Under the pieces are notes generated by a model. The model made no database searches. It was not told where the DNA came from and saw only the letters and a program-made list of their open reading frames with translations. From Candidatus Poribacteria bacterium (GTDB lineage: Bacteria > Poribacteria > WGA-4E > WGA-3G), in the NCBI GenBank assembly GCA_963664215.1, contig OY761014.1: a stretch of 64,000 nt of DNA; one strand, written 5' to 3'. The translations under genes and the position numbers were made by a program. Position 1 is the stretch's first letter, and each line of letters begins with the position of its first letter. Shown here one piece after another: positions 1 through 64,000 of the stretch.

Positions 1-4
1 ATTT

Positions 5-406
5 TTGAAGAATTTGGTTGGAATTATACTTGGGGATGCTGCGCCTTTAATTGTAAGGGCGGGGTTTATAATAACTTTGTTGGCAAGTATATTTTTTTCT
101 ACCGGTCTTGTGAACTTACCACTTCTGGTTCGATCTCTTATACCTGGAATCCTGCTTTTATGTATTTTTACTTTTGCCTTCTATGATCCTGCCCTTCGCG
201 GATTACTGACAAGATCAAAAATTAGAACAATTGCGAGGGTAATTTCTGGGATTTTAGCGGTTATCTTTTTAGTGGGTGGCACCTGGTTGGAGTTAAATCA
301 GAAACCTATGCACTGGGTAGGAATGTTGAGTAGTATGCCTCTTGGTTTTTTGCTATCTGATTTTATTCTTTGGATGCAACATAGAGATTCAACGAGGCAT
401 CTGTAA
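5..406 (+). CDS. Hypothetical membrane protein (~4 TM), may be 5'-truncated by the window
   Basis: 133-aa hydrophobic ORF directly upstream of the ABC ATPase; TTG start at the window edge. Confidence 0.6.
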   Translation: MKNLVGIILGDAAPLIVRAGFIITLLASIFFSTGLVNLPLLVRSLIPGILLLCIFTFAFYDPALRGLLTRSKIRTIARVISGILAVIFLVGGTWLELNQKPMHWVGMLSSMPLGFLLSDFILWMQHRDSTRHL

Positions 407-428
407 TTTGCTAATGGGTGTGTAACAA

Positions 429-1235
429 ATGGCTATAGCGATATCAAAGAAGCCTATTGTTCAGGTACATGCTCTTTCAAAAATCTATAGTGGTGTGGGT
501 ACACCTTCGACCGAAGCACTCAGGAACATCAATTTAGATGTCAGCAAGGGCGAAATCGTTTGTATCGTTGGCAAGAGTGGGTGTGGAAAGACGACCCTGC
601 TTAATATTATCGCTGGCATCCTCGAACCCACCTCTGGGAGTGTATCTGTCTTTGGAGAACCCCCTTCCAAAGCACATTCAAAGATTAGCTATATGCCACA
701 AGGGGCAAAGCTACTCCCGTATCGAAATGTTCTCCAGAACGCTGCCATTAGCCTTGAACTTCAAAATACGTTAACACCCGAAACGATACGGAAACTCACG
801 GAACTTTTGGATTTTCTCGGTTTAGCCGAATTTACAAATTACTATCCCAAAGAATTATCGGGCGGTATGCAGCAACGGGTCGTCCTCGCCAGGACATTAG
901 CCGTTGATGCATCGCTCCTCTTGTGTGATGAACCCTTTATCTCCTTAGATTTCAACACACGTTTAGAACTTGAGGACCTGTTATGGCAGACGGTTAAAAC
1001 CGAAAATAAGACCTGTGTGTTCATTACGCACGATATTGAATCGGCAGTCGCCTTGGGCGATCAAATTGTTGTCATGTCCCCACGCCCCGGCTCTATTTGG
1101 TGCAGCATCGATATGAACGCGGAAATTGCACAAACGTCCCCGGTCGTTCGCAGGCGATTGCCACTTTTCTCACAGTATTTTTCAGAAGTTTGGCAAGCCC
1201 TCCGCGAAAGTGAAGATTCCAATGATAAAACGTAA
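429..1235 (+). CDS. ABC transporter ATP-binding protein, NitT/TauT/SsuB-like
   Basis: Walker A GKSGCGKT, signature LSGGMQQR, Walker B LLLCDEPF, H-loop ITHD, 'VVMSPRPG' typical of this subfamily. Confidence 0.93.
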   Translation: MAIAISKKPIVQVHALSKIYSGVGTPSTEALRNINLDVSKGEIVCIVGKSGCGKTTLLNIIAGILEPTSGSVSVFGEPPSKAHSKISYMPQGAKLLPYRNVLQNAAISLELQNTLTPETIRKLTELLDFLGLAEFTNYYPKELSGGMQQRVVLARTLAVDASLLLCDEPFISLDFNTRLELEDLLWQTVKTENKTCVFITHDIESAVALGDQIVVMSPRPGSIWCSIDMNAEIAQTSPVVRRRLPLFSQYFSEVWQALRESEDSNDKT

Positions 1236-2019
1236 AATCAACCAGCTCCTCGGCTTTCTTCCGCTGCTTTTCTTCCTCACTGTGTGGCAACTCTTAGCAG
1301 ACCAATCTACCCGCACGCAATTTCTGTTCGGATCTCCGATTCTAGTGATTCGGAAACTTGCTGTCAATATCGCGAATGGAGAACTGTTGATTCATGCTGC
1401 TGTTACAGGCATTGAAGCACTCGGTGGATTCCTGATAGGGGTCATCGTCGGGAGTATGATCGGTTTTTCCCTTTTATACTTCCCAAAACTGGCCTCCATC
1501 TCTCGACCCTATGTCTTGGCACTCGGTTCTATTCCGATATTTGCTTTTGCGCCAATGATGATTGTGTGGTTTGGGGTAGGTATTCAGATGAAAATTGCGA
1601 TGGCGACATTTTCTACGATCTTGGTAGCACTCTCGCAAGCATACGATGGCGGGAAAAAAGTTGATCCTGAACTAAAGACATTGTTTGAGCTCAACAATAG
1701 TTCAAATAGACAGCTGTTCCAGAAACTCATTCTCCCTTCCTCTATTGATTGGGTGCTTGCTTCTCTTCGGTTAAACATTGGGTTAGCACTCTTGGGTGCG
1801 TTCATAGGAGAGTTTATTGCATCCGAACAGGGGCTCGGTTACATCATGCTAAAGGCAGGCGGTTTATACGATATTCCCTACGTGCTTGCAGCAGGGGTGT
1901 GTATTGTCGGATTGGCGTTTTTGTTCAATCTGTTTGTCAGTGTTATTGAACGCAATCGGTGGTGGTTTGTTGAATTAATCGCTGTACCGGGCATTCTCCG
2001 TGTGAGAAAATCAGAATAA
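1222..2019 (+). CDS. ABC transporter permease, NitT/TauT/SsuC-like
   Basis: Multiple TM helices; 'IPIFAFAPMMIVWFG' and 'GAFIGEFIASEQGLG' motifs; likely start is ATG 1222 overlapping the ATPase end, not 1126. Confidence 0.9.
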   Translation: MIKRKINQLLGFLPLLFFLTVWQLLADQSTRTQFLFGSPILVIRKLAVNIANGELLIHAAVTGIEALGGFLIGVIVGSMIGFSLLYFPKLASISRPYVLALGSIPIFAFAPMMIVWFGVGIQMKIAMATFSTILVALSQAYDGGKKVDPELKTLFELNNSSNRQLFQKLILPSSIDWVLASLRLNIGLALLGAFIGEFIASEQGLGYIMLKAGGLYDIPYVLAAGVCIVGLAFLFNLFVSVIERNRWWFVELIAVPGILRVRKSE

Positions 2020-2195
2020 CTCTTCAGCCAATACCTGCACCAAAAAAGGTTAAAAATATAGGGTGAATGTCCTAATTGTGATAAGATGTTATGGGAAACC
2101 GGCACAGAAGGCTGGCAGAGGACGCTGGAGAACAGGTGGTATGCAGAGAACGCTATCAACGTCTATTGAATCGAGTATTTTGAGGAGGAACCCGT

Positions 2196-3761
2196 ATGCG
2201 TAAACTCAAAATAGGTATTCTTGACCTTGTTGCCAACAGATCGAAGCGAACTTTATGGTCCCGGACAATGAACCCGAATTTTGCGAGTATTATGCCCCAA
2301 GTGATCGCGACGTGGTGCGAAGCAGCGGGACACACTGTCACATTTGGGTATTATTTAGGCGGTGAAGATATTGTAGAAGCCTTACCCGCGGACGACGACA
2401 TGGACCTTGTCATCATCAGTTCATACACACAAGCCGCCCAATTGGCGTATGCGTTGAGTAACTTTTACCGAGCCAAAGGCGCGATTACTGTGCTGGGGGG
2501 ACCGCATGCCCGGTGCTATCCCCAAGATGCAGCGCAGTATTTTGACTACGTTCTGGGGTTCACAGATAAAACCGTTATCCACGATCTTTTGCAAGACTGT
2601 TCACAGCATCGTCCAATCGGGGTTCACCTCTCAGCGGACAAACAACCCACAGTGTTTCCCGGTGTCCAGGAACGTTGGAAGTTCATTGACCTCGCACACC
2701 GTAAAGCCCCGTGGATTAAGTTGGTACCCATGCTCGGTAGCACTGGATGCCCATATACCTGTAGTTTCTGTATCGATTCAGTCGTTCCCTATCAACCGCT
2801 GGACTTTGATACGCTGAAATCAGATCTGCGGTTCTTGTTGGGTAAGTTTAAGCGTCCACTGGTTGGATGGCACGACCCGAACTTCGGTATCCGATTCGAT
2901 GCGTATCTGTCTGCGATTGAAGAAGCCGTGCCGCAAAACAGCATAGATTTTGTTGCTGAAAGCAGTCTATCGCTGCTCTCAGAACCCCACGTGCAGCGTC
3001 TGCAACGCAACGGCTTTGTGGCGTTGTTACCTGGAATTGAGTCGTGGTCAGACTTCGGGAACAAATCAAAGACAGGGAGAAACAGCGGCATCGATAAAGT
3101 CCGGAGGGTTTCTGAACAGGTGAATATGATCTTGAAATACGTGCCATACGTCCAAACCAATTTTGTCTTGGGCGTTGATGCCGACGAAGGCGTGGAACCC
3201 TTTGAGTTGACGAAACATTTCGTGGATATAACACCCGGTGCGTTTCCCGCTTATGCGTTGTTGACCGCTTATGGACAAGCCGCGCCTTTGAATCTTGAAT
3301 ATCAACGCTCGGATCGTGTGATGCCTGTTCCGTTTCACTTCTTAGGCAACACGCAGTCGATGAATGTTAAGCCGAAAAACTACGCTTGGGAGACCTTCTA
3401 CAAATCCATGATTGATTTGTTGGGACATTCAGTGTCGTGGAAGTCGATTTTCAAGCGTTACAATTCAACGAAATCGTTTCTCCCGCGGTGGCTGAACACG
3501 ATACGCGGTATCTCAGAGTTTAAAAGAGTGCGTTTGTATCAGGAAACTGTCCGTCAGTTCGATGAGAATCCGGGGTTCAAGGCTTTCTTTGAAGGTGAGA
3601 CGCGAGAAATTCCACAGTTCTTCGTGAATCGGATACGCGAGGATCTCGGTATCTTTTGGGAATGGCTCCCGGAGGGGGCACTCTATCATGATCCGAACGC
3701 CTATCTCAAGGAAACCCAGGAAACTTCGTTGACACAGTTAGAAAACGTCTCTCTCCAATAA
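2196..3761 (+). CDS. Cobalamin-binding radical SAM protein (class B methyltransferase-like)
   Basis: N-terminal B12-binding region (LGGPHA), CxxxCxxC motif GCPYTCSFC; substrate unknown. Confidence 0.88.
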   Translation: MRKLKIGILDLVANRSKRTLWSRTMNPNFASIMPQVIATWCEAAGHTVTFGYYLGGEDIVEALPADDDMDLVIISSYTQAAQLAYALSNFYRAKGAITVLGGPHARCYPQDAAQYFDYVLGFTDKTVIHDLLQDCSQHRPIGVHLSADKQPTVFPGVQERWKFIDLAHRKAPWIKLVPMLGSTGCPYTCSFCIDSVVPYQPLDFDTLKSDLRFLLGKFKRPLVGWHDPNFGIRFDAYLSAIEEAVPQNSIDFVAESSLSLLSEPHVQRLQRNGFVALLPGIESWSDFGNKSKTGRNSGIDKVRRVSEQVNMILKYVPYVQTNFVLGVDADEGVEPFELTKHFVDITPGAFPAYALLTAYGQAAPLNLEYQRSDRVMPVPFHFLGNTQSMNVKPKNYAWETFYKSMIDLLGHSVSWKSIFKRYNSTKSFLPRWLNTIRGISEFKRVRLYQETVRQFDENPGFKAFFEGETREIPQFFVNRIREDLGIFWEWLPEGALYHDPNAYLKETQETSLTQLENVSLQ

Positions 3762-3788
3762 ATCGCATCTACCGCGGAAGTGACGCTG

Positions 3789-3831
3789 CCGGTGCCCGGT
3801 GCGATCAGGGTGAAAGACCCTACCGGGCTGG
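3789..3831 (+). ncRNA. Candidate structured RNA: bulged hairpin capped by GGGUGAAAGACCC
   Basis: ccgg/ctgg, cccggt/accggg and agggt/accct stems nested around a GAAAG loop, in the 3' UTR before a terminator. Confidence 0.3.
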
Positions 3832-3853
3832 GGATCAAAAATCGATTTAAAGC

Positions 3854-3895
3854 AAAACAGGGGAGTTCCCGAAGGAGCTCCTCTGTTTTGTTTGT
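3854..3895 (+). terminator. Intrinsic terminator (possibly bidirectional)
   Basis: aaaacaggggagttcc-cgaa-ggagctcctctgtttt followed by a T-rich tail. Confidence 0.8.
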
Positions 3896-3982
3896 TTACA
3901 AAGGTGCCGGCACATTCCCTTGAATTGCTGCCTATTTATAGTTTGTATCAAATGACCCCATGAGTTACACTAAGAGTATGAG

Positions 3983-4003
3983 TACATCTAACAGGTAGAT
4001 GTA
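3983..4003. promoter_or_regulatory. Inverted repeat (operator or recombination-site-like)
   Basis: tacatcta-acagg-tagatgta, perfect 8-bp arms, ~35 bp upstream of the DUF1670-like gene. Confidence 0.4.
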
Positions 4004-4038
4004 TTTACATCACCGACACTCACTTCATGGAGGTCGAT

Positions 4039-4838
4039 ATGAATCGTAAGAAGGACACCGCTTATGGTGTCAAACGCATTGAGTCCAAGAATGCCAGATC
4101 GGCGATTATTCAGAAGATTTCAGAAGACTTTAATCTTATGCCTATAGTGGCGGAAGCCTACTATAAACAGATTTCTACCTACTTTGCCCAACATGCCGAT
4201 GTTCAACTCACTTCAGGGACCAATCTGTTACGAGGCAGTGGCTGCGGAGGAACCAGCAGGTAAACATATCGCTTTAGCGAAAAAAGTCTCCTGTCGTTTG
4301 AAACTCAATGACATCGAAAGCGATCTTGAAGTCTTGGTCCGATTATGGCCTAGCCGGTCTCAGACGCCATCGGATCCTACGATTGACCAAAGAGGCTTAT
4401 GACCAAGACGCTTTGCTGACTTATGAGGATTTAGCTGTTTTATTAACCAGCTCTCCTGCGACGATGAAACGCGACATTCAACACTTAAGGCGAGAAGGCT
4501 ATTTCGTGATGACGCGCGGGACGAAACTCGACATGGGCCCAGGGCTATCTCACAAGACGCAGATCCTCGAGTTGTATTTCAAGGCGTATACCTTCACCGA
4601 GATTGAGCAAAAGACGAACCACTCCGAACGCGCCGTCTACCGCTATTTGAGAGACTTCACACACGTCGCCACGCTTCATGCTCAAGACTTTCCGAAGGGT
4701 CAGATACGCCTGATTACCCACCTCTCTGACCGTTTGATTCGCGAATATCTCTCGCTGTATGAGGAATATCAACACACCGATCGCATGACCCAGCTCCTTC
4801 ATCCAGAACCTATGGATGAAAAAAAGGGGGATCTCTGA
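4039..4838 (+). pseudogene. DUF1670-like protein A, two +1 frameshifts (~4217, ~4337)
   Basis: Three overlapping frames join into MNRKKD...LTSG/ICYEAVAAEEPAGK...LEVL/SDYGLAGLRRHRILRLTKEAYDQDALLT...RGTKLDMGPGLSHK; SD ggagg; family assignment from motif recall. Confidence 0.7.
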
Positions 4839-5697
4839 TGAGCAAACCTTTGACGCGCACGCAACATAACGAGAAGAAAGTCAGGCGCATCAACGATAAG
4901 TCTCTACGACAGTTGTTGATCCATCGCTTTCTCAACGACTACGGATATGACAAAGGCGAAGTCACTGCCACTGCTATTGTGGATGACATCCTCAAGACCG
5001 TTGAGGCGTATTTCGTCATTACTCTCCCGTTGGAGAAACTCGCCAGGGGCGACCAACTTCCAGAGGAACGGCTCCTGCGGTATGGACAACTCGTCTGGAT
5101 GGCGGTCCCTCTTGATGAATACCCTCAAAAAGGCAAAGCCATCGTCAAAACCCGTATGAAACCTATCATTCTGACCTATGTTGCCGCAGAGGATGTCGAA
5201 TCGTTTCGCAACGGATTCACCTCCCGACAACTCAGAATTAATCGCTTAGTCCGCTGGTGTCATCAAGCGTATGACCAGGGTGCCTTATTGACGCAACTCG
5301 ACTTGGCAGTCTTGCTCAACGTCTGTGACAAGGTCGTCAGCGATTACGTCAATGAGTGGAACCAAGAACCACAGGCGAAATCTTACCCACCCGTGGCAAT
5401 ATTCATGACTTATCAGGAGCGATTACTCACAAGAAAGAGATCATCACACTCTATCTTCAAGGGTATCTCACCCCGACTATTGCTGCCAAGACCAGGCATT
5501 CCAAGGAGGCGGTCGATCGATACATTCGGGATTATGAGTCGGTGAAAGTCGTTCGTGCTGCGACTGCTGATGTTGACACAATCTCACAGATTACACGACT
5601 TTCTAAACGCGTTATCACTCAATACCTTGACCTAATTCCACAGCATCAACTCCAAACCCTTGATGCCAACTTAGCAAAACAGGAGGAGTTGAGTTGA
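4838..5697 (+). pseudogene. DUF1670-like protein B, one frameshift (~5362)
   Basis: RWCHQAYDQGALLTQLDLA.../RTTGEILPTRGNIHDLSGAITHKKEII...HSKEAVDRYI; paralogous to gene A; TGATG stop-start coupling. Confidence 0.7.
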
Positions 5698-5705
5698 AAA
5701 TAGGG

Positions 5706-5734
5706 TTGACACCCTCTGCCCGTATTGTTATACT
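5706..5734 (+). promoter_or_regulatory. Sigma70-type promoter pointing away from the DUF1670 pair
   Basis: TTGACA-17-TATACT. Confidence 0.65.
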
Positions 5735-5832
5735 TGAAGCAAATGTGCCTTAAAGCACATCCTTCCACTCATCAGCGATAACTGGGAAGCTAATGAACAT
5801 CAGCCTCCCAGCTATCCTATGGTCATATGATA

Positions 5833-8301
5833 CTATTTCACGATGACCATCTTGCGGAGTAACGACCCCGTGTCGGTCTCTAACTGGTAAAAATATACGC
5901 CACTGGCGACGGTTTCTCCGAGGGTATTTTTTCCATCCCAATAGGCGGCTCGGCTTTGACGGGTATAATACCCCGCAGGCTGCTGTCCAAGAGGCAGGAC
6001 CCGCACCAATACGCCTTTGGCATCGTAGATGTTAATCACAATATGTGCAGAGGTTGCTAAATGATACGGTATCCATGTCTCTGGATTGAAGGGATTCGGA
6101 TAATTCGGCAGCAGGACTGTTTCTACAGGCGTATTTCTACTGTGTGTCGTTAATACTGCTAACAACTTTTCCAATTCCTGAAGTCCTTTTTGGGAGACGG
6201 TATCTCTATTGTTCAGAGACTTGGCACGGTCAATCCAATATCGGAGGCTTTCGGCGGTGAGCCCCTCGGAGACGCGTGATCCTGATACAGGTGCGCCTGG
6301 AGCCGCTTCGAGGATGGCGATAACCCTTAGGACATCTTTACGGTTCACCACACCATCGGCGTCGACATCAGGGTTTGGATACACCCCCTTTTGGACGGAT
6401 TTGCCGAAACTTGAGGCAACATCGATGAGATCTTTGACATCAACGACTCCATCAAGATTAACATCTTCAGCGGCAATTTTGGGCAATGCGTTCATATTGT
6501 AGATGAGAATGGTGTGGTCCTCTCCGTGACTTACGAGTGTCTTACCGTTAGGAACAAACGCTAAGTAATGCATACCTTCGGAGGGGCCAAGAAGCGACCG
6601 CCGGAGTTTCCCTGTGCGGGCGTTCCACAAATGGATTCTCTGCCAATCGCCACTCGCCAAGGTCTGCCCATCTTTTGAATACGCCAAGGCTTGACCTCTG
6701 CCATCAATAATTTGCTGAAGTTGACCGGTCTGGGTGTTCTGTAACTGAATATTGTTCCAACCTCCAGTGGCTAAGACCTTCCCATCGGGTGAGAACGCCA
6801 CAGATCCGCGACTGGACAGTTCGGTAGAGATCGTCCGTAGGAGTTTCCCCGTGTTCGGGTTCCACAAACGCCCTTCACCGCCCCAAATCCCCGTTGCTAA
6901 CATTTTACTATCGGGTGAGAAGACCATTGACTCGATCCCTTGCTGATGTCCCGTGAGCGTCCGCAGGAGTTTTCCTGTGCGTGCATTCCATAAACGTATT
7001 TTACCGTCCCAACTCCCTCCGGCGACCAATTTACCGTTAGGTGAAAATGCGATGGAACCGACAGGCTCGCCTTGATAGCGAAGTGCTTTATTGACGTTTC
7101 CCGTCTGGGCATTCAAGAGCAGCACCTGCAGGCCGTCGTTCCAGGATCCAACCCCCAATGTATTGCCATTGGGAGAATACGCGATGGCAAAGATCCTATC
7201 GCCTTGAACCTGAAACGCTTGGGAAAATTTCCCGTTTGAAGTGTTCCATAAATAAATATCTTTTTCACTCGCGGTCGCGATGGTCTTGCCGTTAGGAGAC
7301 AGGGCGACCCTTTCGAATACAAAATGCCCTTCAATCGTCAATCGGTTCGATCCTGTCGCAAAATCCCACAAACGAATTGTGCCATCCGAACTCGCACTCA
7401 CTAAGGTGTTCCCATCAGATGAAAAGACCATGCGGTGGACACCATTTGTATGTCCAGAAAACGTCCGTTGGGTTTGACGGGTTCTGGCATTCAACAACCG
7501 GATTTCATGCGTTCCCACGGCGATCTGGTTGCCATCTGGGGAATATGCGAGCGACTCAGCCCACATATCAAGCGTTGTCTTTCCACCCTTCTTTGTGTTG
7601 TAGAAATGAATCGTGCCATCCCAACTCGCACTCACTAAGGTGTTCCCATCGGGTGACAACGCCATTGATTGAATAAGGTCATTATGTCCAGAAAGCGTCC
7701 GTATGAGTTTACCGGTGCGGGTATTCCACACGCGAATCCCTGTATCTCGACCGTCTCGTGCCGCACTCACTAAGGTCTTATTATCCGGTAAAAATGATAG
7801 ATGCGCAACATCGCTGGTATGCCCAGAAAGCGCTCTTTGCAGATCCCCCGTCCCAGCATTCAAGATATCAATGCCCCCCCAGCGTCCAACTGCCAGCAGT
7901 TGCCCGTTGGGAGAATACGCAATGGATTGGCTGCCTTGAGAGTCAAAGGTTGTTTTCTGTTTTTGGGTCTCTGGATTCCATAAAAGGATCTCCCTATCAC
8001 TCACACTTGTCAATGTTTTGCCATTGGGCGAATAGGCGACCGTACGGACCCAAGCTGTATGTCCGGTGAGAAGTGCGATCTCGGCACCTGTGTTCATATT
8101 ATAGAGCCAAATCCCAAGACCTGTCGCGATGGCGAGTTGGGTGCCATCCGGCGATACCGCAATATCATTCGCTCTCCCTTTACCGATACGCGCCTTGACC
8201 CCTTCGGGTAAGTGCCACTGCCGTGTGTCTTGGGCGAAACTGTCCTGTAGAAGTAGCATGCCAACAAACAATAAAGGAATTAAAAACAAACGTTTCTCCA
8301 T
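5833..8301 (-). CDS. Secreted WD40-repeat protein with dockerin/EF-hand-like domain and T9SS-type/FlgD-like C-terminal sorting domain
   Basis: Signal peptide MEKRLFLIPLLFVGMLLLQDSFAQ; many GH..V..[LV]AFSPDG..L.S.S.DGTIRLW repeats; DVNLDGVVDVKD; LPNYPNPFNPETWIPY tail; SD aagga supports start 8301. Confidence 0.92.
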   Translation of the reverse strand: MEKRLFLIPLLFVGMLLLQDSFAQDTRQWHLPEGVKARIGKGRANDIAVSPDGTQLAIATGLGIWLYNMNTGAEIALLTGHTAWVRTVAYSPNGKTLTSVSDREILLWNPETQKQKTTFDSQGSQSIAYSPNGQLLAVGRWGGIDILNAGTGDLQRALSGHTSDVAHLSFLPDNKTLVSAARDGRDTGIRVWNTRTGKLIRTLSGHNDLIQSMALSPDGNTLVSASWDGTIHFYNTKKGGKTTLDMWAESLAYSPDGNQIAVGTHEIRLLNARTRQTQRTFSGHTNGVHRMVFSSDGNTLVSASSDGTIRLWDFATGSNRLTIEGHFVFERVALSPNGKTIATASEKDIYLWNTSNGKFSQAFQVQGDRIFAIAYSPNGNTLGVGSWNDGLQVLLLNAQTGNVNKALRYQGEPVGSIAFSPNGKLVAGGSWDGKIRLWNARTGKLLRTLTGHQQGIESMVFSPDSKMLATGIWGGEGRLWNPNTGKLLRTISTELSSRGSVAFSPDGKVLATGGWNNIQLQNTQTGQLQQIIDGRGQALAYSKDGQTLASGDWQRIHLWNARTGKLRRSLLGPSEGMHYLAFVPNGKTLVSHGEDHTILIYNMNALPKIAAEDVNLDGVVDVKDLIDVASSFGKSVQKGVYPNPDVDADGVVNRKDVLRVIAILEAAPGAPVSGSRVSEGLTAESLRYWIDRAKSLNNRDTVSQKGLQELEKLLAVLTTHSRNTPVETVLLPNYPNPFNPETWIPYHLATSAHIVINIYDAKGVLVRVLPLGQQPAGYYTRQSRAAYWDGKNTLGETVASGVYFYQLETDTGSLLRKMVIVK

Positions 8302-8390
8302 AAGAATCATCCTTATTATAACTGAGTTACTATTGTTAAAACGATTGGCGACAGCACACATCAATAGACTCCCGATTCGCGATATTGAGG

Positions 8391-8444
8391 AATGCTATAC
8401 CAGGAAACAGAGAATAGTATAGCATTTTTGACATTTTTTGTAAA
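8391..8444 (-). promoter_or_regulatory. Sigma70 promoter overlapped by a 10-bp inverted repeat
   Basis: TTTACA-17-TATACT on the - strand; aatgctatac (8391-8400) and gtatagcatt (8417-8426) arms. Confidence 0.55.
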
Positions 8445-8617
8445 AAAAGAGCGGTGTTTCCTCCCCAACCTACAAGGATGGGGCTCCACACCGAAGATGG
8501 ATAGAGTTTTCAGTTTCCAGTTATCAGTTACAAGAAATGTGCATCAAACGACCCCCTCTTCACTGACGATTGACAACTGATAATCCGAGTTGAGACTCTA
8601 TCCGCCAAGTATTTTAA

Positions 8618-8659
8618 AAAACGAAAGCCGAGGCATCAGAGACCCCCCGGCTTCGTTTG
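8618..8659 (-). terminator. Terminator of the collapsed lamin-tail remnant
   Basis: aaacgaaagccg...cggcttcgttt hairpin at the same position relative to the stop as in the three full paralogues. Confidence 0.6.
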
Positions 8660-8711
8660 GTTAAGGTGAGTTGAAACAAATTTTATCCCCGCAATAACCT
8701 TTTTGTTCCTA

Positions 8712-8943
8712 CTACTCATTGGACGACTTCAATTTCCCCCACGTGGAGGTAAGTTTGCCTGCGGCACCGGAGGTGTCTCTTCGGGTTCTTGAGATGGTGT
8801 AAGATCCTCAATGGGATCAGTCCCGGGTGTGCCAGTTCGGACACCCGTTGCCCCCGCGGTTAAAGTTGGTGCTTGGCTGCATAGATGCCATCCAAGCACT
8901 TGCCATTTGACCGTAACGAGACTGCCAGTTTCTTTGACGACAT
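8712..8943 (-). pseudogene. Collapsed remnant of a lamin-tail surface-protein paralogue
   Basis: SD plus MSSKKLAVSL, fused to an internal piece (ASAWMASMQPSTNF..TGTPGTDPIED..) and to the C-terminal GAAGKLTSTWGKLKSSNE*; conserved 3' UTR. Confidence 0.8.
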
Positions 8944-9032
8944 TCGTTTACTCTCCTTGTTCTTAATGAAGTGGACAGCATAGGAGTGCCTACCCCTATA
9001 TATTAAAGTATATATTTAAAATGCAACGATAC

Positions 9033-9062
9033 TTGACTTTTGAGCGTAGAAATACGTATAAT
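9033..9062 (+). promoter_or_regulatory. Sigma70-type promoter
   Basis: TTGACT-18-TATAAT. Confidence 0.55.
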
Positions 9063-9068
9063 TATAAA

Positions 9069-9186
9069 GTAACCTCTTGGATCGAGGTTAAACCTAACCG
9101 GTCCTGAGGACGACGCTAACGTCTTCCATTTAATCAAACGAAAAGGGTAGCCAAGGGGGAATTAGGGAACTCCCCTGGCTACCCAC
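9069..9186 (+). ncRNA. Candidate ~115-nt small RNA with a 5' pseudoknot
   Basis: aacctc/gaggtt stem whose loop ggatc can pair with ggtcc (9100-9104); gaggacg/cgtcttc hairpin; final gggtagcca../..tggctaccc hairpin; no ATG-initiated ORF seen. Confidence 0.4.
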
Positions 9187-9354
9187 TAACCTTGGAATCG
9201 TTATCTGGGCTGTAATTTATATGATCATCATTAGGGACCATCACAAAAATCAGATTCCATCACAGTGCCTTTTATACGTTTTTGACGAATTTCGCATGTT
9301 TTGGGTGAATTATGCATTTTTATTGAAAAAAACTGCATTTTTTTGAAAATTAAT

Positions 9355-9383
9355 TTGACAAGAAACGTTATATAGTGTAGAAT
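9355..9383 (+). promoter_or_regulatory. Sigma70 promoter with extended -10 and AT-rich UP region
   Basis: TTGACA-17-TAGAAT preceded by TG and A/T tracts. Confidence 0.75.
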
Positions 9384-9440
9384 TAAGTGTGTAGAGGGTT
9401 GAAACGCGAGATTTTACCACACTTACGCGAGGAATTCACG

Positions 9441-9662
9441 ATGCGCCGCTCGAACACAAAAATGATTTTGACTGCATGTGAGATGTCTTTTGCCGGGAAA
9501 ACGGATAATGAGATAGCGACGCTTTTAGAAACGTCTGTCTCAAACGTTTCCCGCTGGCGGAAAAACTCACTGTGGATAGAGTTTGAACAGGAACTCATCT
9601 CCACACATAAAGAGTCATTGTTAGAAGCACATCGAACAACCCTTGAAGATAGCACATCGTAG
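9441..9662 (+). CDS. Small helix-turn-helix DNA-binding protein (copy 1)
   Basis: GKTDNEIATLLETSVSNVSRWRK HTH pattern; SD gagga. Confidence 0.75.
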   Translation: MRRSNTKMILTACEMSFAGKTDNEIATLLETSVSNVSRWRKNSLWIEFEQELISTHKESLLEAHRTTLEDSTS

Positions 9663-9868
9663 TCTGCGACACAGTTGCGACTTAACAGAATGTGCTAAAA
9701 AGGTTAGGTTCAAATGTTGAATGGATTTACAATCCCTGGATCCGTTCTTATTTTGTACATAAGCGGAGGCAAGACGTGAAAAAAGTTAGTTTTTCATTTT
9801 TGTGCTTCCGTGAGGTTTTAGGTTTAAGTTTGAAAATTTTATTCCATAAGAACAAGGAGAAAAAACGA

Positions 9869-12778
9869 ATGTTGTCAAAGAAAATGACAGTTTCGTTAAT
9901 GAGTTTAATCACAATATTTGCTCTTGCTTTCGTGGCTCCTACTGCGATGGCAGCCTCTGATGGGCCGACGGTGACAATCTCGAGCAAAGACCACCATGCT
10001 GACGATGGTAAGCAGGTGTCTGTAGGTGCCAATATTGAGGTAGTATTTGAGTTCAGTGATATAGTAGACTATAACATAGCCATTACTGATGCTAATAGTG
10101 CTACTGGTGCCTTTGAACCTCTTGTTGATGTCATGTGGGTATTCACCGACAAAGACGGTAAGGAACTAACAAGTCCTCCTAATCCTGTAACTCCTCCTGA
10201 TCCTGCTGCTGGTTGGTGGACACAAAACAACGGTAAGAAATATACGGCAAGTTTTGCAGCTGGTAATTTAGTGGCAACTAACAAAGTGGTTGTGTATGTA
10301 TCTGATAATATAGCTAACGCTGTCAGCGGTAAGACGTTCGGTAAAGGCAACCAGGCAGCGACTTACAGTTTTACTCTAATCGCCGCAGATGACGGAGACC
10401 CCTACCCAGTTAGGATGGTGAGGCTTGCCCCTGAATCTGATTTCACATCAGATAAAGTCTCTGGTGCCTTTGACGTTAAGGTTGTGCTGAGTGAAAAGCC
10501 GAAAGAGTTCACAGCAGCGAATATCGGAGTCAAAAATGGAAGTGTCGGTGCCGTTGTTGCTGGTGGGTCTATCGGGCGAGTTGACTATATCACGAATAAT
10601 GAAGATGGTGTTCTTGCTGCTTATGATAGTGATGACAATGATATAATGAACAACGACACTGGTGCGCTTAACACCGGTTTAAATTTAGGAGCAGCCAATG
10701 AAGATGCTGACACCAATACGGACGGAAATCAGCTCTACGATCCGGCACCTACTGGTAACGATGCTAAGTTCTATCTGTATAGAGTGACGATCACACCGGA
10801 TTTCAAGAAGGATAAAGTGATCGTATGGGTCAAAGATTTTGTAGACAGTGCGCTTGACCCCACAAGTAAGTATACGTTGGTCACTGTAAACAAGGTTCCC
10901 GATGATCTCGGGGATGGCAAAGCGAAGTTAGAGGTTAGCGTAGATTTAACTAACGTTGATAAGCCGACTGCGGCAGCTGGCGTGTCAGTAGGGATACCCA
11001 ATGATACGATCATCCCTGCGGGTGGGTACTTGGTCGTCGTCCGAGACGATGAAGACGGTACTGATGAGGCAGAGAAATCCAGCGAAAGCGAAGTCATCCA
11101 TCCGGGTGACAGAAAAAATGCGAATCTCGCTGGGAGCGGTCGGAGTGCGATAAAACAGGCATATAATGTCGTTCCGGTTGATTTGAAGTATAACTTAGAG
11201 GGGTTCCTCGTTCGCGGTGGCACGATAGACCTTATCGCTCCTGATGCGGGCGTGGTGATCTCTGAGATCATGTGGGCGACCGATGGCGGTGAGACGAATC
11301 GGCAGTGGATTGAGATCCATAACACCGGGAGCACACAGCTGAAGACCAAAGACTATAAGCTGATGCTCTATACTGCCAACGAGGCACTTCCCCTCATAAC
11401 GGATGCCACGAAGAAGATCGTAGACCGTGTGAGTACGCTCTATAAAGGCACCAACCACTGGTCGATTGCCGGTAAAGGGAAATCGGGTCAAACTGCCGGT
11501 GTCATTGAGAGAAGCATTGGCGATGGCGATGATGTGGATATAGATATAGAAGTCGTCCAGACCTCCGGACTCGTCTCTATGGAACGTGTGATGGCGGCAG
11601 GTGCGTATCTTGATGGCACGATGGATACTTCTTGGGCGGCCTCTATGCCCCCGAGTTCAAACTTCACGGATGCGGCAGGCGGACTCTTTGTCGGTTCTCC
11701 AGGGGCCTCCCCGATCAACCCGGTCGCAGACCCACCACCGAAAGAAGACCCGCCGGTCGTCGTACCTCCTGACGTTGCGACCGCTTCTGATATTATGATT
11801 ACTGAGATCATGGTGGACACCGGCAACGGTAGACTCCCCCAGTGGATTGAACTCACAAACGTCTCTGGCGCAGAAAAACGTCTTGATGGGTGGTCTGTTG
11901 AGATCAAGAACGCTGCGGATGCGGATGTCGTTGGAAATACCGTGAGCATCAACTTGAGCGGCACCCTCGGTGTCGGTGGTGGCACAGATGCCGGTGGCAC
12001 GATGGGTAAAGCCCTTCTCTTGGTCGCTTGGGGCGGTCGAAGCTCTACCAACCTCTCAGGAAGTGATCGGGTTATCAACGTCTCCAGCCAGTTGAAGCAA
12101 AAGGGACGCTATACCCTCCTGAGCCCGATGGGCTTCATTATTGAACTTCTCCCACCGCAAACCACGGGCATTGTCCAGTTTGGTGATGCGGCAGGAAACC
12201 TCGGTGCCGCTACGGCATGGGACCTCCCGATGGACGAGACAGGTCGGAGTTCACTCATTCGTAAGTTTGATGCGGGTGTAGCAGGAATGGGAACGGATGT
12301 TAGCGGATGGACGCTCGCCTCCAGCACATCCCTCCTCAAAGCTCCCGCAACTTGGTATGGCAGCGATGAAGACGCTGGCACTCCCGGTGTTGTCGGTGGT
12401 GGACCCCTACCCGTCGAACTTTCACAGTTCCGACCCGCACGCGATAAAGCCACCGGCGCAGTCGTGATTACTTGGGCAACGCAGTCCGAGCTGAATAACG
12501 CTGGATTCTTCATCAAGCGGGCACAGCAAAAAGACGGCGAGTTCAAGGTTGTAAATCCGACGATGATCCCCGGTGCTGGCACCACTTCGGAGAAGCAGTT
12601 CTACACCTACACGGATACAACTGCGCAACCTAATGTCGTATACTACTACCAAATTGAAGACGTGTCCCTTGATGGGAACCGTCAGACGCTGACCCGTGGC
12701 ATCCGCCTGAAAGGACATATCGGTGCCGCCGGCAAACTTACCTCCACGTGGGGTGAGTTGAAGTCGTCCAATGAGTAG
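9869..12778 (+). CDS. Secreted lamin-tail-domain surface protein, paralogue 1
   Basis: SD aaggag plus MLSKK signal peptide; VVISEIMW..QWIEIHN and IMITEIMV..QWIEL LTD motifs; GGPLPVELS; GKLTSTWGELK tail. Confidence 0.88.
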   Translation: MLSKKMTVSLMSLITIFALAFVAPTAMAASDGPTVTISSKDHHADDGKQVSVGANIEVVFEFSDIVDYNIAITDANSATGAFEPLVDVMWVFTDKDGKELTSPPNPVTPPDPAAGWWTQNNGKKYTASFAAGNLVATNKVVVYVSDNIANAVSGKTFGKGNQAATYSFTLIAADDGDPYPVRMVRLAPESDFTSDKVSGAFDVKVVLSEKPKEFTAANIGVKNGSVGAVVAGGSIGRVDYITNNEDGVLAAYDSDDNDIMNNDTGALNTGLNLGAANEDADTNTDGNQLYDPAPTGNDAKFYLYRVTITPDFKKDKVIVWVKDFVDSALDPTSKYTLVTVNKVPDDLGDGKAKLEVSVDLTNVDKPTAAAGVSVGIPNDTIIPAGGYLVVVRDDEDGTDEAEKSSESEVIHPGDRKNANLAGSGRSAIKQAYNVVPVDLKYNLEGFLVRGGTIDLIAPDAGVVISEIMWATDGGETNRQWIEIHNTGSTQLKTKDYKLMLYTANEALPLITDATKKIVDRVSTLYKGTNHWSIAGKGKSGQTAGVIERSIGDGDDVDIDIEVVQTSGLVSMERVMAAGAYLDGTMDTSWAASMPPSSNFTDAAGGLFVGSPGASPINPVADPPPKEDPPVVVPPDVATASDIMITEIMVDTGNGRLPQWIELTNVSGAEKRLDGWSVEIKNAADADVVGNTVSINLSGTLGVGGGTDAGGTMGKALLLVAWGGRSSTNLSGSDRVINVSSQLKQKGRYTLLSPMGFIIELLPPQTTGIVQFGDAAGNLGAATAWDLPMDETGRSSLIRKFDAGVAGMGTDVSGWTLASSTSLLKAPATWYGSDEDAGTPGVVGGGPLPVELSQFRPARDKATGAVVITWATQSELNNAGFFIKRAQQKDGEFKVVNPTMIPGAGTTSEKQFYTYTDTTAQPNVVYYYQIEDVSLDGNRQTLTRGIRLKGHIGAAGKLTSTWGELKSSNE

Positions 12779-12833
12779 TAGTCAACAAAGAGGTTATTTC
12801 AGGGATGAAATTTGTTTGAACTAACCTTAACCA

Positions 12834-12876
12834 CAAAATGGGGTAGTGCTTAGCGGCATTACCCCGTTTTGTTTTT
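12834..12876 (+). terminator. Intrinsic terminator
   Basis: caaaatggggtagtgc-ttagcg-gcattaccccgttttg plus T tract. Confidence 0.8.
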
Positions 12877-13100
12877 ACGCTAAGTTGTTAACCGGTCGTA
12901 TGCCTTTGCCGCACTCGCGTAACCATGTCCCGATCGACTTAGGGATCAAGCCCCATGTGCACACCCAATTCTTTATACATATTCCATCACAAAAATCAGA
13001 TTCCATCACAGTGCCTTTTATACGTTTTTGACGAATTTCGCATGTTTTGGGTGAATTATGCATTTTTATTGAAAAAAACTGCATTTTTTTGAAAATTAAT

Positions 13101-13129
13101 TTGACAAGAAACGTTATATAGTGTAGAAT
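13101..13129 (+). promoter_or_regulatory. Duplicate sigma70 promoter
   Basis: Identical to 9355-9383. Confidence 0.75.
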
Positions 13130-13186
13130 TAAGTGTGTAGAGGGTTGAAACGCGAGATTTTACCACACTTACGCGAGGAATTCACG

Positions 13187-13411
13187 ATGCGCCGCTCGAA
13201 CACAAAAATGATTTTGACTGCGTGCGAGATGTCTTTTGCCGGAAAAACGGATAATGAGATAGCGACGCTTTTAGAAACGTCTGTCTCAAATGTCTCCCGC
13301 TGGCGGAAAAACTCACTGTGGATAGAGTTTGAGCAAGAACTCATCTCGGCACATAAAGAGTCGCTCTTAGAGCCGCATCGATTGTCAACCCTTGAAGATA
13401 GCACATCGTAG
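13187..13411 (+). CDS. Small HTH protein (copy 2)
   Basis: Near-identical to 9441-9662. Confidence 0.75.
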   Translation: MRRSNTKMILTACEMSFAGKTDNEIATLLETSVSNVSRWRKNSLWIEFEQELISAHKESLLEPHRLSTLEDSTS

Positions 13412-13617
13412 TCTGCGACACAGTTGCGACTTAACAGAATGTGCTAAAAAGGTTAGGTTCAAATGCTGAATGGATTTACAATCCCTGGATCCGTTCTTAT
13501 TTTGTACGTAAGCGGAGGCAAGACGTGAAGAAGGTTAGTTTTTCATTTTTTTCCTTCCGTGAGGTTTTAGGTTTAAGTTTGAAAATTTTATTCCATAAGA
13601 ACAAGGAGAAAAAACGA

Positions 13618-16446
13618 ATGTTGTCAAAGAAAATGACAGTTTCGTTAATGAGTTTAATCACAATATTTGCTCTTGCTTTCGTGGCTCCTACTGCGATGGC
13701 AGCCTCTGATGGGCCGACGGTGACAATCTCGAGCAAAGATCACCATGCTGACGATGGTAAACAAGTGGCTGCGGGATCTGTTGTCATAACAGTTGAGTTC
13801 AGTGACCCAGTAAACTTTAATACTGATGCTACTGCTGCACCTGAGGACTTTAGACCGGCTGTTGATGTTATGACCATATATACCAACAACGATGGTGTGG
13901 AACAAGCTGCCTTTACTATCGCATGGGTACAAAAGAGTACTCAGAAATACGAAGGAACTGCAACACTTGTGGCTGATCGCAAGGTGATTGTGTATATAGA
14001 AGAAAATGCGGCTACGGCGATCAGCGGTAAGACGTTCGGTAAAGGCAACCAGGCAGTGAATTATAGTTTCAGTGTAATCGCAGCGGATAACGGAGAGCCC
14101 TATCCAGTCAGAATGAAGCGACTCCCCCCTGAATCTGGATTTATGGCGGATAAAGTCTCTGGTGCCTTTGATGTTAAGATCGTGCTGAGTGAAAAACCGA
14201 AAGAGTTCACAGCAGCGAATATCGGAGTCAAAAATGGAAGTGTTGGAGCCGTTGTTGCTGGTGGATCTATAGCGCGAATTGACTATATCAGGAACAACGT
14301 AGATGGTAGCCACACTCTTTATGATACTCCTGACAGCACTCCGGCAAATGACCTACCGGACCGGGGCGACACCTTCCCCACTAACTTTGATACTGATGCC
14401 GCGAATAGTGCTCTAAGTCCGGTCGCGACCGGTAACGATGCTAAGTTCTATCTGTATAGAGTGACGATCACGCCGGATTTCAAGAAGGATAAAGTGATTG
14501 TATGGGTCAAAGATTTTGTAGACAGTGCGCTTGACCCCACAAGTAAGTATACGTTGGTCACTGTAAACAAGGTTCCCGATGATCTCGGGGCTGACAAAGC
14601 GAAGTTAGAGGTTAGCGTAGATTTAACTAACGTTGATAAGCCGACTGCGGCAGCTGGCGTGTCTGTAGGAATACCCAATGATACGATCATCCCTGCGGGT
14701 GGGTACTTGGTCGTCGTCCGAGACGATGGAGACGGTGCCGACGAAGTAGAGAAATCCAGTGAAAGCGAAGTCATCCATCCGGGTGATAGAAAAAATGCGA
14801 ATCTTGCTGGGAGTGGTCGGAGTGCGATAAAACAGGCATATAATGTCGTTCCGGTTGATTTGAAGTATAACTTAGAGGGGTTCCTCATTCGCGGTGGCAC
14901 GATAGACCTTATCGCTCCCGATGCGGGTGTGGTGATCTCTGAGATTATGTGGGCGACCGATGGCGGTGAGACGAACCGGCAGTGGATCGAGATTCATAAC
15001 ACCGGGAGCACACAGCTGAAGACCAAAGACTATAAGCTGATGCTCTATACTGCCAACGAGGCACTTCCCCTCATAACGGATGCCACGAAGAAGATCGTAG
15101 ACCGTGTGAGTACGCTCTATAAAGGCACCAACCACTGGTCGATTGCCGGTAAAGGGAAATCGGGTCAAACTGCCGGTGTCATTGAGAGAAGCATTGGCGA
15201 TGGCGATGATGTGGATATAGATATAGAAGTCGTCCAGACCTCCGGACTCGTCTCTATGGAACGTGTGATGGCGGCAGGTGCGTATCTTGATGGCACGATG
15301 GATACCTCTTGGGCGGCCTCTATGCCCCCGAGTTCAAACTTCACGGATGCGGCAGGCGGACTCTTTGTCGGTTCTCCAGGGGCTTCCCCGATCAACCCGG
15401 TCGCAGACCCACCGCCGAAAGAAGACCCGCCGGTCGTCGTACCTCCTGACGTTGCGACCGCTTCTGATATTATGATTACTGAGATCATGGTGGACACCGG
15501 CAATGGTCGCCTCCCACAGTGGATTGAACTCGCAAACTACAGTGGTAAAGTCGTCCGTCTTGATGGGTGGTCTGTTGAGATTACGAACGCCGCAGACGAT
15601 ACCGATGTTGCGGGTAGAGTGAGCCTTGACCTCACCGGTCAGACGCTTGATGTCCGTGAAGGTGCTACCGGCACCCGCGGTGAAGCCCTCCTCTTAGTCG
15701 CTTGGGGCGGTCGGAGCTCCGGCAACCTGAGTGATCGGGTTCTCAACGTCTCCAGCCAATTGAAGAAAACAGGACGCTATACGCTCCTGAGTCCGATGGG
15801 CTTCTTGATCGAACTCCTGCCACCGCAAACCACGGGCATTGTCCAGTTTGGTGATGCGGCAGGAAACCTCGGTGCCGCTACGGCATGGGACCTCCCGATG
15901 TCCGAGAACGGACGGAGTTCACTGATTCGTAAGTTTGATGCTGGGGTCGCGGGGATGGGAGATGATATGAGCGGATGGGTACTCGCAGATGCGACCTCCC
16001 TTCTGAAGACTCCCGCAAGTTGGTATGGCAGTGATGAAGACGCTGGCACCCCCGGTGTTATCGGTGGTGGCCCCCTACCCGTCGAACTTTCACAGTTCCG
16101 TCCCGCACGCGATAAAGCCACCGGCGCAGTCGTGATTACTTGGGCAACGCAGTCTGAGCTGAACAACGCTGGATTCTTCATCAAGCGGGCACAGCAAAAA
16201 GACGGCGAGTTCAAAGTCATCAATGCTACTATGGTTCCAGGTGCTGGCACCACTTCGGAGAAGCAGTTCTATACCTACACGGATACAACTGCTCAACCTA
16301 ACGTCGTATACTACTACCAAATTGAAGACGTGTCCCTTGATGGGAATCGTCAGACGCTGACCCGTGGCATCCGCCTGAAAGGGCATATCGGAGCTGCTGG
16401 GAAACTTACCTCCACATGGGGTGAATTGAAGTCGTCCAATGAGTAG
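13618..16446 (+). CDS. Secreted lamin-tail-domain surface protein, paralogue 2
   Basis: Same architecture as paralogue 1 with swapped variable blocks. Confidence 0.88.
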   Translation: MLSKKMTVSLMSLITIFALAFVAPTAMAASDGPTVTISSKDHHADDGKQVAAGSVVITVEFSDPVNFNTDATAAPEDFRPAVDVMTIYTNNDGVEQAAFTIAWVQKSTQKYEGTATLVADRKVIVYIEENAATAISGKTFGKGNQAVNYSFSVIAADNGEPYPVRMKRLPPESGFMADKVSGAFDVKIVLSEKPKEFTAANIGVKNGSVGAVVAGGSIARIDYIRNNVDGSHTLYDTPDSTPANDLPDRGDTFPTNFDTDAANSALSPVATGNDAKFYLYRVTITPDFKKDKVIVWVKDFVDSALDPTSKYTLVTVNKVPDDLGADKAKLEVSVDLTNVDKPTAAAGVSVGIPNDTIIPAGGYLVVVRDDGDGADEVEKSSESEVIHPGDRKNANLAGSGRSAIKQAYNVVPVDLKYNLEGFLIRGGTIDLIAPDAGVVISEIMWATDGGETNRQWIEIHNTGSTQLKTKDYKLMLYTANEALPLITDATKKIVDRVSTLYKGTNHWSIAGKGKSGQTAGVIERSIGDGDDVDIDIEVVQTSGLVSMERVMAAGAYLDGTMDTSWAASMPPSSNFTDAAGGLFVGSPGASPINPVADPPPKEDPPVVVPPDVATASDIMITEIMVDTGNGRLPQWIELANYSGKVVRLDGWSVEITNAADDTDVAGRVSLDLTGQTLDVREGATGTRGEALLLVAWGGRSSGNLSDRVLNVSSQLKKTGRYTLLSPMGFLIELLPPQTTGIVQFGDAAGNLGAATAWDLPMSENGRSSLIRKFDAGVAGMGDDMSGWVLADATSLLKTPASWYGSDEDAGTPGVIGGGPLPVELSQFRPARDKATGAVVITWATQSELNNAGFFIKRAQQKDGEFKVINATMVPGAGTTSEKQFYTYTDTTAQPNVVYYYQIEDVSLDGNRQTLTRGIRLKGHIGAAGKLTSTWGELKSSNE

Positions 16447-16500
16447 TAGTCAACAAAGAGGTTATTTCAGGGATAAAATTTGTTTGAACTAACCTTAACT

Positions 16501-16542
16501 ACAAGACAGGGTAGTGCTTCGCGGCATTACCCTGTTTTGTTT
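16501..16542 (+). terminator. Intrinsic terminator
   Basis: acagggtagtgc-ttcgcg-gcattaccctgt plus T tract. Confidence 0.8.
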
Positions 16543-16837
16543 ACAGATCAGAAATATATTGTGTGTCTGTGTGAATGTTCGTATTAGGAAACGTTCCATG
16601 AGGATTGTCAAGATGCTTTCAATACTCACTGCCGCGCACCTTGCCTAACTTGAAGTTTCCCAAAGGCCTCCAGATATTGAGACTACTGAATGGATTTACA
16701 ATCCCTGGATCCGTTCTTATTTTGTACATAAGCGGAGGCAAGACGTGAAGAAGGTTAGCTTTTCATTTCTTCGCTTCCGTGAGGTTTTAGGTTTAAGTTT
16801 GAAAATTTTATTCCATAAGAACAAGGAGAAAAAACGA

Positions 16838-19657
16838 ATGTTGTCAAAGAAAATGACAGTTTCGTTAATGAGTTTAATCACAATTCTCGCGCTCGTTTTC
16901 GTGGCTCCTTCTACGATGGCAGCCTCTGATGGGCCGACGGTGACAATCTCAACCGCAGACCATCATGCTGACGATGGTAAACAGGTGGAAGCGGGAGATG
17001 TTGTCATAACAGTTGAGTTCAGTGACCCAGTAAACTATAATGGTGCAGATGCAAATACTACTGCTCCAGCTGCTGACTTTACACCGACTCAAGATGTTGC
17101 AATCGTATATACCGACAACGATGGCGTGCAACAAACAACACCCAGTATCACATGGGCCCAAAAGAGTACTCAGAAATACGAAGGAACTATAGGCCTTGCT
17201 ATTGATCGCAAGGTGATTGTGTATGTAGAGGAAAATGCGGCTACGGCGATCAGCGGTAAGACGTTCAGTAAGGGCAACCAGGCAGTGAATTATAGTTTCA
17301 GTGTAATCGACGTGGATTTCGGAGATCCCTACCCTGTCAGAATGAAGCGACTCCCCCCTGAATCTGGATTTATGGCGGATAAAGTCTCTGGTGCCTTTGA
17401 CGTTAAGGTTGTGCTGAGTGAAAAGCCGAAAGAGTTCACAGCAGCGAATATCGGAGTCAAAAATGGGAGTGTTGGCACCGTTGTTGCTGGTGGGTCCATA
17501 TCGCGCTGGCAGTATCTCAAGAACAATGAGGATGGTAGCTACGATCTTTATTTTGATGCTACGGACAATAATATACCTGCGCGTAACACTATTACCGCTA
17601 CTACTGCTCTTGGTGCCTTTGATCCGTCACCCACTGGTAGAGACGATAAGTTCTATCTGTATAGAGTGAGGATCACGCCGGATTTCAAGAAGGATAAAGT
17701 AATTGTATGGGTCAAAGATTTTGTAGACACTGCGCTTGATCCCTATAAGTATACGTTGGTCACTGTAAACAAGGTTCCCGATGATCTCGGGGCTGACAAA
17801 GCGAAGTTAGAGGTTAGCGTAGATTTAACTAACGTTGATAAGCCGACTGCGGACCCTGGCGTGTCAGTAGGGATACCCAATGATACGATCATCCCTGCGG
17901 GTGGGTACTTGGTCGTCGTCCGAGACGATGAAGACGGTACTGATGAGGCAGAGAAATCCAGCGAAAGCGAGGTCATCCATCCGGGTGATAGAAAAAATGC
18001 GAATCTTGCTGGGAGCGGTCGGAGTGCGATAAAACAGGCCTACAACGTCGTCCCCGTTGATTTGAAATATGACTTAGAGGGGTTCCTCATTCGCGGTGGC
18101 ACGATTGATCTCATCGCCCCAGATGCTGGTGTGATGATCAGTGAAATCATGTGGGCAACCGATGGCGGGAATAATAAGCGTCAGTGGATTGAGATTCATA
18201 ACACGGGGAGCACACAGCTGAAGACCAAAGACTATAAGCTGATGCTCTATACTGCCAACGAAGCATTCAAAGATATGAGCGTTGCTGCCAACAATATCCA
18301 AGACCGTGTGAGTACGCTCTATAAAGGCACCAACCACTGGTCGATTGCCGGTAAAGGGAAATCGGGTCAAACCGCGAGTATCATTGAGAGAAGCATTGGC
18401 GATGGCGATGATGTGGATATAGATATAGAAGTCGTCCAGACCTCCGGACTCGTCTCCATGGAACGTGTGATGGCGGCAGGTGCGTATCTTGATGGCACGA
18501 TGGATACCTCTTGGGCGGCCTCCATTCCCCCGAGTTCAAACTTCATGGACGCAGCAGGTGGACTCTTTGTCGGTTCTCCAGGGGCCTCCCCCATCAACGC
18601 AGTCGCAGATCCGGCTCCCGCACCTGAACCCACACCCGCACCGGTCATCCCCGTTGCGATGGCTTCTGATATTATGATTACTGAAATCATGGTAGACACC
18701 GGCAACGGTCGCCTCCCACAGTGGATTGAACTCACAAACGTCTCTGGCGCAGAAAAACGCCTTGATGGGTGGTCTGTTGAGATCGAAAACGCTGCGGATG
18801 CGAATGTGGTTGGGAATACTGTGAGCCTCAACTTGAGCGGCACCCTCGGTGTCGGTGGTGGCACAGGTGCTGGCGGCACGCTCGGTAAAACGCTTCTATT
18901 GGTCGCTTGGGGCGGTCGAAGTTCTGGCAACCTCACAGGAAGTGATCGGGTTATCAATGTCTCCAGCCAGTTGAAGCAAAAGGGACGCTATACCCTCCTG
19001 AGTCCGATGGGTTTCGTGATCGAACTGCTCCCACCTCAAACTACAGGTATTGTCCAGTTTGGCGACACGGTAGGCAACCTTGGTGCCGCTACGGCATGGG
19101 ACCTCCCGATGGACGAGACAGGTCGGAGTTCACTCATTCGTAAGTTTGATGCGGGTGTAGCAGGAATGGGAACGGATGTTAGCGGATGGACGCTCGCCTC
19201 CAGCACATCCCTCCTCAAAGCTCCCGCAACATGGTATGGCAGCGATGAAGATGCTGGCACCCCCGGTGTTGTCGGTGGTGGACCCCTGCCCGTCGAACTC
19301 TCACACTTCCGTCCCGCACGCGATAAAGCGACTGGACAAGTCGTGATTACTTGGGCAACGCAGTCCGAACTCAACAACGCTGGGTTCTTCATCAAGCGCG
19401 CACAGCAACGAAACGGTGAGTTCAAGGTTGTCAATCCCACGATGATCGCCGGTGCTGGCACAACAAGTGAAAAGCAGTTCTATACTTATACGGATACAAC
19501 TGCGCAACCTAACGTCGTATACTACTACCAAATTGAAGACGTGTCCCTTGATGGGAATCGTCAGACGCTCACCCGTGGCATCCGCCTCAAAGGGCATATC
19601 GGTGCCGCCGGAAAACTTACCTCCACGTGGGGTGAATTGAAGTCGTCCAATGAGTAG
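16838..19657 (+). CDS. Secreted lamin-tail-domain surface protein, paralogue 3
   Basis: Same architecture; SD aaggag before MLSKK. Confidence 0.88.
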   Translation: MLSKKMTVSLMSLITILALVFVAPSTMAASDGPTVTISTADHHADDGKQVEAGDVVITVEFSDPVNYNGADANTTAPAADFTPTQDVAIVYTDNDGVQQTTPSITWAQKSTQKYEGTIGLAIDRKVIVYVEENAATAISGKTFSKGNQAVNYSFSVIDVDFGDPYPVRMKRLPPESGFMADKVSGAFDVKVVLSEKPKEFTAANIGVKNGSVGTVVAGGSISRWQYLKNNEDGSYDLYFDATDNNIPARNTITATTALGAFDPSPTGRDDKFYLYRVRITPDFKKDKVIVWVKDFVDTALDPYKYTLVTVNKVPDDLGADKAKLEVSVDLTNVDKPTADPGVSVGIPNDTIIPAGGYLVVVRDDEDGTDEAEKSSESEVIHPGDRKNANLAGSGRSAIKQAYNVVPVDLKYDLEGFLIRGGTIDLIAPDAGVMISEIMWATDGGNNKRQWIEIHNTGSTQLKTKDYKLMLYTANEAFKDMSVAANNIQDRVSTLYKGTNHWSIAGKGKSGQTASIIERSIGDGDDVDIDIEVVQTSGLVSMERVMAAGAYLDGTMDTSWAASIPPSSNFMDAAGGLFVGSPGASPINAVADPAPAPEPTPAPVIPVAMASDIMITEIMVDTGNGRLPQWIELTNVSGAEKRLDGWSVEIENAADANVVGNTVSLNLSGTLGVGGGTGAGGTLGKTLLLVAWGGRSSGNLTGSDRVINVSSQLKQKGRYTLLSPMGFVIELLPPQTTGIVQFGDTVGNLGAATAWDLPMDETGRSSLIRKFDAGVAGMGTDVSGWTLASSTSLLKAPATWYGSDEDAGTPGVVGGGPLPVELSHFRPARDKATGQVVITWATQSELNNAGFFIKRAQQRNGEFKVVNPTMIAGAGTTSEKQFYTYTDTTAQPNVVYYYQIEDVSLDGNRQTLTRGIRLKGHIGAAGKLTSTWGELKSSNE

Positions 19658-19712
19658 TAGTGAACAAAGAGGTTATTTCAGGGATAAAATTTGTTTGAAC
19701 TAACCTTAACCA

Positions 19713-19760
19713 CAAAATGGGGTGGTGTCTTTCGATCGAGACATCACCCCGTTTTGTTTT
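19713..19760 (+). terminator. Intrinsic terminator
   Basis: caaaatggggtggtgtct...agacatcaccccgttttg plus T tract. Confidence 0.8.
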
Positions 19761-20009
19761 AATGATCTGGACTGTATGAGTACTAATTTTCAACCGCCGC
19801 CTGCTGATTGCTGGTTCATCCCCAGACCCAGTAAGGTCTTTTACCCAATCGCACCGGACTGCACCCACAAACTCATCTAATCTTTATCTAACCTCGCCCG
19901 AGTGTCTTAGGAAGGTTACGCTCCCGGGGGTGTTGGGTTTCTCTATGTTTTTCTCCGAGGATGGGTATCTGGAAAAGAATGCCGTCTCTTTGTATAGATA
20001 CCGTTTTGC

Positions 20010-20510
20010 TGTTCCCCGTTCAACCCAACCTACCGTCCTTAGAGCGGGTTCGTAGTCGTGCGATTTATCGCACGTTCCTTATCCACTATCTTTGAACCTT
20101 CCATGCTGCCAACTTTACTTGAAGATGAATACTGATAGTAGATTCTGAAAATAAGTTTACACTTGTAGGATATGAGACCGTTGGTTTCCTGTGCCTCCGT
20201 CAGACATACATTCACAAGCTCACATAACGATGTGTGTATAAGTAATTATGGGATCTACTATAATTATCGGTAATAGATGGGAGAACCATGAAGGGTAAGG
20301 GTTGGGAAACTTAGGGAAATACCCTATCAAAAACACCCCTACGCGAATGAGGTTGCTCGTAGGAGTGAGGTTCCCTCGCCCGTTTCATGCGATTTATCGC
20401 ACTTGGATTAGCATCGTCAATTAACGAAGCCGTGTTAACAAGAAAAAGGCACGGTTTTCACACCGCGCCCTTTCCCAATTTGGCAGATGCGGTTTGTAAC
20501 CGCACCGATG
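20010..20510. repeat. Cluster of REP-like palindromes
   Basis: GTAG-led hairpins such as gtagtcgtgcgatttatcgcacg, gtaggagtgaggttccctcgccc and gatgcggtttgtaaccgcacc; related copies near 24730, 24787, 45058, 51031 and 61673. Confidence 0.7.
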
Positions 20511-20542
20511 TTTGTAGCGCAAACTTTATAGGTTGCGTTCAA

Positions 20543-23500
20543 TTATTTCAAAATTACCATCTTGCGCAGTGACGACATGGTGTCCGTCTCTAACTGGTAG
20601 AAATAAATTCCACTCGCCACCTGTTCGCCAAGCGCATTCCGACCATCCCAATACGCCGCCCGTTCCCGATCGGTGTAGTAGCCAGCCGATTGCTGTCCCA
20701 ACTGCAACGTCCGGATGACAACACCCTGAGCGTTATAGATCGTGATACGCACATCCGTGTCCGTCGCTAACTCATACGGTATCCACGTTTCTGGGTTGAA
20801 CGGATTTGGATAGTTCGCCAAGAGCTGCGTTTTCTCTGGACGCGCCATGACGATGAGCTGCTGTAGATACACGAGCGTCCGCATCGCAGCGGGTGACCGG
20901 TCATTGGTTGCGATTAACAGATCAATCTGTTCCTGAAGTCGATCGACTTCAAGTGCGCTGAACTTCGTGCCGAGGAGTTTTGGCGCACCTGCTGCACCGT
21001 TGTCAAGATTCTTGTTGACATCTCTGACATCCTTGGCATCCACCGAACCATCACCGTTCACATCGTATTTCGCAGCCGTGAGTTCGGCTAAGACAGCGAG
21101 GAGGAGTGTATCGACATCCTTGCTATCCACGGCACCGTCGCCATTGACATCATACTTGTTGGCAGCGGTCGTCGAGGTAGAGGGCTTGGCGGGTGTGGCA
21201 TCGGTTGCCGTGTTTGCACCGCCGATCGCCAGTGCTGTGGGTGTCATGAGGCCGGTGACGACATCTTGGTATTTTCCGTTGCTGAGTCCGCGCTGGACCT
21301 TGCCCCAGCCGTTGGTCCAATAGAGTCTGCCATCTGCAGCATCTATCGCCAGTCCATGCACCGTCGCTGTCACGGTATACAGAACTCTGACCCCCGTGCC
21401 ATTGAGGTTCGCCGCCCGGATCCTGCCGCTTCTCGGACTCGGCGTCTCTGTCCAATAGACGTTCTTGGCATCGGCGACAATGCCACCGAGGGGAGCTGCC
21501 CCGATCTTCTGAATGTTTTTGCCACCCTGGAGACTCGCAAACATGACGTTCCCGCCTGCTTCTGTCCAATAGACGTTCCCACCAGAGACGGCAATGTGCA
21601 TCGGATCGGTCCGCGCCGTGATGAAGTTGGTTTCAAACCCCGTCCCATCTACGTTCATCCGCTGGATTTTGCCCCAGCCGTTGGTCAGGTAGAGTTTCTT
21701 ATTGGCGGTGTCAAGTGCCAATCCCATCGGCGCACTCGTCAGCGTCTTTACGACTGTGGCGTTTGACCCATCAAGGTTCGCACTATGGATCGCACCCGTG
21801 CGCTCCGTCTGCTGCTCTATATAGTAAAGTTTCCCGCCAGCTGTATCCACGACGACATCCTTCGCACTCGCAGCGATCTGCGTCGCGTCGCCTGTCGCCT
21901 GACGATATAAGGCACCCCCTGTGATCCAATACATCACGGGACGGTTCGCCGCGGCGACTTTTAGAGTCACATCTGCTGGATCAGGAGTTGTTGTGGTAGG
22001 AGTTGTTGTGGTAGGAGTCGTCGTTGTGGGCGTCGTCGTGGTGGCGGATTCACCGACATCCAGGATGAACGTGACACCCGCTGTAACCTTCGCGGCTTTT
22101 GCCTCAACGATGACATCGCCCTCCGTTGTGGGAGTGAAGTTCACCGTTGCATAGCCATTTCGATCTGTATCCAGTCGGATCGCACGTCCGGAGCCACGAG
22201 CCCCCGCAAACGTGCCGCGTCCCGGATTGAGAACACGGAACGTCACGCCTACACCTGAAACACCCCTGTCGTTCGCATCGAGAACCCTCGCACGGAGCCG
22301 TGTCGCTTCTGCCAACGTGCCGCTGACTTGGCGCGAACCGTCAATCACAATGCTATCTGCGACTCCCGCAGGTCCCGTTGTTGTGGGTGTCGTTGTGGGT
22401 GTCGTTGTGGGTGTCGTTTGCTGGGTCACGGTGAATGTGTAGGAACCATCGTTATATCCCGGGGCCCGGAGCGTCACCAGGTAGGAACCTATCGTGGTCG
22501 GGAGTGTGACGACTGCCGTCCCAGTGCCAGTGCCACTCGTGGTGGTGACAGTTCGAGACACGGCACCGCTGAGAGACACTGTCACAGGGGTGGTGACGAG
22601 ATTACCGCTTGAATCTCGCACCGTCACCTGAATGGTTTGCCCACCGTTTGCAGCGCGGGCACCGACTTCCGTCAGTGAAAGCGAGCCGGGTAGCGTTACG
22701 GTAATGTCCTCTGAATCCTGGCTGTAGCCTATGACACTCGTTGTTGCCGTGAGCGTATACGTGTCTGCCCGTTGCGGTAGCGTGAGAGTGCTTGTCAGAG
22801 GGGTCGGACCACTTGAAGTTGAAAGTGTTGCCCCATCGCTAACGCTCAGCCGAACAAAGATGCCTTCCACGAGATTCCCACCATTCAGTGATGTCACCCG
22901 AACGGTGCGCGTACTCCCTTCGCCCGAAGCGGAAACATTCAGGGTTCCCGTTGTGGGTGTTGGCGTGGGTGTTGGCGTGGGTGTTGGCGTGGGTGTTGGC
23001 GTTGTGACGCGATCACTTCCCGTATATTCAAAAAGGAGTGTCTTTCCGTGCGTCCTGGGATCCTGACCCGCAATCACAGCAATCACTTCGTTGTTGGTTT
23101 TATTCGTCTTAAGATACACATTAGCATCTTTATGTATCGTCAGGTCTGGAACAGGAGTCATGTCCTCCCTATTAGCTGTTCCCACATACAACATGCCGCT
23201 CCCCACAGCAACCTGATAGCGAATCCTCGCATTTTCATCAAGAGTGGCTAGATTGAAGTAATTATCAACACGTTCGACTGACTGCGTGGTGTCTATCTCT
23301 TTCAGATTACCGGTACCAGCATCAGCAAAAGTTAAAACGTGTGTTACAGGAGTGTCTGCTCCTACATAAAGCGTGAAATTAATAGAAGCATCTACTGGGA
23401 CTTGGCCAACCGGATAATCATCATCAATCGTGGCATCTGTAATCGTAATCACATACGTTCCTGCTGTAAGAGGTTCCGTAACCAAAGTAACCGAATTCAT

Positions 23501-24250
23501 CAGTTTTCCAAAGTAAGCGGTTTCGGACATTGTTCCTGTCGCAGCATTATTTAATACAGGGTGATTATCCCTTGTATCTTTAAGCGTAATGACAACGTCC
23601 GTAGCGTCGGCAGCAGGCCCGTTTTTAGAGGTTATGGTTATTTGCTCCTCGTTAAAATCGAACCGATCAGCTTTTGCTATAGCATTCTGCGGAAAAGCCT
23701 TCAACCGCGTGTACTTGTAGGGGTCATTTTCATTTGTATCAGTGGTTGAAGTATCATCCCGAGTACCCGTCCCCGTCCGGGCGTACACAGCCACTCCGCT
23801 ACTTGTAAAAACATAGCCGCTGGTATCAACAAGCGTGAGACTCGATGCAGTTTCAGCCTGATTCGCTTGGTCGGTGTACTGAGGTTGTGCCCCGTTTTTC
23901 AATGTGACCCGGGTACCATCGGAGGGCACATACCCAGGAGTACTATGGATGTTTCGATATGTCCTACCATTCGCTAAGTCCGTAACTTGATATCCAGAAC
24001 TATCAATTCTTATCTGATCAGCCGTTGTATTATGGTCACTCACTCGCTTGTTCTGTGCGTTGTATGCTATAGCCGGTGACTTCAATCCAACAGAAAATTC
24101 TATCTCGAACGTTGAGTTCGCTACCTTTGACTGAACTTGATCAGATACTCGCGTAAGTGTTAGGGCATCCGCAATTCCCCGCACTCCAAATGCCATCACA
24201 AACGCTATCAGCAATCCGAAGACGATTTTTCGCGTGGTTAAGGTGTTCAT
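20543..24250 (-). CDS. Large secreted protein: Ig-like domains, Pro/Thr linkers, YWTD/DUF5050-like propeller, dockerin-like domain, T9SS-type tail
   Basis: Signal peptide; (PT)n and PTTT linkers; YWTE/YWTN repeats; YDVNGDGAVD x2; LLANYPNPFNPETWIPY tail. Confidence 0.9.
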   Translation of the reverse strand: MNTLTTRKIVFGLLIAFVMAFGVRGIADALTLTRVSDQVQSKVANSTFEIEFSVGLKSPAIAYNAQNKRVSDHNTTADQIRIDSSGYQVTDLANGRTYRNIHSTPGYVPSDGTRVTLKNGAQPQYTDQANQAETASSLTLVDTSGYVFTSSGVAVYARTGTGTRDDTSTTDTNENDPYKYTRLKAFPQNAIAKADRFDFNEEQITITSKNGPAADATDVVITLKDTRDNHPVLNNAATGTMSETAYFGKLMNSVTLVTEPLTAGTYVITITDATIDDDYPVGQVPVDASINFTLYVGADTPVTHVLTFADAGTGNLKEIDTTQSVERVDNYFNLATLDENARIRYQVAVGSGMLYVGTANREDMTPVPDLTIHKDANVYLKTNKTNNEVIAVIAGQDPRTHGKTLLFEYTGSDRVTTPTPTPTPTPTPTPTPTTGTLNVSASGEGSTRTVRVTSLNGGNLVEGIFVRLSVSDGATLSTSSGPTPLTSTLTLPQRADTYTLTATTSVIGYSQDSEDITVTLPGSLSLTEVGARAANGGQTIQVTVRDSSGNLVTTPVTVSLSGAVSRTVTTTSGTGTGTAVVTLPTTIGSYLVTLRAPGYNDGSYTFTVTQQTTPTTTPTTTPTTTGPAGVADSIVIDGSRQVSGTLAEATRLRARVLDANDRGVSGVGVTFRVLNPGRGTFAGARGSGRAIRLDTDRNGYATVNFTPTTEGDVIVEAKAAKVTAGVTFILDVGESATTTTPTTTTPTTTTPTTTTPDPADVTLKVAAANRPVMYWITGGALYRQATGDATQIAASAKDVVVDTAGGKLYYIEQQTERTGAIHSANLDGSNATVVKTLTSAPMGLALDTANKKLYLTNGWGKIQRMNVDGTGFETNFITARTDPMHIAVSGGNVYWTEAGGNVMFASLQGGKNIQKIGAAPLGGIVADAKNVYWTETPSPRSGRIRAANLNGTGVRVLYTVTATVHGLAIDAADGRLYWTNGWGKVQRGLSNGKYQDVVTGLMTPTALAIGGANTATDATPAKPSTSTTAANKYDVNGDGAVDSKDVDTLLLAVLAELTAAKYDVNGDGSVDAKDVRDVNKNLDNGAAGAPKLLGTKFSALEVDRLQEQIDLLIATNDRSPAAMRTLVYLQQLIVMARPEKTQLLANYPNPFNPETWIPYELATDTDVRITIYNAQGVVIRTLQLGQQSAGYYTDRERAAYWDGRNALGEQVASGIYFYQLETDTMSSLRKMVILK

Positions 24251-24508
24251 GAAAAAATATACCTCTCTAATGCGTTATCAGTTATCAGTTGTCGGTTATC
24301 CGTTTGATAGTTTTCCGTTAAGGGATGTTGGGGTAACACGCTACCGCGCTTTGGCATTCGCCAAACGAGGGTAGATTGTTACAAACTCGCCTCTTAATTG
24401 ACAACCGAAAGGATTTTCATAGGAAATCCCGGTGAATGCCACACGGCATTCATACCGTTGATGCACCGATAACCAATAACCATGTTAAAAAAGATGTGTC
24501 TACCTTGA

Positions 24509-24604
24509 CCTTGTTTTTAACCGCCTGCTAGGGTGGGCAGGGGGCAGTTCCTGTGTTTTTGGAGAAAGGTGTTACACAGGACCTAGCAGTGCCCCCCAAC
24601 AAGG
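24509..24604 (-). ncRNA. Pseudoknotted 5' leader RNA of the 1235-aa gene
   Basis: Outer stem ccttgtt/aacaagg; P1 ggggggca/tgccccct; P2 ctgctagg/cctagcag crossing P1; internal hairpin tcctgtgt/acacagga. Confidence 0.6.
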
Positions 24605-24613
24605 TATTTTAAT

Positions 24614-24642
24614 AGGATACAACATTTCCCACAAAAAGTCAA
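24614..24642 (-). promoter_or_regulatory. Sigma70 promoter of the leader and 1235-aa gene
   Basis: TTGACT-17-TATCCT with extended TG; predicted start just before the outer stem. Confidence 0.6.
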
Positions 24643-24913
24643 TACTTTTTATATTATAACGTATTAACGCATATATCTCAGAAATGGGTACATTAAAACG
24701 GCACGTGCCGTTAAACTTCCTTTTTCTTCTGTAGGAGGGAACTCCGATTCCCGACTCTTCAAGTCACTTTAGGGGTTTTCTTGGTTCGTAGTCGTGCGAT
24801 TTATCGAACGTTCCCCAATCCTGCCTCCCTTAAAGGTCAATCAGGGTCCATCACAGTTCAGACAACAAAAAAGGCACGGTTCCTACACCGCGCCTCTTAC
24901 TGACAACTGAAAA

Positions 24914-25615
24914 CTATTCTGAGTATGGTTTCACATGCAGTGAGCCCCAGTTCCAATTCCCATCAATGAGTTCAATCCGGGCGTGTTCATCGCTCGTCAG
25001 TGCCGACGCGAGATCATGCCACGCACCCCCAAGCGGAAACGCAACATCGCATTCCACCACACCCGGCGCAATCTGAATAGGGTTTGAAAGTCGGAGTTGT
25101 TTATGAAGTTTCAAAAGCGACCACGTATAGTCAATCGAGGCATCCCACCGCGCACGTTCCCGTTCTATCTCTTTCAACGGGCGACCTCTTCGCTGTTCTG
25201 CTGTATCACACGACAAAGGGACAGAAACATCTCGCAACCGCACCTGACACCGAACAATCGTCTCGATGCCACCGCCAGTCACGTCAGGCCATTTCCCGCC
25301 CGGATGGACACGCACGTTCAAACGGTAATCGCGTGCGGTATCTATGTCATGTTGATATTCGATCTCGGCATAGAACGACGCATCGTCCGATAGAGATGCC
25401 TCCTGTGGTGGGGTGTTTTTGCTTGGGGTTTTTGCTTGGGTCTTTTCTGCGGATTTCCCCAGGTCTCCCAACCCGTTCCCTGATGCCTCTCTCGGCGGTG
25501 GATCCCCAGGCGAGGACGCAAGACTGAACCTTTCGATACTCACCGCTGCCCCGAACCCCAAAAACACGATCCCGAAAATAAAAAGAAATATCCGCAAACT
25601 TAATGGTTTCCGCAC
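24914..25615 (-). CDS. Membrane-anchored protein, possibly divergent thermonuclease (SNase)-like
   Basis: SD ggagga plus GTG; N-terminal TM; VRLRDVSVP...HDLASALTSDEHA loosely matches the SNase pattern. Confidence 0.45.
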   Translation of the reverse strand: MRKPLSLRIFLFIFGIVFLGFGAAVSIERFSLASSPGDPPPREASGNGLGDLGKSAEKTQAKTPSKNTPPQEASLSDDASFYAEIEYQHDIDTARDYRLNVRVHPGGKWPDVTGGGIETIVRCQVRLRDVSVPLSCDTAEQRRGRPLKEIERERARWDASIDYTWSLLKLHKQLRLSNPIQIAPGVVECDVAFPLGGAWHDLASALTSDEHARIELIDGNWNWGSLHVKPYSE

Positions 25616-25740
25616 TGTTCGTCCTCCTCTATACGAGAAATCCTCTTCGTAGCACAAACTTTCCAGTTTGTGTTCTCTTCTAACCAAAATCGTAGCCTGC
25701 AACAACGGCGCAGGGTTTTTGCTTGGGTGTTTCCTCTAGA

Positions 25741-25803
25741 TCTACGGAATGACACATCAAATCCCAAACCCGCCTGACCGAACCGCAAGGTAAAATTAAA
25801 AGT
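25741..25803 (+). repeat. ~65-bp dispersed element (copy 1 of 3)
   Basis: tacggaa..tccc..ccgcct..cgaaccgcaagg.aaaattaaaa; also at 61773-61833 and 63137-63197. Confidence 0.7.
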
Positions 25804-26569
25804 CGTAGTCGAGGGTCCAAAGATTTGCAATTTCCCTCTCAAGGACTCCTCCAAACGTCTGGAAACCGACATCTAACGTGCCAGTGAGTTCCAAGTGCGT
25901 GCCGAGTTCCCAAGACGAGCTCAACGTCGCGATCAACTGATGCACCGCGTCCTCGGCACCCGATAGCTCCGGCATCCCTTGTAACCGCACATGCGCAAAA
26001 GACAGATCAAACTCAGCCTCGATGAGCGCGTTCACAGAATTTCCAGCCGCGATGCTAAGCCCTGTCGGCGCAGGATGTATACCGCTCAGCCCTAAACCCG
26101 CTAACATAGATACATCATATCCGTTATCTTCAAGCGTTTTTAAGGCATTCGGCGGACCGAACACCCCTCCGTTCCTGCCGAAAATACCGAAAGAGACCTG
26201 CGCATCCCCGAACGTCCGACCGAACTTCGCACCGATGTCCGTGGCACGTCCCAAATCGGAGACGCTGTATCCTTTGACGTTCATTTTCGTGAAGATCCCC
26301 GCATCGAAACCCGCGACCGGCACAGAGACTTCCAAATGAGACTTACCGAGAATCTGATCGCCCCCTTGCACTGTCGCATCCAAATCACACTTCGCGGCAC
26401 CCATCTCAAACGGGATGTCCGCAGACGCACCCCATGAGACATCCGGTCCGATCTGGTTCACTGAGAGCCCGATACTCCGATCCGCATCCGCATTCACACT
26501 CAAAAACATCACCAGCGCGAGAAGCAACGCGCCCCACAAACCATTCTTGCGACTGTTCTGAAAAAACAT
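25796..26569 (-). CDS. Exported protein, putative outer-membrane beta-barrel (moron-like)
   Basis: Signal peptide ending VNADA; alternating hydrophobic strands; C-terminal ..LWTLDYDF ending in Phe. Confidence 0.5.
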   Translation of the reverse strand: MFFQNSRKNGLWGALLLALVMFLSVNADADRSIGLSVNQIGPDVSWGASADIPFEMGAAKCDLDATVQGGDQILGKSHLEVSVPVAGFDAGIFTKMNVKGYSVSDLGRATDIGAKFGRTFGDAQVSFGIFGRNGGVFGPPNALKTLEDNGYDVSMLAGLGLSGIHPAPTGLSIAAGNSVNALIEAEFDLSFAHVRLQGMPELSGAEDAVHQLIATLSSSWELGTHLELTGTLDVGFQTFGGVLEREIANLWTLDYDF

Positions 26570-26716
26570 GTGTGTCTCTCCTTCTACTGATTTTTACTGT
26601 AAAAATTATTCCCTGAACTCTGATGACACAGTCAGGGGTACTGGTCCACAATTAGCCTTCTACCTCTATAGGATACCGAGATTTAGAGGCTAAACGGAAG
26701 CGGATTCAACACCCTA

Positions 26717-26763
26717 ATATGCTGATTTACAATACATTCGCAATACATTTCGCTAAAAAGTGG
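26717..26763 (+). repeat. ~50-bp conserved site (copy 1 of 3)
   Basis: ATATGCTGATTTACAATA-N6-CAATA-..-AAAAAGTGG; also at 58200 (+) and 62253-62304 (-). Confidence 0.8.
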
Positions 26764-27010
26764 GTATCTGGTAAAATCTCAAGGAGATGAAGAAGAAGTT
26801 GACCTCAACGACGCTGAGGATATCCACGAAGTGAGTGCCCGCAGTGGGCATTTTACCGCATAGGTGTATCACCACAAACGTCCGCATTCGACGTTAGGAA
26901 ACCATTTGACCCTTGTGGAATTTGAGCAACAAAAACGGTGGTACTTCACTGGATGCATATTATATTTACGTAATAGCGATTTGAATAACTGATAATTCGC
27001 GCGTTTTGTC

Positions 27011-27039
27011 TTGCTAAAAAGCAGGGAAAATGATATAAT
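27011..27039 (+). promoter_or_regulatory. Sigma70 promoter of GIY-YIG cassette 1
   Basis: TTGCTA-17-TATAAT. Confidence 0.75.
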
Positions 27040-27041
27040 AT

Positions 27042-27192
27042 AGGAAGGTAGTGGGAAGGGGGCGTAACCCCTTCCCGATGCCAGAAACAATCAACCAAGT
27101 CACTACACCGGAATCTTGCTTTGGCATTTTCATTTTAACACACTTCCTTTTGAAATGTCAAGCGAGGTCCCTAAACCTACAGGAGCTTGACA
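27042..27192 (+). ncRNA. Conserved pseudoknotted leader of GIY-YIG cassette 1
   Basis: aggaag/cttcct outer stem; gtagtg/cactac; gggaagggg-gcgtaa-ccccttccc; atgcca/tggcat crossing pair; tgtcaagc/gcttgaca hairpin abutting the SD; homologous to 42663-42814. Confidence 0.6.
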
Positions 27193-27194
27193 GT

Positions 27195-27974
27195 ATGGGT
27201 TCTATCTACAAAATCACCAATACAGTGAACGGGAAGTCTTACATCGGTCAAACGATTCACGATGCTGAGAAGACGAGAATACGCCAACATCTCACTAGCA
27301 ATAGCAAAGGCAGCCGACGTATCAAGGACGACATTGAGAAATACGGACAAGACGCTTTCACCTACGAGATACTTCATGATGGCATTCTTCCTGAATTTCT
27401 GAATATGCTTGAGAAGGAAGAGATTGCGAGATTCAACACAGTCTCACCACACGGCTATAATCAGACGAGTGGTGGTGAAGGCGGTTCACTCTCCGAGGAA
27501 ACCCGTCGTAAAATATCTGAGGCTCATAAAGGTAAAAAGTTTTCAGAAGAACACCGTCAGAACATCTCGGAAGCTGCCAAAGGTAGACCTGCTCCTAATA
27601 AGGGTATACCTCACTCTGAAGAAGCCAAACGCAAAATGTCGGAAGTCAAGAAGGGTAGACCTGCTCTCAATAAAGGGGTACCCCATACAAAAGAAGCCAA
27701 ACGTAAAATATCGGAAGCTGCCAAAGGTAGACCTGCTCCTAATAAGGGTATACCTCACTCCAGAGAAACTAAAGAAAAAATCAGTCTTGCGAATAAAGGC
27801 AATCCTGCCCATAATAAAAGCCCTTACTATGAGGACGCACGTCAATTCTTTTCTCTGCTGCCACCTGACATGGATATGACTGAAAAAAGACGTTTACTTT
27901 TAGAAAAATTTTCGGATGTTGTCTATTGGAGTACAATCTACCGTTGGGTTAAAAAGTGGAGTCAGCACGACTAA
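27195..27974 (+). CDS. Free-standing GIY-YIG endonuclease with NUMOD3-like repeats and a C-terminal HTH-like domain
   Basis: SIYKITNTVNGKSYIGQT; GYNQTSGGEG; HSEEAKRKMSE repeats; TIYRWVKKW; SD aggag. Confidence 0.9.
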   Translation: MGSIYKITNTVNGKSYIGQTIHDAEKTRIRQHLTSNSKGSRRIKDDIEKYGQDAFTYEILHDGILPEFLNMLEKEEIARFNTVSPHGYNQTSGGEGGSLSEETRRKISEAHKGKKFSEEHRQNISEAAKGRPAPNKGIPHSEEAKRKMSEVKKGRPALNKGVPHTKEAKRKISEAAKGRPAPNKGIPHSRETKEKISLANKGNPAHNKSPYYEDARQFFSLLPPDMDMTEKRRLLLEKFSDVVYWSTIYRWVKKWSQHD

Positions 27975-27983
27975 AATCATTTC

Positions 27984-29474
27984 CTACTGCTCCGCCACCC
28001 GGAAAGACAAAATTTCTCCTCCCGTCTTATCATCGGTGCGGTACCTCACCGGCACCCGCTCGCCCACAAACGTCGCTGGAAAAATCCGCCAGGGGAATCG
28101 CGATGGCTCCATTGCGTGGACGTGGTTACGGTTCTCCGCACGCCAATACAAAAACTCTTCGGGCGTTTCCAAAAGCGTTTTCCCAGGCACCACCTTCACC
28201 GCATAGTCGATCTCCCATTTATCGCGCGCCGCACCCAGAGGAGCCCCGTAGCCGAGACTGCCCCCCGGTGCTGAAGAAATCTCTCCTTCACGATCTACAA
28301 AGTCGGGGTTGATCTCCGTAAAATCACCGTTCGCATCTATGGAAATCCCAAACTCCAAAAGTAGTATCTCATAGACTTCGACCCCAGCACCTTCAAACTG
28401 CATCCGCACCGATGTCGCCGTGAAATGCGCGTCCAGCAACAATAAATGGTGTTGGAACCCCGCAACCGTCGTAGAGACCGCTGTCCCTTCCCAGTTCGTT
28501 ACCGTCGCCGGCAGGTCCACATCCGTCCACCCGCGACCCGAACCCCCCGTCGGGGTCCCCGAATGCCGAGTCACGCCCTTACACTTCACAAAGACAGCGT
28601 CCACCCGCGTCGGTTGACCGTTCATAGCGATGTTGATGTCATAATCCCTTTTCGTTGAGAACGTCCGGTAATCGTTATCCGCAACTGCACGCAGAATGTT
28701 AGACGCGTTCCCATGCTCGGTCACACGCGCCCCATCCTCGAAATAATTCACGCATTCCTTGAAGAACAGCGCATTGTGAAGGGATGCAATCGGTGTATAC
28801 ACCGTCAGACTGCTGCGCACACTTATACCGAGTGCCGTCCGGGCTCTAACCCCAAAGGTGTATTGCGTGCCACGGTTGAGATCCCGGAAGCTATAGCGCC
28901 GATCGGTTTTACCGGTGTTGACCCAATTGGCAGCGTTTAGGGATGTGCCTTCCGTGATATTGACTTCATAAGCAATAACATCAGGGACAGAATCCCATGT
29001 CATGAAGCCAGCCCTACCACTACTGAAACTCACTTCTAAATCCTGTTCATAGTCGAACCGAACCCGAACCCACCCACCTGTGATATTTGTGGCGATCCCA
29101 ACGCCTATCCAAAAGTAACGTCCCACATCTGCATCCACAACCTCCCCAGAATGCCACATCGCGGTATAGTTATTATTTGACCAATGGGGTCCATCTGACC
29201 ATGGGATCACCGTCCCGTCGCTGTTATTATCCGGAGGCGACCCATCTTTATAGTGAAGCACGCCAGCAGCCCCAGCCGACTGTTGGATATTCGCATCAAT
29301 ACGCAGGTCTCCCAACCCGCGCCCCTGCGTAACTTTCAGCGCAGCACCACCGAAATCAAGCGCGACTAACTCCAAACCGGGAGTCGCGGCGTGCGATTCT
29401 TGTAGGTGATAGGCTTCTGTGGACGCAAGGTTCGCATTCACCGATACGTTCCCAGAATCAAATTGCGTAGCCAT
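27984..29474 (-). CDS. Phage tail-associated protein with an FN3-like domain
   Basis: TWDSVPDVIAYEV...YSFRDLNRGTQYTFGVRA; last gene of the tail module. Confidence 0.65.
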   Translation of the reverse strand: MATQFDSGNVSVNANLASTEAYHLQESHAATPGLELVALDFGGAALKVTQGRGLGDLRIDANIQQSAGAAGVLHYKDGSPPDNNSDGTVIPWSDGPHWSNNNYTAMWHSGEVVDADVGRYFWIGVGIATNITGGWVRVRFDYEQDLEVSFSSGRAGFMTWDSVPDVIAYEVNITEGTSLNAANWVNTGKTDRRYSFRDLNRGTQYTFGVRARTALGISVRSSLTVYTPIASLHNALFFKECVNYFEDGARVTEHGNASNILRAVADNDYRTFSTKRDYDINIAMNGQPTRVDAVFVKCKGVTRHSGTPTGGSGRGWTDVDLPATVTNWEGTAVSTTVAGFQHHLLLLDAHFTATSVRMQFEGAGVEVYEILLLEFGISIDANGDFTEINPDFVDREGEISSAPGGSLGYGAPLGAARDKWEIDYAVKVVPGKTLLETPEEFLYWRAENRNHVHAMEPSRFPWRIFPATFVGERVPVRYRTDDKTGGEILSFRVAEQ

Positions 29475-29497
29475 AATAACATTTTTCCGTTTTCAAT

Positions 29498-29522
29498 GTG
29501 GGAAGGGTTTCCAACCCTGATC
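29498..29522 (+). repeat. GTGG-hairpin REP-like element (intergenic)
   Basis: gtgggaagggtttccaaccctgatc. Confidence 0.75.
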
Positions 29523-29549
29523 CCCCTACTTTCAAGACTTCAAAACTCT

Positions 29550-32500
29550 CTAATACCCCTGCCACCGAACAACACCACTACGACCCCCAACACCCAACAC
29601 GCCCCCCGCACCATCCGTAACATACACAGGTGCTTGAATCGCGGGTAACACCTCAATCGCCTGGGTAAGCGTGATCACCTGTCCATCCGCATCCGTCGCG
29701 GTATAGGTGTAATCCGTCTCCGCCATCACTGCAATCGGTGTGCCGCTGAGCGTCCGGGTCCTTGGATCAAACTTGAGTCCCTGGTCTCCAAGCGACGCTG
29801 AAAAGGTATAGGTAAATGCGTTTCCAATCGGACTTACCCCCGCCGGTAGCACGACAGGGGTCATCTCTACATACTGCACCAGCGTCAATTTTGGAAGTGT
29901 AGAAACCTCAAAAGTGGGTGCTACATCGTAATACAATGCATCTCCAAACCAGAGCGTCGTATTCCCACCAGCATCTACGAGGAACACCTGATCCCCACCG
30001 TCTGTTATAAGATATTCACGATTTGGGTCTGCCATTAGAACGACTTCCGGTGTAACCACAGGTGTCACCTGCCGCCCCCGGATCGTCGTGAATTCGCTAC
30101 CCGTCCGCACCGACATCACCTGCATCGCGATGAGATACCCTTCAACTTCCGGGGCATCCGCGAGATACTTAAAACAGACAATCTCGCCTAAGTTCACGGC
30201 ATAGAACGCACGCACCCTGACATTGATGAGGTACGCTAAATCCTTGAAACGCTCCAGATACTGCTTAGAAATAAACTCTACCCACGGCAACTCGTGTTCT
30301 GTTGTGCTTAACGCCAACTGCAACGGATTCGACCCGAATTGCGACTGACTCGCTGCGTCTAACACCCGACTCCGAACAGGGGATCCCTCTTCAATCGAGT
30401 TATAGAGATGATCGGAATCCAAGGAGACGGTTACCTCCAAATACGGTTCGGACGACCGCATTGTGTTTCGTGCCTCGATTGGACGGTGAACAAACGTAAT
30501 AAGTGCATCCTTCGGATGCTCTTCAATCGACGTTGCTAATTCACCGCGGGAAATACCTGTAAAGTGCGTTGCTGTCCGACCCCTATACCGCACCAATTCC
30601 GAACCGATGAGCAGATACCCCGTCGCCGGGAACGCATGATTCGCAAACGCATACGCGATTTCTGTGTCAGCGACCCCTACGGTTTCCGCTGCCACGAACG
30701 CACCGCGGGCCCGACGGTTCTGTAAACTTAAGATGTTCTTGTCAATGGAGACCGTCGCACCGACGGTCGTCGCCAGCGATGTCAAGACCTCCGAGATAGA
30801 ACCCTCTGTCGGGAGCACCGGCACTTTGTAACGGTATTTCCTCCCAAACGAGAACCATTGCCAATTCTCAGGTCGAGACGCATCGCTTTCGGGCTGCCCT
30901 ATCGATGCCGGGTCCCCATATCCCATCACGAAATGTAAATCGTTGTCGAAACTTAAGCCCCGCATCGGGAGCTGTCCGCCGTAGGCACGATCGTTATCAA
31001 AATAGACGTTCCCAAGCGTTTCGATCTCGCCTGTCGCATGAATCCGTTTCAAAAAGCCTTTCGCCTCGGACGCATCAAACACAATATCGCGATTGCGCGC
31101 TTCAAATAGATAAGACACCGCGGGCGACTCTACGAAATAGACCTCCCCATCGTGTTTCGTTAGCATACACGGTCCGTATTGCACGAAATCATACTTCGCT
31201 AATGCCCGGAACTCCTCCGTCACCTGGTTATACCGATACAGTATCACACCCGCATCCGTGCTGATGTCCCGACCATTACGGCTCACCGGCACGATTAAGT
31301 AGATGTTATCACCGTCTACAAGCACTTCATGCACCCCAAGCCACGCGCCCTCCTCAGCGTCGTCAAACTCCCTGAGATGATATAGGTCTTGAGTCCGCTC
31401 GAAAATAAGTGTAGGCGCTGCGGGCGGTGGTTCCGGTTGGAAGGCAGCATTACCATCAAAGGTTTCTGTAAGTGTGATATACTCAAAATCCCCTGACCCA
31501 TTGAATTTGACTTCAAGGTACTGTGCCTGACCCCATAGATGCTCGTAATGCCAGACTTCAATAAAGAAATCATCTCCTGCATCAATATCCGCTGACGCTA
31601 AACTCAATACGGTGGAAGTATCACCGTTTGAATTATAACTTGTTATCGCGTATTCGGCATACCGCGTTGGGGATGCAGGGAAATTTCCATCGCTGTCCGG
31701 TTTAACAACCGCCCATTTCCCTCCATCGTCAAAGGCACCAAATAGCTTATACTGGATACTTGTCAGATCCACTGTTGCACGGAGCCTCACGTGATACCGA
31801 CACCAATAATAATCATTTTCCGGGAGAACCCCTGAAAGATTTGATGAGATAACAGAGATTGTATCCTGAGGGGAGGCAGCCGCTATCGTTTCAAGTTGGG
31901 CATAGGTTCGGACACCTGACCTGTCTGCACCCGTTACATGCCAAACTTCTAATTCTCCAATACGCGTCGGGGGCAGTATCGGTAATCGTTTCTCAATCCT
32001 CAATGTGCTGGTCGTATCAGTCCCTTCTACCGACGCAAAGAAGACATCCTCTGACTCCATCATATCAAAGGCGAAATTCAAGTGGTTCTGATACGCATCT
32101 TTATTGCGGGTAAAGAGTGCTGAGACACTGCCATCCGATTCTCGACACGCCACACCGAATTTTGTGCCTTTCGCATACCGATAGACAAAACTTCCTTCAT
32201 TTGAGGTAAATCTGAACCCATCGCGCACGCCACGCGTGATCCCGCGCCAGATGTAATCCAAACCGCTTACACCCACCCAGTAATGCAACCCCATTTGTGG
32301 ACGAAACGCTGTCTCTTTTTCAATAAGAGGTTTATAGTGATGCACGCTCTGCTGGTAAAAGACGATCTGCGTGTTCTCGGATACACTCGCGTCATATCCG
32401 AGAGCCACCGATTGGGGGACCTTCGGGACAGGGTTCACGCTTCGGTCGAAGTCTGTCGCATCCGTCACTATTACCCCAAAGGTGTCAAAATCCCAACTTG

Positions 32501-35279
32501 CTAAACTCAAAACTGTAAGTGCCGGATCGAATTCATATAGAACCTGGTGCGTCTCGTTTTTTACGTCATAGCACACCAACGCATCCGATATATAATTTAC
32601 AGGGTTCGAGAGTAGATAGTAAATTACACCGTTCTCGTCGTCTACGATCCAATCCACTGGATACCGCAGCAATCTACCCCGTTCTACTGGGAAGGCGAGG
32701 TTCCCGTTTGAACGGATATGCGCTGCGAGAAAGTGCGAGGGGTTTCCAACTGTGGGAGGGGTTTGTAACCCCGAATCCCTCTCTTCTATGCGGGCATCCA
32801 CTGTCAATAAGACGGGTTCCTGTTTGACGAGTTTCTCTACGGCTGCCTGCGGCGAGAGATACCGATGCGGGGTTTGCGTTTTCACCAATACGGGGATCGG
32901 CGTTCTGTCCTCTGATACCGATAGATACCCGCCCTGGGTTCGCACCTCCGCCTCGGTCATAAATGCCGTGTCGTCTTCCGTCACGCCTTCGGGCGCGTTC
33001 TGAATCGCTTTCAGGGTCAAGGTCCGTGTGTGAACGTCTACAGCCGACCCTTTCGGGATCATCTCACCAAACGTGCCTTCCACCGTATAGCGTCCCTCCG
33101 CAACGGGAACCTCCTGCACCTCTTCATCGGCAGCGGGGAGCTCCAGTAGCTTCGGCACACCCGCCACTGTCTCGGAGACCTGTAGGTTCTTCAAAACATA
33201 ACTCGAATCTATGCACTGTAAACCGACCCTGCCTACGCCTAACCGGTCATCCACTTCGAAGATAACGCCTTTAAAAATCTCTTTCGACTGGGCGCTCTCA
33301 TCGGGTAACCGGAGGTTCACAAATACTTGCACCTCGTTGAGATACCCGCTCTCGTTGAGCGAATGCGTCTTCCAAAACGAGTCCGGGTTCGTTTCATTGA
33401 AATACCCACCGTTCTCGGAATCGCTACGCAGTGTCACCACGCACCGTCCACGCGTGAACTGGTTCAGCCGCACCCAGTCCAAGTTGTTGCTTATCTCTGG
33501 GAGATTCTCGCCATCGAGGTGTGCCGTTACGTCTATGCCCTCGATAAACACTTCATACCCCTGAACGTCCGTTATGGATACCAATTCCGGTTCCGATAGC
33601 ACGGTTACCCCAAATGCTGTGTCCGCAAAGAACCCCTGTCGTGTTCCCGCCCGCAACGCTACTTGATGGGTTGTGGGAGGGGTTTCTGTGGGAAGGGTTT
33701 CCAACCCTGATTCATCTGTGGGAGAGGTTTTCAACCTCGAATTCCTTATCTCAAGCCCTTCAGGCACCGTCGACCCATACACCCATTCCACGAAATCCGC
33801 GCCCTCAACATACTCCAAAAGGTTCACTTCTTGCACCAAACCGAGCGTCATTGTAGATATTTCTTTCCAGACAGGGACCTCTACCCCCGTGACGCTCACA
33901 TAAAAACCACAAGCGTTGAGAGCAGTTCCACCAATGGTATTGATGCCTCGCAACTGGATATACGCAGAACTCTCAACGGCTGCGTCCTCCGAAATTACCA
34001 AATACCGGTTCCCTTCTATTGATAGCCAGTCTGGCATCTCAAAGCCAACATCAAAGACGACATCGGTGGCATTGTGCATGAACTTGAACAGGTCTAACCG
34101 TTCTCCTGGGACAACCGCCTGCGGATAGATTGCACCGATAGGCTGCGGCAACGTCCATACCGAGACATCAAGGAAATGTAACTGACCACGTGCGTCATAC
34201 CGAAATAGGAATCCTTGAAAGTAAAATAGAGAGAGTGTAGCGTAGGTGATGAATTGGCGTGGCATCGGTATTCGTCGACTCGGTACTAATTCATACGCAT
34301 CGTTGTAGACATAGATGTAATGATCGCCTGTTGACCGAGGCTCAATATAGATGTTGTTCTGGCCACTTGCAAGATACCACGCGACATTCTCAGGTAACGC
34401 GTCATAGTCTCCGTCTGAAAGCGACACAGCGTCATAAGATTTACCGGATAGATCGTCGTCTTTAAGAATTCCAGCATGTATATCTTCTATGGGGATGACT
34501 TGAATTCCTCGTTCGTCTTCTGTTTTAGTAATGAGTAGCCTTCCGTCTTCGGTGAGTGTCCATGCTTGTTGTGAAGCGGTTATTGTTTGAAGTGTATCCT
34601 CCGCAGATTCCCATTGTTTTACGTGATCCTGTTCAGTTATGAGTTCTTCGTCCCTTCGCACAAGATATGTTTCAACATCGAGTCGTAATGCGATTTCGTC
34701 TTCGGTGAGTGTGTAAGTTGCATCGGTGTCTTGATTTCCTGTCCAGTCGTAGACGTGGATATTTCGACTATCTCGTAAATAGATATGTTCGCTATCAATA
34801 GATACAATTTGGTCATAGGGTTGATTGTTGGGGGTATCAGGGTCAGTATCTGTACTAAATAGAAGCCCCCAATCCGATTTTGGAAAATCATCGCTATAGC
34901 GCACCGTCACCACTGTTTCAGGGTTACCCTCCGCGACAGTATTCTCAGGCACCGTGAGTGTCACCTGCCCCGCACCACCAGACCCTGGAAACCGTAAGGT
35001 TGCCGCGTAGGCGCATCCTTTTCCGGTTAGCGCACTAACAAATGATACCTCCTCTGAGATGTCAGTGCCGGTGTCGTCCTCAGCGGTTAAGATTACATTT
35101 GCCAGAGAGAAGTCTGTTACGTTTGCTTCAAACGCGAACAGCACCGTGACATCATTTTTCTCTACCGGGTCTGGTGGATCCGCTTCCAGATCCACCTCCG
35201 TCAGATACAATGTGGGAGCGGTTTGTAACCGCGATTCCATAGGTCTTGGAATGGTAAGGATTTGTAGTTCCATATTCAT
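29550..35279 (-). CDS. Large tail-tip/host-recognition protein (1909 aa) with Ig-like domains
   Basis: Downstream of the tape measure; N-terminal Ig-like region (VTLTVPENTV); C-terminal putative-Ig (GLKFDPRTRTLSGTP..YTYTATDADG). Confidence 0.7.
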   Translation of the reverse strand: MNMELQILTIPRPMESRLQTAPTLYLTEVDLEADPPDPVEKNDVTVLFAFEANVTDFSLANVILTAEDDTGTDISEEVSFVSALTGKGCAYAATLRFPGSGGAGQVTLTVPENTVAEGNPETVVTVRYSDDFPKSDWGLLFSTDTDPDTPNNQPYDQIVSIDSEHIYLRDSRNIHVYDWTGNQDTDATYTLTEDEIALRLDVETYLVRRDEELITEQDHVKQWESAEDTLQTITASQQAWTLTEDGRLLITKTEDERGIQVIPIEDIHAGILKDDDLSGKSYDAVSLSDGDYDALPENVAWYLASGQNNIYIEPRSTGDHYIYVYNDAYELVPSRRIPMPRQFITYATLSLFYFQGFLFRYDARGQLHFLDVSVWTLPQPIGAIYPQAVVPGERLDLFKFMHNATDVVFDVGFEMPDWLSIEGNRYLVISEDAAVESSAYIQLRGINTIGGTALNACGFYVSVTGVEVPVWKEISTMTLGLVQEVNLLEYVEGADFVEWVYGSTVPEGLEIRNSRLKTSPTDESGLETLPTETPPTTHQVALRAGTRQGFFADTAFGVTVLSEPELVSITDVQGYEVFIEGIDVTAHLDGENLPEISNNLDWVRLNQFTRGRCVVTLRSDSENGGYFNETNPDSFWKTHSLNESGYLNEVQVFVNLRLPDESAQSKEIFKGVIFEVDDRLGVGRVGLQCIDSSYVLKNLQVSETVAGVPKLLELPAADEEVQEVPVAEGRYTVEGTFGEMIPKGSAVDVHTRTLTLKAIQNAPEGVTEDDTAFMTEAEVRTQGGYLSVSEDRTPIPVLVKTQTPHRYLSPQAAVEKLVKQEPVLLTVDARIEERDSGLQTPPTVGNPSHFLAAHIRSNGNLAFPVERGRLLRYPVDWIVDDENGVIYYLLSNPVNYISDALVCYDVKNETHQVLYEFDPALTVLSLASWDFDTFGVIVTDATDFDRSVNPVPKVPQSVALGYDASVSENTQIVFYQQSVHHYKPLIEKETAFRPQMGLHYWVGVSGLDYIWRGITRGVRDGFRFTSNEGSFVYRYAKGTKFGVACRESDGSVSALFTRNKDAYQNHLNFAFDMMESEDVFFASVEGTDTTSTLRIEKRLPILPPTRIGELEVWHVTGADRSGVRTYAQLETIAAASPQDTISVISSNLSGVLPENDYYWCRYHVRLRATVDLTSIQYKLFGAFDDGGKWAVVKPDSDGNFPASPTRYAEYAITSYNSNGDTSTVLSLASADIDAGDDFFIEVWHYEHLWGQAQYLEVKFNGSGDFEYITLTETFDGNAAFQPEPPPAAPTLIFERTQDLYHLREFDDAEEGAWLGVHEVLVDGDNIYLIVPVSRNGRDISTDAGVILYRYNQVTEEFRALAKYDFVQYGPCMLTKHDGEVYFVESPAVSYLFEARNRDIVFDASEAKGFLKRIHATGEIETLGNVYFDNDRAYGGQLPMRGLSFDNDLHFVMGYGDPASIGQPESDASRPENWQWFSFGRKYRYKVPVLPTEGSISEVLTSLATTVGATVSIDKNILSLQNRRARGAFVAAETVGVADTEIAYAFANHAFPATGYLLIGSELVRYRGRTATHFTGISRGELATSIEEHPKDALITFVHRPIEARNTMRSSEPYLEVTVSLDSDHLYNSIEEGSPVRSRVLDAASQSQFGSNPLQLALSTTEHELPWVEFISKQYLERFKDLAYLINVRVRAFYAVNLGEIVCFKYLADAPEVEGYLIAMQVMSVRTGSEFTTIRGRQVTPVVTPEVVLMADPNREYLITDGGDQVFLVDAGGNTTLWFGDALYYDVAPTFEVSTLPKLTLVQYVEMTPVVLPAGVSPIGNAFTYTFSASLGDQGLKFDPRTRTLSGTPIAVMAETDYTYTATDADGQVITLTQAIEVLPAIQAPVYVTDGAGGVLGVGGRSGVVRWQGY
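32733..32778 (+). repeat. REP-like pair in frame within the tail-tip gene
   Basis: gtgcgaggggtttccaactgtgggaggggtttgtaaccccgaatcc, read on the - strand as DSGLQTPPTVGNPSH. Confidence 0.8.
33673..33745 (+). repeat. REP-like triplet in frame within the tail-tip gene
   Basis: Encodes NSRLKTSPTDESGLETLPTETPPT on the - strand. Confidence 0.85.
35212..35238 (+). repeat. REP-like element in frame at the tail-tip gene N-terminus
   Basis: gtgggagcggtttgtaaccgcgattcc (compensatory gcgg/ccgc stem), read as ESRLQTAPT. Confidence 0.75.
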
Positions 35280-35282
35280 GCA

Positions 35283-36044
35283 CTACGGTGTTTTTAAATT
35301 AAGTGTCAATCTATGTCCTTCAATTTTAAATATATCGGTCTTGAAACCTGATTCAGCCCATCCAAAAAAACTTGTATTAGACGCTTTCCAAACGGTAGGG
35401 ACTTTGCTTGTGCCTGCAAATTTAATGACCTCCCCGCCTGATTGTTGTGTCGCGAACCATCGGTCTTTAAATACGATAATGCTTTCATCATGGGCATAAC
35501 CGTCGGGGTTTCTGGGGGAATATGGATCGCGACCCTTATAGATTTCAAATGCAAAATACCCATCATTGAAATTGTGGCGGGTTATGCCTTGCTTTATATC
35601 CAGCTGAATAGGGTTGGTTATACTTGAGATGGGAATATCGTCATTACTTGTTACTTCATATAGCGTTACAGTTTCAAGTTGCAATTGCAGCGGGTTCACG
35701 GCTTGCAGTGCCTTATGTAGAATCGACATACCGAATTTTCGGATACGTCCGGATGCCGTTTCATTATGGACGGCTGCCAGGATAGCGTTTGAAAACTCGG
35801 TGCTTGCCAAGACAGACACGTCTTTGAGAGGGGTCGCACTCACATCAGAGCCGATTTTTAGCCAATTGGTGCCATAATACCGATATTCGCTCCCAACCGC
35901 AATCGCTGTCTCTGTTGTTGTGCCGTCTACTTTTTTGAGAGTGCTTGGAATCCCTGTGGTAATCGCCGCGGAAAACCGAATAATATCACCCGCCGCCGGC
36001 GATGCAGGAATCGCTGAGATTGCGCTAATCAAATGAACTGCCAT
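35283..36044 (-). CDS. Hypothetical virion-associated protein
   Basis: 253-aa ORF between the tape measure and tail-tip genes; visibly AT-richer. Confidence 0.6.
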   Translation of the reverse strand: MAVHLISAISAIPASPAAGDIIRFSAAITTGIPSTLKKVDGTTTETAIAVGSEYRYYGTNWLKIGSDVSATPLKDVSVLASTEFSNAILAAVHNETASGRIRKFGMSILHKALQAVNPLQLQLETVTLYEVTSNDDIPISSITNPIQLDIKQGITRHNFNDGYFAFEIYKGRDPYSPRNPDGYAHDESIIVFKDRWFATQQSGGEVIKFAGTSKVPTVWKASNTSFFGWAESGFKTDIFKIEGHRLTLNLKTP

Positions 36045-36080
36045 GATATTTCCCTTCCTTATTCGTGTGCTAAACTTTCT

Positions 36081-39000
36081 TCAGATATTCACCCGTCCAT
36101 TGAGTTGCTCCGTCCGAGACTGTTGCTCCAACAGAATATTATCGTTCAACGTTACAGGCACTGTAACCTCAATCGTTTGCGGGGGCGCAGCAGCAGGCGC
36201 ACGACTCGGTAAAGCAAGTCCCCCTGACACATGCACCGTGTTCCCCGACACACTGATCGTATCCGCAGTCAACACCGACGGGGACACGGGCTCCGCAAAC
36301 ATAGCTATCGCGTCTTCGATTTTCGCTGTCAATTCTAACGGGTCTACCGCTAAGCCCCCATTCAAAGTGGACAGCCCTTCCACCGTCGCCCGCAAATCCG
36401 CAGCAGGCTCCCCAAGCGCATCTACAATATCACTGAATGTCTCCGAGACCGTCTCAATACGCCCCAAGGGTCCAACAATATCCGGTAACGTCCCAACGGC
36501 TGCGTTTGCCGCCGTCGTCGCATCTCTTGCCGCAATCGCTGCATCGTTTGCCGCCGTCGCTGCGTCTTTTGAGGCAACCGCCGCATCCGAAGATACCATT
36601 ACCGCATCCGATTCAGGTTGCAAAAGCGGCGCGAGTGCCTCGCTCAGTGCCGTTGCCGTCGCCTGTGCTTGTGTTTCGATGTCCGCACGCTCGGTCTCCG
36701 TCCGTGCCTCCACATCCGCAACCGATCGCTGGTTCTGGAGATACTCATCCAGCCCGCGCCGTCCAAACACCCGTTCAATAAAGTTCTCATCCGTCAACCC
36801 ACCGCTTTCCAACTCCTGCCGATAGAAGTCGTACCCTGGACTTCCCGGTGTCAGGATCCCGAACTCCGTTTGGAAGTCCTGTACATCCCGATCCCGCTGA
36901 CGGTTTAGATCAAAAAGTTCCCGCTGATACGTGTCGTCCTCCGTAAGACGAGATCGCTGATCCGCTGTGAGATCCCCGAACTCCTCATCGAACAACCGCC
37001 GTGCCGTCTCTGTTTGTAAATCTTGGAGGTCGCGCTGATACTCCCGCTGGATGTCCTCTGCCGTCTGATTCCGATCCCGTTGTAAATCGTCAAGGTCTTC
37101 ATGGAACTGTTCTTCCAACGCAAGAAGACGGTCCTTGTGAGCTTCGTTCAATTTCTCAATCGCGTCTAAACGGTCTGCCTCGTTCTCTATCTGCGCGTCG
37201 CGCACCTCTTCAATCTCATCTTGCCGACGTGCCTCACGTGCGATCGCATCCTCGCGGAGTCGTTCTATCTCGGCTTGTGCACTTTCTTCGTCTCGGAGTC
37301 GATCCCGCGTAAACTGGTTCTGGGCAGTCGTCGCTCTACGCAACGCCTGCTCACGCCGCAACTGGTTGTCTTGGCGTAAGTTTTTTAGTGCTGTCTCGGA
37401 TAACGCTAATTCATCGATACGTTTCAGCTCATTGTCATAAAAAGCATTGATCGCACGGATCAGTGAACGCCTCGCCTCTTCAAAGCCCCGTTCCGTCGTC
37501 GCACCTGTCAGATTGAAACGCGCCCGTGCAACCGCATTTTCCAATAGGTTCGATTCAGGTGTGTCTTCAAGACGCGTGCGTGGCGGTGCGACCTCTTCTG
37601 TAGGGGTATCTGCTGTGGGAGGGGTTTCTAACCCCGATTCCCTTGTGGGAGAGGTTTCTAACCCCGACTCCCTGATTGCTAATGCCGTGCCTTGTAGAAA
37701 CCCCGAAGCCTCCGTAAATGCGTTCTCTAACGCAAAGCCTACGTCCTCAAGATTGGAAACCAACCGTAGATTCGCATCAAAAAGCCGATCTGTGAACTCG
37801 TTGGTGTACCGCGTCCGCGCATTCGCTAACGCATCTTCCGTGAAGATACCCACACCCGCTTCTATAAACGCTAACTGCTGATCTCGATACGCGCTTTCCG
37901 CTTCACCGAGTCGTGTATACGCCGCCGTGATGTCCGCCGGTGCGCTGTCTTCGCCTAATAGACGGATGGCATTTTCTGCGGATGTAATGTCGCCTTGCAA
38001 CGTCCGAAGGTGGTCCCGCTGCTGTGCCGTGAATCGGAAAACCTCTGCTGGGGGTTCCGGTTCGACCTCTTCTGCTGTGGGAGGGGTATCTGCTGTGGGA
38101 GGGGTTTCTAACCCCGATTCCCCTGTGGGAGAGGTTTCTAACCCCAACTCCCTGATTGCTAACGCTGTGCCTTGTAGAAATCCTGAAGCCTCTGTAAATG
38201 CGTTCTCTAACGCAAAGCCGACATCCTCGAGATTGGAGACCAACCGCAGGTTCGCATCAAAAAGCCGATCCGTGAACTCGTCGGTATACCGTGTCCGCGC
38301 ATTCGCTAACGCATCCTCCGTAAAAAGTCCCACGCCCGCTTCTATAAACGCTAACTGCTGATCCCGATACGCCGTTTCTGCCGCACCGAGGCGTGTATAC
38401 GCTGCCGTGATTGCGGCTGGGGTGCTGTCTTCGCCTAATAGACGGATAGCGTTTTCTGCCGACGTAATGTCGCCTTGCAGCGTCCGAAGCAGGTCCCGCT
38501 GTGGTCCCGTGAATCGGAAAACCTCTGTCGGGGGTTCCGGTTCGAGAACTTGTGGTGTTTCCGTTGGCGCGTCGTCCCCAATCGGCTGCACGACCGCCTG
38601 CTCAGGTGCTTGAATGTCAACAATCTCTTCAGGAATCCGTTGCACTTGGAGTGCCGCCCCTGAAAGGATACCCGACATATTCCGGATCGCCGTTACTAAC
38701 TGGAATCCAACGGCTTCCAGAGCATCTAAGAGCTCGCCGTTCGCCGCTTCAATCTCGTTACCGAACCGCTGACCTGCAAGCGTCAACGCACGCTGTCTCG
38801 CGTCTTCCGTGATGTGCGTCGCGTCCGTGATGAAAGCAACGATTTGCGTCTGGACTGCTTCTTGCGCATTCGCTAAATCCGTGTATGCTCTGGTAATCTC
38901 TTGGGGTGTGCTGGTGGCATCGAGGTCATCCACAACGCCCTGTGCGATCGCAACAGTTTCCTCAAGCGGTGCTAACACCCGCCGCTGCTCCGGTGAAAGC

Positions 39001-42000
39001 CTGAAAATGTTTTCGAGTGCCTCGGTCGCCGCCGCTACGGTCTCTTCAACCACCGCCCCGACATCCGAAACGACATCCGAAACGCCTGTCCCTTGGGCTG
39101 CTGCGACTTCAGCCTCATACGCCGCCTCACCATACTGCGCACGGGCGACATCTTCTATCGCCTGTCTGTCCGTGCCAGTGGCTTCGGCAATCTGACGCGC
39201 AGTCAACTCACCTCTTTGCCCCTCGCTTTGCAGCTGACGGATAGTGTTTAATTGCTCGTTGCGTGCGTCGTTGAGCTCCTGGATGACATCAAATTGTTGG
39301 GTACCGAACAACGCATTGAAGATGTTCATCGCTTCCTGCTGCGCATCAAAAAATTGGTTCGTTGCATGCAGTGCCCTGTTCCTGAAATGGTCGACATTCT
39401 CACCTGTGGCAAGCGCATCTTCATAATCCGATACCGCGGCGTTCATCCCTTGCTGCAATTGCGTGGCGATCGGGTCAAAGATGTTCCGAAGATGTGTTTC
39501 GATGACATCTATATCCGTAATGCCGATCAGCTGCTCCAAAAGCGACTGGATAATCTGCCCATCGAAGTTCGTCGTGCCACCAGCCGTCTCTTGCGCCGAC
39601 CGAACCCCACGCGCAAAATGCCTGACGACCGCAAGACGCGCCTGCTCATCTTCAAAAGCGTCCCGGTTGCGCGCTTCAAAGTCTCTTCGCGCCTGCCTCG
39701 CTTCTTCGCCTTGCCTGAAAATATTATAGGGGAGTAGCACGGCTTGGGAAATGTCGCCTTGCGCAAACTTGACGAGACTCTCTACATTCTCCGCAACGTC
39801 CGATAACGCACTCCCGGAATCAAACGCAACATCCGCAAACGCCGTCGCAAGTTTACCTAACGCACCAATCGCATCTCCGATCGGGTCCTCTAAATCTCGA
39901 AACTTGTCACCCGCATCCGCCGTGCCGTCGGCAACTTCAGCCACGACCGTATCCAAACTCTCAAAAGCACGCTCGGTGAGTTCCGCGCCCTGTTTCGATG
40001 CATCCAGCGCAGTCGTCAAGTCCTCAACAGCAGGGGTTGTCTCTCTGTCAACGACATCCGTAAAGTCGATATGACTTCTTTTTGAGGTATCCAAGGCATC
40101 ACTGTAATCGTAAAGCCGTGCCTCCGCTTCCCGAAAATCCGCAGTCCCTGTCTTGACAGTCTCGCTGACTTGGTTTAAAGGGCCAAGCGCTGCGTCCGCA
40201 GCAACCGATGTCGCTTCTAACTCAGCAACATACGCCGCAAGCGGATCGTCTAACCCATCAAAGAACCCGGCAGTGTGCAACGCTTCTAACTCGGCTTGAT
40301 GATCGACCACCGAAACCGTCGCAAGGTCCACCGCTGTCGTGTATTCACCGACTTCACCCGCCGCAACTCGCCAGAAATCATCGAACCCTTCTAATTCTTG
40401 GTTGAGATTCTCAAATTCCCGGATATGCCGCTGCGCCGCCGAAATCACACCCAAATATTCTGTGAACGCAACCGCGGCGGTCTTGACGGCTGTTCCCTGT
40501 TCTTCTGTTGCGGCTGTCGTCGCATCCGTCCCATCCTTCAGTGTGCCTAACCGGGATGTCGCCTTGTCGATCTCCGTGTTGAGTTCAGACTGGCGATCTT
40601 TCGCGGCACCCAATTGACGCTCATATTGCTCGATCGCAGGGTTCGTCTCACCAACTGCCGTGTCTTTCGCATTCTGGAGCAACCCTTCATACCGTTCGAC
40701 CTCCGCATTCGCGCTCCGAAGCTCTGTCTGTAAGTCCGAAAGCCGCGCCTGCTGCTCCTGTGCCAACGTCGCATTCTCACCTAACGCCGCCGATGCACCC
40801 CCGAACGCCATCTCCAGTTTCTCGATCTCTGCCGTCAATTCCGGGACACGCGCACGTGCCGTTTCAAGCAGCCGCGCAAACTGTTCCGTTGACTGATTCG
40901 AGATGCCGGCTTCCGATGCTTTCCGTAGCTCTTCCTCATACCGCGCTATATTCGCAGTCGTCTGCTCCAGTTCAGTCTGTAATGCCTTGAGTCTCGCACG
41001 CCCCACATCTCCTGCAGTCGCATGTTCTTCAAGTGCCGCCGTCGCCGATGCCACGGATTGCGCCAACCGATCCGTCGACTCGGACGCTTGGGCACCCTCG
41101 TCGCGCCAGAACATTATGAACTCTACAGCATCTGCCACCCCGCCGATGAAAGCCGTCAGGTGATCCGAAAGTTGTGCTATGCCTGCCCCAAGCGCGCCGA
41201 TAGCATACGCAGTTCCCTGTATAATAGGATTCAAGAGATTCACCAGCGCACCGGCAAGTTCTAAGACCTCGCCTAACAACCCGCCAAGTGAATCCGCTAA
41301 CGCACCGATAGGGGGTCCCACTATCCGAATCAGCGCACCCCCGAGCTCCTGCAATGCCTCGAACAGCGACTGCGCACCCGCAATAATCTCCTGTATCGGT
41401 TCCGGCAACGTCGAAACATCTTTCGTGCCAACACGAACCACATCCAGGAATTCCGATAACACACGTGCAGCATCCGTAATGGTCGGGAGGAACAGGTCCC
41501 CAATTGCCGCTTTGGTCAGAAGTATCGAGTTCTGGAGTGTGTCTATTACAACGATATAACTGTCCGCGGGCGGAGCATCAAAACGTCTTGATAACTCATC
41601 AAACGTCGGAATCAACAGGTCCCGGATGCTCCCCCCAACTCTCCGATACGCCGCATGCAATCCCTCAAGGTTCGCTTCTACACCGTGAACATCGCCAAGT
41701 GCCTCCAAGAAGCCAGGAATTTGTTGCACGATGGTGCGAAAGTCGCGGAAGTCAACTTTCCCCAGCTGCACTGCCTGGATCAACTGCTCCATCGCTAACG
41801 AAGCCGTCGACGCATTGCCACCCAAGGACACAATCGTCTGACCGACCGTCAACAGAATCTTGTCTGTGTCCTCCGCACCTAACCCCGCGGCACGGAGTCT
41901 ATTGGAGTAACGCGTCAACGCTTCAAAGTTCAACCCCGGCAAGTTCGCAATCTCAATCAGAGACTCAAGCCGTTTCTCTGCTGCTTCCGAACTCCCTTCA

Positions 42001-42419
42001 ATCTGGGTGATCGCCCGTGTGTATTGCTCTAACCGACCCGCCGCTTGAATGCTCTCAATCCCGAAACGACCGATCTGATGGCCAACCGCCGCAACGCCTA
42101 ACGCCCCCAGCACGCTTCCCGCGCCACTCAGCGAACGCGTAAATACGCCAACCCCCCGGTTAGCGAACCCGATCGCCCCCGTGAGTTCCGTTGCCCCCCT
42201 GCCCGTGCGCCGAAACCGATTCCCAAGCCCCTCGACCTCACGCGCAGTTTCACGCGCCTCGTCACCCAGCCTATCAACACCCGTCGCCGCATTATTCGCA
42301 GCACCCTGCGTCTGCCCCAATTGCTGACGCAGCTCACGCACCTCACCCTGGAGTTGCTCGATCTCGGTGCGGGCTTTCTTTGAGTCGGCTCTGAAGCGGA
42401 TTTGTACATCAGCAGGCAT
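36081..42419 (-). CDS. Tail tape measure protein (2112 aa)
   Basis: N-terminal coiled coil; tape-measure motif (LPGLNFEAL..LAMEQLIQAVQLGKV); Ala/Glu-rich helical body; position after the chaperones. Confidence 0.92.
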   Translation of the reverse strand: MPADVQIRFRADSKKARTEIEQLQGEVRELRQQLGQTQGAANNAATGVDRLGDEARETAREVEGLGNRFRRTGRGATELTGAIGFANRGVGVFTRSLSGAGSVLGALGVAAVGHQIGRFGIESIQAAGRLEQYTRAITQIEGSSEAAEKRLESLIEIANLPGLNFEALTRYSNRLRAAGLGAEDTDKILLTVGQTIVSLGGNASTASLAMEQLIQAVQLGKVDFRDFRTIVQQIPGFLEALGDVHGVEANLEGLHAAYRRVGGSIRDLLIPTFDELSRRFDAPPADSYIVVIDTLQNSILLTKAAIGDLFLPTITDAARVLSEFLDVVRVGTKDVSTLPEPIQEIIAGAQSLFEALQELGGALIRIVGPPIGALADSLGGLLGEVLELAGALVNLLNPIIQGTAYAIGALGAGIAQLSDHLTAFIGGVADAVEFIMFWRDEGAQASESTDRLAQSVASATAALEEHATAGDVGRARLKALQTELEQTTANIARYEEELRKASEAGISNQSTEQFARLLETARARVPELTAEIEKLEMAFGGASAALGENATLAQEQQARLSDLQTELRSANAEVERYEGLLQNAKDTAVGETNPAIEQYERQLGAAKDRQSELNTEIDKATSRLGTLKDGTDATTAATEEQGTAVKTAAVAFTEYLGVISAAQRHIREFENLNQELEGFDDFWRVAAGEVGEYTTAVDLATVSVVDHQAELEALHTAGFFDGLDDPLAAYVAELEATSVAADAALGPLNQVSETVKTGTADFREAEARLYDYSDALDTSKRSHIDFTDVVDRETTPAVEDLTTALDASKQGAELTERAFESLDTVVAEVADGTADAGDKFRDLEDPIGDAIGALGKLATAFADVAFDSGSALSDVAENVESLVKFAQGDISQAVLLPYNIFRQGEEARQARRDFEARNRDAFEDEQARLAVVRHFARGVRSAQETAGGTTNFDGQIIQSLLEQLIGITDIDVIETHLRNIFDPIATQLQQGMNAAVSDYEDALATGENVDHFRNRALHATNQFFDAQQEAMNIFNALFGTQQFDVIQELNDARNEQLNTIRQLQSEGQRGELTARQIAEATGTDRQAIEDVARAQYGEAAYEAEVAAAQGTGVSDVVSDVGAVVEETVAAATEALENIFRLSPEQRRVLAPLEETVAIAQGVVDDLDATSTPQEITRAYTDLANAQEAVQTQIVAFITDATHITEDARQRALTLAGQRFGNEIEAANGELLDALEAVGFQLVTAIRNMSGILSGAALQVQRIPEEIVDIQAPEQAVVQPIGDDAPTETPQVLEPEPPTEVFRFTGPQRDLLRTLQGDITSAENAIRLLGEDSTPAAITAAYTRLGAAETAYRDQQLAFIEAGVGLFTEDALANARTRYTDEFTDRLFDANLRLVSNLEDVGFALENAFTEASGFLQGTALAIRELGLETSPTGESGLETPPTADTPPTAEEVEPEPPAEVFRFTAQQRDHLRTLQGDITSAENAIRLLGEDSAPADITAAYTRLGEAESAYRDQQLAFIEAGVGIFTEDALANARTRYTNEFTDRLFDANLRLVSNLEDVGFALENAFTEASGFLQGTALAIRESGLETSPTRESGLETPPTADTPTEEVAPPRTRLEDTPESNLLENAVARARFNLTGATTERGFEEARRSLIRAINAFYDNELKRIDELALSETALKNLRQDNQLRREQALRRATTAQNQFTRDRLRDEESAQAEIERLREDAIAREARRQDEIEEVRDAQIENEADRLDAIEKLNEAHKDRLLALEEQFHEDLDDLQRDRNQTAEDIQREYQRDLQDLQTETARRLFDEEFGDLTADQRSRLTEDDTYQRELFDLNRQRDRDVQDFQTEFGILTPGSPGYDFYRQELESGGLTDENFIERVFGRRGLDEYLQNQRSVADVEARTETERADIETQAQATATALSEALAPLLQPESDAVMVSSDAAVASKDAATAANDAAIAARDATTAANAAVGTLPDIVGPLGRIETVSETFSDIVDALGEPAADLRATVEGLSTLNGGLAVDPLELTAKIEDAIAMFAEPVSPSVLTADTISVSGNTVHVSGGLALPSRAPAAAPPQTIEVTVPVTLNDNILLEQQSRTEQLNGRVNI
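37600..38560 (-). repeat. Two near-identical ~480-bp (160-aa) internal repeats in the tape measure, each with a REP cluster
   Basis: EPEPP.EVFRFT..QRD.LRTLQGDITSAENAIRLLGED.. x2; REP clusters at 37600-37672 and 38077-38152; a more diverged third unit at ~38600-39010. Confidence 0.9.
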
Positions 42420-42630
42420 AGTAAATCCTTGTAGCGTAGACGGTTCATCTGCCCCTGATAAGGGGGATTACTTGAGCATCAAACTTTCCAGTTTGTGGCA
42501 CTTTTCACAGTCAATCAGAGAATATCCGAAGGCGGATACATGCTTACAGAAACGTCGTTTTATCTCTTGAAAGACAAGACACTGCGGCTCCTAAACGGGC
42601 AATTTGTGTCAATTGCGAATTGATTTTTTC

Positions 42631-42659
42631 TTGCTAAAAAGTGGGGAAAGTGCTATAAT
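42631..42659 (+). promoter_or_regulatory. Sigma70 promoter of GIY-YIG cassette 2
   Basis: TTGCTA-17-TATAAT. Confidence 0.75.
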
Positions 42660-42662
42660 AAT

Positions 42663-42814
42663 AGGAAGGTAGTGGGAAGGGGGCGTAACCCCTCCCCGAT
42701 GCCAGAAACAATTAACCTAAGTCGCTAAACTCGGATCTTGCTAAAGGCATTTCTATTTTAACAAACCTTCCAAAGAAATGTCAAGCGAGGTCCCCAAACC
42801 ATAGGAACTTGACA
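42663..42814 (+). ncRNA. Conserved pseudoknotted leader of GIY-YIG cassette 2
   Basis: Homologue of 27042-27192; tagtg/cgcta (G-U substitution keeps pairing), atgcc/ggcat, ggaagg/ccttcc, tgtcaag/cttgaca. Confidence 0.6.
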
Positions 42815-43945
42815 ATGGGCTGCATCTATAAAATCACCAATACGGTGAACGGTAAAAGTTACATCGGACAAACAATTCACGATGCCGTGAAAACTCGGAT
42901 ACGTCAGCATCTTAATGGGTATCCGCATGGAAGCAAACTTGTCAAAAAAGCCATTGCGAAATACGGTAAAGACGCTTTCACATATGAGATACTTCATGAT
43001 GGTATTATTCCTGAATTCCTTGAAACCCTTGAAATTGAAGCGATTGAGAAGTTCAATACGCTCGCTCCATACGGATACAACCTTCAGATGGGAGGCTCTC
43101 ACAGCTCACCCTCAGCGGAAACACGTCGAAAAATCTCTGAGGGAAATAAAGGTAAAACGCGCTCGGAGGAAACAAAACAAAAAATGTCTGAAGCCGGTAA
43201 AGGCAGAAAACATTCAAAGGAAACCAGACGGAAACTTTCTAAAGCACATAAAGGTAAAAAGCTTTCCAAAGAACACCGACGGAAAATCTCGGAAGTACAA
43301 AAAGGTAAATATGTCTCAGCGGAAACGAGGCGAAAAATGTCCGAGAACAGCGCATCGAAACGCCCTGAAGTTCGGCAGAAAATTTCTGAAGCTAACAAAC
43401 GTAGAGTCTATAAACCTCACTCAGAAGAAGCCAAACGCAAAATGTCTGAATCACGCAAAGGTAGAAAATTTTCAGAAGAACACCGAAGGAAACTCTCAGA
43501 AGCACTTACAGGTAAAACTGTCTCAGAGAAAACTCGGCAGAAACTTTCTGAAGCCAACAAAGGTAAAACGATTTCAGACGAAACCCGACGGAAACTCTCG
43601 AAAGCCGGTAAACGTAGAAAGCTTTCAGAAGAACACCGCCGAAAAATATCTGAAGCACATAAAGGCAAAAAGCATTCAGACGAAACGAGGCGGAAAATAT
43701 CTGAAGCCGGTAAAGGCAAAAAGGCGTGGAACAAAGGCAAAAGGCACTCAGACGAAACGAGGCGGAAAATATCTGAATCACGCAAAGACGAAAGGTATTT
43801 ACCATCACGCAACTTGTTCTTTTCCCTTCCTGACACACTTTCACTAAAAGAAAAACGTAAAATCTTATTGAAAAAGTTTTCAGATGTTGTAAAACCAGGT
43901 ACACTTTACCGTTGGATACGCCAATGGAACTCTGAAGAAAATTAA
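42815..43945 (+). CDS. Free-standing GIY-YIG endonuclease with many NUMOD3-like repeats
   Basis: CIYKITNTVNGKSYIGQT; more than 10 S.E(T/H)RRK(I/L/M)SE repeats; C-terminal TLYRWIRQW. Confidence 0.92.
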   Translation: MGCIYKITNTVNGKSYIGQTIHDAVKTRIRQHLNGYPHGSKLVKKAIAKYGKDAFTYEILHDGIIPEFLETLEIEAIEKFNTLAPYGYNLQMGGSHSSPSAETRRKISEGNKGKTRSEETKQKMSEAGKGRKHSKETRRKLSKAHKGKKLSKEHRRKISEVQKGKYVSAETRRKMSENSASKRPEVRQKISEANKRRVYKPHSEEAKRKMSESRKGRKFSEEHRRKLSEALTGKTVSEKTRQKLSEANKGKTISDETRRKLSKAGKRRKLSEEHRRKISEAHKGKKHSDETRRKISEAGKGKKAWNKGKRHSDETRRKISESRKDERYLPSRNLFFSLPDTLSLKEKRKILLKKFSDVVKPGTLYRWIRQWNSEEN

Positions 43946-44173
43946 CTACTTCTTCCGATTTTTGTTCGTTTCCCTCACATACGCGTTGAAAAATAGGGTG
44001 TTGTATGAAAGCTTGTAATTGATGTCACGCCCCGGGCACATCTCGTTCGCCGGAGTCGTCCCCAACTCCTTGAACATTGCGAACTGGTTCGCCATCCGAA
44101 TTCTCGCTTGTGGATTTGTCTCCAGAAGATCGTAGAAATCGCCGAAGAGATGCCACCCCCGCGGCGGGCACAT
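43946..44173 (-). CDS. Tail assembly chaperone second ORF (gpT-like), probably reached by frameshift
   Basis: Overlaps the 3' end of 44025-45026 in the +1 frame; lies between chaperone and tape measure. Confidence 0.6.
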   Translation of the reverse strand: MCPPRGWHLFGDFYDLLETNPQARIRMANQFAMFKELGTTPANEMCPGRDINYKLSYNTLFFNAYVRETNKNRKK

Positions 44174-45026
44174 TCACAACGCGGTGACTCTCAAAGAGGG
44201 TCCTCATAAACCGTTCACTCAGCAATCCCACCGGATACGGCGCATCCGACCCGTGGGAGGGGTTTTCAACCCCGATCTCCTCGTATGACAGTTGCGGGTC
44301 AACAATCATCGCCGGCACTAATACCCGACGACGTGCGGTATTTCTCGCCATCTCTGCCGATAACTCTTCACTCGACATCTCTAAATACTTCTTCTGCTTT
44401 CCGATCGGGTAAAATTCAAACGTCTCTCCGCCCGTGATCGCAAATGCATCCGCGGGCACACCGCGACGGACGGTCACTTGATAGATCGCATCGGTTTCGA
44501 GTTGATTCACGACAGAAAACGCCTCCGCAAACGAATCCAGCATCACGCGAGACCTCGTTTCAATCGGAACCCCTTCACCCCGCCCTCTATACGAAAACTG
44601 CGGATCTACCAGCATGCCAGAGAGCAGCAACCTTGAGAGTTCTATATTCCGTTCCTCTTTCACGACCGGATCCTTTTCCCGATCCGCGTATTCCGTCATT
44701 AATTTTAACTGCTGAATTTCGAGTTCCAAGGGAATCCCATCACGAACCGACACTTGGAAGAAGGCTTGATTAAAAAACATTTCCACTGTCTTGACAGGCT
44801 TCCCAAGTGTCTCCAACACCTCCCGTGTGATCTTCGGTGCGTCCGAGGACTCTACGACTCTCGCCGACATATCACGAAAATTCACTTCCACGAGTGCCGT
44901 CTCTCGCTCGTCGTGGTCAAAAATATCGGGCGTAAAGGTGGGCAAATCCGATGCATCCACCACCTGCGCAGCCCTTCGCGATGAGATTCGAGCATCTAAT
45001 TGTTCCTGGATACTTTTCTTTGGCAT
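44025..45026 (-). CDS. Tail assembly chaperone (gpG-like)
   Basis: Position between tail tube and tape measure; internal two-fold repeat (MLVDPQFSY / MIVDPQLSY). Confidence 0.65.
   Translation of the reverse strand: MPKKSIQEQLDARISSRRAAQVVDASDLPTFTPDIFDHDERETALVEVNFRDMSARVVESSDAPKITREVLETLGKPVKTVEMFFNQAFFQVSVRDGIPLELEIQQLKLMTEYADREKDPVVKEERNIELSRLLLSGMLVDPQFSYRGRGEGVPIETRSRVMLDSFAEAFSVVNQLETDAIYQVTVRRGVPADAFAITGGETFEFYPIGKQKKYLEMSSEELSAEMARNTARRRVLVPAMIVDPQLSYEEIGVENPSHGSDAPYPVGLLSERFMRTLFESHRVVNVPAAGVASLRRFLRSSGDKSTSENSDGEPVRNVQGVGDDSGERDVPGA
44253..44280 (+). repeat. REP-like element in frame within the chaperone gene
   Basis: gtgggaggggttttcaaccccgatctcc, read as EIGVENPSH (different frame from the ESGLETPPT copies). 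Confidence 0.8.
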
Positions 45027-45094
45027 AAATGTTTCCTATTTAGAGTTGTCAGTCGTCGTAGGGGCGAGGTCGCCTCGCCCTTACAGAGGTCTGT

Positions 45095-46897
45095 TCAGAC
45101 TTGCACCCACTGGTCATTCCCGATAATCGTCACAATGAGCTCCCCTTCAACCTCCCCCTCAGGCGGAACCGCTTTCAACTCGATAGTTATAGGGATCGTC
45201 CCAGGACCGGTAGCCGCCACGCGCACAGGACTCGTGATTTCACAGTTCGGCATGGTGTATATGATCGCAAGTTGTTTTCCATTTCCGAGCCATTGGTAGG
45301 TTACGATGCGCACCGAAACACTCTCGTTGTTCCTAAATTTCTCGTCCCAGCGGACAAAAATATCCTCTTCGCTCGTCCCCGATTCATACTTCGTCTGGAC
45401 ACTGGACGTTACATTCCGGCGTGCCGTGGGTTCCGTATCCCTACGGAAACGCCCCGGTAGCTTGCCCTGAGAAAAATCGTAATTATGAACCACCGACACA
45501 GGAGCCGCGTCACAGATCACTGCTTCGCCATCTATTTCCAAGTATCGACCATACCCAGAGAAAAAGCGTCTGCCCACAAACGCGAACTCTTCATTCTCTT
45601 TGGGAACATTGGGGAACGAATATTGCACAGCCGTCGGGGTAAACTGCTCTTCATCGCCACCTTCGATCGTCCGGCGTTTGTCCACACGGTTAGAGAGTAT
45701 ATCAATCGTCGCGCCGATACTTTCACCGACCTCGATCTCCGCACCGATGGGGACCCCTTTCGTGACCAACCACGGCTCACCCCCAACTTCAGGCTCCAGT
45801 GTCCAGCCGAGGAACTCGTCATTGACCGTTTTCAGTGTTGTTTCATATCCACCCGGCTCCGCTATCATCTCTACTTTGTGGTCTCCTGTCAACCCCGAGG
45901 TATCAACAACAGTCCCGTTTGCATCCTTGACGATAACCTTATGGATTTTGTGGAAATACTTACTTGTCGAGGCATCCGAATCTAAGTCGATCTCCTCTCT
46001 CAAGGGAAGCGTGTCATTTGAAGCGAGTCCAACACGTCGCACCCCTCTGATCAGAAGTGTATGGTCGGTGAGAGCACCCGTGTATTTCACGCGAATCTGA
46101 CTCGGACGATCCGGTTCAGGATTCCGCACGATATTCCCAGCAATCGCGGTCGTGATGGAGAATTTCCCTGCATTCCAGCCCGTCGACCGAACCCGTGCCA
46201 CCGTGGCACCCGCAGGGAGTTCTGTTGTCTGTGCAGCGGTTTTCACTGAATCCTCGAAACTCAACGACAACGTCCCTGTCTCTCCCGCTGCGTCTGTGTA
46301 GGTGATCACAATCGTGCCGGGCGTAGCAGCGTTTGTGAGTGCCGCATCGCTATCCGGTGCCACCGTCAATGTGAGCGCATCGCGATACGCACTGAGATCC
46401 TCCGCAATCGTCTTGTTGCCAGCCCCCGATAGGTTCTGATCGTTGACGACTGTTACCGGCACATCGGTTACGCCTGAAAAATAGGTATCCGCATCGATGT
46501 CATCTAAATCTGTGTCCGCCGCGACAAGCGTTTTGGTGGGGAGCGCAACGCTCACAGGGGTCGGATCCGCCAGCACGCCTTGAATAATATCCAAGAACCC
46601 TTCTTCTGAGGGGATCTCTATCTCTACGTTTCCTGAACCCCAGAGGTAGCCATCCTCTCCGAAGACATCCGCACGCCCCGCACGCAGCGAATCGCTCGAT
46701 TGCTTCTCTGAATCCTCGTCGTGATTCCACGCCGTGACGACATACCGTCGATACTTGCCTGGATTCTTGCTTCCCGGCGGGGATTTGACGAGTTTTGTCC
46801 GATCGGTAACAGGGCTACCTGTGGTTTCTGTCTCTCGTGCTATAACAAAAGAAGTTTTCTCGGCTTGCCTTCTCTCTGCCATTGCTTTTTCCTCCAT
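45095..46897 (-). CDS. Major tail (tube) protein with a large central insertion
   Basis: 600 aa; tube-like N- and C-terminal parts (IIYTMPNCEITSP..ITIELKA); position after the terminator gene. Confidence 0.7.
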   Translation of the reverse strand: MEEKAMAERRQAEKTSFVIARETETTGSPVTDRTKLVKSPPGSKNPGKYRRYVVTAWNHDEDSEKQSSDSLRAGRADVFGEDGYLWGSGNVEIEIPSEEGFLDIIQGVLADPTPVSVALPTKTLVAADTDLDDIDADTYFSGVTDVPVTVVNDQNLSGAGNKTIAEDLSAYRDALTLTVAPDSDAALTNAATPGTIVITYTDAAGETGTLSLSFEDSVKTAAQTTELPAGATVARVRSTGWNAGKFSITTAIAGNIVRNPEPDRPSQIRVKYTGALTDHTLLIRGVRRVGLASNDTLPLREEIDLDSDASTSKYFHKIHKVIVKDANGTVVDTSGLTGDHKVEMIAEPGGYETTLKTVNDEFLGWTLEPEVGGEPWLVTKGVPIGAEIEVGESIGATIDILSNRVDKRRTIEGGDEEQFTPTAVQYSFPNVPKENEEFAFVGRRFFSGYGRYLEIDGEAVICDAAPVSVVHNYDFSQGKLPGRFRRDTEPTARRNVTSSVQTKYESGTSEEDIFVRWDEKFRNNESVSVRIVTYQWLGNGKQLAIIYTMPNCEITSPVRVAATGPGTIPITIELKAVPPEGEVEGELIVTIIGNDQWVQV

Positions 46898-46935
46898 TTA
46901 TCCGTTATTGTAAGGGGCGGGTCCCAAACCCTAAA

Positions 46936-47496
46936 CTACACGCTTGTGTTGGATGGGTATATATGCGTTACGAGAATTCTGAAACGTACAATTTCAAACG
47001 GGGTTCCCTCGATGGCACTGATTCTGCCCGCGCTCGTGTGGACTTCTTGAATTCTCGTTCGATAGACACCCTCGACATCTAAATCCGGTGTTCCGTTGAT
47101 GAGCCGTTCGACCGTATAAATCGCATCAGAGACCTGATCTGTCAGGGGTTTAGGGAATTCGGTAGACTCTTTTAAAACCACATCGCAAGCGATCGGAAGA
47201 TATTCTTCTGTTTCACCCAACGCTGCAAACTCCGTATTCGCACCGCCATCGCGTTTGCGGAGCACCTCGTCAAAATTCAGAAGCAGCGCGGGAATCGCCC
47301 CCTGCTGATCCAAACTCGTCCAATGCATATACCGTTTTTGAACTGTCTTGACCCGAATCGGAAACTTCCGTTCGGCATCAGGCGTGTCCATCTCGTCGTA
47401 AGGACATTCTGAATCTTCGCGAAGTGGCTCGAAAAGTTCATAAAGTGCGTCAACGATCCGCGCCCGGCGGTGTTTTTCATCCATGACCGTCTCCAT
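46936..47496 (-). CDS. Tail terminator/completion protein
   Basis: Size and position; typical beta-rich C-terminus (IVRFRILVTHIY). Confidence 0.55.
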   Translation of the reverse strand: METVMDEKHRRARIVDALYELFEPLREDSECPYDEMDTPDAERKFPIRVKTVQKRYMHWTSLDQQGAIPALLLNFDEVLRKRDGGANTEFAALGETEEYLPIACDVVLKESTEFPKPLTDQVSDAIYTVERLINGTPDLDVEGVYRTRIQEVHTSAGRISAIEGTPFEIVRFRILVTHIYPSNTSV

Positions 47497-47830
47497 TCTT
47501 TGTGTCGTTATTCCCTTCAGGATACAGGGCTGCCCCCATCGTGATAATGACGGTAATCAAGCTCCCCAACACCAGCGAAACCGTTGCCACATCTATATGC
47601 TCCTGAAACCATCGCGCCAGCAGCCACACCGTCGCAAAGCAGAGCAACATGAAAATCGTTGTGTCCCTGTCCTTCGCCGATGAGAAAAACTTTACCGCCT
47701 GCGGTGAATGGGCATCGGAGACTTCCCTTGCTTTCGGCGTGCTTTTCCGACCCAGCGATCTGCCGAGCAGTATAGAGAAAAGCACGATCCCCAGAATAAC
47801 CCCGATTTGAACAATACTGATATTAATCAT
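47477..47830 (-). CDS. Small multi-TM membrane protein, holin candidate
   Basis: Three hydrophobic segments in 117 aa with charged linkers. Confidence 0.45.
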   Translation of the reverse strand: MINISIVQIGVILGIVLFSILLGRSLGRKSTPKAREVSDAHSPQAVKFFSSAKDRDTTIFMLLCFATVWLLARWFQEHIDVATVSLVLGSLITVIITMGAALYPEGNNDTKNGDGHG

Positions 47831-47865
47831 GAATCCTCCCTATTTTCCGCAAGCACTGGGTATTC

Positions 47866-48207
47866 TTACAAAAACTTGCTCAATAGATATGCGACGATCA
47901 CCGCCGCAACCGTCGCGACGCTCTGAGAGACTGCGATTCGGTTCTTAATTGCCGATTCAAACTGGTTTTTCCATTCCTCCAGGGTTGCGAGGCGTTCCAT
48001 GTGGTTATCCAGTTCTTTGGAATGCGTGTCGAGACGATGGGTGTCGACTTTGATGCTTTGGTCAAGTTTCTCTGACAAGCTTTCATGCTGCGCGTCGTTA
48101 TGCTCCCGCATCGCACGGATGTCGCCCTGCACCTCTACGATCTTCATTTCGAGTTGGTGTATGCTCTCAAGCGTCTTGTCTACTAATTGGTGTTCCATTT
48201 CGTTCAT
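47866..48207 (-). CDS. Coiled-coil protein with C-terminal TM (XhlA/holin-associated-like)
   Basis: Heptad-rich body, RLATLE motif, hydrophobic C-terminus; SD aaggag. Confidence 0.5.
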   Translation of the reverse strand: MNEMEHQLVDKTLESIHQLEMKIVEVQGDIRAMREHNDAQHESLSEKLDQSIKVDTHRLDTHSKELDNHMERLATLEEWKNQFESAIKNRIAVSQSVATVAAVIVAYLLSKFL

Positions 48208-48719
48208 GTGAGGCTCCTTTCTAAGATAGCGATCTCCTCGCGTTGCCATTTCTCACCGAGTTGCGATACCCGTTCCTCAAACCGTTCACCCGCCGCGATG
48301 AGTTCGTAAACAGGGCGCGCCGATAGGTTCGTTTCATCATTCCCTTCCTCATGCAACGCAGGGTAATTCGCACCGAACCGCGACTGGAAATATCCGCCAC
48401 TCACTCCCAGTACCAATTCCTGCGCACTGTATTCCGCAATAGAGCCAGGACGATTCGGATGTGTCGCCGCATCCCGATAGGTGCCTTCACGCTCCAAAAT
48501 CCCTTTCCCCGGATGCGTGACCCCTTTCCGTGCCGCATACAACGGATCCAGTCCCGCCCATCGACCGTAACCTTCACTGTCAAAAATATCGTCGATCTCG
48601 TCCCAAACAAACGGCGCGAGAAAATCTGTCCAGAACCGCGTCGCATCTTGCAACCGCGTCTCGACCCTCTCAACGAAAGCCTCTGTTCTCAGGAGTGCGT
48701 CAAAATGAATGTGAATCAT
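48204..48719 (-). CDS. Neck/virion morphogenesis protein (HK97 gp10/Mu gpG-like)
   Basis: WAGLDPLYAARK..ILEREGTYRD, YPALHEEG, LSARPV motifs. Confidence 0.65.
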   Translation of the reverse strand: MIHIHFDALLRTEAFVERVETRLQDATRFWTDFLAPFVWDEIDDIFDSEGYGRWAGLDPLYAARKGVTHPGKGILEREGTYRDAATHPNRPGSIAEYSAQELVLGVSGGYFQSRFGANYPALHEEGNDETNLSARPVYELIAAGERFEERVSQLGEKWQREEIAILERSLT

Positions 48720-48769
48720 GTTCAGCGTCCTTATTGGTGTATTGCCAGTACAGCATTGCTATTGACCTT

Positions 48770-49111
48770 CTACAAGACTCCCTGGGATCTGAGATACAAT
48801 CTTTGGACAGGGCTGCCTTTCACCTGCAAAACGTCCGCCACACGGAACTCACTCAAATCCTTACGCACCAGAACATCGCCTTTTGCAATATTCGGATTCG
48901 GTTTGGATAGCAACGCGATTGCCTCTGTTTGTTGCACTGCCACATTCGACCGGAGCTGCGTCGCCTCTCGTTGCGGAATCCCGGAGGTGAGCGGTTGGAT
49001 CATGCAGGTCACATTTTCGGCAACCGTCGTCTCATCCGTGGCATCATACGCAGATTTCCTTATGATTGTCACGGTTTCTCTATGTTGTGGCGGAATCCGA
49101 AATCTTGCCAT
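48770..49111 (-). CDS. Head closure/stopper protein
   Basis: 113 aa; TVTI..NVTCMIQP..IAKGDVLV..FRVADV pattern; position. Confidence 0.6.
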   Translation of the reverse strand: MARFRIPPQHRETVTIIRKSAYDATDETTVAENVTCMIQPLTSGIPQREATQLRSNVAVQQTEAIALLSKPNPNIAKGDVLVRKDLSEFRVADVLQVKGSPVQRLYLRSQGVL

Positions 49112-49133
49112 AATTGACGCTACATCCCAGGCG

Positions 49134-49574
49134 TTAGCCGACCACCGCAAACGGAACGCGCCGCTTCGTTTGCGAACCCACAGGAGTCCTCGATGCCTGA
49201 ACCTCCGTGACGACATCCGCAACCTTCTCGGTGACCTTCGCCTGATGAAACGCACGCTTGTCTTTCCAGTTAATCTCTTGGACCCGCGTGACAATTTCAA
49301 TCTGGTCTGACTGAAGGATCTGTGCCGCAACGACGCACAACTCAGATGCACACTGATGCATCATGGCCAACCGAGCCACCTCTAATGCCTCGCCTGTCAA
49401 TGTGTCGGCATCAATGTTCTCCGCTCGTAAGCGTTTACGGACCTCGCGTTCAGCGTCCGGCGCGAAGGGCTGCTGCGATAGATAGGCATCGGAGATATGA
49501 TCCGCAGTGACATCCGGCGCAATCAGCCCACGCACCGCATCGTAATGTGTTGAAGTCAGTATCGTTGCCGGCAT
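49134..49574 (-). CDS. Head-tail adaptor protein
   Basis: Helical ~146 aa immediately after the capsid gene; SD atggag. Confidence 0.6.
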   Translation of the reverse strand: MPATILTSTHYDAVRGLIAPDVTADHISDAYLSQQPFAPDAEREVRKRLRAENIDADTLTGEALEVARLAMMHQCASELCVVAAQILQSDQIEIVTRVQEINWKDKRAFHQAKVTEKVADVVTEVQASRTPVGSQTKRRVPFAVVG

Positions 49575-49652
49575 AAAGAACTCCATCAGTGGAAGAACGG
49601 AATGGAAGGATGGAGGGATGGACACCCAATCCTCCAGTCTTCCAACCTTTCA

Positions 49653-51014
49653 CTATTCCAATACTTTCAGTGCCTTGGCTCCTGTTTCGCCCAACACCAC
49701 GACGTAGATCGCTTTCTTCGGCTGATACGAAATCCAGCCCCAGATCTCGGAGCAGACGATGTATTCGACCTGCTTGAGCATATCCCGCGTCGTCTCGATG
49801 ATGTCTGTGTTCATTTGGGAAACGTACTCGACCGCTTTCCGCTTGTCATATACAACAAACGCATTGTGCTTCGTCGAACTGCCCCCGGTGCCTGCCTGAA
49901 TCCGATCCTGAAGGTAGTCGTGCCACCCGACCCGAACCCCCTGCGCCAACTGGTTCATTACGGAGAAGCTCCCACCATACCCGCTCATGACGGCGTTGGG
50001 ACGCTCATTCATGTTCACCAGCATCACATTCGTGCCAGCAACTTTTGCCAATTGGAGATCCGTGATATCCGGGTCATACCCGATCGCAGATGTCAACATA
50101 TAGGAACGTTTGAACTTCTTCTGGATCGAGAGCCACGCTTTCGGGGTCATCGTATCGGTTGCCTCGGAATCCAGTTCCTGCAGCCGAATCAGCGTGCCAC
50201 CGAGGTCGTCGCCACCTGCACCATGCAACATCGTCTCAAGCCCTTCATCCACTTTCGCCATGATCCGCTGGACAGCGATCTCCTCGACGTGTTCCATCGC
50301 TTTGTCAATGAACTCGACTTCCCGAAGGTGTTCATACGTGAATGGAATCGCTAACATCCGCTTTTTCGGCTGGATGGGACGCTCAGAGGTGTCGAAGGTC
50401 GCCATCGGGGGATCCGCTCCAGGGGTCCGCTGCTCCTCACGGAAGGCATCTTCATCATACTCAAGGATCGTCGCACGGTAGTCTTTCTTGCTCGTCTCTG
50501 CCATGCGCGTCGTCAATTCCTCAAGCGCGATGTCCACTTCCACGTCTTCGTCCCAGTGCGCCATCGCATCGTGGTAAGGGGTGAGCGTTGAGCCAGGCGG
50601 CGTATCATGCACATCTTGGAAAGTGCCAGCACGTTCCCAACGCGCACGTCTTTCGGCTTTGCGTGCCGCCGCTTCGATCTGCGGGCGATACACCGTACTC
50701 CGATACGCGTTCAAACACATCTCTTTGAGGGCTAACTCTTTCGCAGGATCGCCAATCACGTCTTCACAGCGAGTCGGCCAGACACCCGCAGCAGGGTTGC
50801 AGACGGTGGTCATCTCCAAATCGTCAAGCACGACCTCAAACGCTGAAAGCCGTTCGTCATCGGCACCCAACTCGCCGTCTTTCTCCGGGTCATATTGGGA
50901 ATCAATGTACGCAGAAAACGGCATGCCCGCATCCGCGGCTTGCTCGACAAGCCCAGCGCGCTGCGATGGATTCCCATACCTTTCTACGATTTCTCGTGTC
51001 GTCATTAAAGACAT
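49653..51014 (-). CDS. Major capsid protein (HK97 fold, inferred)
   Basis: 453 aa after decoration/protease genes; RMLAIPFTYEHLRE, VYDKRKAVEYV..DIIETTRDMLKQVEYIV. Confidence 0.8.
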   Translation of the reverse strand: MSLMTTREIVERYGNPSQRAGLVEQAADAGMPFSAYIDSQYDPEKDGELGADDERLSAFEVVLDDLEMTTVCNPAAGVWPTRCEDVIGDPAKELALKEMCLNAYRSTVYRPQIEAAARKAERRARWERAGTFQDVHDTPPGSTLTPYHDAMAHWDEDVEVDIALEELTTRMAETSKKDYRATILEYDEDAFREEQRTPGADPPMATFDTSERPIQPKKRMLAIPFTYEHLREVEFIDKAMEHVEEIAVQRIMAKVDEGLETMLHGAGGDDLGGTLIRLQELDSEATDTMTPKAWLSIQKKFKRSYMLTSAIGYDPDITDLQLAKVAGTNVMLVNMNERPNAVMSGYGGSFSVMNQLAQGVRVGWHDYLQDRIQAGTGGSSTKHNAFVVYDKRKAVEYVSQMNTDIIETTRDMLKQVEYIVCSEIWGWISYQPKKAIYVVVLGETGAKALKVLE

Positions 51015-51091
51015 TCTCTTTTCTCCTTTCGTAGGGGCAAGATCGACTCGCCCATTATTGTCCGAAAATCAAGGGTCATCGGTCCGTTGAC

Positions 51092-51592
51092 CTACCCCGG
51101 CATTGTGATCAGCGCATGTGTGGTGTCAAACTCCAGCACCGAGCCTTTGCCCTTCAAAGCCGCAACTACGGCGTTAAGCTGCGTCCGAGCGGCGTTGTAA
51201 GCTGTCAACTTCTCCGCATCGGTATCTATGTCCGTCGCAGAAAGTTCCGCAAGGTCGGCAGGCAACGCTACCGCTTTCACATACCCTTTCGCATTACTCG
51301 GTCCGAGTCCAGCCACAAGTTTATCGCCACGCTTGACGGTCACACCGCTCGCAAGCGGGACACGCAACCCACCGAATAGGTACGCACCGGTGATCTGTGT
51401 GTCGTCAACAGCGATGATCACGCCGTCAAACGCTTCGCCATCCGCGGGTAATTCGGCTCTGCCCTCGTCATTGATTTTATAGACCTTGCCGACTGCCGTG
51501 CTACGGTGTTTGGCGGTTATGTCGTATGTGATCGTCTTCTTATCATGCCGGATACTCGTCGTCACCACATGCGGGTGTTCCTTTAAAGCCAT
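51092..51592 (-). CDS. Capsid decoration/stabilising protein (putative)
   Basis: 166 aa between protease/scaffold and capsid genes. Confidence 0.55.
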   Translation of the reverse strand: MALKEHPHVVTTSIRHDKKTITYDITAKHRSTAVGKVYKINDEGRAELPADGEAFDGVIIAVDDTQITGAYLFGGLRVPLASGVTVKRGDKLVAGLGPSNAKGYVKAVALPADLAELSATDIDTDAEKLTAYNAARTQLNAVVAALKGKGSVLEFDTTHALITMPG

Positions 51593-51635
51593 CGTTTTCT
51601 ATACCTCCTGTAATTGGTTGTCGGTTAAAGAGAGT

Positions 51636-51713
51636 GTGGGAGGGGTTTGCAACCAAGAAAGTGGGAAGGGTTTTGAACGAGAAAGTGCGAGGGGTTTTCA
51701 ACCCCGAATTCCC
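51636..51713 (+). repeat. Intergenic cluster of three GTGG-hairpin REP-like units
   Basis: gtgggaggggtttgcaacc..gtgggaagggttttgaac..gtgcgaggggttttcaaccccgaattcc. Confidence 0.8.
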
Positions 51714-51726
51714 TATCCCCTCTTCC

Positions 51727-53090
51727 CTATCGCCATCTCCGCTTCCGTTGACGCGGGGTCCGTTTCGTTCGCTCTGGGGGTGGTTCATGGTCGTCGGTTG
51801 ATCTTCTGCCCGCCGGTAACGCCGCATCGCCTTTTTTCTTGTTCTGCGCGATATGCTCTTCGAGTTTCTCCAAGGGCATGTCGCCGTAGTACTCGCGGTG
51901 ATACTCCTCATCGAAGTCGTCACCATACGCACGGTTACCCTGCTTGATCGCCTCTTCAACACGCGACTCCCGATACGCCTCGCCGTCCTCGGCAGCTTTC
52001 GTCAGATCGGCGATCTCGTCTTTCTGTTCCTCAACCTTCTCGCGGAGATCCGTCACTTCCGTTTTCACCTTCTCTATTACGGCATCGGGGTCATCGGTAG
52101 ACCGCACGTCCTTGAGATCCAAATCCTCCCGCAACGTCGTGACGATCTGCTGACGCGCCGTGTCCACATCCTGTGAGGCGTTCGTGAGATCAGCGATCTC
52201 GTCTTTCTGGGTTGAAACAGTGGTGCGAAGGGTCGATACCTCAGTCTCCAATGCCTTCACAACTTCATCGGGTTCGTCCGTCGAACGGATACCCGGAACC
52301 TTTAGCGCATCACGCAATTTCTCAATCCACTCATTATCTGTCACTGTAAATTCCTCCATAAAACTTCGCATCCGAGCCGCGACTTCGCTCTCAGGTATGT
52401 CGGTAGGCATTGGGTTACCTAACCCGTAAGCGGTTGGGTCACCCCACCCGTACATGAGAAACCGCTGCTTCTCGATGGAAGTGTGTCGGTTAGAGCCAAA
52501 CTCAACGAGGGAGACCTCTTTCAGCCTCGCATCGAAGATCGTGTAAGTAGCCTTTTCCATTTTGCCATCTTTGTTTTCGTACTGTTTACCCATCTTGTGA
52601 GTGCATTGCCCCTCACGTTCGGGTTCCCAATCCCAATAGGAGTACCGCCGTATCGGAGATTACACAAATTACAGATCTCACGCGCATCGTAGAATCCGAT
52701 AGAGACCTGGTTGATTAATTCGTGTTCAATTGCCCTGATCAATTTCTCAGAAGTTCGGAACTCACGACTGCCCCCATCATATTCCATGTTCTTGAGAATG
52801 AAGAAATCGATCAGCAACTCGTTTTTGTCAGTGAGAATCGCATTCGCTGAACGTCCATAGCCGAAAGATCGCCACGCGTGATGGTCCTTCAACGACACGC
52901 CGGGCTTCGCTTTCGCGTCCTTCTCAAAGTTTTTGAGAGTGGTCTTGGGATCCATCATAGAATTATGCCGATCCAACTTGTCATTACTTGCGGTGATGCG
53001 CACCCAGTATTTGTCATCATCTTCTTCGGGGAGATCCGAATGCATCGCGCGAGTACCAATGCTAACAGGGAAAAGTCTTATATCTTCCAT
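51727..53090 (-). pseudogene. Prohead protease-scaffold fusion split by a 1-nt deletion near 52645 (mutation or assembly error)
   Basis: ASNDKLDRH, DHH, VSIGF, ICNLC in frame A continue as PIRRYSYW..QCTHKMG..LKEVSLVEFGSN plus coiled-coil repeats in frame B; SD gagga at ~53097. Confidence 0.75.
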
Positions 53091-53143
53091 ACTTATCCTC
53101 CTTTCAATCGTTGATCTAAACCTCTTCACGCTCTCTTTTTTTC

Positions 53144-53172
53144 TTGACGTTTCATGTCAAAAATGCTATAAT
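53144..53172 (+). promoter_or_regulatory. Sigma70 promoter of GIY-YIG cassette 3
   Basis: TTGACG-17-TATAAT with extended TG. Confidence 0.8.
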
Positions 53173-53178
53173 ATTGAT

Positions 53179-53254
53179 GTATTGCTGGTAGAGAATGCTA
53201 TCCTCGTCGCAAGGCGGGGTCTCTACCACCACCGAATAGCATCGGGAGCAATAC
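53179..53254 (+). ncRNA. Pseudoknotted leader of GIY-YIG cassette 3
   Basis: gtattgct/agcaatac outer; ggtagaga/tctctacc P1; atgctat/atagcat P2 crossing P1; cctcgtc-GCAA-ggcgggg hairpin. Confidence 0.65.
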
Positions 53255-53288
53255 ACTTTTAGCAATACAACCCCCGAAGGAGTTTCTT

Positions 53289-54272
53289 ATGGAAAATCCT
53301 GGTATCTATATTCTCACGTCCCCAAGCGACAAACAGTATGTTGGTAAAGATAGTAATTTGCCCAAACGTGCTACACAACATTTGCGCGGAAAAGAACCTA
53401 CGTGTCCTCGTATCCATAATGCTATCAAAAAATATGGTGCTAACACCTTTTCTCTTCAAATCATCCAATACCCCGGCATTTCGCAAGAGGCTTTGAATGC
53501 GGTGGAACGCTGGTGGATTCGCCGACTTCAAACACTGTCTCCATCGGGCTATAATCTGACCGAGGGAGGTGAGGGTGTTATCCCCTCCGAAGAAACACGT
53601 CAAAAAATAAGTAAAAAAGCCTCTAAACGCGTTGAAGAAGGCACACATAATCTTCTGGGGACGAACAACCCAAGTCACAAACGCATCGCGGACGGAACAC
53701 ACCCTTTTCTTGACAGTGAAATTCAGAGGCGTGCTCAAATAAAACGAGATGCGGTTAACAAAAAACGACTTGAAGAGGGTACACATAACTTCCTTGATAG
53801 TGATTTTCAGCGTCACAACAACCAAAAACGAATCAAGGATGGCACCCATAATTTGCTCGGAAAGGAGAATCCAAGCCATAAACGCGTAGCGGATGGCACA
53901 CATAACTTTCTTGGGGATAGCAATCCAATGAAACAACGTTCTAAAAATGGCACACACCATTTTCTTGGTAGTGATTTTCAGCGTCGCCGCGTCAAGGATG
54001 GTACGCATAACTTCCTCGGGAGTAGCCAAAATCGTAAACGACTTGAGGATGGCACACATCACTTCCTGGGCGAGAACAACCCAATGAGAAGGCTTGCCAA
54101 AGAAGGCAGACATCCGAGTACCCTCAAACGCCAAAAAGCCGAATGGTGCTATATCATTGCGTTGTCTCGGTTTTGGTATGAAATTCATGATTATACCCTT
54201 AAGCGTCGTGCCGAGTTCCTCTCGAAAGATATTCCCGATACGTCAAATGCCGAACAGGAATACCTCTTTTAG
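53289..54272 (+). CDS. Free-standing GIY-YIG endonuclease with GTHxFL repeats
   Basis: GIYILT..KQYVGK..R; GYNLTEGGEG; eight GTH(N/H/P)(F/L)L(G/D) units. Confidence 0.85.
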   Translation: MENPGIYILTSPSDKQYVGKDSNLPKRATQHLRGKEPTCPRIHNAIKKYGANTFSLQIIQYPGISQEALNAVERWWIRRLQTLSPSGYNLTEGGEGVIPSEETRQKISKKASKRVEEGTHNLLGTNNPSHKRIADGTHPFLDSEIQRRAQIKRDAVNKKRLEEGTHNFLDSDFQRHNNQKRIKDGTHNLLGKENPSHKRVADGTHNFLGDSNPMKQRSKNGTHHFLGSDFQRRRVKDGTHNFLGSSQNRKRLEDGTHHFLGENNPMRRLAKEGRHPSTLKRQKAEWCYIIALSRFWYEIHDYTLKRRAEFLSKDIPDTSNAEQEYLF

Positions 54273-54278
54273 GCATCG

Positions 54279-55691
54279 TTAATTGACGATGCCCTCTCTG
54301 ACTTGCATCCAATCTAAACTCCCATACGTCCGCAGCCCTGCGGAATGCCTGTCTTTTTCCGATTTGAACTTCTCAAGCGCGTCCTGATAGTCCTTGTCTT
54401 CAATGCCCTCCATACCCTGCAGCTCCTTGAGTTTTTTGAGGTTGTCAATCTTCGTCCCCTCCGCTTCCGCCATGGCTTTCACGTCCTGCGGATCCGGTGT
54501 GTTCTCGAAATAGAACTGGACCTTCCCTTGCCGTCCTTCCGCCCGTAAGACGTACCCAAGGAGCGTCGACATGACACCCGCAACCGTCGACTGGATACTC
54601 GATATGTTGATTCGGTAGTCACGTCTCTGTTCAACGGCATGGGACTCCGCGACCGATTCATTACTGTGCTGTTTTATGGGGGTGCTGCCCGTAGCTCTAC
54701 CCACCCGACGGTCATATAGTCTCATCAGCCCATCGACCAATCCGAAGAAACTTGTCTGCATCTGACCGCCCTTCGGCATTTCGACTTCCACGATGTCTAA
54801 ATACGCATACCCCTCGTTCGGCTTTAAAGTTGAGTACCGCTGGTTGATACCCGCAAGGAAGTCTTGGATAAATTCGTCTTCCTTATCAACATCACCGATG
54901 ACATCCGCCGGCATGAAGTCTCGCAACTTCTCCGAATCCACCTTAAACCCTGCCCGCGCCCAGCCTTGCGATTCCAAGACTCTCCGAAAATCGTGCATCA
55001 CCCCTAACATCCGAATCACATCTAACGGTGCCGATTCCAACATAGACCTGCCGAAGGGTTCATTCGGGCCCGCATTGAACGGCACATACATCACCGTCGG
55101 ATCGTCCTGTAGCGATACCCATTTCCCTTGCTGCCATTGACCGAGCTCCCAGTCGTTGCCGTGACGATTGAAACGCGCAACATAAGGATCCATCACCGCA
55201 ATGTCCATCGCCATGTCCGCCGCTTCGTTGAGTTCCAGCTCCCAAAAAATAGCGCCGCCTTTGTAGATGCCGGCAAACACTCTGTCAATCAACACGTCCG
55301 GATCATGATGTTTCGCCGCAAGCCTGTCAAAGAAACCATCGATAACCGGGGTTGCACCTTTCGGCTTCACTTGGTAACCCCAAGATTCGTTCGCGTTCCG
55401 CAGGAAATCCTCATACGCTTTTTTGACCTCCGGGCTGATACTCGTGACGAGTTTCATGAACTGATCCACCGGCAGATGTAGCAGTTCCTCTTCTGTCCAG
55501 TTTTTCAGTTGCCACACACTTCGCGACCGTTCCGGCGGGGCAACATGATACATCGTGTGCTGCCGATGCGGATCCTGCATCGAGACGCGACCGCCACTCA
55601 ATGCCCGTGTGTTACGGTGCTTCGCAATTGCTTTTGGATTCCTGCCGAAAATCCGTTTGCTGTAGTGTTGGAGTGTCCTTTGTAGATTCAT
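54279..55691 (-). CDS. Portal protein
   Basis: 470 aa after the terminase; NEPFGRSMLESA motif. Confidence 0.75.
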   Translation of the reverse strand: MNLQRTLQHYSKRIFGRNPKAIAKHRNTRALSGGRVSMQDPHRQHTMYHVAPPERSRSVWQLKNWTEEELLHLPVDQFMKLVTSISPEVKKAYEDFLRNANESWGYQVKPKGATPVIDGFFDRLAAKHHDPDVLIDRVFAGIYKGGAIFWELELNEAADMAMDIAVMDPYVARFNRHGNDWELGQWQQGKWVSLQDDPTVMYVPFNAGPNEPFGRSMLESAPLDVIRMLGVMHDFRRVLESQGWARAGFKVDSEKLRDFMPADVIGDVDKEDEFIQDFLAGINQRYSTLKPNEGYAYLDIVEVEMPKGGQMQTSFFGLVDGLMRLYDRRVGRATGSTPIKQHSNESVAESHAVEQRRDYRINISSIQSTVAGVMSTLLGYVLRAEGRQGKVQFYFENTPDPQDVKAMAEAEGTKIDNLKKLKELQGMEGIEDKDYQDALEKFKSEKDRHSAGLRTYGSLDWMQVREGIVN

Positions 55692-55882
55692 AAAACAGTT
55701 TCAAAATGTGGTAAGGAAGCTTTATCACGTAAAAAACGGGTTTCGGTGAGCATTTCAGCTGAGTCGTTTATCCTAACAACCACATTTTTTCTGTCAGGTG
55801 AAACCCTTAATATCACGGCTTTCAAACTTGATCCGTCAGGTAATACCACAAAGACTTTTTGACCTTTCTTGTATTTCCGCAT
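55688..55882 (-). CDS. Small SH3/KOW-like hypothetical protein
   Basis: KKGQKVFVV..KAVILRV pattern; coupled to both neighbours. Confidence 0.5.
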   Translation of the reverse strand: MRKYKKGQKVFVVLPDGSSLKAVILRVSPDRKNVVVRINDSAEMLTETRFLRDKASLPHFETVL

Positions 55883-55883
55883 A

Positions 55884-57317
55884 CTATCGCATTTTCACCG
55901 ATCCGTGGATGACGCGTCCGCTACCGACACCGCGTCGTTTTCCGAGACTCTGCACCAGATAACTCGTGCCGTCCACCCCGTGATTGTCACCGACGACATC
56001 CTCATCGTCTCTGCGCGTGCCTTTCAATTTCTCGGCATAACTCAAACTCAAAAATTCGTCTGTGACCTCAACCGGACGGTAATCTTCCTTCAGGTCTTCA
56101 TCTGGCGGATGCACCAGCCGATCCCGTAAGAAAAAGATCGCCGGTTGACCTGTGGCGTCCTTCTTCAGCCGTTCCTTGACAGCGTCGATCTGCGCAACCC
56201 TGTCTTTTTTCGGTTCGTTCACCCGGAATTTAGCACGCTTGAGCTGCTCTACACCGTCCTGATCCTCACTGTCTACCGCGGCATACCGTATCCGATCGTC
56301 TCTATCACAGTTATCTGTTATCAGCTGGATCAAGTCCGGTTTCGTTAACCGCGTTTTGTAGATTTCCTTATAGGCATAGAGCCTATCGTCTGGAGAGTGC
56401 GCCCACCAGATAACGCTCGCAGGATTACGGAACCCCCAGTCAACACTCAAATAGCGAGGCCAATTCGGCATGATGGTTACGTCAACGATGTGCGTCTCCG
56501 GCTCAAAATCGTCAAAAACTAACCCTTCACCCGATGCCCAGAGTCCGAGGAAACCCCGCTTAAACCTTAACCCATCCAGATTCTTGAGTTTCTCTACACG
56601 CCGTAAGCCGCTATCCGAAAACAGATCCATGATTTGATCGAGCAACTTCGGATCCGGGTTGTTCTCAAACGCAATCTTGAAAGCCCTCAGTCGATCTGAA
56701 CCCTGTTGTATGATCTCAGGGTTGTCCAAGAACGACATCCGGAAATACTTAAGTTTGTCGTCTTTCGTTTGATCGCGTATCCAGTGATTCGGAACGTTCG
56801 GATTGCAATCCCCGACAAGCATCGCAATCGGCATCGTCCCAGCCCGTTCAGAGACACGCGCCGTCAGTTCGTCCCACGCATCAAAAGGCACGAGTTCGGC
56901 TTGGTTGACAAACCCTGCATCAAAGAAATCGGATAACAGGTTCTGCGGCTTGTCCAACCCGTTCATGTAGATCCGAGTACCGTTGTCGTACTCGAAAAAC
57001 TCCGGACGCTCACCCCCAAACCGTGTCACGTCTCTGCCTTCAGGGTTATCATCGCGACTCGGCGGTTTGTAACCGAGATATTTCTCATACGTCGGGATGA
57101 TGTTCCGATACACTCGGTTCAGAGACCTATGAATGAAGGTCATCCGAGCCCCAGGCCAATCCAGCGCCAACTTATCTATATAGGCACACAGACTATACGT
57201 TTTACCAGCATCATAAGTGCCGCCCGCAATTTTCACACTTGCCTGCGAACCCCACAGATCCGCCATCGAACCATATACAGCAAAAGCACCCTCACGGAAC
57301 TGGTAAACGTTACGCAT
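55884..57317 (-). CDS. terL: Terminase large subunit (PBSX/SPP1-like)
   Basis: Walker A GGTYDAGKT; VGDCNP coupling motif; nuclease SVDWGFRNP and DNHGVDG. Confidence 0.92.
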   Translation of the reverse strand: MRNVYQFREGAFAVYGSMADLWGSQASVKIAGGTYDAGKTYSLCAYIDKLALDWPGARMTFIHRSLNRVYRNIIPTYEKYLGYKPPSRDDNPEGRDVTRFGGERPEFFEYDNGTRIYMNGLDKPQNLLSDFFDAGFVNQAELVPFDAWDELTARVSERAGTMPIAMLVGDCNPNVPNHWIRDQTKDDKLKYFRMSFLDNPEIIQQGSDRLRAFKIAFENNPDPKLLDQIMDLFSDSGLRRVEKLKNLDGLRFKRGFLGLWASGEGLVFDDFEPETHIVDVTIMPNWPRYLSVDWGFRNPASVIWWAHSPDDRLYAYKEIYKTRLTKPDLIQLITDNCDRDDRIRYAAVDSEDQDGVEQLKRAKFRVNEPKKDRVAQIDAVKERLKKDATGQPAIFFLRDRLVHPPDEDLKEDYRPVEVTDEFLSLSYAEKLKGTRRDDEDVVGDNHGVDGTSYLVQSLGKRRGVGSGRVIHGSVKMR

Positions 57318-57325
57318 ATTTTCAG

Positions 57326-57949
57326 TTACACCGTGATTTCCTCTTGTACCGGTTTCGGCATCTTCGCGAGAATCTCTCGCATGCTCTCGTCATATTCCCG
57401 AATAACCTTCAACTGCTTTTCAGGTGGCGCATTTTCAAGGTCATGCTGCTCTCGTTCCACCGTTTTCTGCTTGGCATCTTCCACCGCTTGCCGCGTGTTT
57501 GTGTCATACCCCCGATGCACCAGATACCACCGTTTCATCAACTGATCTATCGTCGCCGCTACCCAGCGTAGACTTTTTATCAAGTCTATCTTCTCTTCGA
57601 TCGTCGTCTTCGTAGCCAATTCTGATGTAAGTGTGGCCACAATATCGTCCAATAGCAGGTCATAGACATTTAACATCTTGTTAATTGTTTCTATGTTGTC
57701 AGACGCTTCACGCGAATTTTCCGCCCCCGCCGGCGCATCTTGCACCGCTGCTGGAGCCTCCGGTAAGGTATATTTCCCTGTCCCCTCACGCTTAATTTCG
57801 CCACGGTTCGTGAGTACTGAAAGGCGTTTCTTTATAGAGGATACCGAGCCTCCCACGGCTTTATAAATTTCATGATTCCGTTTCATACCGCCTACAAGGC
57901 ACTTCTTAATCGCCGCGTCAAGAGGAGAAGTTTGAGGAGACTTAGACAT
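57326..57949 (-). CDS. Putative terminase small subunit
   Basis: N-terminal wHTH plus helical C-terminus, directly upstream of terL. Confidence 0.6.
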   Translation of the reverse strand: MSKSPQTSPLDAAIKKCLVGGMKRNHEIYKAVGGSVSSIKKRLSVLTNRGEIKREGTGKYTLPEAPAAVQDAPAGAENSREASDNIETINKMLNVYDLLLDDIVATLTSELATKTTIEEKIDLIKSLRWVAATIDQLMKRWYLVHRGYDTNTRQAVEDAKQKTVEREQHDLENAPPEKQLKVIREYDESMREILAKMPKPVQEEITV

Positions 57950-57952
57950 GGT

Positions 57953-58142
57953 TTCAGACCCACTTAGATGGTTTTAGAACCACTTTAGAGATTCTTGAGA
58001 TACGCTTCAGAACCTAATTCAGACCCGCTGGGGATACTTTCCAGCTCTAATTCAGACCCGCTGGGGACGTGTTCTTTTTATTTCGTTAATAATCCGTAAA
58101 GAGGGAGTACCTCTTAAAATCATGGAACATCATGGAACATCA
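57953..58142. repeat. Direct repeats upstream of the terminase (packaging-site candidate)
   Basis: taattcagacccgctggg at 58015 and 58047; partial ttcagaccc at 57953; atcatggaac x2 at 58119-58142. Confidence 0.6.
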
Positions 58143-58199
58143 CAGTCAAAAATAGTATACTCTGCCGAACCCAACCCCTGAAACCACATTCAACATCCT

Positions 58200-58250
58200 G
58201 ATATGCTGATTTACAATACATAAACAATAAAATATGAAAAAAGTGGTCAG
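58200..58250 (+). repeat. ~50-bp conserved site (copy 2 of 3)
   Basis: gatatgctgatttacaatacataaacaataaaatatgaaaaaagtggtcag. Confidence 0.8.
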
Positions 58251-58401
58251 AGGAAGGGAAATCGGTCGATTGTTACCCAAAATCTCTTGTAACTGATAAC
58301 TGAAAACCATTAAACACTTGAAAATCTATCTTGCTTATGATAAAATAATAGATTATAAAAAGACTAATTATCTTCATCTGCCCACGGAGAACACACACTG
58401 A

Positions 58402-58680
58402 ATGCCTAAACTTGAGCGAACTACATTTACACTCACCCAACACCAAATCGAATGGATCGATGAACAGAGTAAGAAAACCGGACTCCTCAAATCTGAAATC
58501 ATGCGACGCGCAGTCGACCAGTATGAAGAACAGGAAGAAGCGAAAGAGGAACGCCAGTTTTTTACACCCGAACAGCGGCGCGAGATCAAAGAAATCGCAC
58601 GGGCGAAAGGTGTTTCAGAACTCTCTGTTATCCGTCGGGCAATCGATAGAGAACTCAACCGATTCTTTCGGAGATACTAA
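58402..58680 (+). CDS. Tandem ribbon-helix-helix (CopG-like) regulator
   Basis: RTTFTLT..EWIDEQSKKTGLLKSEIMRRAV and EIKEIARAKGVSELSVIRRAI. Confidence 0.75.
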   Translation: MPKLERTTFTLTQHQIEWIDEQSKKTGLLKSEIMRRAVDQYEEQEEAKEERQFFTPEQRREIKEIARAKGVSELSVIRRAIDRELNRFFRRY

Positions 58681-58748
58681 TTTTCATCACCCAGGCGCGA
58701 AGTCCCAAACGACGTTTGGGGCGACTCTAAAGTAACGGAGGTATCAAA

Positions 58749-59054
58749 GTGGTTAAAAATAGAATGGGGATCCCTGAAGAATATGAGCCAGTACTACCGG
58801 GGAAAGTCAAAGAATGGATTGCGAAAAAGGCAGCACAGGCAAAAGCGGAGGGACAGCGTGTTTTTTATCAGTGTGTGGATATGCCGAATTTCTGGTCTGC
58901 CGATGGACATAAAAGTTATAAGCAGGAGGGCGTTTCCGCCGTCGATGCCGTGTTATCCAATCCAGAAAACGAAGGGGCATTGATGATACCCTTTCAACAG
59001 GAAACCACCTTTACCGTCCAAGACGGCACCATGCTACCAAACCGAGGCAACTGA
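58749..59054 (+). CDS. Hypothetical phage protein
   Basis: SD ggagg plus GTG; 101 aa. Confidence 0.6.
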   Translation: MVKNRMGIPEEYEPVLPGKVKEWIAKKAAQAKAEGQRVFYQCVDMPNFWSADGHKSYKQEGVSAVDAVLSNPENEGALMIPFQQETTFTVQDGTMLPNRGN

Positions 59055-59278
59055 TGGACAAGATCATAATCGATAAGCATACGTATGCCTGTGCTCTCTC
59101 TGAACTCGCATTCACGGTGGGGACCCTCAAAGGCATCAACGGCGCACTACAGGCGTTGGGAGCGGAAATCGACCTTGATAAACTAAACCGGCTTATCGGG
59201 GACACACATCAACGCTCAGAAAAAGCACTCGAATTACTGCTTCAACTGATTTTAACAGCAGAGGTGGAAAAGAAATGA
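59054..59278 (+). CDS. Hypothetical helical protein
   Basis: Translationally coupled (TGATG). Confidence 0.6.
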   Translation: MDKIIIDKHTYACALSELAFTVGTLKGINGALQALGAEIDLDKLNRLIGDTHQRSEKALELLLQLILTAEVEKK

Positions 59279-60267
59279 ACGACCTAAGAACCCAGTTACC
59301 ACAGTGTCCGCTTGAATACCAAGTCCCGCACATTCCCGCTTCACACACCGCACTCGTGATTGAGATCAACGCTGCCGACATCGAGTGGCAGGAGAAGATG
59401 CTCCCCTGGACGCTCGCGGGGCTTATCAACAATACCGACATCGTGATGAAAGGCGTGCATCTCTACATCGCTTGCGAGGACGGGACCCAAGAACGCATCA
59501 GAACCGCACTCAAGAAAATCGATCTGCCGCCCGGCACCCTCATCACGAAAAACCCGGAAAGCAACCAACCGCTTATCCTCTTCGGAAATTACGGACACAG
59601 GTACGATTCCGTCTGTATCCTTGACGTTAACTACTGGGCGTTCCGTGGTATCGGTAAACGCCAAGACGCCTCCGACATTAAACTCCCCTTTGGACACGTC
59701 CTACGCCATACCTGGGGCTGGGCTGTCGCAGATGTCAGTCTCCACCACGAAAACGATATGGATGTTAAAGACACTTGGGTTCGGATGTCTGAACAAGAAA
59801 GTGGGAGGGGTTTTCAACCCCGAAATCCCCTACGCCAAAAACTCGCCAAGCATCTCATCGGCGCAGCAGAACGAGCGAAATGGCTCCACGCTGCGAACTG
59901 TGCTGTCCATGGAGAGGACTACGAAAAGAAAGATCAGAACGTCGCCGCCTACTTCTTCAATGAAACCGAAGCGAACTGGCATTTCGACACGTCCCTCCTG
60001 CACTACAGTGCCGCTGAAGTGAATACGCCTTACTTCGCCGAATGGGCACCCGAATGGAAGCACCTTGGCACCGAGGCACTCATCGCGCTCTGGCTGCTGA
60101 AGACAAAACAACACGCCTATAACCTTCAAGACTCGCTCATGATAGAGTCCAACTACACCCGAGCCCAATATCCCCGGTTGTGTAATATGGAATTCGCGGA
60201 TGCCAAGCAATTCAGTTTTGCCGCAAAGGAACTCCTGGGCGCACAACTGAACATTGCGATGAATTGA
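59275..60267 (+). CDS. Hypothetical protein, weak GT-A glycosyltransferase-like pattern; contains an in-frame REP
   Basis: LPWTLAGL..HLYIACED..YDSVCILDVN; REP at 59801-59828 read as SGRGFQPRNP. Confidence 0.55.
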   Translation: MNDLRTQLPQCPLEYQVPHIPASHTALVIEINAADIEWQEKMLPWTLAGLINNTDIVMKGVHLYIACEDGTQERIRTALKKIDLPPGTLITKNPESNQPLILFGNYGHRYDSVCILDVNYWAFRGIGKRQDASDIKLPFGHVLRHTWGWAVADVSLHHENDMDVKDTWVRMSEQESGRGFQPRNPLRQKLAKHLIGAAERAKWLHAANCAVHGEDYEKKDQNVAAYFFNETEANWHFDTSLLHYSAAEVNTPYFAEWAPEWKHLGTEALIALWLLKTKQHAYNLQDSLMIESNYTRAQYPRLCNMEFADAKQFSFAAKELLGAQLNIAMN

Positions 60268-60511
60268 ACGGTAGTGTAAACTTCCAGCTTGCATCTTTAT
60301 GACAGACTTAACACCCCAGCAACTCCTACACGTCCGATTACACGACGCTTGCCGATATGCGAAATTGCTCAGACAGAATGCCGGACATCCCGAAGGGGTC
60401 ATCTACGTAATTCAGGGCATTTGGGGCGATGAAGTCGCTAACATCGTTGAAAGCACGCAGGACACAGGATACGAGTTGCCAAAACACATCTTTGAAGGGA
60501 AACCAAACAAC

Positions 60512-60940
60512 ATGTCAAATCACCAAACGCAATCCTCCGACACGCCCAGCAACGCGGTAACGCCTATCGGGGAAAATCCTGAGAGTGAGACACCCGATGC
60601 ATTGGCGCAAAAAGTGGAACGCCTCGAACGCAGAACATCGACCCTTGAGATACTACTCAATGATGTCATGATACACATAGATAACCCCTCTAAAAGTGAG
60701 AATCAATTTGCATCGAAACAAAAACCAAAACCGAAGCAGAAGATGAACGCTCCAGATATTAAAGAGAGGATCTTAGCGTATCTCAGCACAGAAACGACAC
60801 CGAAGGGCACGCGTGTGATTGCACAAGCGACTCGATCAAAGTTTCAAGAGACAAAAATTGCGCTTCGCCAACTTCGGGATTCCCAAAAAATTGTCTACAT
60901 CGAAAATGAAGGATACCAACGAAAGGACCGGACAGGATAA
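60512..60940 (+). CDS. Coiled-coil plus C-terminal winged-helix protein
   Basis: KERILAYLSTE..GTRVIAQAT..LRQLRDSQKIVY; SD gaaggga; upstream start at 60299 also possible. Confidence 0.55.
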   Translation: MSNHQTQSSDTPSNAVTPIGENPESETPDALAQKVERLERRTSTLEILLNDVMIHIDNPSKSENQFASKQKPKPKQKMNAPDIKERILAYLSTETTPKGTRVIAQATRSKFQETKIALRQLRDSQKIVYIENEGYQRKDRTG

Positions 60941-60944
60941 AAAG

Positions 60945-61262
60945 ATGCCGAAAGTCTACAACAAACGTCGCCCTCGTGAAATACCGGAAGATGCCGTTTA
61001 CGTCGGCAGACCCTCCAAATGGGGCAACCCCTATAAGGAAACCTCCAAAACCAAAACACGAGAACAAGCCATTCAGGAGTTCCAAACCTATGCCGAGCTC
61101 AAGGATTTTTATGAGAAAGATTGGTTGGAACCGCTCAGAGGTAAGAATCTCGTGTGTTGGTGTTCACCGTTACCGTGCCACGCCGATGTCCTCCTGCGAA
61201 TGGCAAACGAGGATATAGAAACCAAACGCGCACGACACGCAGAAATCGGATGGCCCACATGA
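60945..61262 (+). CDS. DUF4326-family protein
   Basis: VYVGRPSKWGNPY...LRGKNLVCWCSPLPCHADVL. Confidence 0.85.
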   Translation: MPKVYNKRRPREIPEDAVYVGRPSKWGNPYKETSKTKTREQAIQEFQTYAELKDFYEKDWLEPLRGKNLVCWCSPLPCHADVLLRMANEDIETKRARHAEIGWPT

Positions 61263-61675
61263 ACAGCATCCAACTCCGCAACGAAAACAAATTCCGAACC
61301 CCCATCTACGGACGCAATTTCCAAGGCACGACCACCTGCGTCGGCGCACTTTACCCAGAAGGCAACGTTCAAGTCTATTGGACCTGGAAATGGTTCGATT
61401 TTCAGAAGGATGGGGTGTTCAGACAGGGATCCCGACACTGCGGCTTCCAATTCCAAAACGTAGGACACCTCATCGGGATGTGGGATACCCGTGAGATTAT
61501 CACTGGACTGCCCTACGACTTTTCGCATCTCATCACGACACACTTCGCTGAGTTTTACAAAAAGCACATGACAACCTTCGTCCTCTCCGAGAAAGACCGC
61601 GAGGCACTCGGTATCTCCGAAGAAGAATACATCCGCGCCAACAAAACCGTTTGGGGCGAAAACTGGTGTTCGTAG
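61259..61675 (+). CDS. Hypothetical phage protein
   Basis: ATGA coupling to the DUF4326 gene; 138 aa. Confidence 0.6.
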   Translation: MNSIQLRNENKFRTPIYGRNFQGTTTCVGALYPEGNVQVYWTWKWFDFQKDGVFRQGSRHCGFQFQNVGHLIGMWDTREIITGLPYDFSHLITTHFAEFYKKHMTTFVLSEKDREALGISEEEYIRANKTVWGENWCS

Positions 61676-61834
61676 TGGTGCGATTCATCGCACATTCCCT
61701 AAGCGCGTAGCTCGTAATGAAATTATGCCTTTAATGGCATAATTTGTCTTAGCTTTACATTTGGAGAGCGGATATACGGAATGGAACGAGAAAGTCCTAA
61801 CCCTCCTAAACGAACCGCAAGGAAAATTAAAAGT

Positions 61835-62206
61835 ATGAAACACTATAAAGCGGACATCTCCGTCCGACGTGTCGGCATCACGACCGCCCCGAAAATACCG
61901 CCTGACCATCCAAACGTCCGATTCTCAACCTGCCTGCACCGCGAAGGCTTTCCAGCAAGCGACATCACCGAAGCACGCCAGCACGCCATCCATCTCGTCG
62001 AAAACCCAAGCACCCCCGAATTCCAAGAGTGCCTCGACTTCTACTTCGTGCCCTTCAAAACCCTAAAGTGGCACGACTGGACAGATCCCATCGAACCCGA
62101 AGGCGAAACGCAGATCCATTCCTGCAGCAGCCATCCCTTCCTCGTCGGGGTTTTCAAATGGATCGTCACACTCCTCGTTTACGAGGTAGAAGTTTCTAAT
62201 AACTGA
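61835..62206 (+). CDS. Hypothetical phage protein
   Basis: ATG directly after the 65-bp dispersed element. Confidence 0.55.
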   Translation: MKHYKADISVRRVGITTAPKIPPDHPNVRFSTCLHREGFPASDITEARQHAIHLVENPSTPEFQECLDFYFVPFKTLKWHDWTDPIEPEGETQIHSCSSHPFLVGVFKWIVTLLVYEVEVSNN

Positions 62207-62252
62207 CATGCCCTCCCCCGCTGGCGAGGTTTCCTAACCTCGCCTCTGATGA

Positions 62253-62304
62253 CTGACCACTTTTTTCCAAATGTTATTGCTATTTTATTGTAAATCAGCA
62301 TATC
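62253..62304 (-). repeat. ~50-bp conserved site (copy 3 of 3, inverted)
   Basis: Reverse complement gatatgctgatttacaataaaatagcaataacatttggaaaaaagtggtcag. Confidence 0.8.
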
Positions 62305-62472
62305 ACATCTCCGAATCCCCTGCTGTCCAGTCCGAAATCCCCTATATACTTAAGACATTAGAAAGTGTTAGAGCATCCGTAAAGTTGGGCAGTTGCACAC
62401 CTGCACACGTGCACACTTTCGTTAGCACAAATCCGGCATTGAGAGGACATAGATTCTGAATTAGAGAATAAA

Positions 62473-62622
62473 ATGGAATTTTTCAACGACGTATGGCAGC
62501 TCAAAAAAGCGGAACTCGCATTTATGGCAGAACACTGGAGTCTCTATCTCGTCCTCGGGATCGGTCTTATCTGCTTGTGTGTTTACGTCCATTTCTCCAA
62601 GGATGACGACAATGAATTATAG
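62473..62622 (+). CDS. 49-aa single-TM peptide (not in the ORF track)
   Basis: MEFFNDVWQLKKAELAFMAEHWSLYLVLGIGLICLCVYVHFSKDDDNEL*. Confidence 0.45.
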   Translation: MEFFNDVWQLKKAELAFMAEHWSLYLVLGIGLICLCVYVHFSKDDDNEL

Positions 62623-62793
62623 GTATAGACGCGCACAGCAACGCAATTGGGAGATTGAGATTCATCAGTGGTTCCGGCTTTTCATGGAATTTCTCTATAA
62701 GCTACAGGATGAAAGATCATGAAACTCACCGTTCATATAAAGAAAATATACATATCTAGCCGATATGTATAAAAATTCGTAAAAAGTATACAT

Positions 62794-63006
62794 ATGAAAG
62801 TCACGGTTCACGATATTCGGATTAATTGTCCCAAGCACGGCACAGTCCCCTACACCGCAACCTCCGATCCTATCGGTGAGGTGGTAACCACGTACTGCCC
62901 GCGGTGTGAGGATGAAGCTCGGAAGCAACACCAGCATCAAAATTCACCGTATCCACTCCAAGGGACATCACCGTCTGTGCTTGATTTCTGCACCCGCGGC
63001 GACTGA
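62794..63006 (+). CDS. Small zinc-ribbon protein
   Basis: CPKHG...YCPRC. Confidence 0.5.
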   Translation: MKVTVHDIRINCPKHGTVPYTATSDPIGEVVTTYCPRCEDEARKQHQHQNSPYPLQGTSPSVLDFCTRGD

Positions 63007-63197
63007 GGATAACACACATCGACCGTCGGTCGATCCCCAAGCGCGGTTTCCTAACCTCACCGATGTAGCGTGTATAAGTAATTCTGAGATCCACTTTAAC
63101 CCAGGCGCGAAGTCCCAAACAACGTTTGGGACGGCTCTACGGAAATGAACATCATATCCCAGAACCGCCTCAACGAACCGCAAGGAAAAATAAAAAG

Positions 63198-63818
63198 ATG
63201 AAGAAAGTGAGAATATCTTGTGATGTGACGCTGAAATTGCGTCAACACCTCGACGCACAAGCCAAGGAAAACGGTATCTCCAGAGCGAAATTCATTGAGA
63301 CCGCCGTCCAAGACAAAATTGAAGGCTTCAACGTCCACAAAGAGAACAAGCGACTCACCGAAGCCCACGTCCAGGCAGAGCGGGACATCTTAGCCGAAGA
63401 ACAGCGCGCCGCCAGACTCAAAGACGAGCGCGACCGCTTGGCATCCGAGAAAGAGCAGCTCACCGTCAAACACACCGACCGCATCAAAGAGATCGCCTCC
63501 GCCCTCGGTGTCCCCGACACGATCGGGCACATCAAGCAACGCATTGCGGAACTCAACGAGAAATGCGAGCAGCTGGAACGCGAGAAAACCGAACTCACCG
63601 AACAGCGTGATGAATTCGAGAGACTCCTACACGCCGAAACAGATGCATATAATAAATGCTATGCGCGCGCGGAATCGCTGAAAAATGAACGCAACCGCTT
63701 CAAAGCACAGGCTGAAGAAGTGAAATCCAAATTTAATACCTGTAGCGAGAAACTCACGCTTCTTCTGACGCGCAACTGGTGGGATCGTCTCTGGAATAAA
63801 CTGCCGTGGGTGGAATAG
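63198..63818 (+). CDS. RHH plus long coiled-coil protein with amphipathic WWxRLW tail
   Basis: VRISCDVT..HLDAQAKENGISRAKFIETAV; heptads; RNWWDRLWNK. Confidence 0.7.
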   Translation: MKKVRISCDVTLKLRQHLDAQAKENGISRAKFIETAVQDKIEGFNVHKENKRLTEAHVQAERDILAEEQRAARLKDERDRLASEKEQLTVKHTDRIKEIASALGVPDTIGHIKQRIAELNEKCEQLEREKTELTEQRDEFERLLHAETDAYNKCYARAESLKNERNRFKAQAEEVKSKFNTCSEKLTLLLTRNWWDRLWNKLPWVE

Positions 63819-64000
63819 CAACGATGCTCCATTTCCGATACACCTATACTCGCCACAATCGCGAGGGCGAAGTTATCGCGGACGACACCGGTACCCTCAA
63901 GGGGTACACGACGAAATCCGTCAAACTCACCCTCGTGAAAAGATTTCGACTCCAGGGCACCGGTGGTAACTGGACACGCCTCCCCAACGGCACGCACAAA

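Follow-up and report, generated by a model that had tools for sequence, protein, structure and literature searches.

Two mRNA leaders in the window (the whole stretch of DNA analysed, 64,000 nucleotides) fold into the same pseudoknot architecture directly behind a promoter. Element A is encoded on the minus strand (RNA from about 24606 to 24502) ahead of a host gene, and element B lies on the plus strand (53178-53269) ahead of a phage GIY-YIG homing-endonuclease gene; the earlier note had proposed this likeness, and the order of parts is indeed shared. The fold is conserved among relatives of each leader, and no terminator-like site or ribosome-site trap was found after A or B. Judged from sequence, the fold is outside the catalogued RNA families and would represent one family, or two sister families, not described before. 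Our leading interpretation, which is tentative, is that A and B are a new kind of 5'-leader RNA whose fold acts in cis to hide the 5' end of the mRNA, possibly in a switchable manner and possibly with a bound factor.

Architecture of the two leaders

Every helix that had been listed for A was found, with the strand corrected to minus. The promoter of A consists of a -35 hexamer TTGACT (24642-24637), a 17-nt spacer and a -10 hexamer TATCCT (24619-24614), and its geometry predicts a start at A24608/A24607. The parts then follow in the order outer helix P0, P1 5', P2 5', hairpin P3, P1 3', linker, P2 3' and P0 3'. The 5' strand of P0, (U)ACCUUGUU (as UACCUUGUU), occupies 24606-24598; ACCUUGUU pairs with the first copy of the 3' strand, AACAAGGU (24516-24509), and UACCUUG pairs with a second copy, CAAGGUA (24508-24502), in tandem with the first. 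P1 is formed by GGGGGGCA (24597-24590) and UGCCCCCU (24546-24539), which make seven Watson-Crick pairs and a terminal G-U. The pseudoknot strand P2 5', CUGCUAGG (24589-24582), pairs with CCUAGCAG (24532-24525). Hairpin P3 (24581-24549) has an 8-bp stem, UCCUGUGU/ACACAGGA, and a 17-nt loop, and is separated from P1 3' by the 2-nt joint AC (24548-24547). The linker L3, GCCCAC (24538-24533), lies ahead of P2 3', and GCGGUUAA (24524-24517), which includes GCGG, lies between P2 3' and P0 3'. Downstream of the element, a conserved tail, GACACAUCUUUUUUAACAU (24501-24483), is kept at all A-type loci and is read through by RNA contigs.

The promoter of B (TTGACG, a 17-nt spacer and TATAAT; 53144-53172) is kept in the B-type loci from IMG/VR, and the predicted start is 53178/53179. 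The element consists of P0 5' UGUAUUGCU (53178-53186), P1 5' GGUAGAGA (53187-53194), P2 5' AUGCUAU (53195-53201), P3 CCUCGUC-GCAA-GGCGGGG (53202-53219), P1 3' UCUCUACC (53220-53227), the linker ACCACCGA (53228-53235), P2 3' AUAGCAU (53236-53242), CGGG (53243-53246) and a first copy of P0 3', AGCAAUACA (53247-53255); its folding z-score is -5.1. The second copy, again AGCAAUACA (53261-53269), begins 5 nt past the first and ends 19 nt ahead of the ATG. The minimum-free-energy fold of the full B leader uses this second copy and leaves the Shine-Dalgarno (SD) sequence GAAGGAG (53276-53282) unpaired. The GIY-YIG gene (53289-54272, plus strand) is located between portal and head genes of a prophage, on the strand opposite the prophage head genes. 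In both types P0 starts 6-8 nt past the -10 hexamer, and promoter geometry places the predicted start 0-2 nt before P0.

To gauge how often such an arrangement arises by chance, both strands of the window were searched with a descriptor that set minimum lengths of 7 for P1, 6 for P2, 5 for the adjacent hairpin and 6 for the outer stem; A and B were the only matches. The same descriptor gave no false match in 388 kb of unrelated viral DNA. Restricted to Watson-Crick pairs, it matched the window once, with B failing owing to the G-U pairs in its hairpin, and it found the full architecture in none of 200 dinucleotide shuffles of the window, a control that had also been proposed. The pseudoknot and hairpin alone occurred at a mean of 0.025 per shuffle (200 dinucleotide shuffles).

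The helix sequences of A and B had been called unrelated, which is true in part. A covariance model of the B type found no hit on A with default filters and gave it just 4.9 bits with filters off; the two do not qualify as homologues by this measure, and to speak of conservation at the level of structure, as the earlier note did, is fair. However, the P2 core UGCUA/UAGCA is identical, and the 5' strands agree at 13 of 23 positions by hand count. The two short motifs proposed as common to both leaders did not hold up among relatives: CCAC is missing from several B-type relatives (GCAACCGA, AAACCGA, AGAAACCGA), and the GCGG that follows P2 3' in A becomes GGGG in one A-type relative (L067) and GGAG in another (L070). 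A suggested kissing-type pairing between the flanks of P2 3' stands for B, where CCGA/UCGG can form and is also found by RNAalifold, but in A it is reduced to CC/GG. An additional feature, absent from the earlier description, is that the P0 3' strand occurs as tandem duplicates in four versions, whose sequences are unrelated.

A relaxed descriptor found nothing convincing upstream of 46 diverse viral GIY-YIG genes, and by this search the fold is no general feature of such genes. Two further candidates in the window were rejected. The leader of two other GIY-YIG genes (27011-27194 and 42631-42815) was considered as a permuted version (GGUAGUG...CACUAC); its putative P1 and P2 covary inconsistently (n=4), and it looks like a different leader that resembles the classical kind sequestering the ribosome-binding site (RBS). 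Interleaved repeats at 30475-30546 (plus strand) lie inside a tail gene with no promoter and were taken as chance.

Conservation and covariation among relatives

GIY-YIG orthologues of 52-59% identity have the B leader too, and six sequences from phages with endonucleases that diverged to this degree (only 52-59% identity) formed the B-type covariation set. Within this set all cells are paired and eight pairs have changed on both sides, compared with 31-50% of cells paired when the partner columns were slid. P2 occurs as AUGCUAU/AUAGCAU, AUGCUAC/GUAGCAU, AUGUCAG/CUGACAU, AUACGAC/GUCGUAU and AUGUCAU/AUGACAU; additionally, one pair of P1 changes from A-U to G-C and three to four pairs of P3 have changed. 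RNAalifold recovered P0, P1 and P3 together with a CCGA/UCGG mini-hairpin around P2 3', giving a picture in which a hairpin leaves a three-way junction and bends back to contact a bulge. Across the B-like group, sequence hardly varies in P1, AMCCGA and UCGGG, and the covarying helices are P0, P2 and P3. Covariation across relatives thus supports the claim that these are real, conserved RNA structures.

Sequencing runs supplied further B-like variants. In run X25 both strands of P2 have changed (53198/53199 and 53238/53239), in a way that corresponds to the P2 of one relative (L026). Runs X24, X25, X35 and X4 keep the core with a different outer helix, in which P0 is AGCAUAGU/ACUAUGCU or AGCGUAGUU/AACUACGCU, and in the variants B2 and B3 the P0 3' strand is duplicated again, in other sequences. 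These outer-stem variants come from coral and sponge runs. A wider search for B-like patterns returned chance matches only, and no DNA similar to the elements was found in GenBank phages. The G-U pairs in the P1 of A, the P3 of B and the P0 of L070 fit an RNA of the given strand and not duplex DNA.

Leader A serves a gene for a 1235-aa secreted protein (20543-24250, minus strand) with Big_1, dockerin and LDL-receptor-B-like repeat domains and a T9SS C-terminal sorting domain. That the gene is host-like, in line with the earlier note, is borne out by the T9SS domain, by the adjoining host genes and by paralogues in non-phage contexts behind LTD-domain genes. Its paralogues (29-67% identity) have the cassette of promoter, leader and signal peptide in all cases with upstream DNA retrieved, and the A promoter is kept at 12 related loci. 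CCCAC is invariant in 13/13 A-type leaders, and the linker of relatives reads UCCCAC or CCCAC.

Covariation in the A type amounts to one compensatory pair in P2 (L067, CUGCGAGG/CCUCGCAG) and one pair inserted in P1 (L070, GGGCGGCA/UGCCGCCC, a C-G pair with both strands extended), which is weaker support than for the B type. The P0 5' strand of L070, UGCCUUG, retains its pairing to CAAGGUA via G-U. The number of P0 3' copies varies: L067 has three, and in L070 copy 1 has decayed and copy 2 is intact. The P3 loop also varies in length and sequence (4 nt in L070). One paralogue (L068) is without exactly the pseudoknot module, and a similar tail follows directly after its promoter. The spacing between A and its start codon is variable, from about 100 to about 250 nt (in the window it is about 250), and the interval holds REP-like insertions. 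Contig scans for A found one true relative each in a metagenome and a genome (L052, L060), the rest being chance matches, and A-like sequences in IMG/VR were chance matches only. Runs X5 and X49 carry an A variant altered in P2 3' at 24528 and 24529, for which the 3' strand only was readable.

Transcripts and known RNA families

The A leader was found in sponge metatranscriptome runs of several studies, with word depths of hundreds to thousands in four runs. One metatranscriptome contig (24446-24608) ends at 24608 and spans the P0/P1 junction; in other RNA contigs the end is at 24615 or 24624, or the sequence runs past 24643 and so beyond the promoter, and the ends vary between runs. RNA contigs pass the U-run and continue at least 187 nt further downstream of A, and in run X11 the leader is covered and the coding region is not. 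In S22 the B-like core has an RNA/DNA depth ratio of about 1, and contig depths cannot tell RNA from contaminating DNA.

The comparison with Rfam that had been called for returned no Rfam 15 family (4227 models) at the gathering threshold anywhere in the window. At E<=10 the regions 24400-24720 and 53100-53320 gave four chance-level partial hits (mir-310, a fragment of the Na+ riboswitch, PK-IAV and PhotoRC-I). There was no hit to the Rfam HDV-like ribozymes (HDV, CPEB3, drz), twister, pistol, hatchet, hammerhead, xrRNA, known riboswitches or 'Poribacteria-1', and a literature search for the motif found no paper.

Structured leaders before free-standing phage GIY-YIG genes are already represented by the hairpins of T4 I-TevI, seg and mob. 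In these cases the hairpin occludes the RBS, whereas B leaves its SD free. Type III toxin-antitoxin RNAs of the ToxI kind, tandem pseudoknot repeats upstream of an endoribonuclease toxin, were also considered and rejected as a match: the element here is single-copy with only the 7-9 nt P0 3' strand repeated, and of the two downstream genes one encodes a GIY-YIG DNA endonuclease, the other a secreted protein.

Possible functions of the fold

In the cis-acting reading, the leaders would be the first ~100 nt of the mRNA from a sigma-70-type promoter. P0 pairs the predicted first nucleotides of the transcript with a strand 70-95 nt downstream and runs on into the 8-bp P1. The 7-8 nt after P1 5' (P2 5') pair with a segment 3' of P1 (P2 3'), which in B is displayed in the loop of the CCGA/UCGG mini-hairpin, and the P3 hairpin occupies the gap between P2 5' and P1 3'. 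Locked in this way, the fold would keep the 5' end base-paired and block 5'-end-dependent decay enzymes (of the RppH, RNase E or RNase J type), which would set the life-time of the mRNA. With its 3' strand present twice, P0 could form in two registers; these, together with the (almost) invariant core of P1, linker and CGGG in the B-like group, suggest that closure of P0 may be modulated by a ligand or a protein. Two points count against a mere shield. A simple 5' hairpin suffices for mRNA stabilisation, which leaves the elaborate pseudoknot unexplained. The near invariance of P1, AMCCGA and UCGGG in the B-like group, next to covarying P0, P2 and P3, would imply recognition of specific sequence, for which a passive shield has no use.

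Pairing of the 5' end is relevant to RppH, which requires at least two unpaired 5' nucleotides (PMC3997798). The 5'-terminal stem-loop stabilisers of the ompA, papA and aprE leaders have a helix a few nucleotides from the 5' end, act in cis and are independent of the distance to the RBS, all of which is predicted or proposed for A and B as well. They are simple hairpins with little sequence conservation, in contrast to A and B, where the pseudoknot covaries around an invariant core and is closed by a long-range outer helix with a duplicated 3' strand. The same review (PMC3997798) cites work by Belasco and Bechhofer on these leaders, and Belasco papers in which 5'-terminal stem-loops reportedly stabilise mRNA and base pairing at the 5' terminus reportedly controls decay by RNase E. 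In the xrRNAs, which belong to eukaryotic viruses and are located in their 3' UTRs, a three-way junction and two pseudoknots make a ring that encircles the 5' end. Like A and B, they are compact pseudoknotted folds in which shape prevails over sequence, but the helix order is different, A and B are predicted to stand at the extreme 5' end of their bacterial and phage mRNAs, and no Rfam xrRNA model matches. The xrRNAs of flaviviruses and plant viruses block 5'-3' exonucleases (PMC5760640, PMC8374639).

If confirmed, A and B would add a new complex-folded RNA family from Poribacteria, sponge symbionts which have no cultured members, and from their phages; the family occurs in numerous metagenomes and metatranscriptomes of sponges and corals. 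They would also show a single RNA architecture at work in a host gene family and in phage homing-endonuclease genes alike, which is rarely seen. With its 3' strand both covarying and duplicated, P0 points to control via the pairing state of the mRNA 5' end, and to our knowledge no bacterial riboswitch-like element has been shown to work in this manner. The element is small (~80-105 nt) and modular, as L068 is without exactly this module, which should make it easy to test, and it could be a portable 5' stability or regulatory part.

A possible but less probable explanation is a riboswitch-like or protein-binding leader, in which the conserved junction (P1, the linker, and CGGG or the mini-hairpin) binds a small molecule or a protein that sets the register or formation of P0 and thereby gene expression. 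Covarying helices with invariant junction nucleotides and an invariant P1, as seen in the B-like group, are typical of complex functional RNAs, and the hairpin that RNAalifold folds from a three-way junction onto a bulge recalls several aptamers. Specifically, the THF-I and SAM-I riboswitches share a hairpin off a three-way junction, a loop-to-bulge pseudoknot, covarying helices and conserved junctions; A and B differ from these in matching no model, in having no recognisable expression platform and in preceding non-metabolic genes (a surface-protein family and a homing endonuclease). A surface-protein family and phage nuclease genes are nevertheless of kinds that need regulation. Measured as a riboswitch, the B-like group has the covarying, aptamer-like 5' leader fold, and the expression platform is absent: there is neither a terminator nor an SD-sequestering alternative, and the sole alternative pairing found is that with the second copy of the P0 3' strand, which does provide two alternative pairings. 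The distance from A to the RBS is long and variable. Additionally, A and B share almost no unpaired nucleotides for a common ligand pocket (4.9 bits), no Rfam aptamer matched even at E<=10, and we have no candidate ligand or protein to name.

A bolder variant, which we regard as unlikely, would make A and B two specificity variants of one new sensing RNA class (a riboswitch, a protein-responsive switch or a new ribozyme) whose output is the accessibility of the 5' end, toggled by the two registers of P0. The phage would then have taken over the host's device, and endonucleases and surface proteins would answer the same kind of signal.

It is improbable that the leader gives rise to a stable small RNA, or acts as a put-like cis RNA that modifies RNA polymerase for processive antitermination, readings in which the structured 5' domain would do a job separate from that of the mRNA. 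Sites of the put kind lie immediately after a promoter, as A and B do, and the genes behind A are long and stand in arrays of large genes. However, put RNAs are two simple stem-loops with no pseudoknot, and it is not obvious why a gene as short as that of the endonuclease should require antitermination. The high word depth of the leader in sponge metatranscriptomes and its isolated coverage in X11 would suit a small RNA, but no terminator follows the element, RNA contigs run at least 187 nt downstream, and the excess depth is accounted for by many paralogues with the same leader.

An HDV-like self-cleaving ribozyme that processes the mRNA 5' end, leaving for example a decay-resistant 5'-OH, is disfavoured and seems very improbable. 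The strand order P1-P2-P3-P1'-P2' is that of the HDV-like nested double pseudoknot, P1 is likewise 7-8 bp and begins with G, the P1 of A has a G-U at its base, and small ribozymes are frequent near phage and endonuclease genes. The J4/2 segment of HDV has C-G-A-A, and in B C-G-A stands directly before P2 3'. HDV-like ribozymes, however, have a short P3 of about 3 bp and a 7-8 nt L3 that makes P1.1. Here P3 is a covarying stem of 7 bp in B, with a GCAA or GCUU tetraloop, and 8 bp in A, so P1.1 is impossible and no such L3 is present. They also have P4 and an unpaired catalytic C in J4/2, whereas A and B have no helix between P1' and P2' and hence no P4; the would-be catalytic C's in the linker of B are paired in the CCGA/UCGG hairpin, no C position is common to A and B in register, and the two share no candidate catalytic nucleotides. 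The outer helix, absent from HDV-like ribozymes, pairs sequence 5' of the would-be cleavage site, an RNA contig crosses the P0/P1 junction, the nucleotides after P1' are A/C and not G, and no Rfam ribozyme family gave even a weak hit.

Least credible of all is an element acting as DNA, with an incidental RNA fold, whether an operator bound by a repressor or by the endonuclease itself (I-TevI binds DNA to repress its own promoter, and the three 7-9-mer copies, one inverted and two direct, resemble protein-binding sites) or a site of recombination within a constant 5' cassette: interleaved 7-8 nt complements with compensatory changes in P1, P2, P3 and P0 are what RNA pairing and not protein sites predict, G-U pairs become A-C mismatches on the other strand, and the P0 repeats vary between variants with no linked DNA-binding gene. 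The cassette itself deserves mention, since promoter, leader and signal peptide are almost identical among A paralogues of 30-67% identity, a pattern reminiscent of recombining surface-protein families. Recombination of a 5' cassette, and not selection on the RNA, may be what keeps the A leader nearly identical among them.

Architecture of elements A and B

The earlier note placed a structured leader at 24509-24642. The promoter and all of the named helices (the outer helix P0, the crossing helices P1 and P2, and the hairpin P3) are present there, although on the minus strand. The sigma-70-like promoter of this leader, element A, consists of TTGACT (24642-24637), a 17-nt spacer and TATCCT (24619-24614), and the RNA is predicted to begin ~7 nt after the latter, the -10 hexamer. 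On the minus strand it reads (U)ACCUUGUU / GGGGGGCA / CUGCUAGG / UCCUGUGU-17 nt-ACACAGGA / AC / UGCCCCCU / GCCCAC / CCUAGCAG / GCGGUUAA / AACAAGGU / CAAGGUA. P1 is 8 bp with a terminal G-U, P2 is also 8 bp, and because P2 crosses P1 the fold is a pseudoknot. At the loci examined, about 100 to about 250 nt separate A from the start codon.

Element B, the leader of a prophage GIY-YIG gene on the plus strand, follows a TTGACG-17-TATAAT promoter (53144-53172), and its RNA (53178-53255) reads UGUAUUGCU / GGUAGAGA / AUGCUAU / CCUCGUC-GCAA-GGCGGGG / UCUCUACC / ACCACCGA / AUAGCAU / CGGG / AGCAAUACA. The order of helices is the same in both leaders, so the architecture that the earlier note saw shared between a host leader and a phage one was correctly recognized. 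The conserved fold starts at the promoter, and the outer helix includes the predicted first nucleotides of the transcript. The nested parts of both are well folded (z-score -2.0 in A, -5.1 in B).

Interleaved 7+7-base complements are by themselves frequent (~10 per window). A descriptor of the full layout (P1 of at least 7, P2 of at least 6, an adjacent hairpin of at least 5 and an outer stem of at least 6) matched only A and B when both strands of the window were scanned; in unrelated viral DNA (388 kb) it matched nothing except true relatives of B. Across 200 dinucleotide-shuffled versions of the window, the Watson-Crick-only descriptor had 0 matches; the pseudoknot plus hairpin without the outer stem occurred at a mean of 0.025 per shuffle. 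One further candidate, 30475-30546 (+), has interleaved 7-bp complements and a UUCG hairpin followed by CGGG. It lies within and antisense to a 1909-aa tail gene, has no promoter and was judged to be a chance occurrence.

Absent from the earlier note is a tandem duplication of the P0 3' strand. It takes the form AGCAAUACA-CUUUU-AGCAAUACA in B, AACAAGGU then CAAGGUA in A, and ACUAUGCU-GAGAAAA-ACUAUGC and AACUAYGCU-GNUGG-AACUA... in B2 and B3, two B-like variants with other outer helices. Since both copies match their own 5' strand in every version, two alternative P0 registers appear to be under selection. The minimum-free-energy fold of the whole B leader forms P0 with copy 2.

Relatives and covariation

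B-type GIY-YIG orthologues on IMG/VR contigs share only 52-59% protein identity while their leaders are ~90% identical. The leaders differ mainly in P2 and P3, through compensatory changes: P2 takes the forms AUGCUAU/AUAGCAU, AUGCUAC/GUAGCAU, AUGUCAG/CUGACAU, AUACGAC/GUCGUAU and AUGUCAU/AUGACAU, four P3 pairs are changed, and one P1 pair goes from A-U to G-C. All 186 of 186 alignment cells are standard pairs, with 8 pairs changed in both partners; when the partner columns were slid out of register, pairing fell to 31-50%. RNAalifold, which is blind to pseudoknots, recovered P0, P1 and P3. It also gave a mini-hairpin, CCGA/UCGG, with the P2 3' strand as its 6-nt loop, so B can be drawn as a three-way junction with a small hairpin kissing the 7-nt bulge between P1 and P3.

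Comparison of B with contigs of coral and sponge runs yielded B-like members sharing the core alone (53186-53247 or 53202-53235). B2 and B3 have outer helices of their own complementary sequence (AGCAUAGU/ACUAUGCU and AGCGUAGUU/AACUACGCU), and B3 has a new P2, GUUUCAC/GUGAAAC. When these members are included, the sequence varies freely in P0, P2 and P3 and is nearly constant in P1 (GGUAGAGA/UCUCUACC), in UCGGG and at the linker end, AMCCGA. Over 53184-53249 in coral and sponge samples (runs X24, X25, X35 and X4), members that combine a B-like core with a different outer stem (B2, B3 and others) reach much greater depth than the orthologous B locus (~250-430 vs 12-29).

For A, the first 415 aa of the encoded protein retrieved 16 relatives (29-67% identity), and the leader is present in 10 of the 11 with upstream DNA examined. 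Eight of these ten have near-identical promoter, leader, SD and signal peptide despite diverged proteins. This cassette (24230-24642, -) was seen in L066, L069, L071, L072 and L119-L122, with proteins 30-67% identical. The 5' region thus looks like a constant cassette, comparable to the constant 5' regions seen in variable surface-protein families, and leader identity alone therefore says little about selection acting on the RNA.

The two informative relatives are L067 and L070. In L067, P2 is CUGCGAGG/CCUCGCAG (U-A to G-C) and CAAGG occurs three times after the pseudoknot. In L070, a C-G pair is inserted on both strands of P1 (GGGCGGCA/UGCCGCCC), the hairpin loop is 4 nt, and copy 1 of the P0 3' strand has decayed, with copy 2, CAAGGUA, intact and pairing with UGCCUUG. 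The formal count (98.6% of cells paired, one doubly changed pair) misses the L070 insertion, which MAFFT misaligned. A further paralogue, L068 (700-1200), keeps the SD and signal peptide and lacks the pseudoknot, so the element is a separable module; there the promoter TTGACA-18-TACAAT runs straight into AACCCGAUCUUUUUUAUCAUA, a sequence similar to the conserved tail that follows A.

With a covariance model of B-type leaders, A aligned in the correct register, though its score of 4.9 bits was not significant. This agrees with the earlier description of the helix sequences as unrelated; against it, the P0, P1 and P2 5' strands agree at 13 of 23 positions (hand count), and A has the very same P2 core, UGCUA/UAGCA, as three of six B-type leaders. 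CC...GG flanks the P2 3' strand in both. Judged from sequence, distant common ancestry of A and B is plausible but not shown, and the safe statement is that they have the same architecture. CCAC and CGG, put forward as class motifs, proved not to be invariant across relatives.

Possible modes of action

The leader RNA is real and its class is uncatalogued and, as the earlier note had it, nameless: Rfam 15 gave no family match at gathering level in the window, nor at E<=10 locally around A and B. Additionally, similar DNA was not found in GenBank phages, nor was any paper on such an element found in the literature.

Bacterial mRNAs whose 5' terminus is paired are protected against RppH and against the entry of RNase E or RNase J (PMC3997798). 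From this known protection we tentatively infer that the domain, by holding the 5' terminus in a helix, may control the mRNA that carries it. The invariance of the B-like core and the two P0 registers suggest that P0 closure could be modulated by some factor. Such modulation shades into a riboswitch or protein-binding leader, which the same two features favor and which we consider rather unlikely. The element lacks a classical expression platform, with neither an intrinsic terminator nor an SD-sequestering helix found for it.

The A leader is present in metatranscriptome runs of several sponge studies, with word depths of hundreds to thousands in the four runs compared. RNA-run contigs, in which contaminating DNA is possible, extend past the U-run downstream of A; one ends at 24608, the predicted start, and contigs of other runs end at different positions. 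For the B-like core, RNA and DNA depths are alike within the same sample. A free-standing RNA, or one that modifies the polymerase, appears improbable. HDV-like ribozymes have the same strand order as A and B, but their defining P1.1, short P3 with L3, P4 and unpaired catalytic C are absent, making a ribozyme very doubtful. We give a DNA-level site hardly any credence.

Genomic context and other leaders

Host-like genes fill the left part of the window, encoding an ABC ATPase, a radical-SAM enzyme, a WD40 protein and three LTD-domain giants. The prophage structural module (27984-57949, -) includes the large terminase (55884-57317, -), portal (54279-55691, -), major head (49653-51014, -) and tape measure (36081-42419, -). 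Inserted into it, and read from the opposite strand, are three free-standing GIY-YIG genes, every one of which has a consensus promoter of its own; the one led by B lies between the portal and head genes. Just outside the module, downstream of A, is the gene for a secreted protein of 1235 aa that has a T9SS sorting domain; the gene is preceded by a terminator-like site (24898-24869). The orthologous leader and gene are present in a Candidatus Poribacteria MAG (L060), which bears out the phylum assumed in the earlier note. Calling this a host gene, as the earlier note did, is reasonable because its paralogues lie behind LTD-domain genes, beside a Rep3 gene or beside IS200/IS605 genes.

Two of the three paralogous ~1000-aa LTD-domain genes have identical TTGACA-17-TAGAAT promoters and identical leaders (9355-9470 and 13101-13216, +), each with a 7-bp stem, AAGUGUG...CACACUU. 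The other two GIY-YIG/NUMOD3 genes share a different conserved ~150-nt leader (27011-27194 and 42631-42815, +), also found at L073:430-600 and in L069 (reverse strand). It has a TTGCTA-17-TATAAT promoter, a strong 5' hairpin (GGGAAGGGG-CGUAA-CCCCUUCCC) and, closing around the SD immediately before the ATG, a 7-bp stem, UGUCAAG...CUUGACA, which looks like the classical RBS-sequestering hairpin of homing-endonuclease genes.

Short REP-like multi-copy repeats lie in and upstream of the A leader (24274-24307, 24429-24462 and 24724-24760); in metagenome runs from sponges they reach a word depth of ~10,000, and many contigs are broken at these sites. Other repeat families, e.g. tgtaggagcgatctcccgatcgcgac, occur at related loci beside IS200/IS605 genes.

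Follow-up and report, generated by a model that had tools for sequence, protein, structure and literature searches.

The segments at positions 27004–27194 and 42624–42814 of the window (the whole 64,000-nucleotide stretch analyzed here) are probably two copies of a regulatory head carried by a mobile cassette of Poribacteria-associated phages, whose gene encodes a free-standing GIY-YIG/NUMOD3 homing endonuclease and in which translational occlusion of the nuclease is combined with a promoter that reads outward; we place the probability of this joint reading at roughly 0.55, slightly better than even. The two segments are homologous, with about 88% identity in alignment, and exact 30-mer and 20-mer matches of the repeat number 2 against 0 expected by chance, while their upstream flanks are unrelated to each other. 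A first-pass annotation of the window had described the blocks 27011–27194 and 42631–42814 as homologous with dissimilar flanks: the homology is confirmed, but it extends into both coding regions, so that the difference is confined to the left flank. Twenty-five distinct copies of the module were recovered from Poribacteria-associated phage contigs (from Poribacteria MAGs, IMG/VR and metagenomes); the copies are closely related, with an effective sequence number of 2.3. A blastn search of a phage collection gave no match, and the sequencing runs that contain the sequence resemble DNA assemblies.

Each copy in the window precedes a plus-strand GIY-YIG/NUMOD3 homing-endonuclease gene: gene A (27195–27974, start codon at 27195) encodes 259 aa and gene B (42815–43945, start codon at 42815) encodes 376 aa. 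Both proteins match the Pfam GIY-YIG family PF01541 at their N-termini (28.0 and 27.8 bits; cut-off 22.6), protein A also matches SegE_GIY-YIG (27.7 bits), and GIY-YIG and NUMOD3 were the only Pfam domains found, with no RNA-binding or endoribonuclease domain. As the first-pass annotation had noticed, the proteins differ in NUMOD3 repeat number (79.7 bits over 4 matched stretches in A, 156.2 bits over 7 in B) and share a C-terminal domain, a region of ~45 aa that is homologous between them. Tandem Repeats Finder reported NUMOD3-coding repeats at 27567–27779 and no others, and a PDB sequence search with nuclease A returned no match. Neither a group I/II intron nor any other Rfam family was matched in the window, and the genes that flank the cassettes lie on the opposite strand, which places the nucleases in intergenic DNA rather than in an intron or intein. 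Proteins A and B thus show the traits of free-standing (Seg-like) nucleases—a GIY-YIG domain, a DNA-binding module, an intergenic position and presence/absence polymorphism—and site-specific cleavage of cassette-free alleles, with gene conversion, would be expected of them.

The association of module and nuclease is general: a GIY-YIG gene lies downstream in all 23 close copies, four of which have an ORF of 112–124 aa inserted between leader and nuclease gene. A role for the leader as driver of non-nuclease cargo was considered and ruled out, as the GIY-YIG gene follows these ORFs. Module and nuclease run antisense to the phage structural genes, in intergenic gaps that vary between copies, and a synteny table shows four different gaps of one gene row occupied by the cassette. 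In the window, the neighbor to the left of copy A is a minus-strand phage gene (25796–26569) and that to the left of copy B a gene for a 2112-aa tape-measure-like protein (36081–42419). Cassette-free alleles, suggested earlier as something to look for, do exist: synteny identifies empty counterpart sites at window positions 45027–45094 and 46898–46935 and at L012:228-481, and one assembly contig joins 26768 directly to 28048, skipping copy A (26769–28047). An identical nuclease was found in at least five different neighborhoods, and sponge metagenome assemblies contain 3807 relatives. Comparison of filled with empty sites yielded no crisp cassette boundaries, because the intergenic DNA is too diverged. 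These comparisons show that the cassette is mobile, and the original description of a self-contained unit of promoter, structured leader and GIY-YIG gene not only holds but generalizes, in its linkage to a GIY-YIG gene and in its presence/absence polymorphism.

The head holds two predicted promoters on opposite strands. The plus-strand promoter, P(+), lies at 27011–27039 in copy A (TTGCTA-17-TATAAT, a 10/12 match preceded by a T-rich run) and, with matching sequence, at 42631–42659 in copy B; the hexamers and spacing given in the first-pass annotation are correct for both, and each also has a TG extended −10. Transcription is predicted to start near 27046 and near 42666, respectively. The arrangement TTGCTA-17-TGnTATAAT is kept in 25/25 copies, supporting the prediction of a sigma70-type promoter. 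The minus-strand promoter, P(−), at 27132–27161 in copy A and 42755–42784 in copy B (TTGACA-18-TGT-TAAAAT with TG, an 11/12 match in each), has predicted starts near 27125 and near 42748 and reads left, toward the gene at 25796–26569 in the first case and toward the tape-measure-like gene in the second. It too is retained in every one of the 25 copies, with a 17–18-nt spacing and a −10 of TGnTAAAAT, TATAAT or TATACT; the latter two occur in L054 and L065/66, respectively, exactly where the plus-strand block AUUUUAACA has been lost, and in two distant copies the −35 and −10 of P(−) persist despite a different spacer and the absence of an SD hairpin. Read on the minus strand, the most conserved blocks of the leader form a near-consensus promoter, and P(−), which the first-pass annotation had overlooked, would account for much of the conservation of leader and junction. 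The invariance of AUUUUAACA was itself partly an artefact of the search pattern, since protein-based retrieval gave copies without it.

The phage gene on the opposite strand has its ATG no more than 3 nt from the module edge in 10 of the 23 copies, which is consistent with P(−) acting as a promoter that reads outward into the flanking phage gene; in copy A the next minus-strand gene begins ~430 nt past the module, and a feeding role is therefore less obvious there. As P(−) faces P(+), the predicted transcripts overlap by ~85 nt. The overlap comprises leader positions ~1–85, and the SD is at 142–146, so that the ribosome-binding site and start codon fall outside it. No short terminated antisense RNA is predicted in either copy.

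The leader of gene A (27040–27194, plus strand, ~150 nt) is non-coding, with indels that are not multiples of three, no conserved start codon and no Rfam family; that of gene B spans 42660–42814. Two candidate uORFs were rejected: one would start at the 5′ arm of the P3 domain (described below), where the codon varies between AUG, GUG, CUG and GUA among the copies, and the other, from an AUG inside GAAAUGUCAAGC, shows no third-position variation and has its frame broken by a 2-nt insertion. Scans for tRNA and tmRNA found none, and Rfam searches of the whole window at the gathering threshold and of the three leader types at E values up to 10 gave nothing relevant. RNAalifold detected little structure in MAFFT alignment A4, and as A4 and A6 both misplaced the P2 hairpin, a covariance model was built and the copies realigned. 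In the resulting alignment A8, which had been fitted to the structure under test, the conformer consisting of P1, P2, P3 and the SD hairpin reaches 92.5% pairing (at most 46% in slid controls) and has 15 pairs with double changes, compared with 7.9 ± 1.6 in shuffles (0/500). The covariation support is concentrated in P2 and the inner SD hairpin, so that both structures are supported by comparison across copies.

P2 (27053–27076 in copy A, 42674–42697 in copy B) is a 9-bp G/C-rich stem, GGGAAGGGG/CCCCUUCCC, closed by a 6-nt loop, in a region predicted to be transcribed from both strands. Compensatory changes occur in 7/9 pairs, with at least seven different stems and loops, and 11 A·C cells (G·U on the minus-strand RNA) stand against 3 G·U cells. 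The 9-bp hairpin of the earlier description is thereby well supported, and the covariation beyond two copies that it had called for is found here and in the inner SD hairpin. Two other elements of that description are not supported. The proposed pseudoknot GUAGUG/CACUAC, for which a change of cacta to cgcta had been cited as keeping the pairing, forms in 46% of the cells from 23 copies, a rate that does not exceed that of shuffled or slid controls; the sequences of L065/L066 do not allow the enclosing outer stem, P1 (GGAAG/CUUCC), whose apparent covariation reflects register shifts.

The remaining helices include mutually exclusive alternatives. The SD hairpin (27156–27192, plus strand) has an outer stem UGUCAAGC/GCUUGACA and an inner stem AGGU/ACCU and encloses the SD, AGGAG at 27181–27185; its counterpart in copy B is at 42779–42814, with the SD AGGAA at 42803–42807. 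This hairpin had also been noticed at first pass and is indeed present, but it encloses the SD rather than abutting it. Pairing in the outer stem reaches 99.5% over 23 copies, with every position invariant or G·U (the sole change, C to U, keeps a G·U pair), and the inner stem has double changes at two pairs. P3 (27078–27127), with base stem AUGCCAGA/UUUGGCAU and a variable interior hairpin, is 88% paired with no double changes and also folds on the minus-strand RNA. Its 3′ strand doubles as the 5′ strand of a further helix, ALT (27110–27170, plus strand), in which GGAAUCUUGCUUUGGCAUUU pairs with AAAUGUCAAGCGAGGUCC to the exclusion of both P3 and the SD hairpin. Pairing in ALT is 90%, its fixed columns lack double changes, and in L054, L065/66 and L005:499-699 the helix is rebuilt from other sequence (z-scores −3.2 to −5.1); its duplex energy with the cognate and with a swapped partner is barely different (−20.1 vs −18.9 kcal/mol). 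The minimum free energy fold flips between the two conformers among the copies, at similar energy. Because ALT, P3 and the outer SD stem have no compensatory changes in fixed columns, the suggested translational switch between ALT and the SD hairpin derives from predicted thermodynamics and from complementarity that is conserved. Near the hairpin, the one promoter-like site on the plus strand is at 27187–27214, downstream of the SD, and copy B has none; neither copy has a terminator or processing signal between leader and nuclease gene.

Related nuclease genes in the same phages are preceded by three different structured leader classes. The window holds one related but distinct unit, at 53144–54272 (plus strand), composed of a promoter TTGACG-17-TATAAT (53144–53172), a type-C leader (~53173–53288) and a GIY-YIG gene (53289–54272), and the type-C leader contains a pseudoknot at ~53180–53255 that is well supported by covariation. 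A scan of viral contigs with the type-B pattern gave unrelated matches only, and no minus-strand promoter comparable with P(−) was found in type-B or type-C leaders.

In the mechanism we propose, the cassette would insert antisense into intergenic gaps of the row of phage structural genes, bringing a head of ~190 bp with two face-to-face sigma70-type promoters. P(+) would transcribe the nuclease gene through the ~150-nt leader, and P(−), starting ~85 nt inside the leader, would read out into the flanking phage gene. The 3′ hairpin around the SD should hold translation of the nuclease low; pairing of its 5′ arm with the 3′ arm of P3, forming ALT, would free the ribosome-binding site. Loss of the UGUCAAGC/GCUUGACA pairing is accordingly expected to cause derepression, and loss of the CUUGCUUUGGCAUUU/AAAUGUCAAGCG pairing repression. 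SD occlusion would thus throttle the nuclease, possibly reinforced by convergent transcription and by antisense pairing across the 85-nt overlap, in which the P(−) transcript may act on the leader, and P(−) would offset polarity by giving the next phage gene beyond the insertion a promoter. The autoregulatory or cis-regulatory leader listed among the original hypotheses comes close to this reading and is possible.

A more elaborate version, which we consider tentative and unlikely, makes the leader a riboregulator with two stable folds, the choice between them being made by the antisense RNA produced in cis from P(−) or by a ligand or protein. The outward transcript would pair with leader positions 1–85, hold the 3′ arm of P3, block ALT and thereby keep the SD hairpin closed. 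Translation of the nuclease would then be confined to times of low transcription of the flanking phage gene, copies within one genome would cross-inhibit, and, together with the type-B and type-C leaders, the family would amount to a set of dedicated RNA control devices on homing-endonuclease cassettes. A doubtful relative is a riboswitch-like or protein-binding regulator in which P1, P2 and P3 form a sensor, either of a metabolite or of a protein from phage or host, and so set ALT (SD free) against the SD hairpin (SD hidden). The alternative pairing of four segments with near-equal energies, the invariance of the switch segments (as expected if each has two partners) and the three structured leader classes before related nucleases, one with a supported pseudoknot, all agree with such a sensor. 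However, no described aptamer class was matched in Rfam even at E = 10, P1 is missing from L065/66 and the junction block is replaced both there and in L054, the minus-strand promoter explains most of the junction conservation, and no ligand-related genes lie nearby.

It is similarly doubtful that conservation acts at the DNA level only, through two promoters and a possible operator (the TGTCAAGC/GCTTGACA inverted repeat or the P(+) spacer), with the RNA folds incidental. The presence of both promoters in all copies fits this explanation, as does the P(+) spacer AAAAGTGGGGAAAATG, which is conserved beyond what a promoter requires. By analogy with I-TevI, which represses its own promoter (PMC2988022), the C-terminal module common to all the nucleases might bind such an operator. 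Against it, P2 stays paired through at least seven different stems whose loops are unrelated, covariation is seen in the inner SD hairpin, GCUUGAUA has a C to U change that preserves RNA pairing but breaks the DNA symmetry, and new ALT stems have arisen within the promoter spacer, where DNA constraint is weak.

Type III toxin–antitoxin systems (ToxIN, AbiQ/antiQ) have a tandem RNA repeat array upstream of an endoribonuclease toxin gene, and the cassette likewise has a structured RNA directly upstream of, and always linked to, a nuclease gene under one promoter. The initial suggestion that the nuclease has the leader RNA as its antitoxin, cofactor or guide (ToxI/AbiQ-like, or part of an RNA-assisted mobile unit) is nevertheless highly improbable, as its defining features fail: the leader has no tandem repeats, no terminator or processing signal separates RNA from gene, and the protein, with its GIY-YIG domain and NUMOD3 DNA-binding repeats, is a DNA nuclease rather than an endoribonuclease toxin. 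In addition, related nucleases carry the entirely different type-B and type-C leaders, and an extra ORF intervenes before the nuclease in four copies.

The proposed SD-occluding leader and outward promoter have further parallels elsewhere. Face-to-face promoters are known from IS10 (pIN/pOUT, giving RNA-IN and RNA-OUT) and coliphage 186 (pR/pL), and the predicted arrangement here is similar in having facing promoters tens of base pairs apart, overlapping 5′ ends, an antisense RNA that begins with a stable stem-loop and a potential for interference. In IS10 the antisense overlap covers the transposase ribosome-binding site, whereas the overlap here covers leader positions 1–85 and not the ribosome-binding site. 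Hairpins that sequester the ribosome-binding site occur in T-even I-TevI, I-TevII, I-TevIII and segB and in Aeh1 mobE, and T4 relieves them by late promoters positioned such that late transcripts lack the 5′ arm (PMC2988022). The Poribacteria hairpin is likewise stable, surrounds the SD just 5′ of a homing-endonuclease start and is presumed to limit translation; in contrast, no plus-strand promoter lies between its arms, and its leader of ~150 nt has three further helices, a possible internal anti-hairpin and its own promoter. The expectation of no more than a simple RBS hairpin in front of free-standing homing-endonuclease genes agrees with the T4 literature (PMC2988022), and so elaborate a leader is therefore unusual. 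Some T4 seg/mob cassettes also carry promoters for neighboring phage genes, which lie inside the nuclease coding region and point in the same direction as the gene, and segD is inserted antisense between genes 23 and 24 with no known promoter (PMC2988022). The present cassette resembles these in providing a candidate promoter for the downstream phage gene and, like segD, in lying antisense among structural genes, but its outward promoter faces the nuclease promoter from the opposite strand, within the 5′ leader. The layout is new; the kind of control, translational occlusion together with a cassette-borne promoter, is already known.

Homing endonucleases are selfish elements whose expression must suffice for spread yet spare the phage, and in T4 this is controlled by borrowing the phage's own promoters and by a single hairpin. 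The Poribacteria cassette appears instead to carry a complete control unit, comprising a promoter for the nuclease, a leader of several helices in which the SD is hidden and an opposing promoter that could repay the host gene whose operon the insertion breaks. Confirmation would show by what means a mobile nuclease enters essential structural operons antisense and at many sites without polar damage, and would bring to light three RNA motifs not described before, carried by phages of uncultivated sponge symbionts.

Alignment of window positions 26950-27260 with 42570-42880 gave ~88% identity through the leader, continuing into both coding regions. The similarity sets in at a T-rich run just 5′ of the −35 box (~27004 and ~42624), upstream of which the sequences are unrelated, and long exact words of the repeat occur twice in the window against none expected. 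The two copies, A and B, carry plus-strand GIY-YIG nuclease genes with NUMOD3 repeats, starting at 27195 (259 aa) and 42815 (376 aa), respectively; the length difference is a NUMOD3 repeat expansion, and a C-terminal region of ~45 residues is common to both. The first-pass annotation had described this homology with unrelated flanks and this common C-terminal region behind differing NUMOD3 numbers; its observations were largely right and its interpretation partly so. The C-terminal module follows the pattern F.SLP.DM...K....L...FP.V...T...W..KW, and the nuclease at L008:3181-4149 (a related contig) combines few NUMOD3 repeats with three tandem copies of it, the other nucleases carrying one. 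At 27187-27214 (+), a promoter-like TTGACA-16-CAAAAT extends across the beginning of nuclease gene A and the codons for its IYKIT motif. The neighbouring phage genes (terminase, portal, major head protein, and two giant ORFs, one of them tape-measure-like) lie on the minus strand, opposite to the nucleases. Elsewhere in the window, three consecutive plus-strand ORFs of ~1000 aa (9692-12778, 13441-16446, and 16745-19657), all with GTG starts, may be paralogues.

Pattern scans and protein-guided retrieval yielded 25 distinct copies of this leader (type A), from contigs binned as Candidatus Poribacteria, which are sponge symbionts, from IMG/VR viral contigs, and from ENA metagenome assemblies, where the contigs bearing copies span 88-141 kb and several are labelled circular; the type A leader has no Rfam match. 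A GIY-YIG gene is linked to all 23 close copies, and two distant copies (L005:499-699 and L016:3639-3773) lie upstream of other ORFs. In four of the 23, a 112-124-aa ORF of unknown function separates leader and nuclease gene. This ORF (L013:3870-4238, L016:6940-7308, L017:4229-3855, and L005:3738-4076) has no Pfam match and is absent from the window. The 51-nt spacer that follows it contains a G/C hairpin of 7 bp as well as, at the SD of the nuclease gene, a CCUU/AAGG stem.

The comparison also shows that the cassette is mobile. An identical nuclease occurs in at least five different neighbourhoods, and the cassette occupies four different gaps of one gene row in related phages. The corresponding insertion sites are empty at three places (window 45027-45094, window 46898-46935, and L012:228-481), and a public assembly contig skips copy A by joining 26768 to 28048, apparently representing a cassette-free allele. 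The two short intergenic gaps empty in the window are filled by a type A cassette in related phages (L008; L002, L011, L012); that at 45027-45094 contains a G/C hairpin, GGGGCGAGG-TCG-CCTCGCCCT, missing in the filled allele. Another public assembly contig has an insertion of 739 bases at 26988/26989, immediately 5′ of the promoter.

A covariance model was built from 23 copies and the same copies were realigned with it. In this alignment, whose fit to the tested structure makes the pairing figures generous, the leader helices P1, P2, P3, and the SD hairpin had 92.5% of cells paired, against at most 46% with partners slid, and 15 pairs showed double-sided changes, against 7.9 ± 1.6 in shuffles (15 reached in 0 of 500). 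The individual helices differ in support. P2 is strongly supported, with 7 of 9 pairs covarying and at least seven different stems around unrelated loops, and the inner stem of the SD hairpin moderately so, with G-C to U-A exchanges at two pairs (six copies and two copies). The outer SD stem (UGUCAAGC/GCUUGACA) is uninformative, its only variation being a single C to U exchange that leaves a G.U pair; P3 is conserved, with no double changes. Of the helices proposed in the first-pass annotation, the 9-bp hairpin (P2) is upheld. The annotation's outer stem, P1, is doubtful, being impossible in L065/66 and owing its apparent covariation to GGAAGG register shifts, and its pseudoknot (GUAGUG with CACUAC) is unsupported, at 46% paired, the same as controls.

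The leader may also have a second fold. The 3′ arm of P3 (…CUUGCUUUGGCAUUU) has the complement of the SD hairpin's 5′ arm (AAAUGUCAAGCGAG…), and minimum-free-energy folds of the 23 leaders alternate, at similar energies, between P3 plus SD hairpin and a long alternative helix (ALT) in which the SD is exposed. Across fixed alignment columns, 90% of ALT cells are paired, with no double changes. In L054, L065/66, and the distant L005:499-699, other sequence makes up the part of ALT nearest the loop, and these rebuilt hairpins still fall well below shuffled energies (z-scores −3.2 to −5.1). The ALT loop contains a conserved, anti-SD-like CUUCC, retained even where P1 cannot form. Taken together, the pairing without double changes and the rebuilt hairpins make a switch between SD-hidden and SD-free folds plausible, though not established.

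In a promoter scan, the best consensus match in each window copy lies on the minus strand, with 11 of 12 positions and a TG-extended −10. This predicted promoter, P(−), comprises TTGACA at 27161-27156, an 18-nt spacer, and TGT-TAAAAT ending at 27132 in copy A, and the same elements at 42784-42755 in copy B; its hexamers are the complements of the most conserved leader blocks, UGUCAA and AUUUUA. The arrangement is retained in 25 of 25 copies with spacings of 17-18 nt. Where the plus-strand block AUUUUAACA is lost, the minus-strand −10 becomes TATAAT (L054) or TATACT (L065/66), and the two distant copies have an unrelated spacer and no SD hairpin, yet retain a −35 (TTGACG, TTGATA) and a −10. It is difficult to account for this pattern across copies unless P(−) is a functional promoter. 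Predicted starts near 27125 for P(−) and near 27046 for the nuclease promoter, P(+) (TTGCTA-17-TATAAT), place the two face to face, with a predicted transcript overlap of ~85 nt spanning P2 and P3. Two hairpins, formed by the complements of P3 and P2, would open the predicted minus transcript. As P2 contains 11 A.C cells on the plus strand (G.U on the minus strand) against only three G.U cells, it suits the minus RNA no less well than the plus RNA. An opposite-strand phage gene has its ATG at most 3 nt from the module edge in 10 of 23 copies, making P(−) that gene's nearest promoter; no minus-strand terminator is predicted after the P(−) start in either window copy. Just upstream of P(−) in copy B, at 42848-42834 (−), the complement of the IYKIT-coding region forms a terminator-like hairpin and U-run. 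A site resembling the cassette promoters (…ACAAAAAATGTCAAAAATGCTATACT) also occurs at 8416-8446 (−), upstream of an 843-aa ORF (5833-8364), and a −10 in the AAAATGCTATAMT context may mark strong promoters generally in the window phage.

A ligand-sensing riboswitch is a less likely reading of the leader, weakened because some copies dispense with P1 and the junction sequence and because P(−) accounts for the junction conservation. Compensatory changes, seen in P2 and in the inner stem of the SD hairpin, contradict a purely DNA-level reading.

Other structured leaders, behind similar promoters, precede more distant GIY-YIG genes in these phages. A third window gene (53289-54272, +), with no NUMOD3 match, follows a TTGACG-17-TATAAT promoter (53144-53172, +) and a ~115-nt leader (type C, ~53173-53288, +) that differs from type A. 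Across four aligned copies, its four helices (29 pairs) are 100% paired, with double changes at 8 pairs against 2.8 ± 1.2 in shuffles; since these include a helix crossing another, this is a true pseudoknot. The pseudoknot idea therefore holds for this gene but not for the two originally flagged. The 3′ arm of the type C outer stem, AGCAAUAC, is duplicated just 5′ of the SD. Type B leaders, upstream of related GIY-YIG genes (L064:2392-2500, L067:2392-2500, and L002:2195-2307), have no Rfam match; their pseudoknot arms differ entirely between copies while keeping complementarity (CCUACCA/UGGUAG in one; GGUUCAA/UUGAACC or GGUUCA/UGAACC in others), and they also carry a duplicated CUGGCA segment and, adjoining the SD, a small hairpin. 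Structured leaders are thus widespread in this nuclease clade as a general feature. The earlier proposal that the leader RNA is a type III antitoxin or nuclease cofactor was rejected: repeat array, terminator, and endoribonuclease are missing, and related nucleases have unrelated leaders.

The repeated element is best read as the head of a mobile nuclease cassette that controls its expression, and sequence comparison shows the leader-nuclease linkage, the mobility, both promoter-like elements, and P2 with the inner SD hairpin. In its promoter geometry the element formally most resembles IS10 pIN/pOUT and coliphage 186 pR/pL; in IS10 the transcript overlap covers the RBS, whereas here the RBS lies outside the ~85-nt overlap. 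The SD hairpin would restrict nuclease translation, as in T4 I-TevI, segB, and Aeh1 mobE (PMC2988022), and P(−) would feed the phage gene downstream of the antisense insertion, comparable to the embedded promoters carried by T4 seg/mob cassettes (PMC2988022). The overlap may favour the leader's closed state, through convergent transcription or antisense pairing. Controlling how a free-standing homing endonuclease is expressed is a known kind of regulation; the layout, a predicted face-to-face promoter pair around a multi-helix leader, appears to be unreported.

Follow-up and report, generated by a model that had tools for sequence, protein, structure and literature searches.

How does a palindrome that looks like a bacterial REP come to lie in frame within the virion genes of a phage, repeatedly and always on the same strand? 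The question is raised by a stretch of 64,000 nucleotides from a Candidatus Poribacteria bacterium (contig OY761014.1), hereafter the window, in which a sequence-only reading had noticed such hairpins. The window is a segment of Poribacteria chromosome (1 to ~27 kb; positions 3933-5677 share 82% identity with a 760-kb Poribacteria contig) joined to the genome of a tailed phage (~27-64 kb). No GenBank phage matched 24 kb of the phage part by megablast, and a scan of JGI metagenomes returned no relative.

The repeat unit and its carriers

We confirmed REP-like hairpins in the phage ORFs. In the window the motif forms a family of 14 copies (consensus GTGGGAG-GGGGTT-TNN-AACCCC-GA(W)TCCC, mismatches allowed), 11 of them in long ORFs and three intergenic (29498 and the 51636-51714 cluster). 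All 14 lie in the phage part (29.5-59.8 kb; none in 1-29 kb) and on the + strand, which bears out the earlier remark that GTGG is found on + whatever the strand of the gene. The exact pattern GTGGGAGSGGTTTN{2,3}AACCSCGA occurs six times, again always on +, against 0.00 expected from 100 shuffles. Three starts given earlier (33673, 37600 and 38077) belong to partial units of 15-19 nt directly 5' of full units (Table 1). An Rfam search with the REP returned no match.

A full unit spans about 30 nt (range 23-33 nt) and folds into a bulged 10-bp hairpin (GGGA-GGGGTT paired with AACCCC-(GAW)-TCCC) with a free energy of -7.7 kcal/mol as DNA and -13.9 kcal/mol as RNA. The coding units are read as (E)SGLETPPT, as (I)GVENPSH or VGNPSH, and as SGRGFQPRNP; these three reading frames, together with the intergenic copies, support conservation at the DNA level. 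The compensatory stem changes are real as well: doubly compensated stems occur in the window (AGGGTT/AACCCT, GAGGTT/AACCTC, GCGGTT/AACCGC) and, with further variants, in host loci (GGGATT/AATCCC, GGGCTT/AAGCCC). Since the same stems exist as host variants, they did not necessarily form at these sites. A CRISPR array was rejected, because tandem units in the window start just 19-30 nt apart and hold no spacers; the array in locus L101 repeats its own 'spacers'.

Four phage ORFs carry the coding copies. The 333-aa ORF had been called a tail chaperone; its gene position is the usual one, but neither it nor the neighbouring 600-aa ORF has a family match, and the label holds by position only. In the related phage L131, the gene just upstream of its orthologue matches Pfam Phage_tube_2. 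For the 330-aa and 333-aa ORFs, AlphaFold reached a mean pLDDT of 48.9 and 43.4, respectively, too low to place the inserts, and low-confidence coil is all that is seen at both insert sites. One of the two tape-measure sites (38077..38154) is a paralogous copy within a 480-nt internal duplication (37602-37901 / 38082-38381).

Table 1. REP sites and carrier ORFs in the window; unit starts are those of the 14-copy family.
Feature	Coordinates	Strand	Unit starts	Location and remarks
REP unit, stem AGGGTT/AACCCT	29498..29527	+	29498	intergenic: tail-tip ORF stop (29550) / next late-gene start (29474)
Truncated unit (19 nt) and full unit	32733..32781	+	32733 (truncated), 32752	tail-tip ORF aa 833-849, ERDSGLQTPPTVGNPSH
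Partial unit and two full units, 30-nt spacing	33673..33747	+	33688, 33718	tail-tip ORF aa 511-536, IRNSRLKTSPTDESGLETLPTETPPT
REP unit, stem GCGGTT/AACCGC	35212..35241	+	35212	tail-tip ORF aa 13-23, PMESRLQTAPT
Degenerate partial unit and two REP units	37600..37674	+	37615, 37645	tape-measure linker aa 1582-1607
Partial unit and two REP units	38077..38154	+	38095, 38125	tape-measure linker aa 1422-1448
REP unit	44253..44282	+	44253	333-aa ORF hypervariable linker aa 249-258, EEIGVENPSH
Two degenerate and one full REP unit	51636..51714	+	51636 (degenerate), 51685	intergenic, late genes 51092-51592 / 51727-52593
REP unit	59801..59830	+	59801	330-aa ORF aa 176-186, SGRGFQPRNPL; GTGGGAG on sense strand
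1909-aa tail-tip / virion structural ORF	29550..35279	-		phrog_4406; three REP sites
2112-aa tape measure protein	36081..42419	-		two REP sites, Pro/Thr-rich inter-repeat linkers
333-aa ORF	44025..45026	-		between 600-aa ORF and tape measure
330-aa ORF	59275..60267	+		early-type + strand block; one REP site

A host REP family flanking a RAYT gene

The intergenic multicopy family postulated from the window exists in Poribacteria genomes. A genome scan detected the REP in at least 118 8-kb blocks, ~60% of them Candidatus Poribacteria, on both strands. Among the matches listed, 158 copies fall in 71 Poribacteria blocks, 117 of them outside ORFs of at least 120 aa, and 38 of the 158 form inverted pairs ~46 nt apart. 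The phage units belong to the same family as the host REPINs, whose doublets (for example CTCTTGTGGGAGGGGTTTTCAACCCCGATTT-(~20 nt)-AAATCGGGGTTGAAAACCCCTCCCACAAGAG) were found in L043, L013, L086 and L101, next to tandem arrays; L017, L101 and L137 hold GTAG-headed variants. Host genes also contain in-frame copies (an AMP-binding enzyme, an Eco57I-like methylase, GH2, alpha-2-macroglobulin and others). None of the host blocks with the REP codes for homologues of the window's phage proteins.

The window itself encodes no RAYT. A motif regex was unsuccessful in the search for the cognate enzyme; phmmer with RAYT queries from PMC3733652 (Additional file 5) succeeded. The gene at L057:4079-4561 encodes a RAYT (NF047646, 123.9 bits at a cut-off of 80; Pfam Y1_Tnp match) with the HUH motif MPDHIHSV and the tyrosine motif YCYENPVRKG. 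On its upstream side the gene has a degenerate REP doublet, and on its downstream side four REPs in tandem and a further, inverted one. A second chromosome, L137, encodes a RAYT 71% identical to that of L057, and variants of this REP family lie on either side of it. Both chromosomes are of Poribacteria size. Further homologues occur in many chromosomes of 5-6.5 Mb, some named Poribacteria. In CAXXUA, the closest sampled genome, this REP is present in many blocks and the one RAYT retrieved is flanked by a different REP family. A Y1 transposase in L056 (a Desulfobacterales MAG) was set aside as partner, the REP not flanking it. Poribacteria can now be counted among the phyla that have two or more REP/RAYT pairs.

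The element is accordingly of REP/RAYT type, as had been proposed: a GT(A/G)G head, a bulged palindrome, a dispersed host family and a flanked RAYT. Its layout parallels that of Pseudomonas REPs (TGTGGGAG-stem-loop-stem-CGAAT). Head and bulged imperfect palindrome are those of GTAG-type REP/REPIN-RAYT systems (Nunvar 2010; Bertels & Rainey 2011, PMC3116915), and a high-copy host family that includes inverted doublets and a REP-flanked RAYT are likewise shared (Ton-Hoang 2012; Corneloup 2021, PMC8266576). It differs from them in the host phylum, Poribacteria, and in the phage copies, which are singlets or direct tandems on one strand and denser than a crude host estimate. The Poribacteria RAYT probably acts on single-stranded REP DNA. 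As a single-stranded oligonucleotide the REP reads GTGGGAGGGGTTTNNAACCCCGATTCCC; a cleavage and strand-transfer (CST) assay on REP DNA is described in PMC8266576.

Filled and empty sites in related phages

Sister phages differ widely in REP content: per 21 kb we counted 21 copies in L130, 18 in L122, three in L123, one in L129 and none in L132. These copies are all co-oriented and mostly lie 4-30 nt past stop codons, in L130 and L122 those of co-directional late genes. Across the phage loci 0 of 57 copies belong to inverted doublets; they occur as singlets, direct tandems and half-plus-full copies. Their density amounts to 0.24-0.53 clusters/kb versus 0.03-0.05/kb by a crude estimate for the host, that is, roughly 5-15 times. 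A pattern scan of IMG/VR with the REP gave just three single, unrelated matches, and the REP-free relatives L131, L132 and L135 contain no alternative dispersed REP-like hairpin family.

For all seven coding sites, distributed over four phage ORFs, we found REP-free relatives in which the linker is unrelated or the site is empty by a clean 33 nt, so orthologues without the insertion do exist. In the tape measure of L123 (~80% identity over the whole alignment), RRIPVPEVPTEDPTSTDTP stands at the position of two REP units of the window. At the tail-tip site 35212, L123 and L129 read GLNGA; both lack the REP peptide at 33673; and L129, the sole relative fragment reaching as far as 32733, is REP-free there. 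Presence and absence also vary within one metagenome. In source run X1 the 32733 site has a minor REP-free allele (depth 9.6 versus ~50), and contigs of X1 and X2 skip 33655/33652-33757, the content between the junctions not being resolved. The 15-nt partial unit of the 37600 site is missing from runs X2-X4, and the intergenic cluster at 51636-51714 is shortened or missing in X3 and X4.

Two ORFs record how copies were gained. In the 330-aa ORF, the empty site of P0122/L134 (TCTGAAC followed by CGTTACACC) and the filled site of P0121 differ by a clean +33 nt with unrelated flanks. Small palindromic inserts recur in this ORF, which marks it as a hot spot. For the 333-aa ORF, more than 25 relatives have an unrelated acidic linker and others have a REP at the same spot in a different frame. 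The linker acquired REPs twice independently, with the loops TTGAAAA and TTAGAAA and differing frames; its IMG/VR relatives (49-57% identity, L124-L128) have no REP. Coding copies other than that of the 330-aa ORF replaced 15-50 nt and are no simple insertions. The claim that REPs create Pro/Thr-rich linkers did not hold, because most coding copies took the place of a Pro/Thr- or acid-rich linker of similar length that was already there.

The repeats had been likened to Rickettsia palindromic elements (RPE), which are said, in work by Ogata from 2000, to be palindromic repeats in frame within protein genes that are not destroyed by them. The analogy of in-frame palindromes in intact genes stands, but membership does not: the classic RPE-1 is ~100-150 bp long and Rickettsia-specific, whereas our units measure 23-33 nt, belong to Poribacteria, are GT(A/G)G-headed and have no sequence kinship with RPE. 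The smaller RPE-4 and RPE-6 have been reassigned to the CGTC class of REPs (PMC3733652). The direct precedent is intragenic GTAG-type REPs, single or grouped, which are translated in frame within otherwise intact ORFs (Di Nocera, De Gregorio & Rocco 2013, BMC Genomics 14:522, PMC3733652). They are commonest in Opitutus terrae of the PVC superphylum, whose GTAG-20 family has a GTGG head, and the carriers listed are chromosomal genes, many for DNA repair; 'phage' and 'tail' are absent from the supplementary files of that paper. Our seven sites in four ORFs agree with this precedent in that a REP lies in frame in an intact ORF and is missing from homologues. They differ in the carriers, which are the tape measure, tail-tip and other phage ORFs, and in their position at existing flexible linkers.

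Origin and orientation of the phage copies

The interpretation in the sequence-only reading was largely right. With a probability of roughly 80%, we propose that a host REP family with a RAYT partner entered the phage many times and survived at tolerant sites. The motif is a REP of the GT(A/G)G-headed class that is multicopy in Candidatus Poribacteria chromosomes, and its partner is a host-encoded RAYT, an HUH/Y1 enzyme for folded single-stranded DNA that presumably moves REP copies. Host copies would have reached phage DNA on many occasions and persisted where a hairpin of ~30 nt is tolerated, just past the stop codons of late operons and in disordered Pro/Thr- or acid-rich virion linkers, for which the open frames of the unit encode linker-like peptides.

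As the cause of the strand bias we favour insertion into one exposed single strand, which may be the lagging-strand template or the strand displaced in phage replication. HUH/Y1 enzymes of the IS200/IS605 family recognise hairpins in single-stranded DNA, and work by Ton-Hoang from 2010 reportedly coupled their single-strand transposition to replication, with insertions oriented to the lagging-strand template; across a unidirectionally replicated segment a single orientation would therefore result. Unlike IS200/IS605, REPs have no internal transposase, and the link to replication is one that we infer here. In six complete chromosomes sampled on both sides, singlet orientation is opposite between the coordinate halves, with one conflicting locus in OZ251998. 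The polarity of the singlets is not the same in all assemblies, nor is it tracked by GC skew over 8 kb. Several observations count against the proposal: the window has no RAYT of its own, the one RAYT retrieved from CAXXUA is flanked by another REP family, the phage copies are never inverted doublets, the proposed mobile unit, and passive colonisation does not predict a phage density above the crude host estimate.

Alternatively, the phage might keep the copies as RNA elements, hairpins of late mRNAs that protect upstream messages or set processing sites, with co-orientation a product of selection on the transcript and the host REP serving as raw material only. The placement just past late-gene stops in L130 and L122, the stability of the RNA hairpin and the like position reported for uni-REPs of other bacteria (PMC3733652) speak for this reading, which we consider unlikely. 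The copies are dispensable, since sister phages that have 0-3 of them possess the same genes, separated by short intergenic gaps; the copy in the 330-aa ORF, on +, keeps genomic and not transcript orientation; and host singlets relate only weakly to neighbouring genes (19 versus 13 between co-directional genes), which is no orientation preference. Nor are the REPs intrinsic terminators, because a T-run is absent from either strand, and no terminator-like site coincides with a REP.

Spread within the phage by recombination, gene conversion or replication slippage instead of RAYT transposition would keep orientation automatically. Copies could pass among similar intergenic cassettes and among Pro/Thr-linker coding sequences that resemble the 3' half of the REP (ACCCCTCCCACA = TPPT). 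Replacement at the coding sites other than that of the 330-aa ORF fits such recombination or gene conversion and speaks against our proposal; junctions of a half copy with a full copy (GTGGGAGGGGTTTTCAACT / GTGGGAGG) occur often, copies share flanks such as CCCAAAGGAT, the end of the L123 linker (...GATACCCCTACAGACCCCTCTACAG) is similar to the REP tail, and the 480-nt duplication carried a REP pair along. Three points nevertheless render this explanation rather improbable: the clean 33-nt gain between unrelated flanks, the lack of flanks common to the coding copies, and the need for another route for the family's first entry into a phage.

We rejected a phage regulatory site (an operator/stoperator-like repressor site, or a packaging or replication signal) as highly improbable despite strict co-orientation and restriction to the phage part of the window, given that the motif is dispersed on both strands of Poribacteria chromosomes in blocks without homologues of this phage, flanks RAYT genes, and is absent from close sister phages and more distant IMG/VR relatives. 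A linker peptide ESGLETPPT conserved at the protein level, the frame used by 8 of the 11 coding units, is refuted by the two other readings of the same DNA, the intergenic copies and the unrelated linkers of relatives.

An extension of our proposal, in which phages serve the host REP/RAYT system as favoured targets or as reservoirs and are no bystanders, and RAYT acts on the strand that replication exposes, appears doubtful to us, and decidedly so. If true, this would produce lineage-specific bursts (0-21 copies per 21 kb), copies strictly in one orientation and scars of half copies. From its REPs one could then read which host RAYT a phage had encountered, and uncultured phages would have a marker that links them to hosts. 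RAYT cleavage at REP hairpins in phage DNA might then alter phage fitness, and phages could ferry REPs between genomes. To our knowledge, the prevailing view is that REPIN-RAYT systems are inherited vertically only, and REP carriage by phages would run against it.

The presence of REPs is commonly taken as a sign of old, stable chromosome. The mobile elements of Pseudomonas are deserts for REPs (PMC3390384). In-frame REPs as such are known (Di Nocera 2013); new are the phage as carrier, including its tape measure and tail-tip genes, the range of 0-21 copies per 21 kb among sister phages, and the uniform orientation of phage copies, none in doublets. This phage lineage of an uncultured sponge symbiont is richer in a host REP than the crude estimate of the host background. 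Tail proteins vary in length and in their linkers through REPs; the tape measure has 2112 aa here versus 1921 aa in L123, a difference due mainly to the duplication of a repeat unit that contains a REP pair. REP copying and strand choice can be studied here in a natural system, since the same metagenomes contain both filled and empty alleles. The phage is a possible vehicle for horizontal REP movement, and the REP a candidate marker that could tie uncultured phages to their hosts.

The repeat in the window

A tailed-phage genome on the minus strand makes up the right part of the window, and a block of plus-strand ORFs begins at about 58 kb. The left part looks cellular: it has genes for a radical SAM enzyme, for a WD40 protein and for proteins that carry lamin tail domains or, in one case, a type IX secretion sorting domain; window 3933-5677 matches a 760-kb contig from a Candidatus Poribacteria MAG at 82% identity. 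At 9238-19657, three paralogous units of ~3.7 kb stand in tandem, with 300-nt stretches 74-100% identical from unit to unit; each codes for a ~1000-aa lamin tail domain protein. The minus-strand gene at 20543-24250 contains 12-nt tandem repeats (GTTGTGGGTGTC)n and encodes a 1235-aa protein with Big_1, dockerin, FlgD_ig and type IX secretion sorting domains; this protein has paralogues in several Poribacteria blocks (L010, L043, L061, L062, L082). The GIY-YIG genes, two of the three with NUMOD3 repeats, are flanked by late genes of the opposite strand. Contig depth at 52.7-54.3 kb in the source sequencing run (X1) is 3-9 times that of neighbouring regions, which suggests that the GIY-YIG gene there is multicopy within the sample.

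The sequence-only reading had described a recurrent REP-like hairpin, and its exact pattern matches the window six times, on the plus strand only, versus no match in 100 dinucleotide-preserving shuffles. A tolerant search combined with a repeat finder recovered a family (D14) of 14 copies, all on the plus strand and none within 1-29 kb of the window. The proposed core is real but too short, the conserved unit being ~30 nt (GTGGGA-GGGGTT-TNN-AACCCC-GAW-TCCC); likewise, repeat sequence is present at the proposed starts 33673, 37600 and 38077, but as partial units of 15-19 nt immediately 5' of full ones. The unit folds into a 10-bp stem with a 3-nt bulge (free energy -7.7 kcal/mol as DNA, -13.9 as RNA). 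Among candidates anchored on head and tail only, all six stem pairs were Watson-Crick in 51 of 68 from phage loci and 117 of 198 from host loci, and the compensatory changes noted earlier were borne out by five different doubly compensated stems.

Phage genes, homing-endonuclease genes and REP copies in the window
Feature	Position	Strand	Source
Large terminase	55884-57317	-	
Portal	54279-55691	-	
Major head protein	49653-51014	-	
Tape measure	36081-42419	-	
1909-aa virion/tail-tip ORF	29550-35279	-	
GIY-YIG homing-endonuclease genes (n=3)	27051-27974, 42809-43945, 53289-54272	+	
D14 copies	29498, 32733 (truncated), 32752, 33688, 33718, 35212	+	tolerant search/repeat finder
D14 copies	37615, 37645, 38095, 38125, 44253	+	tolerant search/repeat finder
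D14 copies	51636 (degenerate), 51685, 59801	+	tolerant search/repeat finder

The host REP family and its RAYT

When one genome per species was scanned, the motif appeared in at least 118 blocks. Among the matches listed, ~60% were Candidatus Poribacteria and the remainder delta- and gammaproteobacterial, Anaerolineales and Verrucomicrobia MAGs. The Poribacteria blocks among these listed matches hold 158 copies on both strands, of which 38 form inverted pairs ~46 nt apart (CTCTTGTGGGAGGGGTTTTCAACCCCGATTT...AAATCGGGGTTGAAAACCCCTCCCACAAGAG), that is, REPINs, and direct arrays with periods of 24-68 nt occur as well; the postulated intergenic multicopy family thus exists. No homologue of a window phage protein is encoded in any of these listed blocks. 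At locus L101 (4136-5280), ~25 co-oriented copies have periods of 44-68 nt; a CRISPR array was rejected, since the 'spacers' are themselves repeated.

A cognate RAYT was found on two chromosomes. Using queries from PMC3733652 (Additional file 5), phmmer matched L057:4079-4561, a stretch of chromosome OZ244563.1, with E = 4e-29 against a Pseudomonas fluorescens RAYT. The protein reaches 123.9 bits with the NCBIfam model NF047646 (REP-associated tyrosine transposase; cut-off 80), matches Pfam Y1_Tnp, and its gene is flanked by a degenerate REP doublet on one side and by four tandem REPs plus an inverted copy on the other. Variants of the window REP family, GTAG- and GTGG-headed, flank a 71% identical RAYT on the second, 5.4-Mb chromosome (L137), and one of them overlaps the last RAYT codons. 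Here (2960-3013) the ORF enters the REP, and its final residues (ESSGLKTPPTEIRG) are REP-encoded, an in-frame REP tail. RAYT homologues are common on Poribacteria-size chromosomes. In the genome closest to the window's host, a 52% identical RAYT has another REP (GTAGGAGGGAACTCCGATTCCCGA) on its flanks, so that Poribacteria have at least two REP/RAYT pairs. Large arrays of this second family lie on both sides of its own RAYT (L136, 3480-5200; 52% identical to that of L057), which sits within a type I restriction-modification locus.

Coding sites and their REP-free relatives

Eleven units lie inside four long ORFs. Eight are read as (E)SGLETPPT and two as (I)GVENPSH or VGNPSH, all in minus-strand genes, and the single unit in the plus-strand 330-aa ORF as SGRGFQPRNP. 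Since one unit is read in three ways, conservation is at the nucleotide level, as had been claimed.

A REP-free relative exists for every coding site. The tape measure of the sister phage L123 is ~80% identical to that of the window over the whole alignment, and identity is far higher once an extra repeat and the C-terminal part are set aside. At the position of the window's RELGLETSPTGESGLETPPT, L123 has RRIPVPEVPTEDPTSTDTP, and the window carries an additional 160-aa repeat bearing a second REP pair. This added unit with its REP pair is the product of a 480-nt internal duplication (37602-38381, 91% identity over 300 nt), L123 having one unit fewer (1921 versus 2112 aa). At sites 1 (35212) and 2 (33673-33747) of the tail-tip ORF, where the window has REP peptides, L123 and the sister phage L129 have GLNGA and a short stretch of unrelated sequence, and L129, the sole relative extending to site 3 (32733-32781), has DPEATG there.

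In the 333-aa ORF, a hypervariable linker follows the conserved MIVDPQLSY. It is acidic (e.g. APVDDEAD) in more than 25 relatives; the window's EEIGVENPSH is common to five close relatives, and two others (P0021, P0023) have ESGLETPPT, the REP in another frame. At the DNA level, the linker has acquired REPs twice independently, with different loops (TTGAAAA versus TTAGAAA) and a 2-nt offset, the ancestral linker being replaced each time. In the 330-aa ORF, ...GGATGTCTGAAC directly joins CGTTACACC... at the empty site (P0122/L134), while P0121/L133 has GAGAAAGTGGGAGGGGTTTTCAACCCCGAATTCCC between the same flanks (net +33 nt) and the window has the insert plus a further loss of 30 nt. The 330-aa ORF family is a hot spot for small inserts of other kinds as well: P0171 (L135 ~10520-10620), P0123, P0154/P0175 and P0147/P0186/P0188/P0202 (alignment A2). 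A 96-nt nested palindrome (GGTCGGGCGAG...CTCGCCCGACC, peptide VGRASVGFQPTESNGLRADSLANPRPTDE) lies exactly at the REP's site between MSE and P, and a second insert of ~33 aa (ASAEKS...NPDFSE) at a different site.

At the population level, Logan contigs of public runs show tail-tip site 3 in REP-free form, with 65-69 nt swapped for ~20 nt coding DPEATG, both in two further sponge metagenomes and, as a minor allele, in the window's own run (depth 9.6 versus ~50). At site 2, contigs from X1 and another sponge metagenome (X2) skip the REP cluster, the intervening sequence being unresolved, and the 51.6-kb intergenic cluster is shorter or missing in two more (X3, X4). Except at the 330-aa ORF site, the events are not simple insertions: an existing flexible linker is swapped for a REP of similar length.

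Orientation and origin of the phage copies

Sister phages retrieved via relatives of the 333-aa ORF carry, in ~21 kb each, 21 (L130), 18 (L122), three (L123) and one copy (L129), one variant copy (L131), or none (L132, L135); more distant IMG/VR relatives have none. The names of the L135 (94,864 bp) and L131 (203,521 bp) contigs end in '_c', perhaps for circular, in which case a relative of the window phage may exist not as an integrated prophage but as a circular molecule of ~95 kb. REP clusters per kb amount to 0.24 in the phage part of the window and 0.48-0.53 in L122 and L130, versus 0.03-0.05 in host blocks, a crude estimate from extra clusters beyond the one selecting each block. In L130 and L122, most copies lie 4-30 nt past stop codons, in intergenic gaps widened to 170-260 nt.

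Late-gene spacers run from the stop through a G/T-rich stretch (GGGTTTTGGGTT), at least one REP and C/A-rich heptamers (TAACCCR)n to the Shine-Dalgarno and ATG, both in L130 (e.g. 6287-6489, 1007-1243) and in window 51593-51640; the complementary G/T and C/A stretches could pair across the REPs. In X2-X4 contigs, the portal start (55691) adjoins a REP-like sequence of 29 nt, which suggests an extra REP in the terminase-portal spacer of related phages (window 55691-55884), where the window has none.

All 57 phage-locus copies have one orientation relative to the phage genome, with no inverted doublets among them, and junctions of a half copy with a full copy (GTGGGAGGGGTTTTCAACT joined to GTGGGAGG...) are frequent in phage. 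GTGG lies on one strand whatever the gene strand, as first noted: 14 of the 14 window copies are on plus, including that in the plus-strand 330-aa ORF. Host singlets in Poribacteria blocks follow no clear rule of orientation with respect to the genes beside them. In the six complete chromosomes with loci from both coordinate halves, the halves had opposite orientations, with one conflicting locus (OZ251998); this polarity varies among assemblies, and 8-kb GC skew was too noisy for placing replichores.

The REP family of Poribacteria chromosomes comes with its RAYT; the gain of units by the phage is repeated, recent and polymorphic, and units survive in intercistronic gaps and flexible linkers. 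RAYT would mobilise REPs on single-stranded DNA, and co-orientation would come from units entering a single exposed strand, which would be the lagging-strand template in the integrated state or the strand displaced in phage replication. Two other processes are compatible with this. Spread within the phage by recombination or slippage fits the replacement-type junctions, and it fits the likeness between the REP 3' half (ACCCCTCCCACA, TPPT) and Pro/Thr-linker coding sequence. The second is selection for mRNA hairpins; the sole copy in a plus-strand gene keeps genomic, not transcript, orientation, which favours a DNA-level cause on the strength of a single event.

In-frame intragenic REPs are known for the GTAG and CGTC families, and intragenic REPs reach their highest frequency in the PVC-superphylum bacterium Opitutus terrae, whose REPs share the GTGG head (PMC3733652). 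The REP-bearing genes listed there include no phage or tail gene, whereas here the carriers are phage genes. In Pseudomonas, mobile elements are located in REP deserts (PMC3390384), and the mobile unit is held to be the REP doublet (PMC3116915). Full-text searches (REP/REPIN/RAYT with phage/prophage/tape measure) turned up no account of phage structural genes colonised by REPs. The initial observation is confirmed, and its interpretation supported with corrections. By comparison with the published REP literature, the window repeat belongs to a genuine REP/RAYT family, some members of which lie inside genes; what is unusual is the phage as carrier, the density there and the strict co-orientation without doublets.
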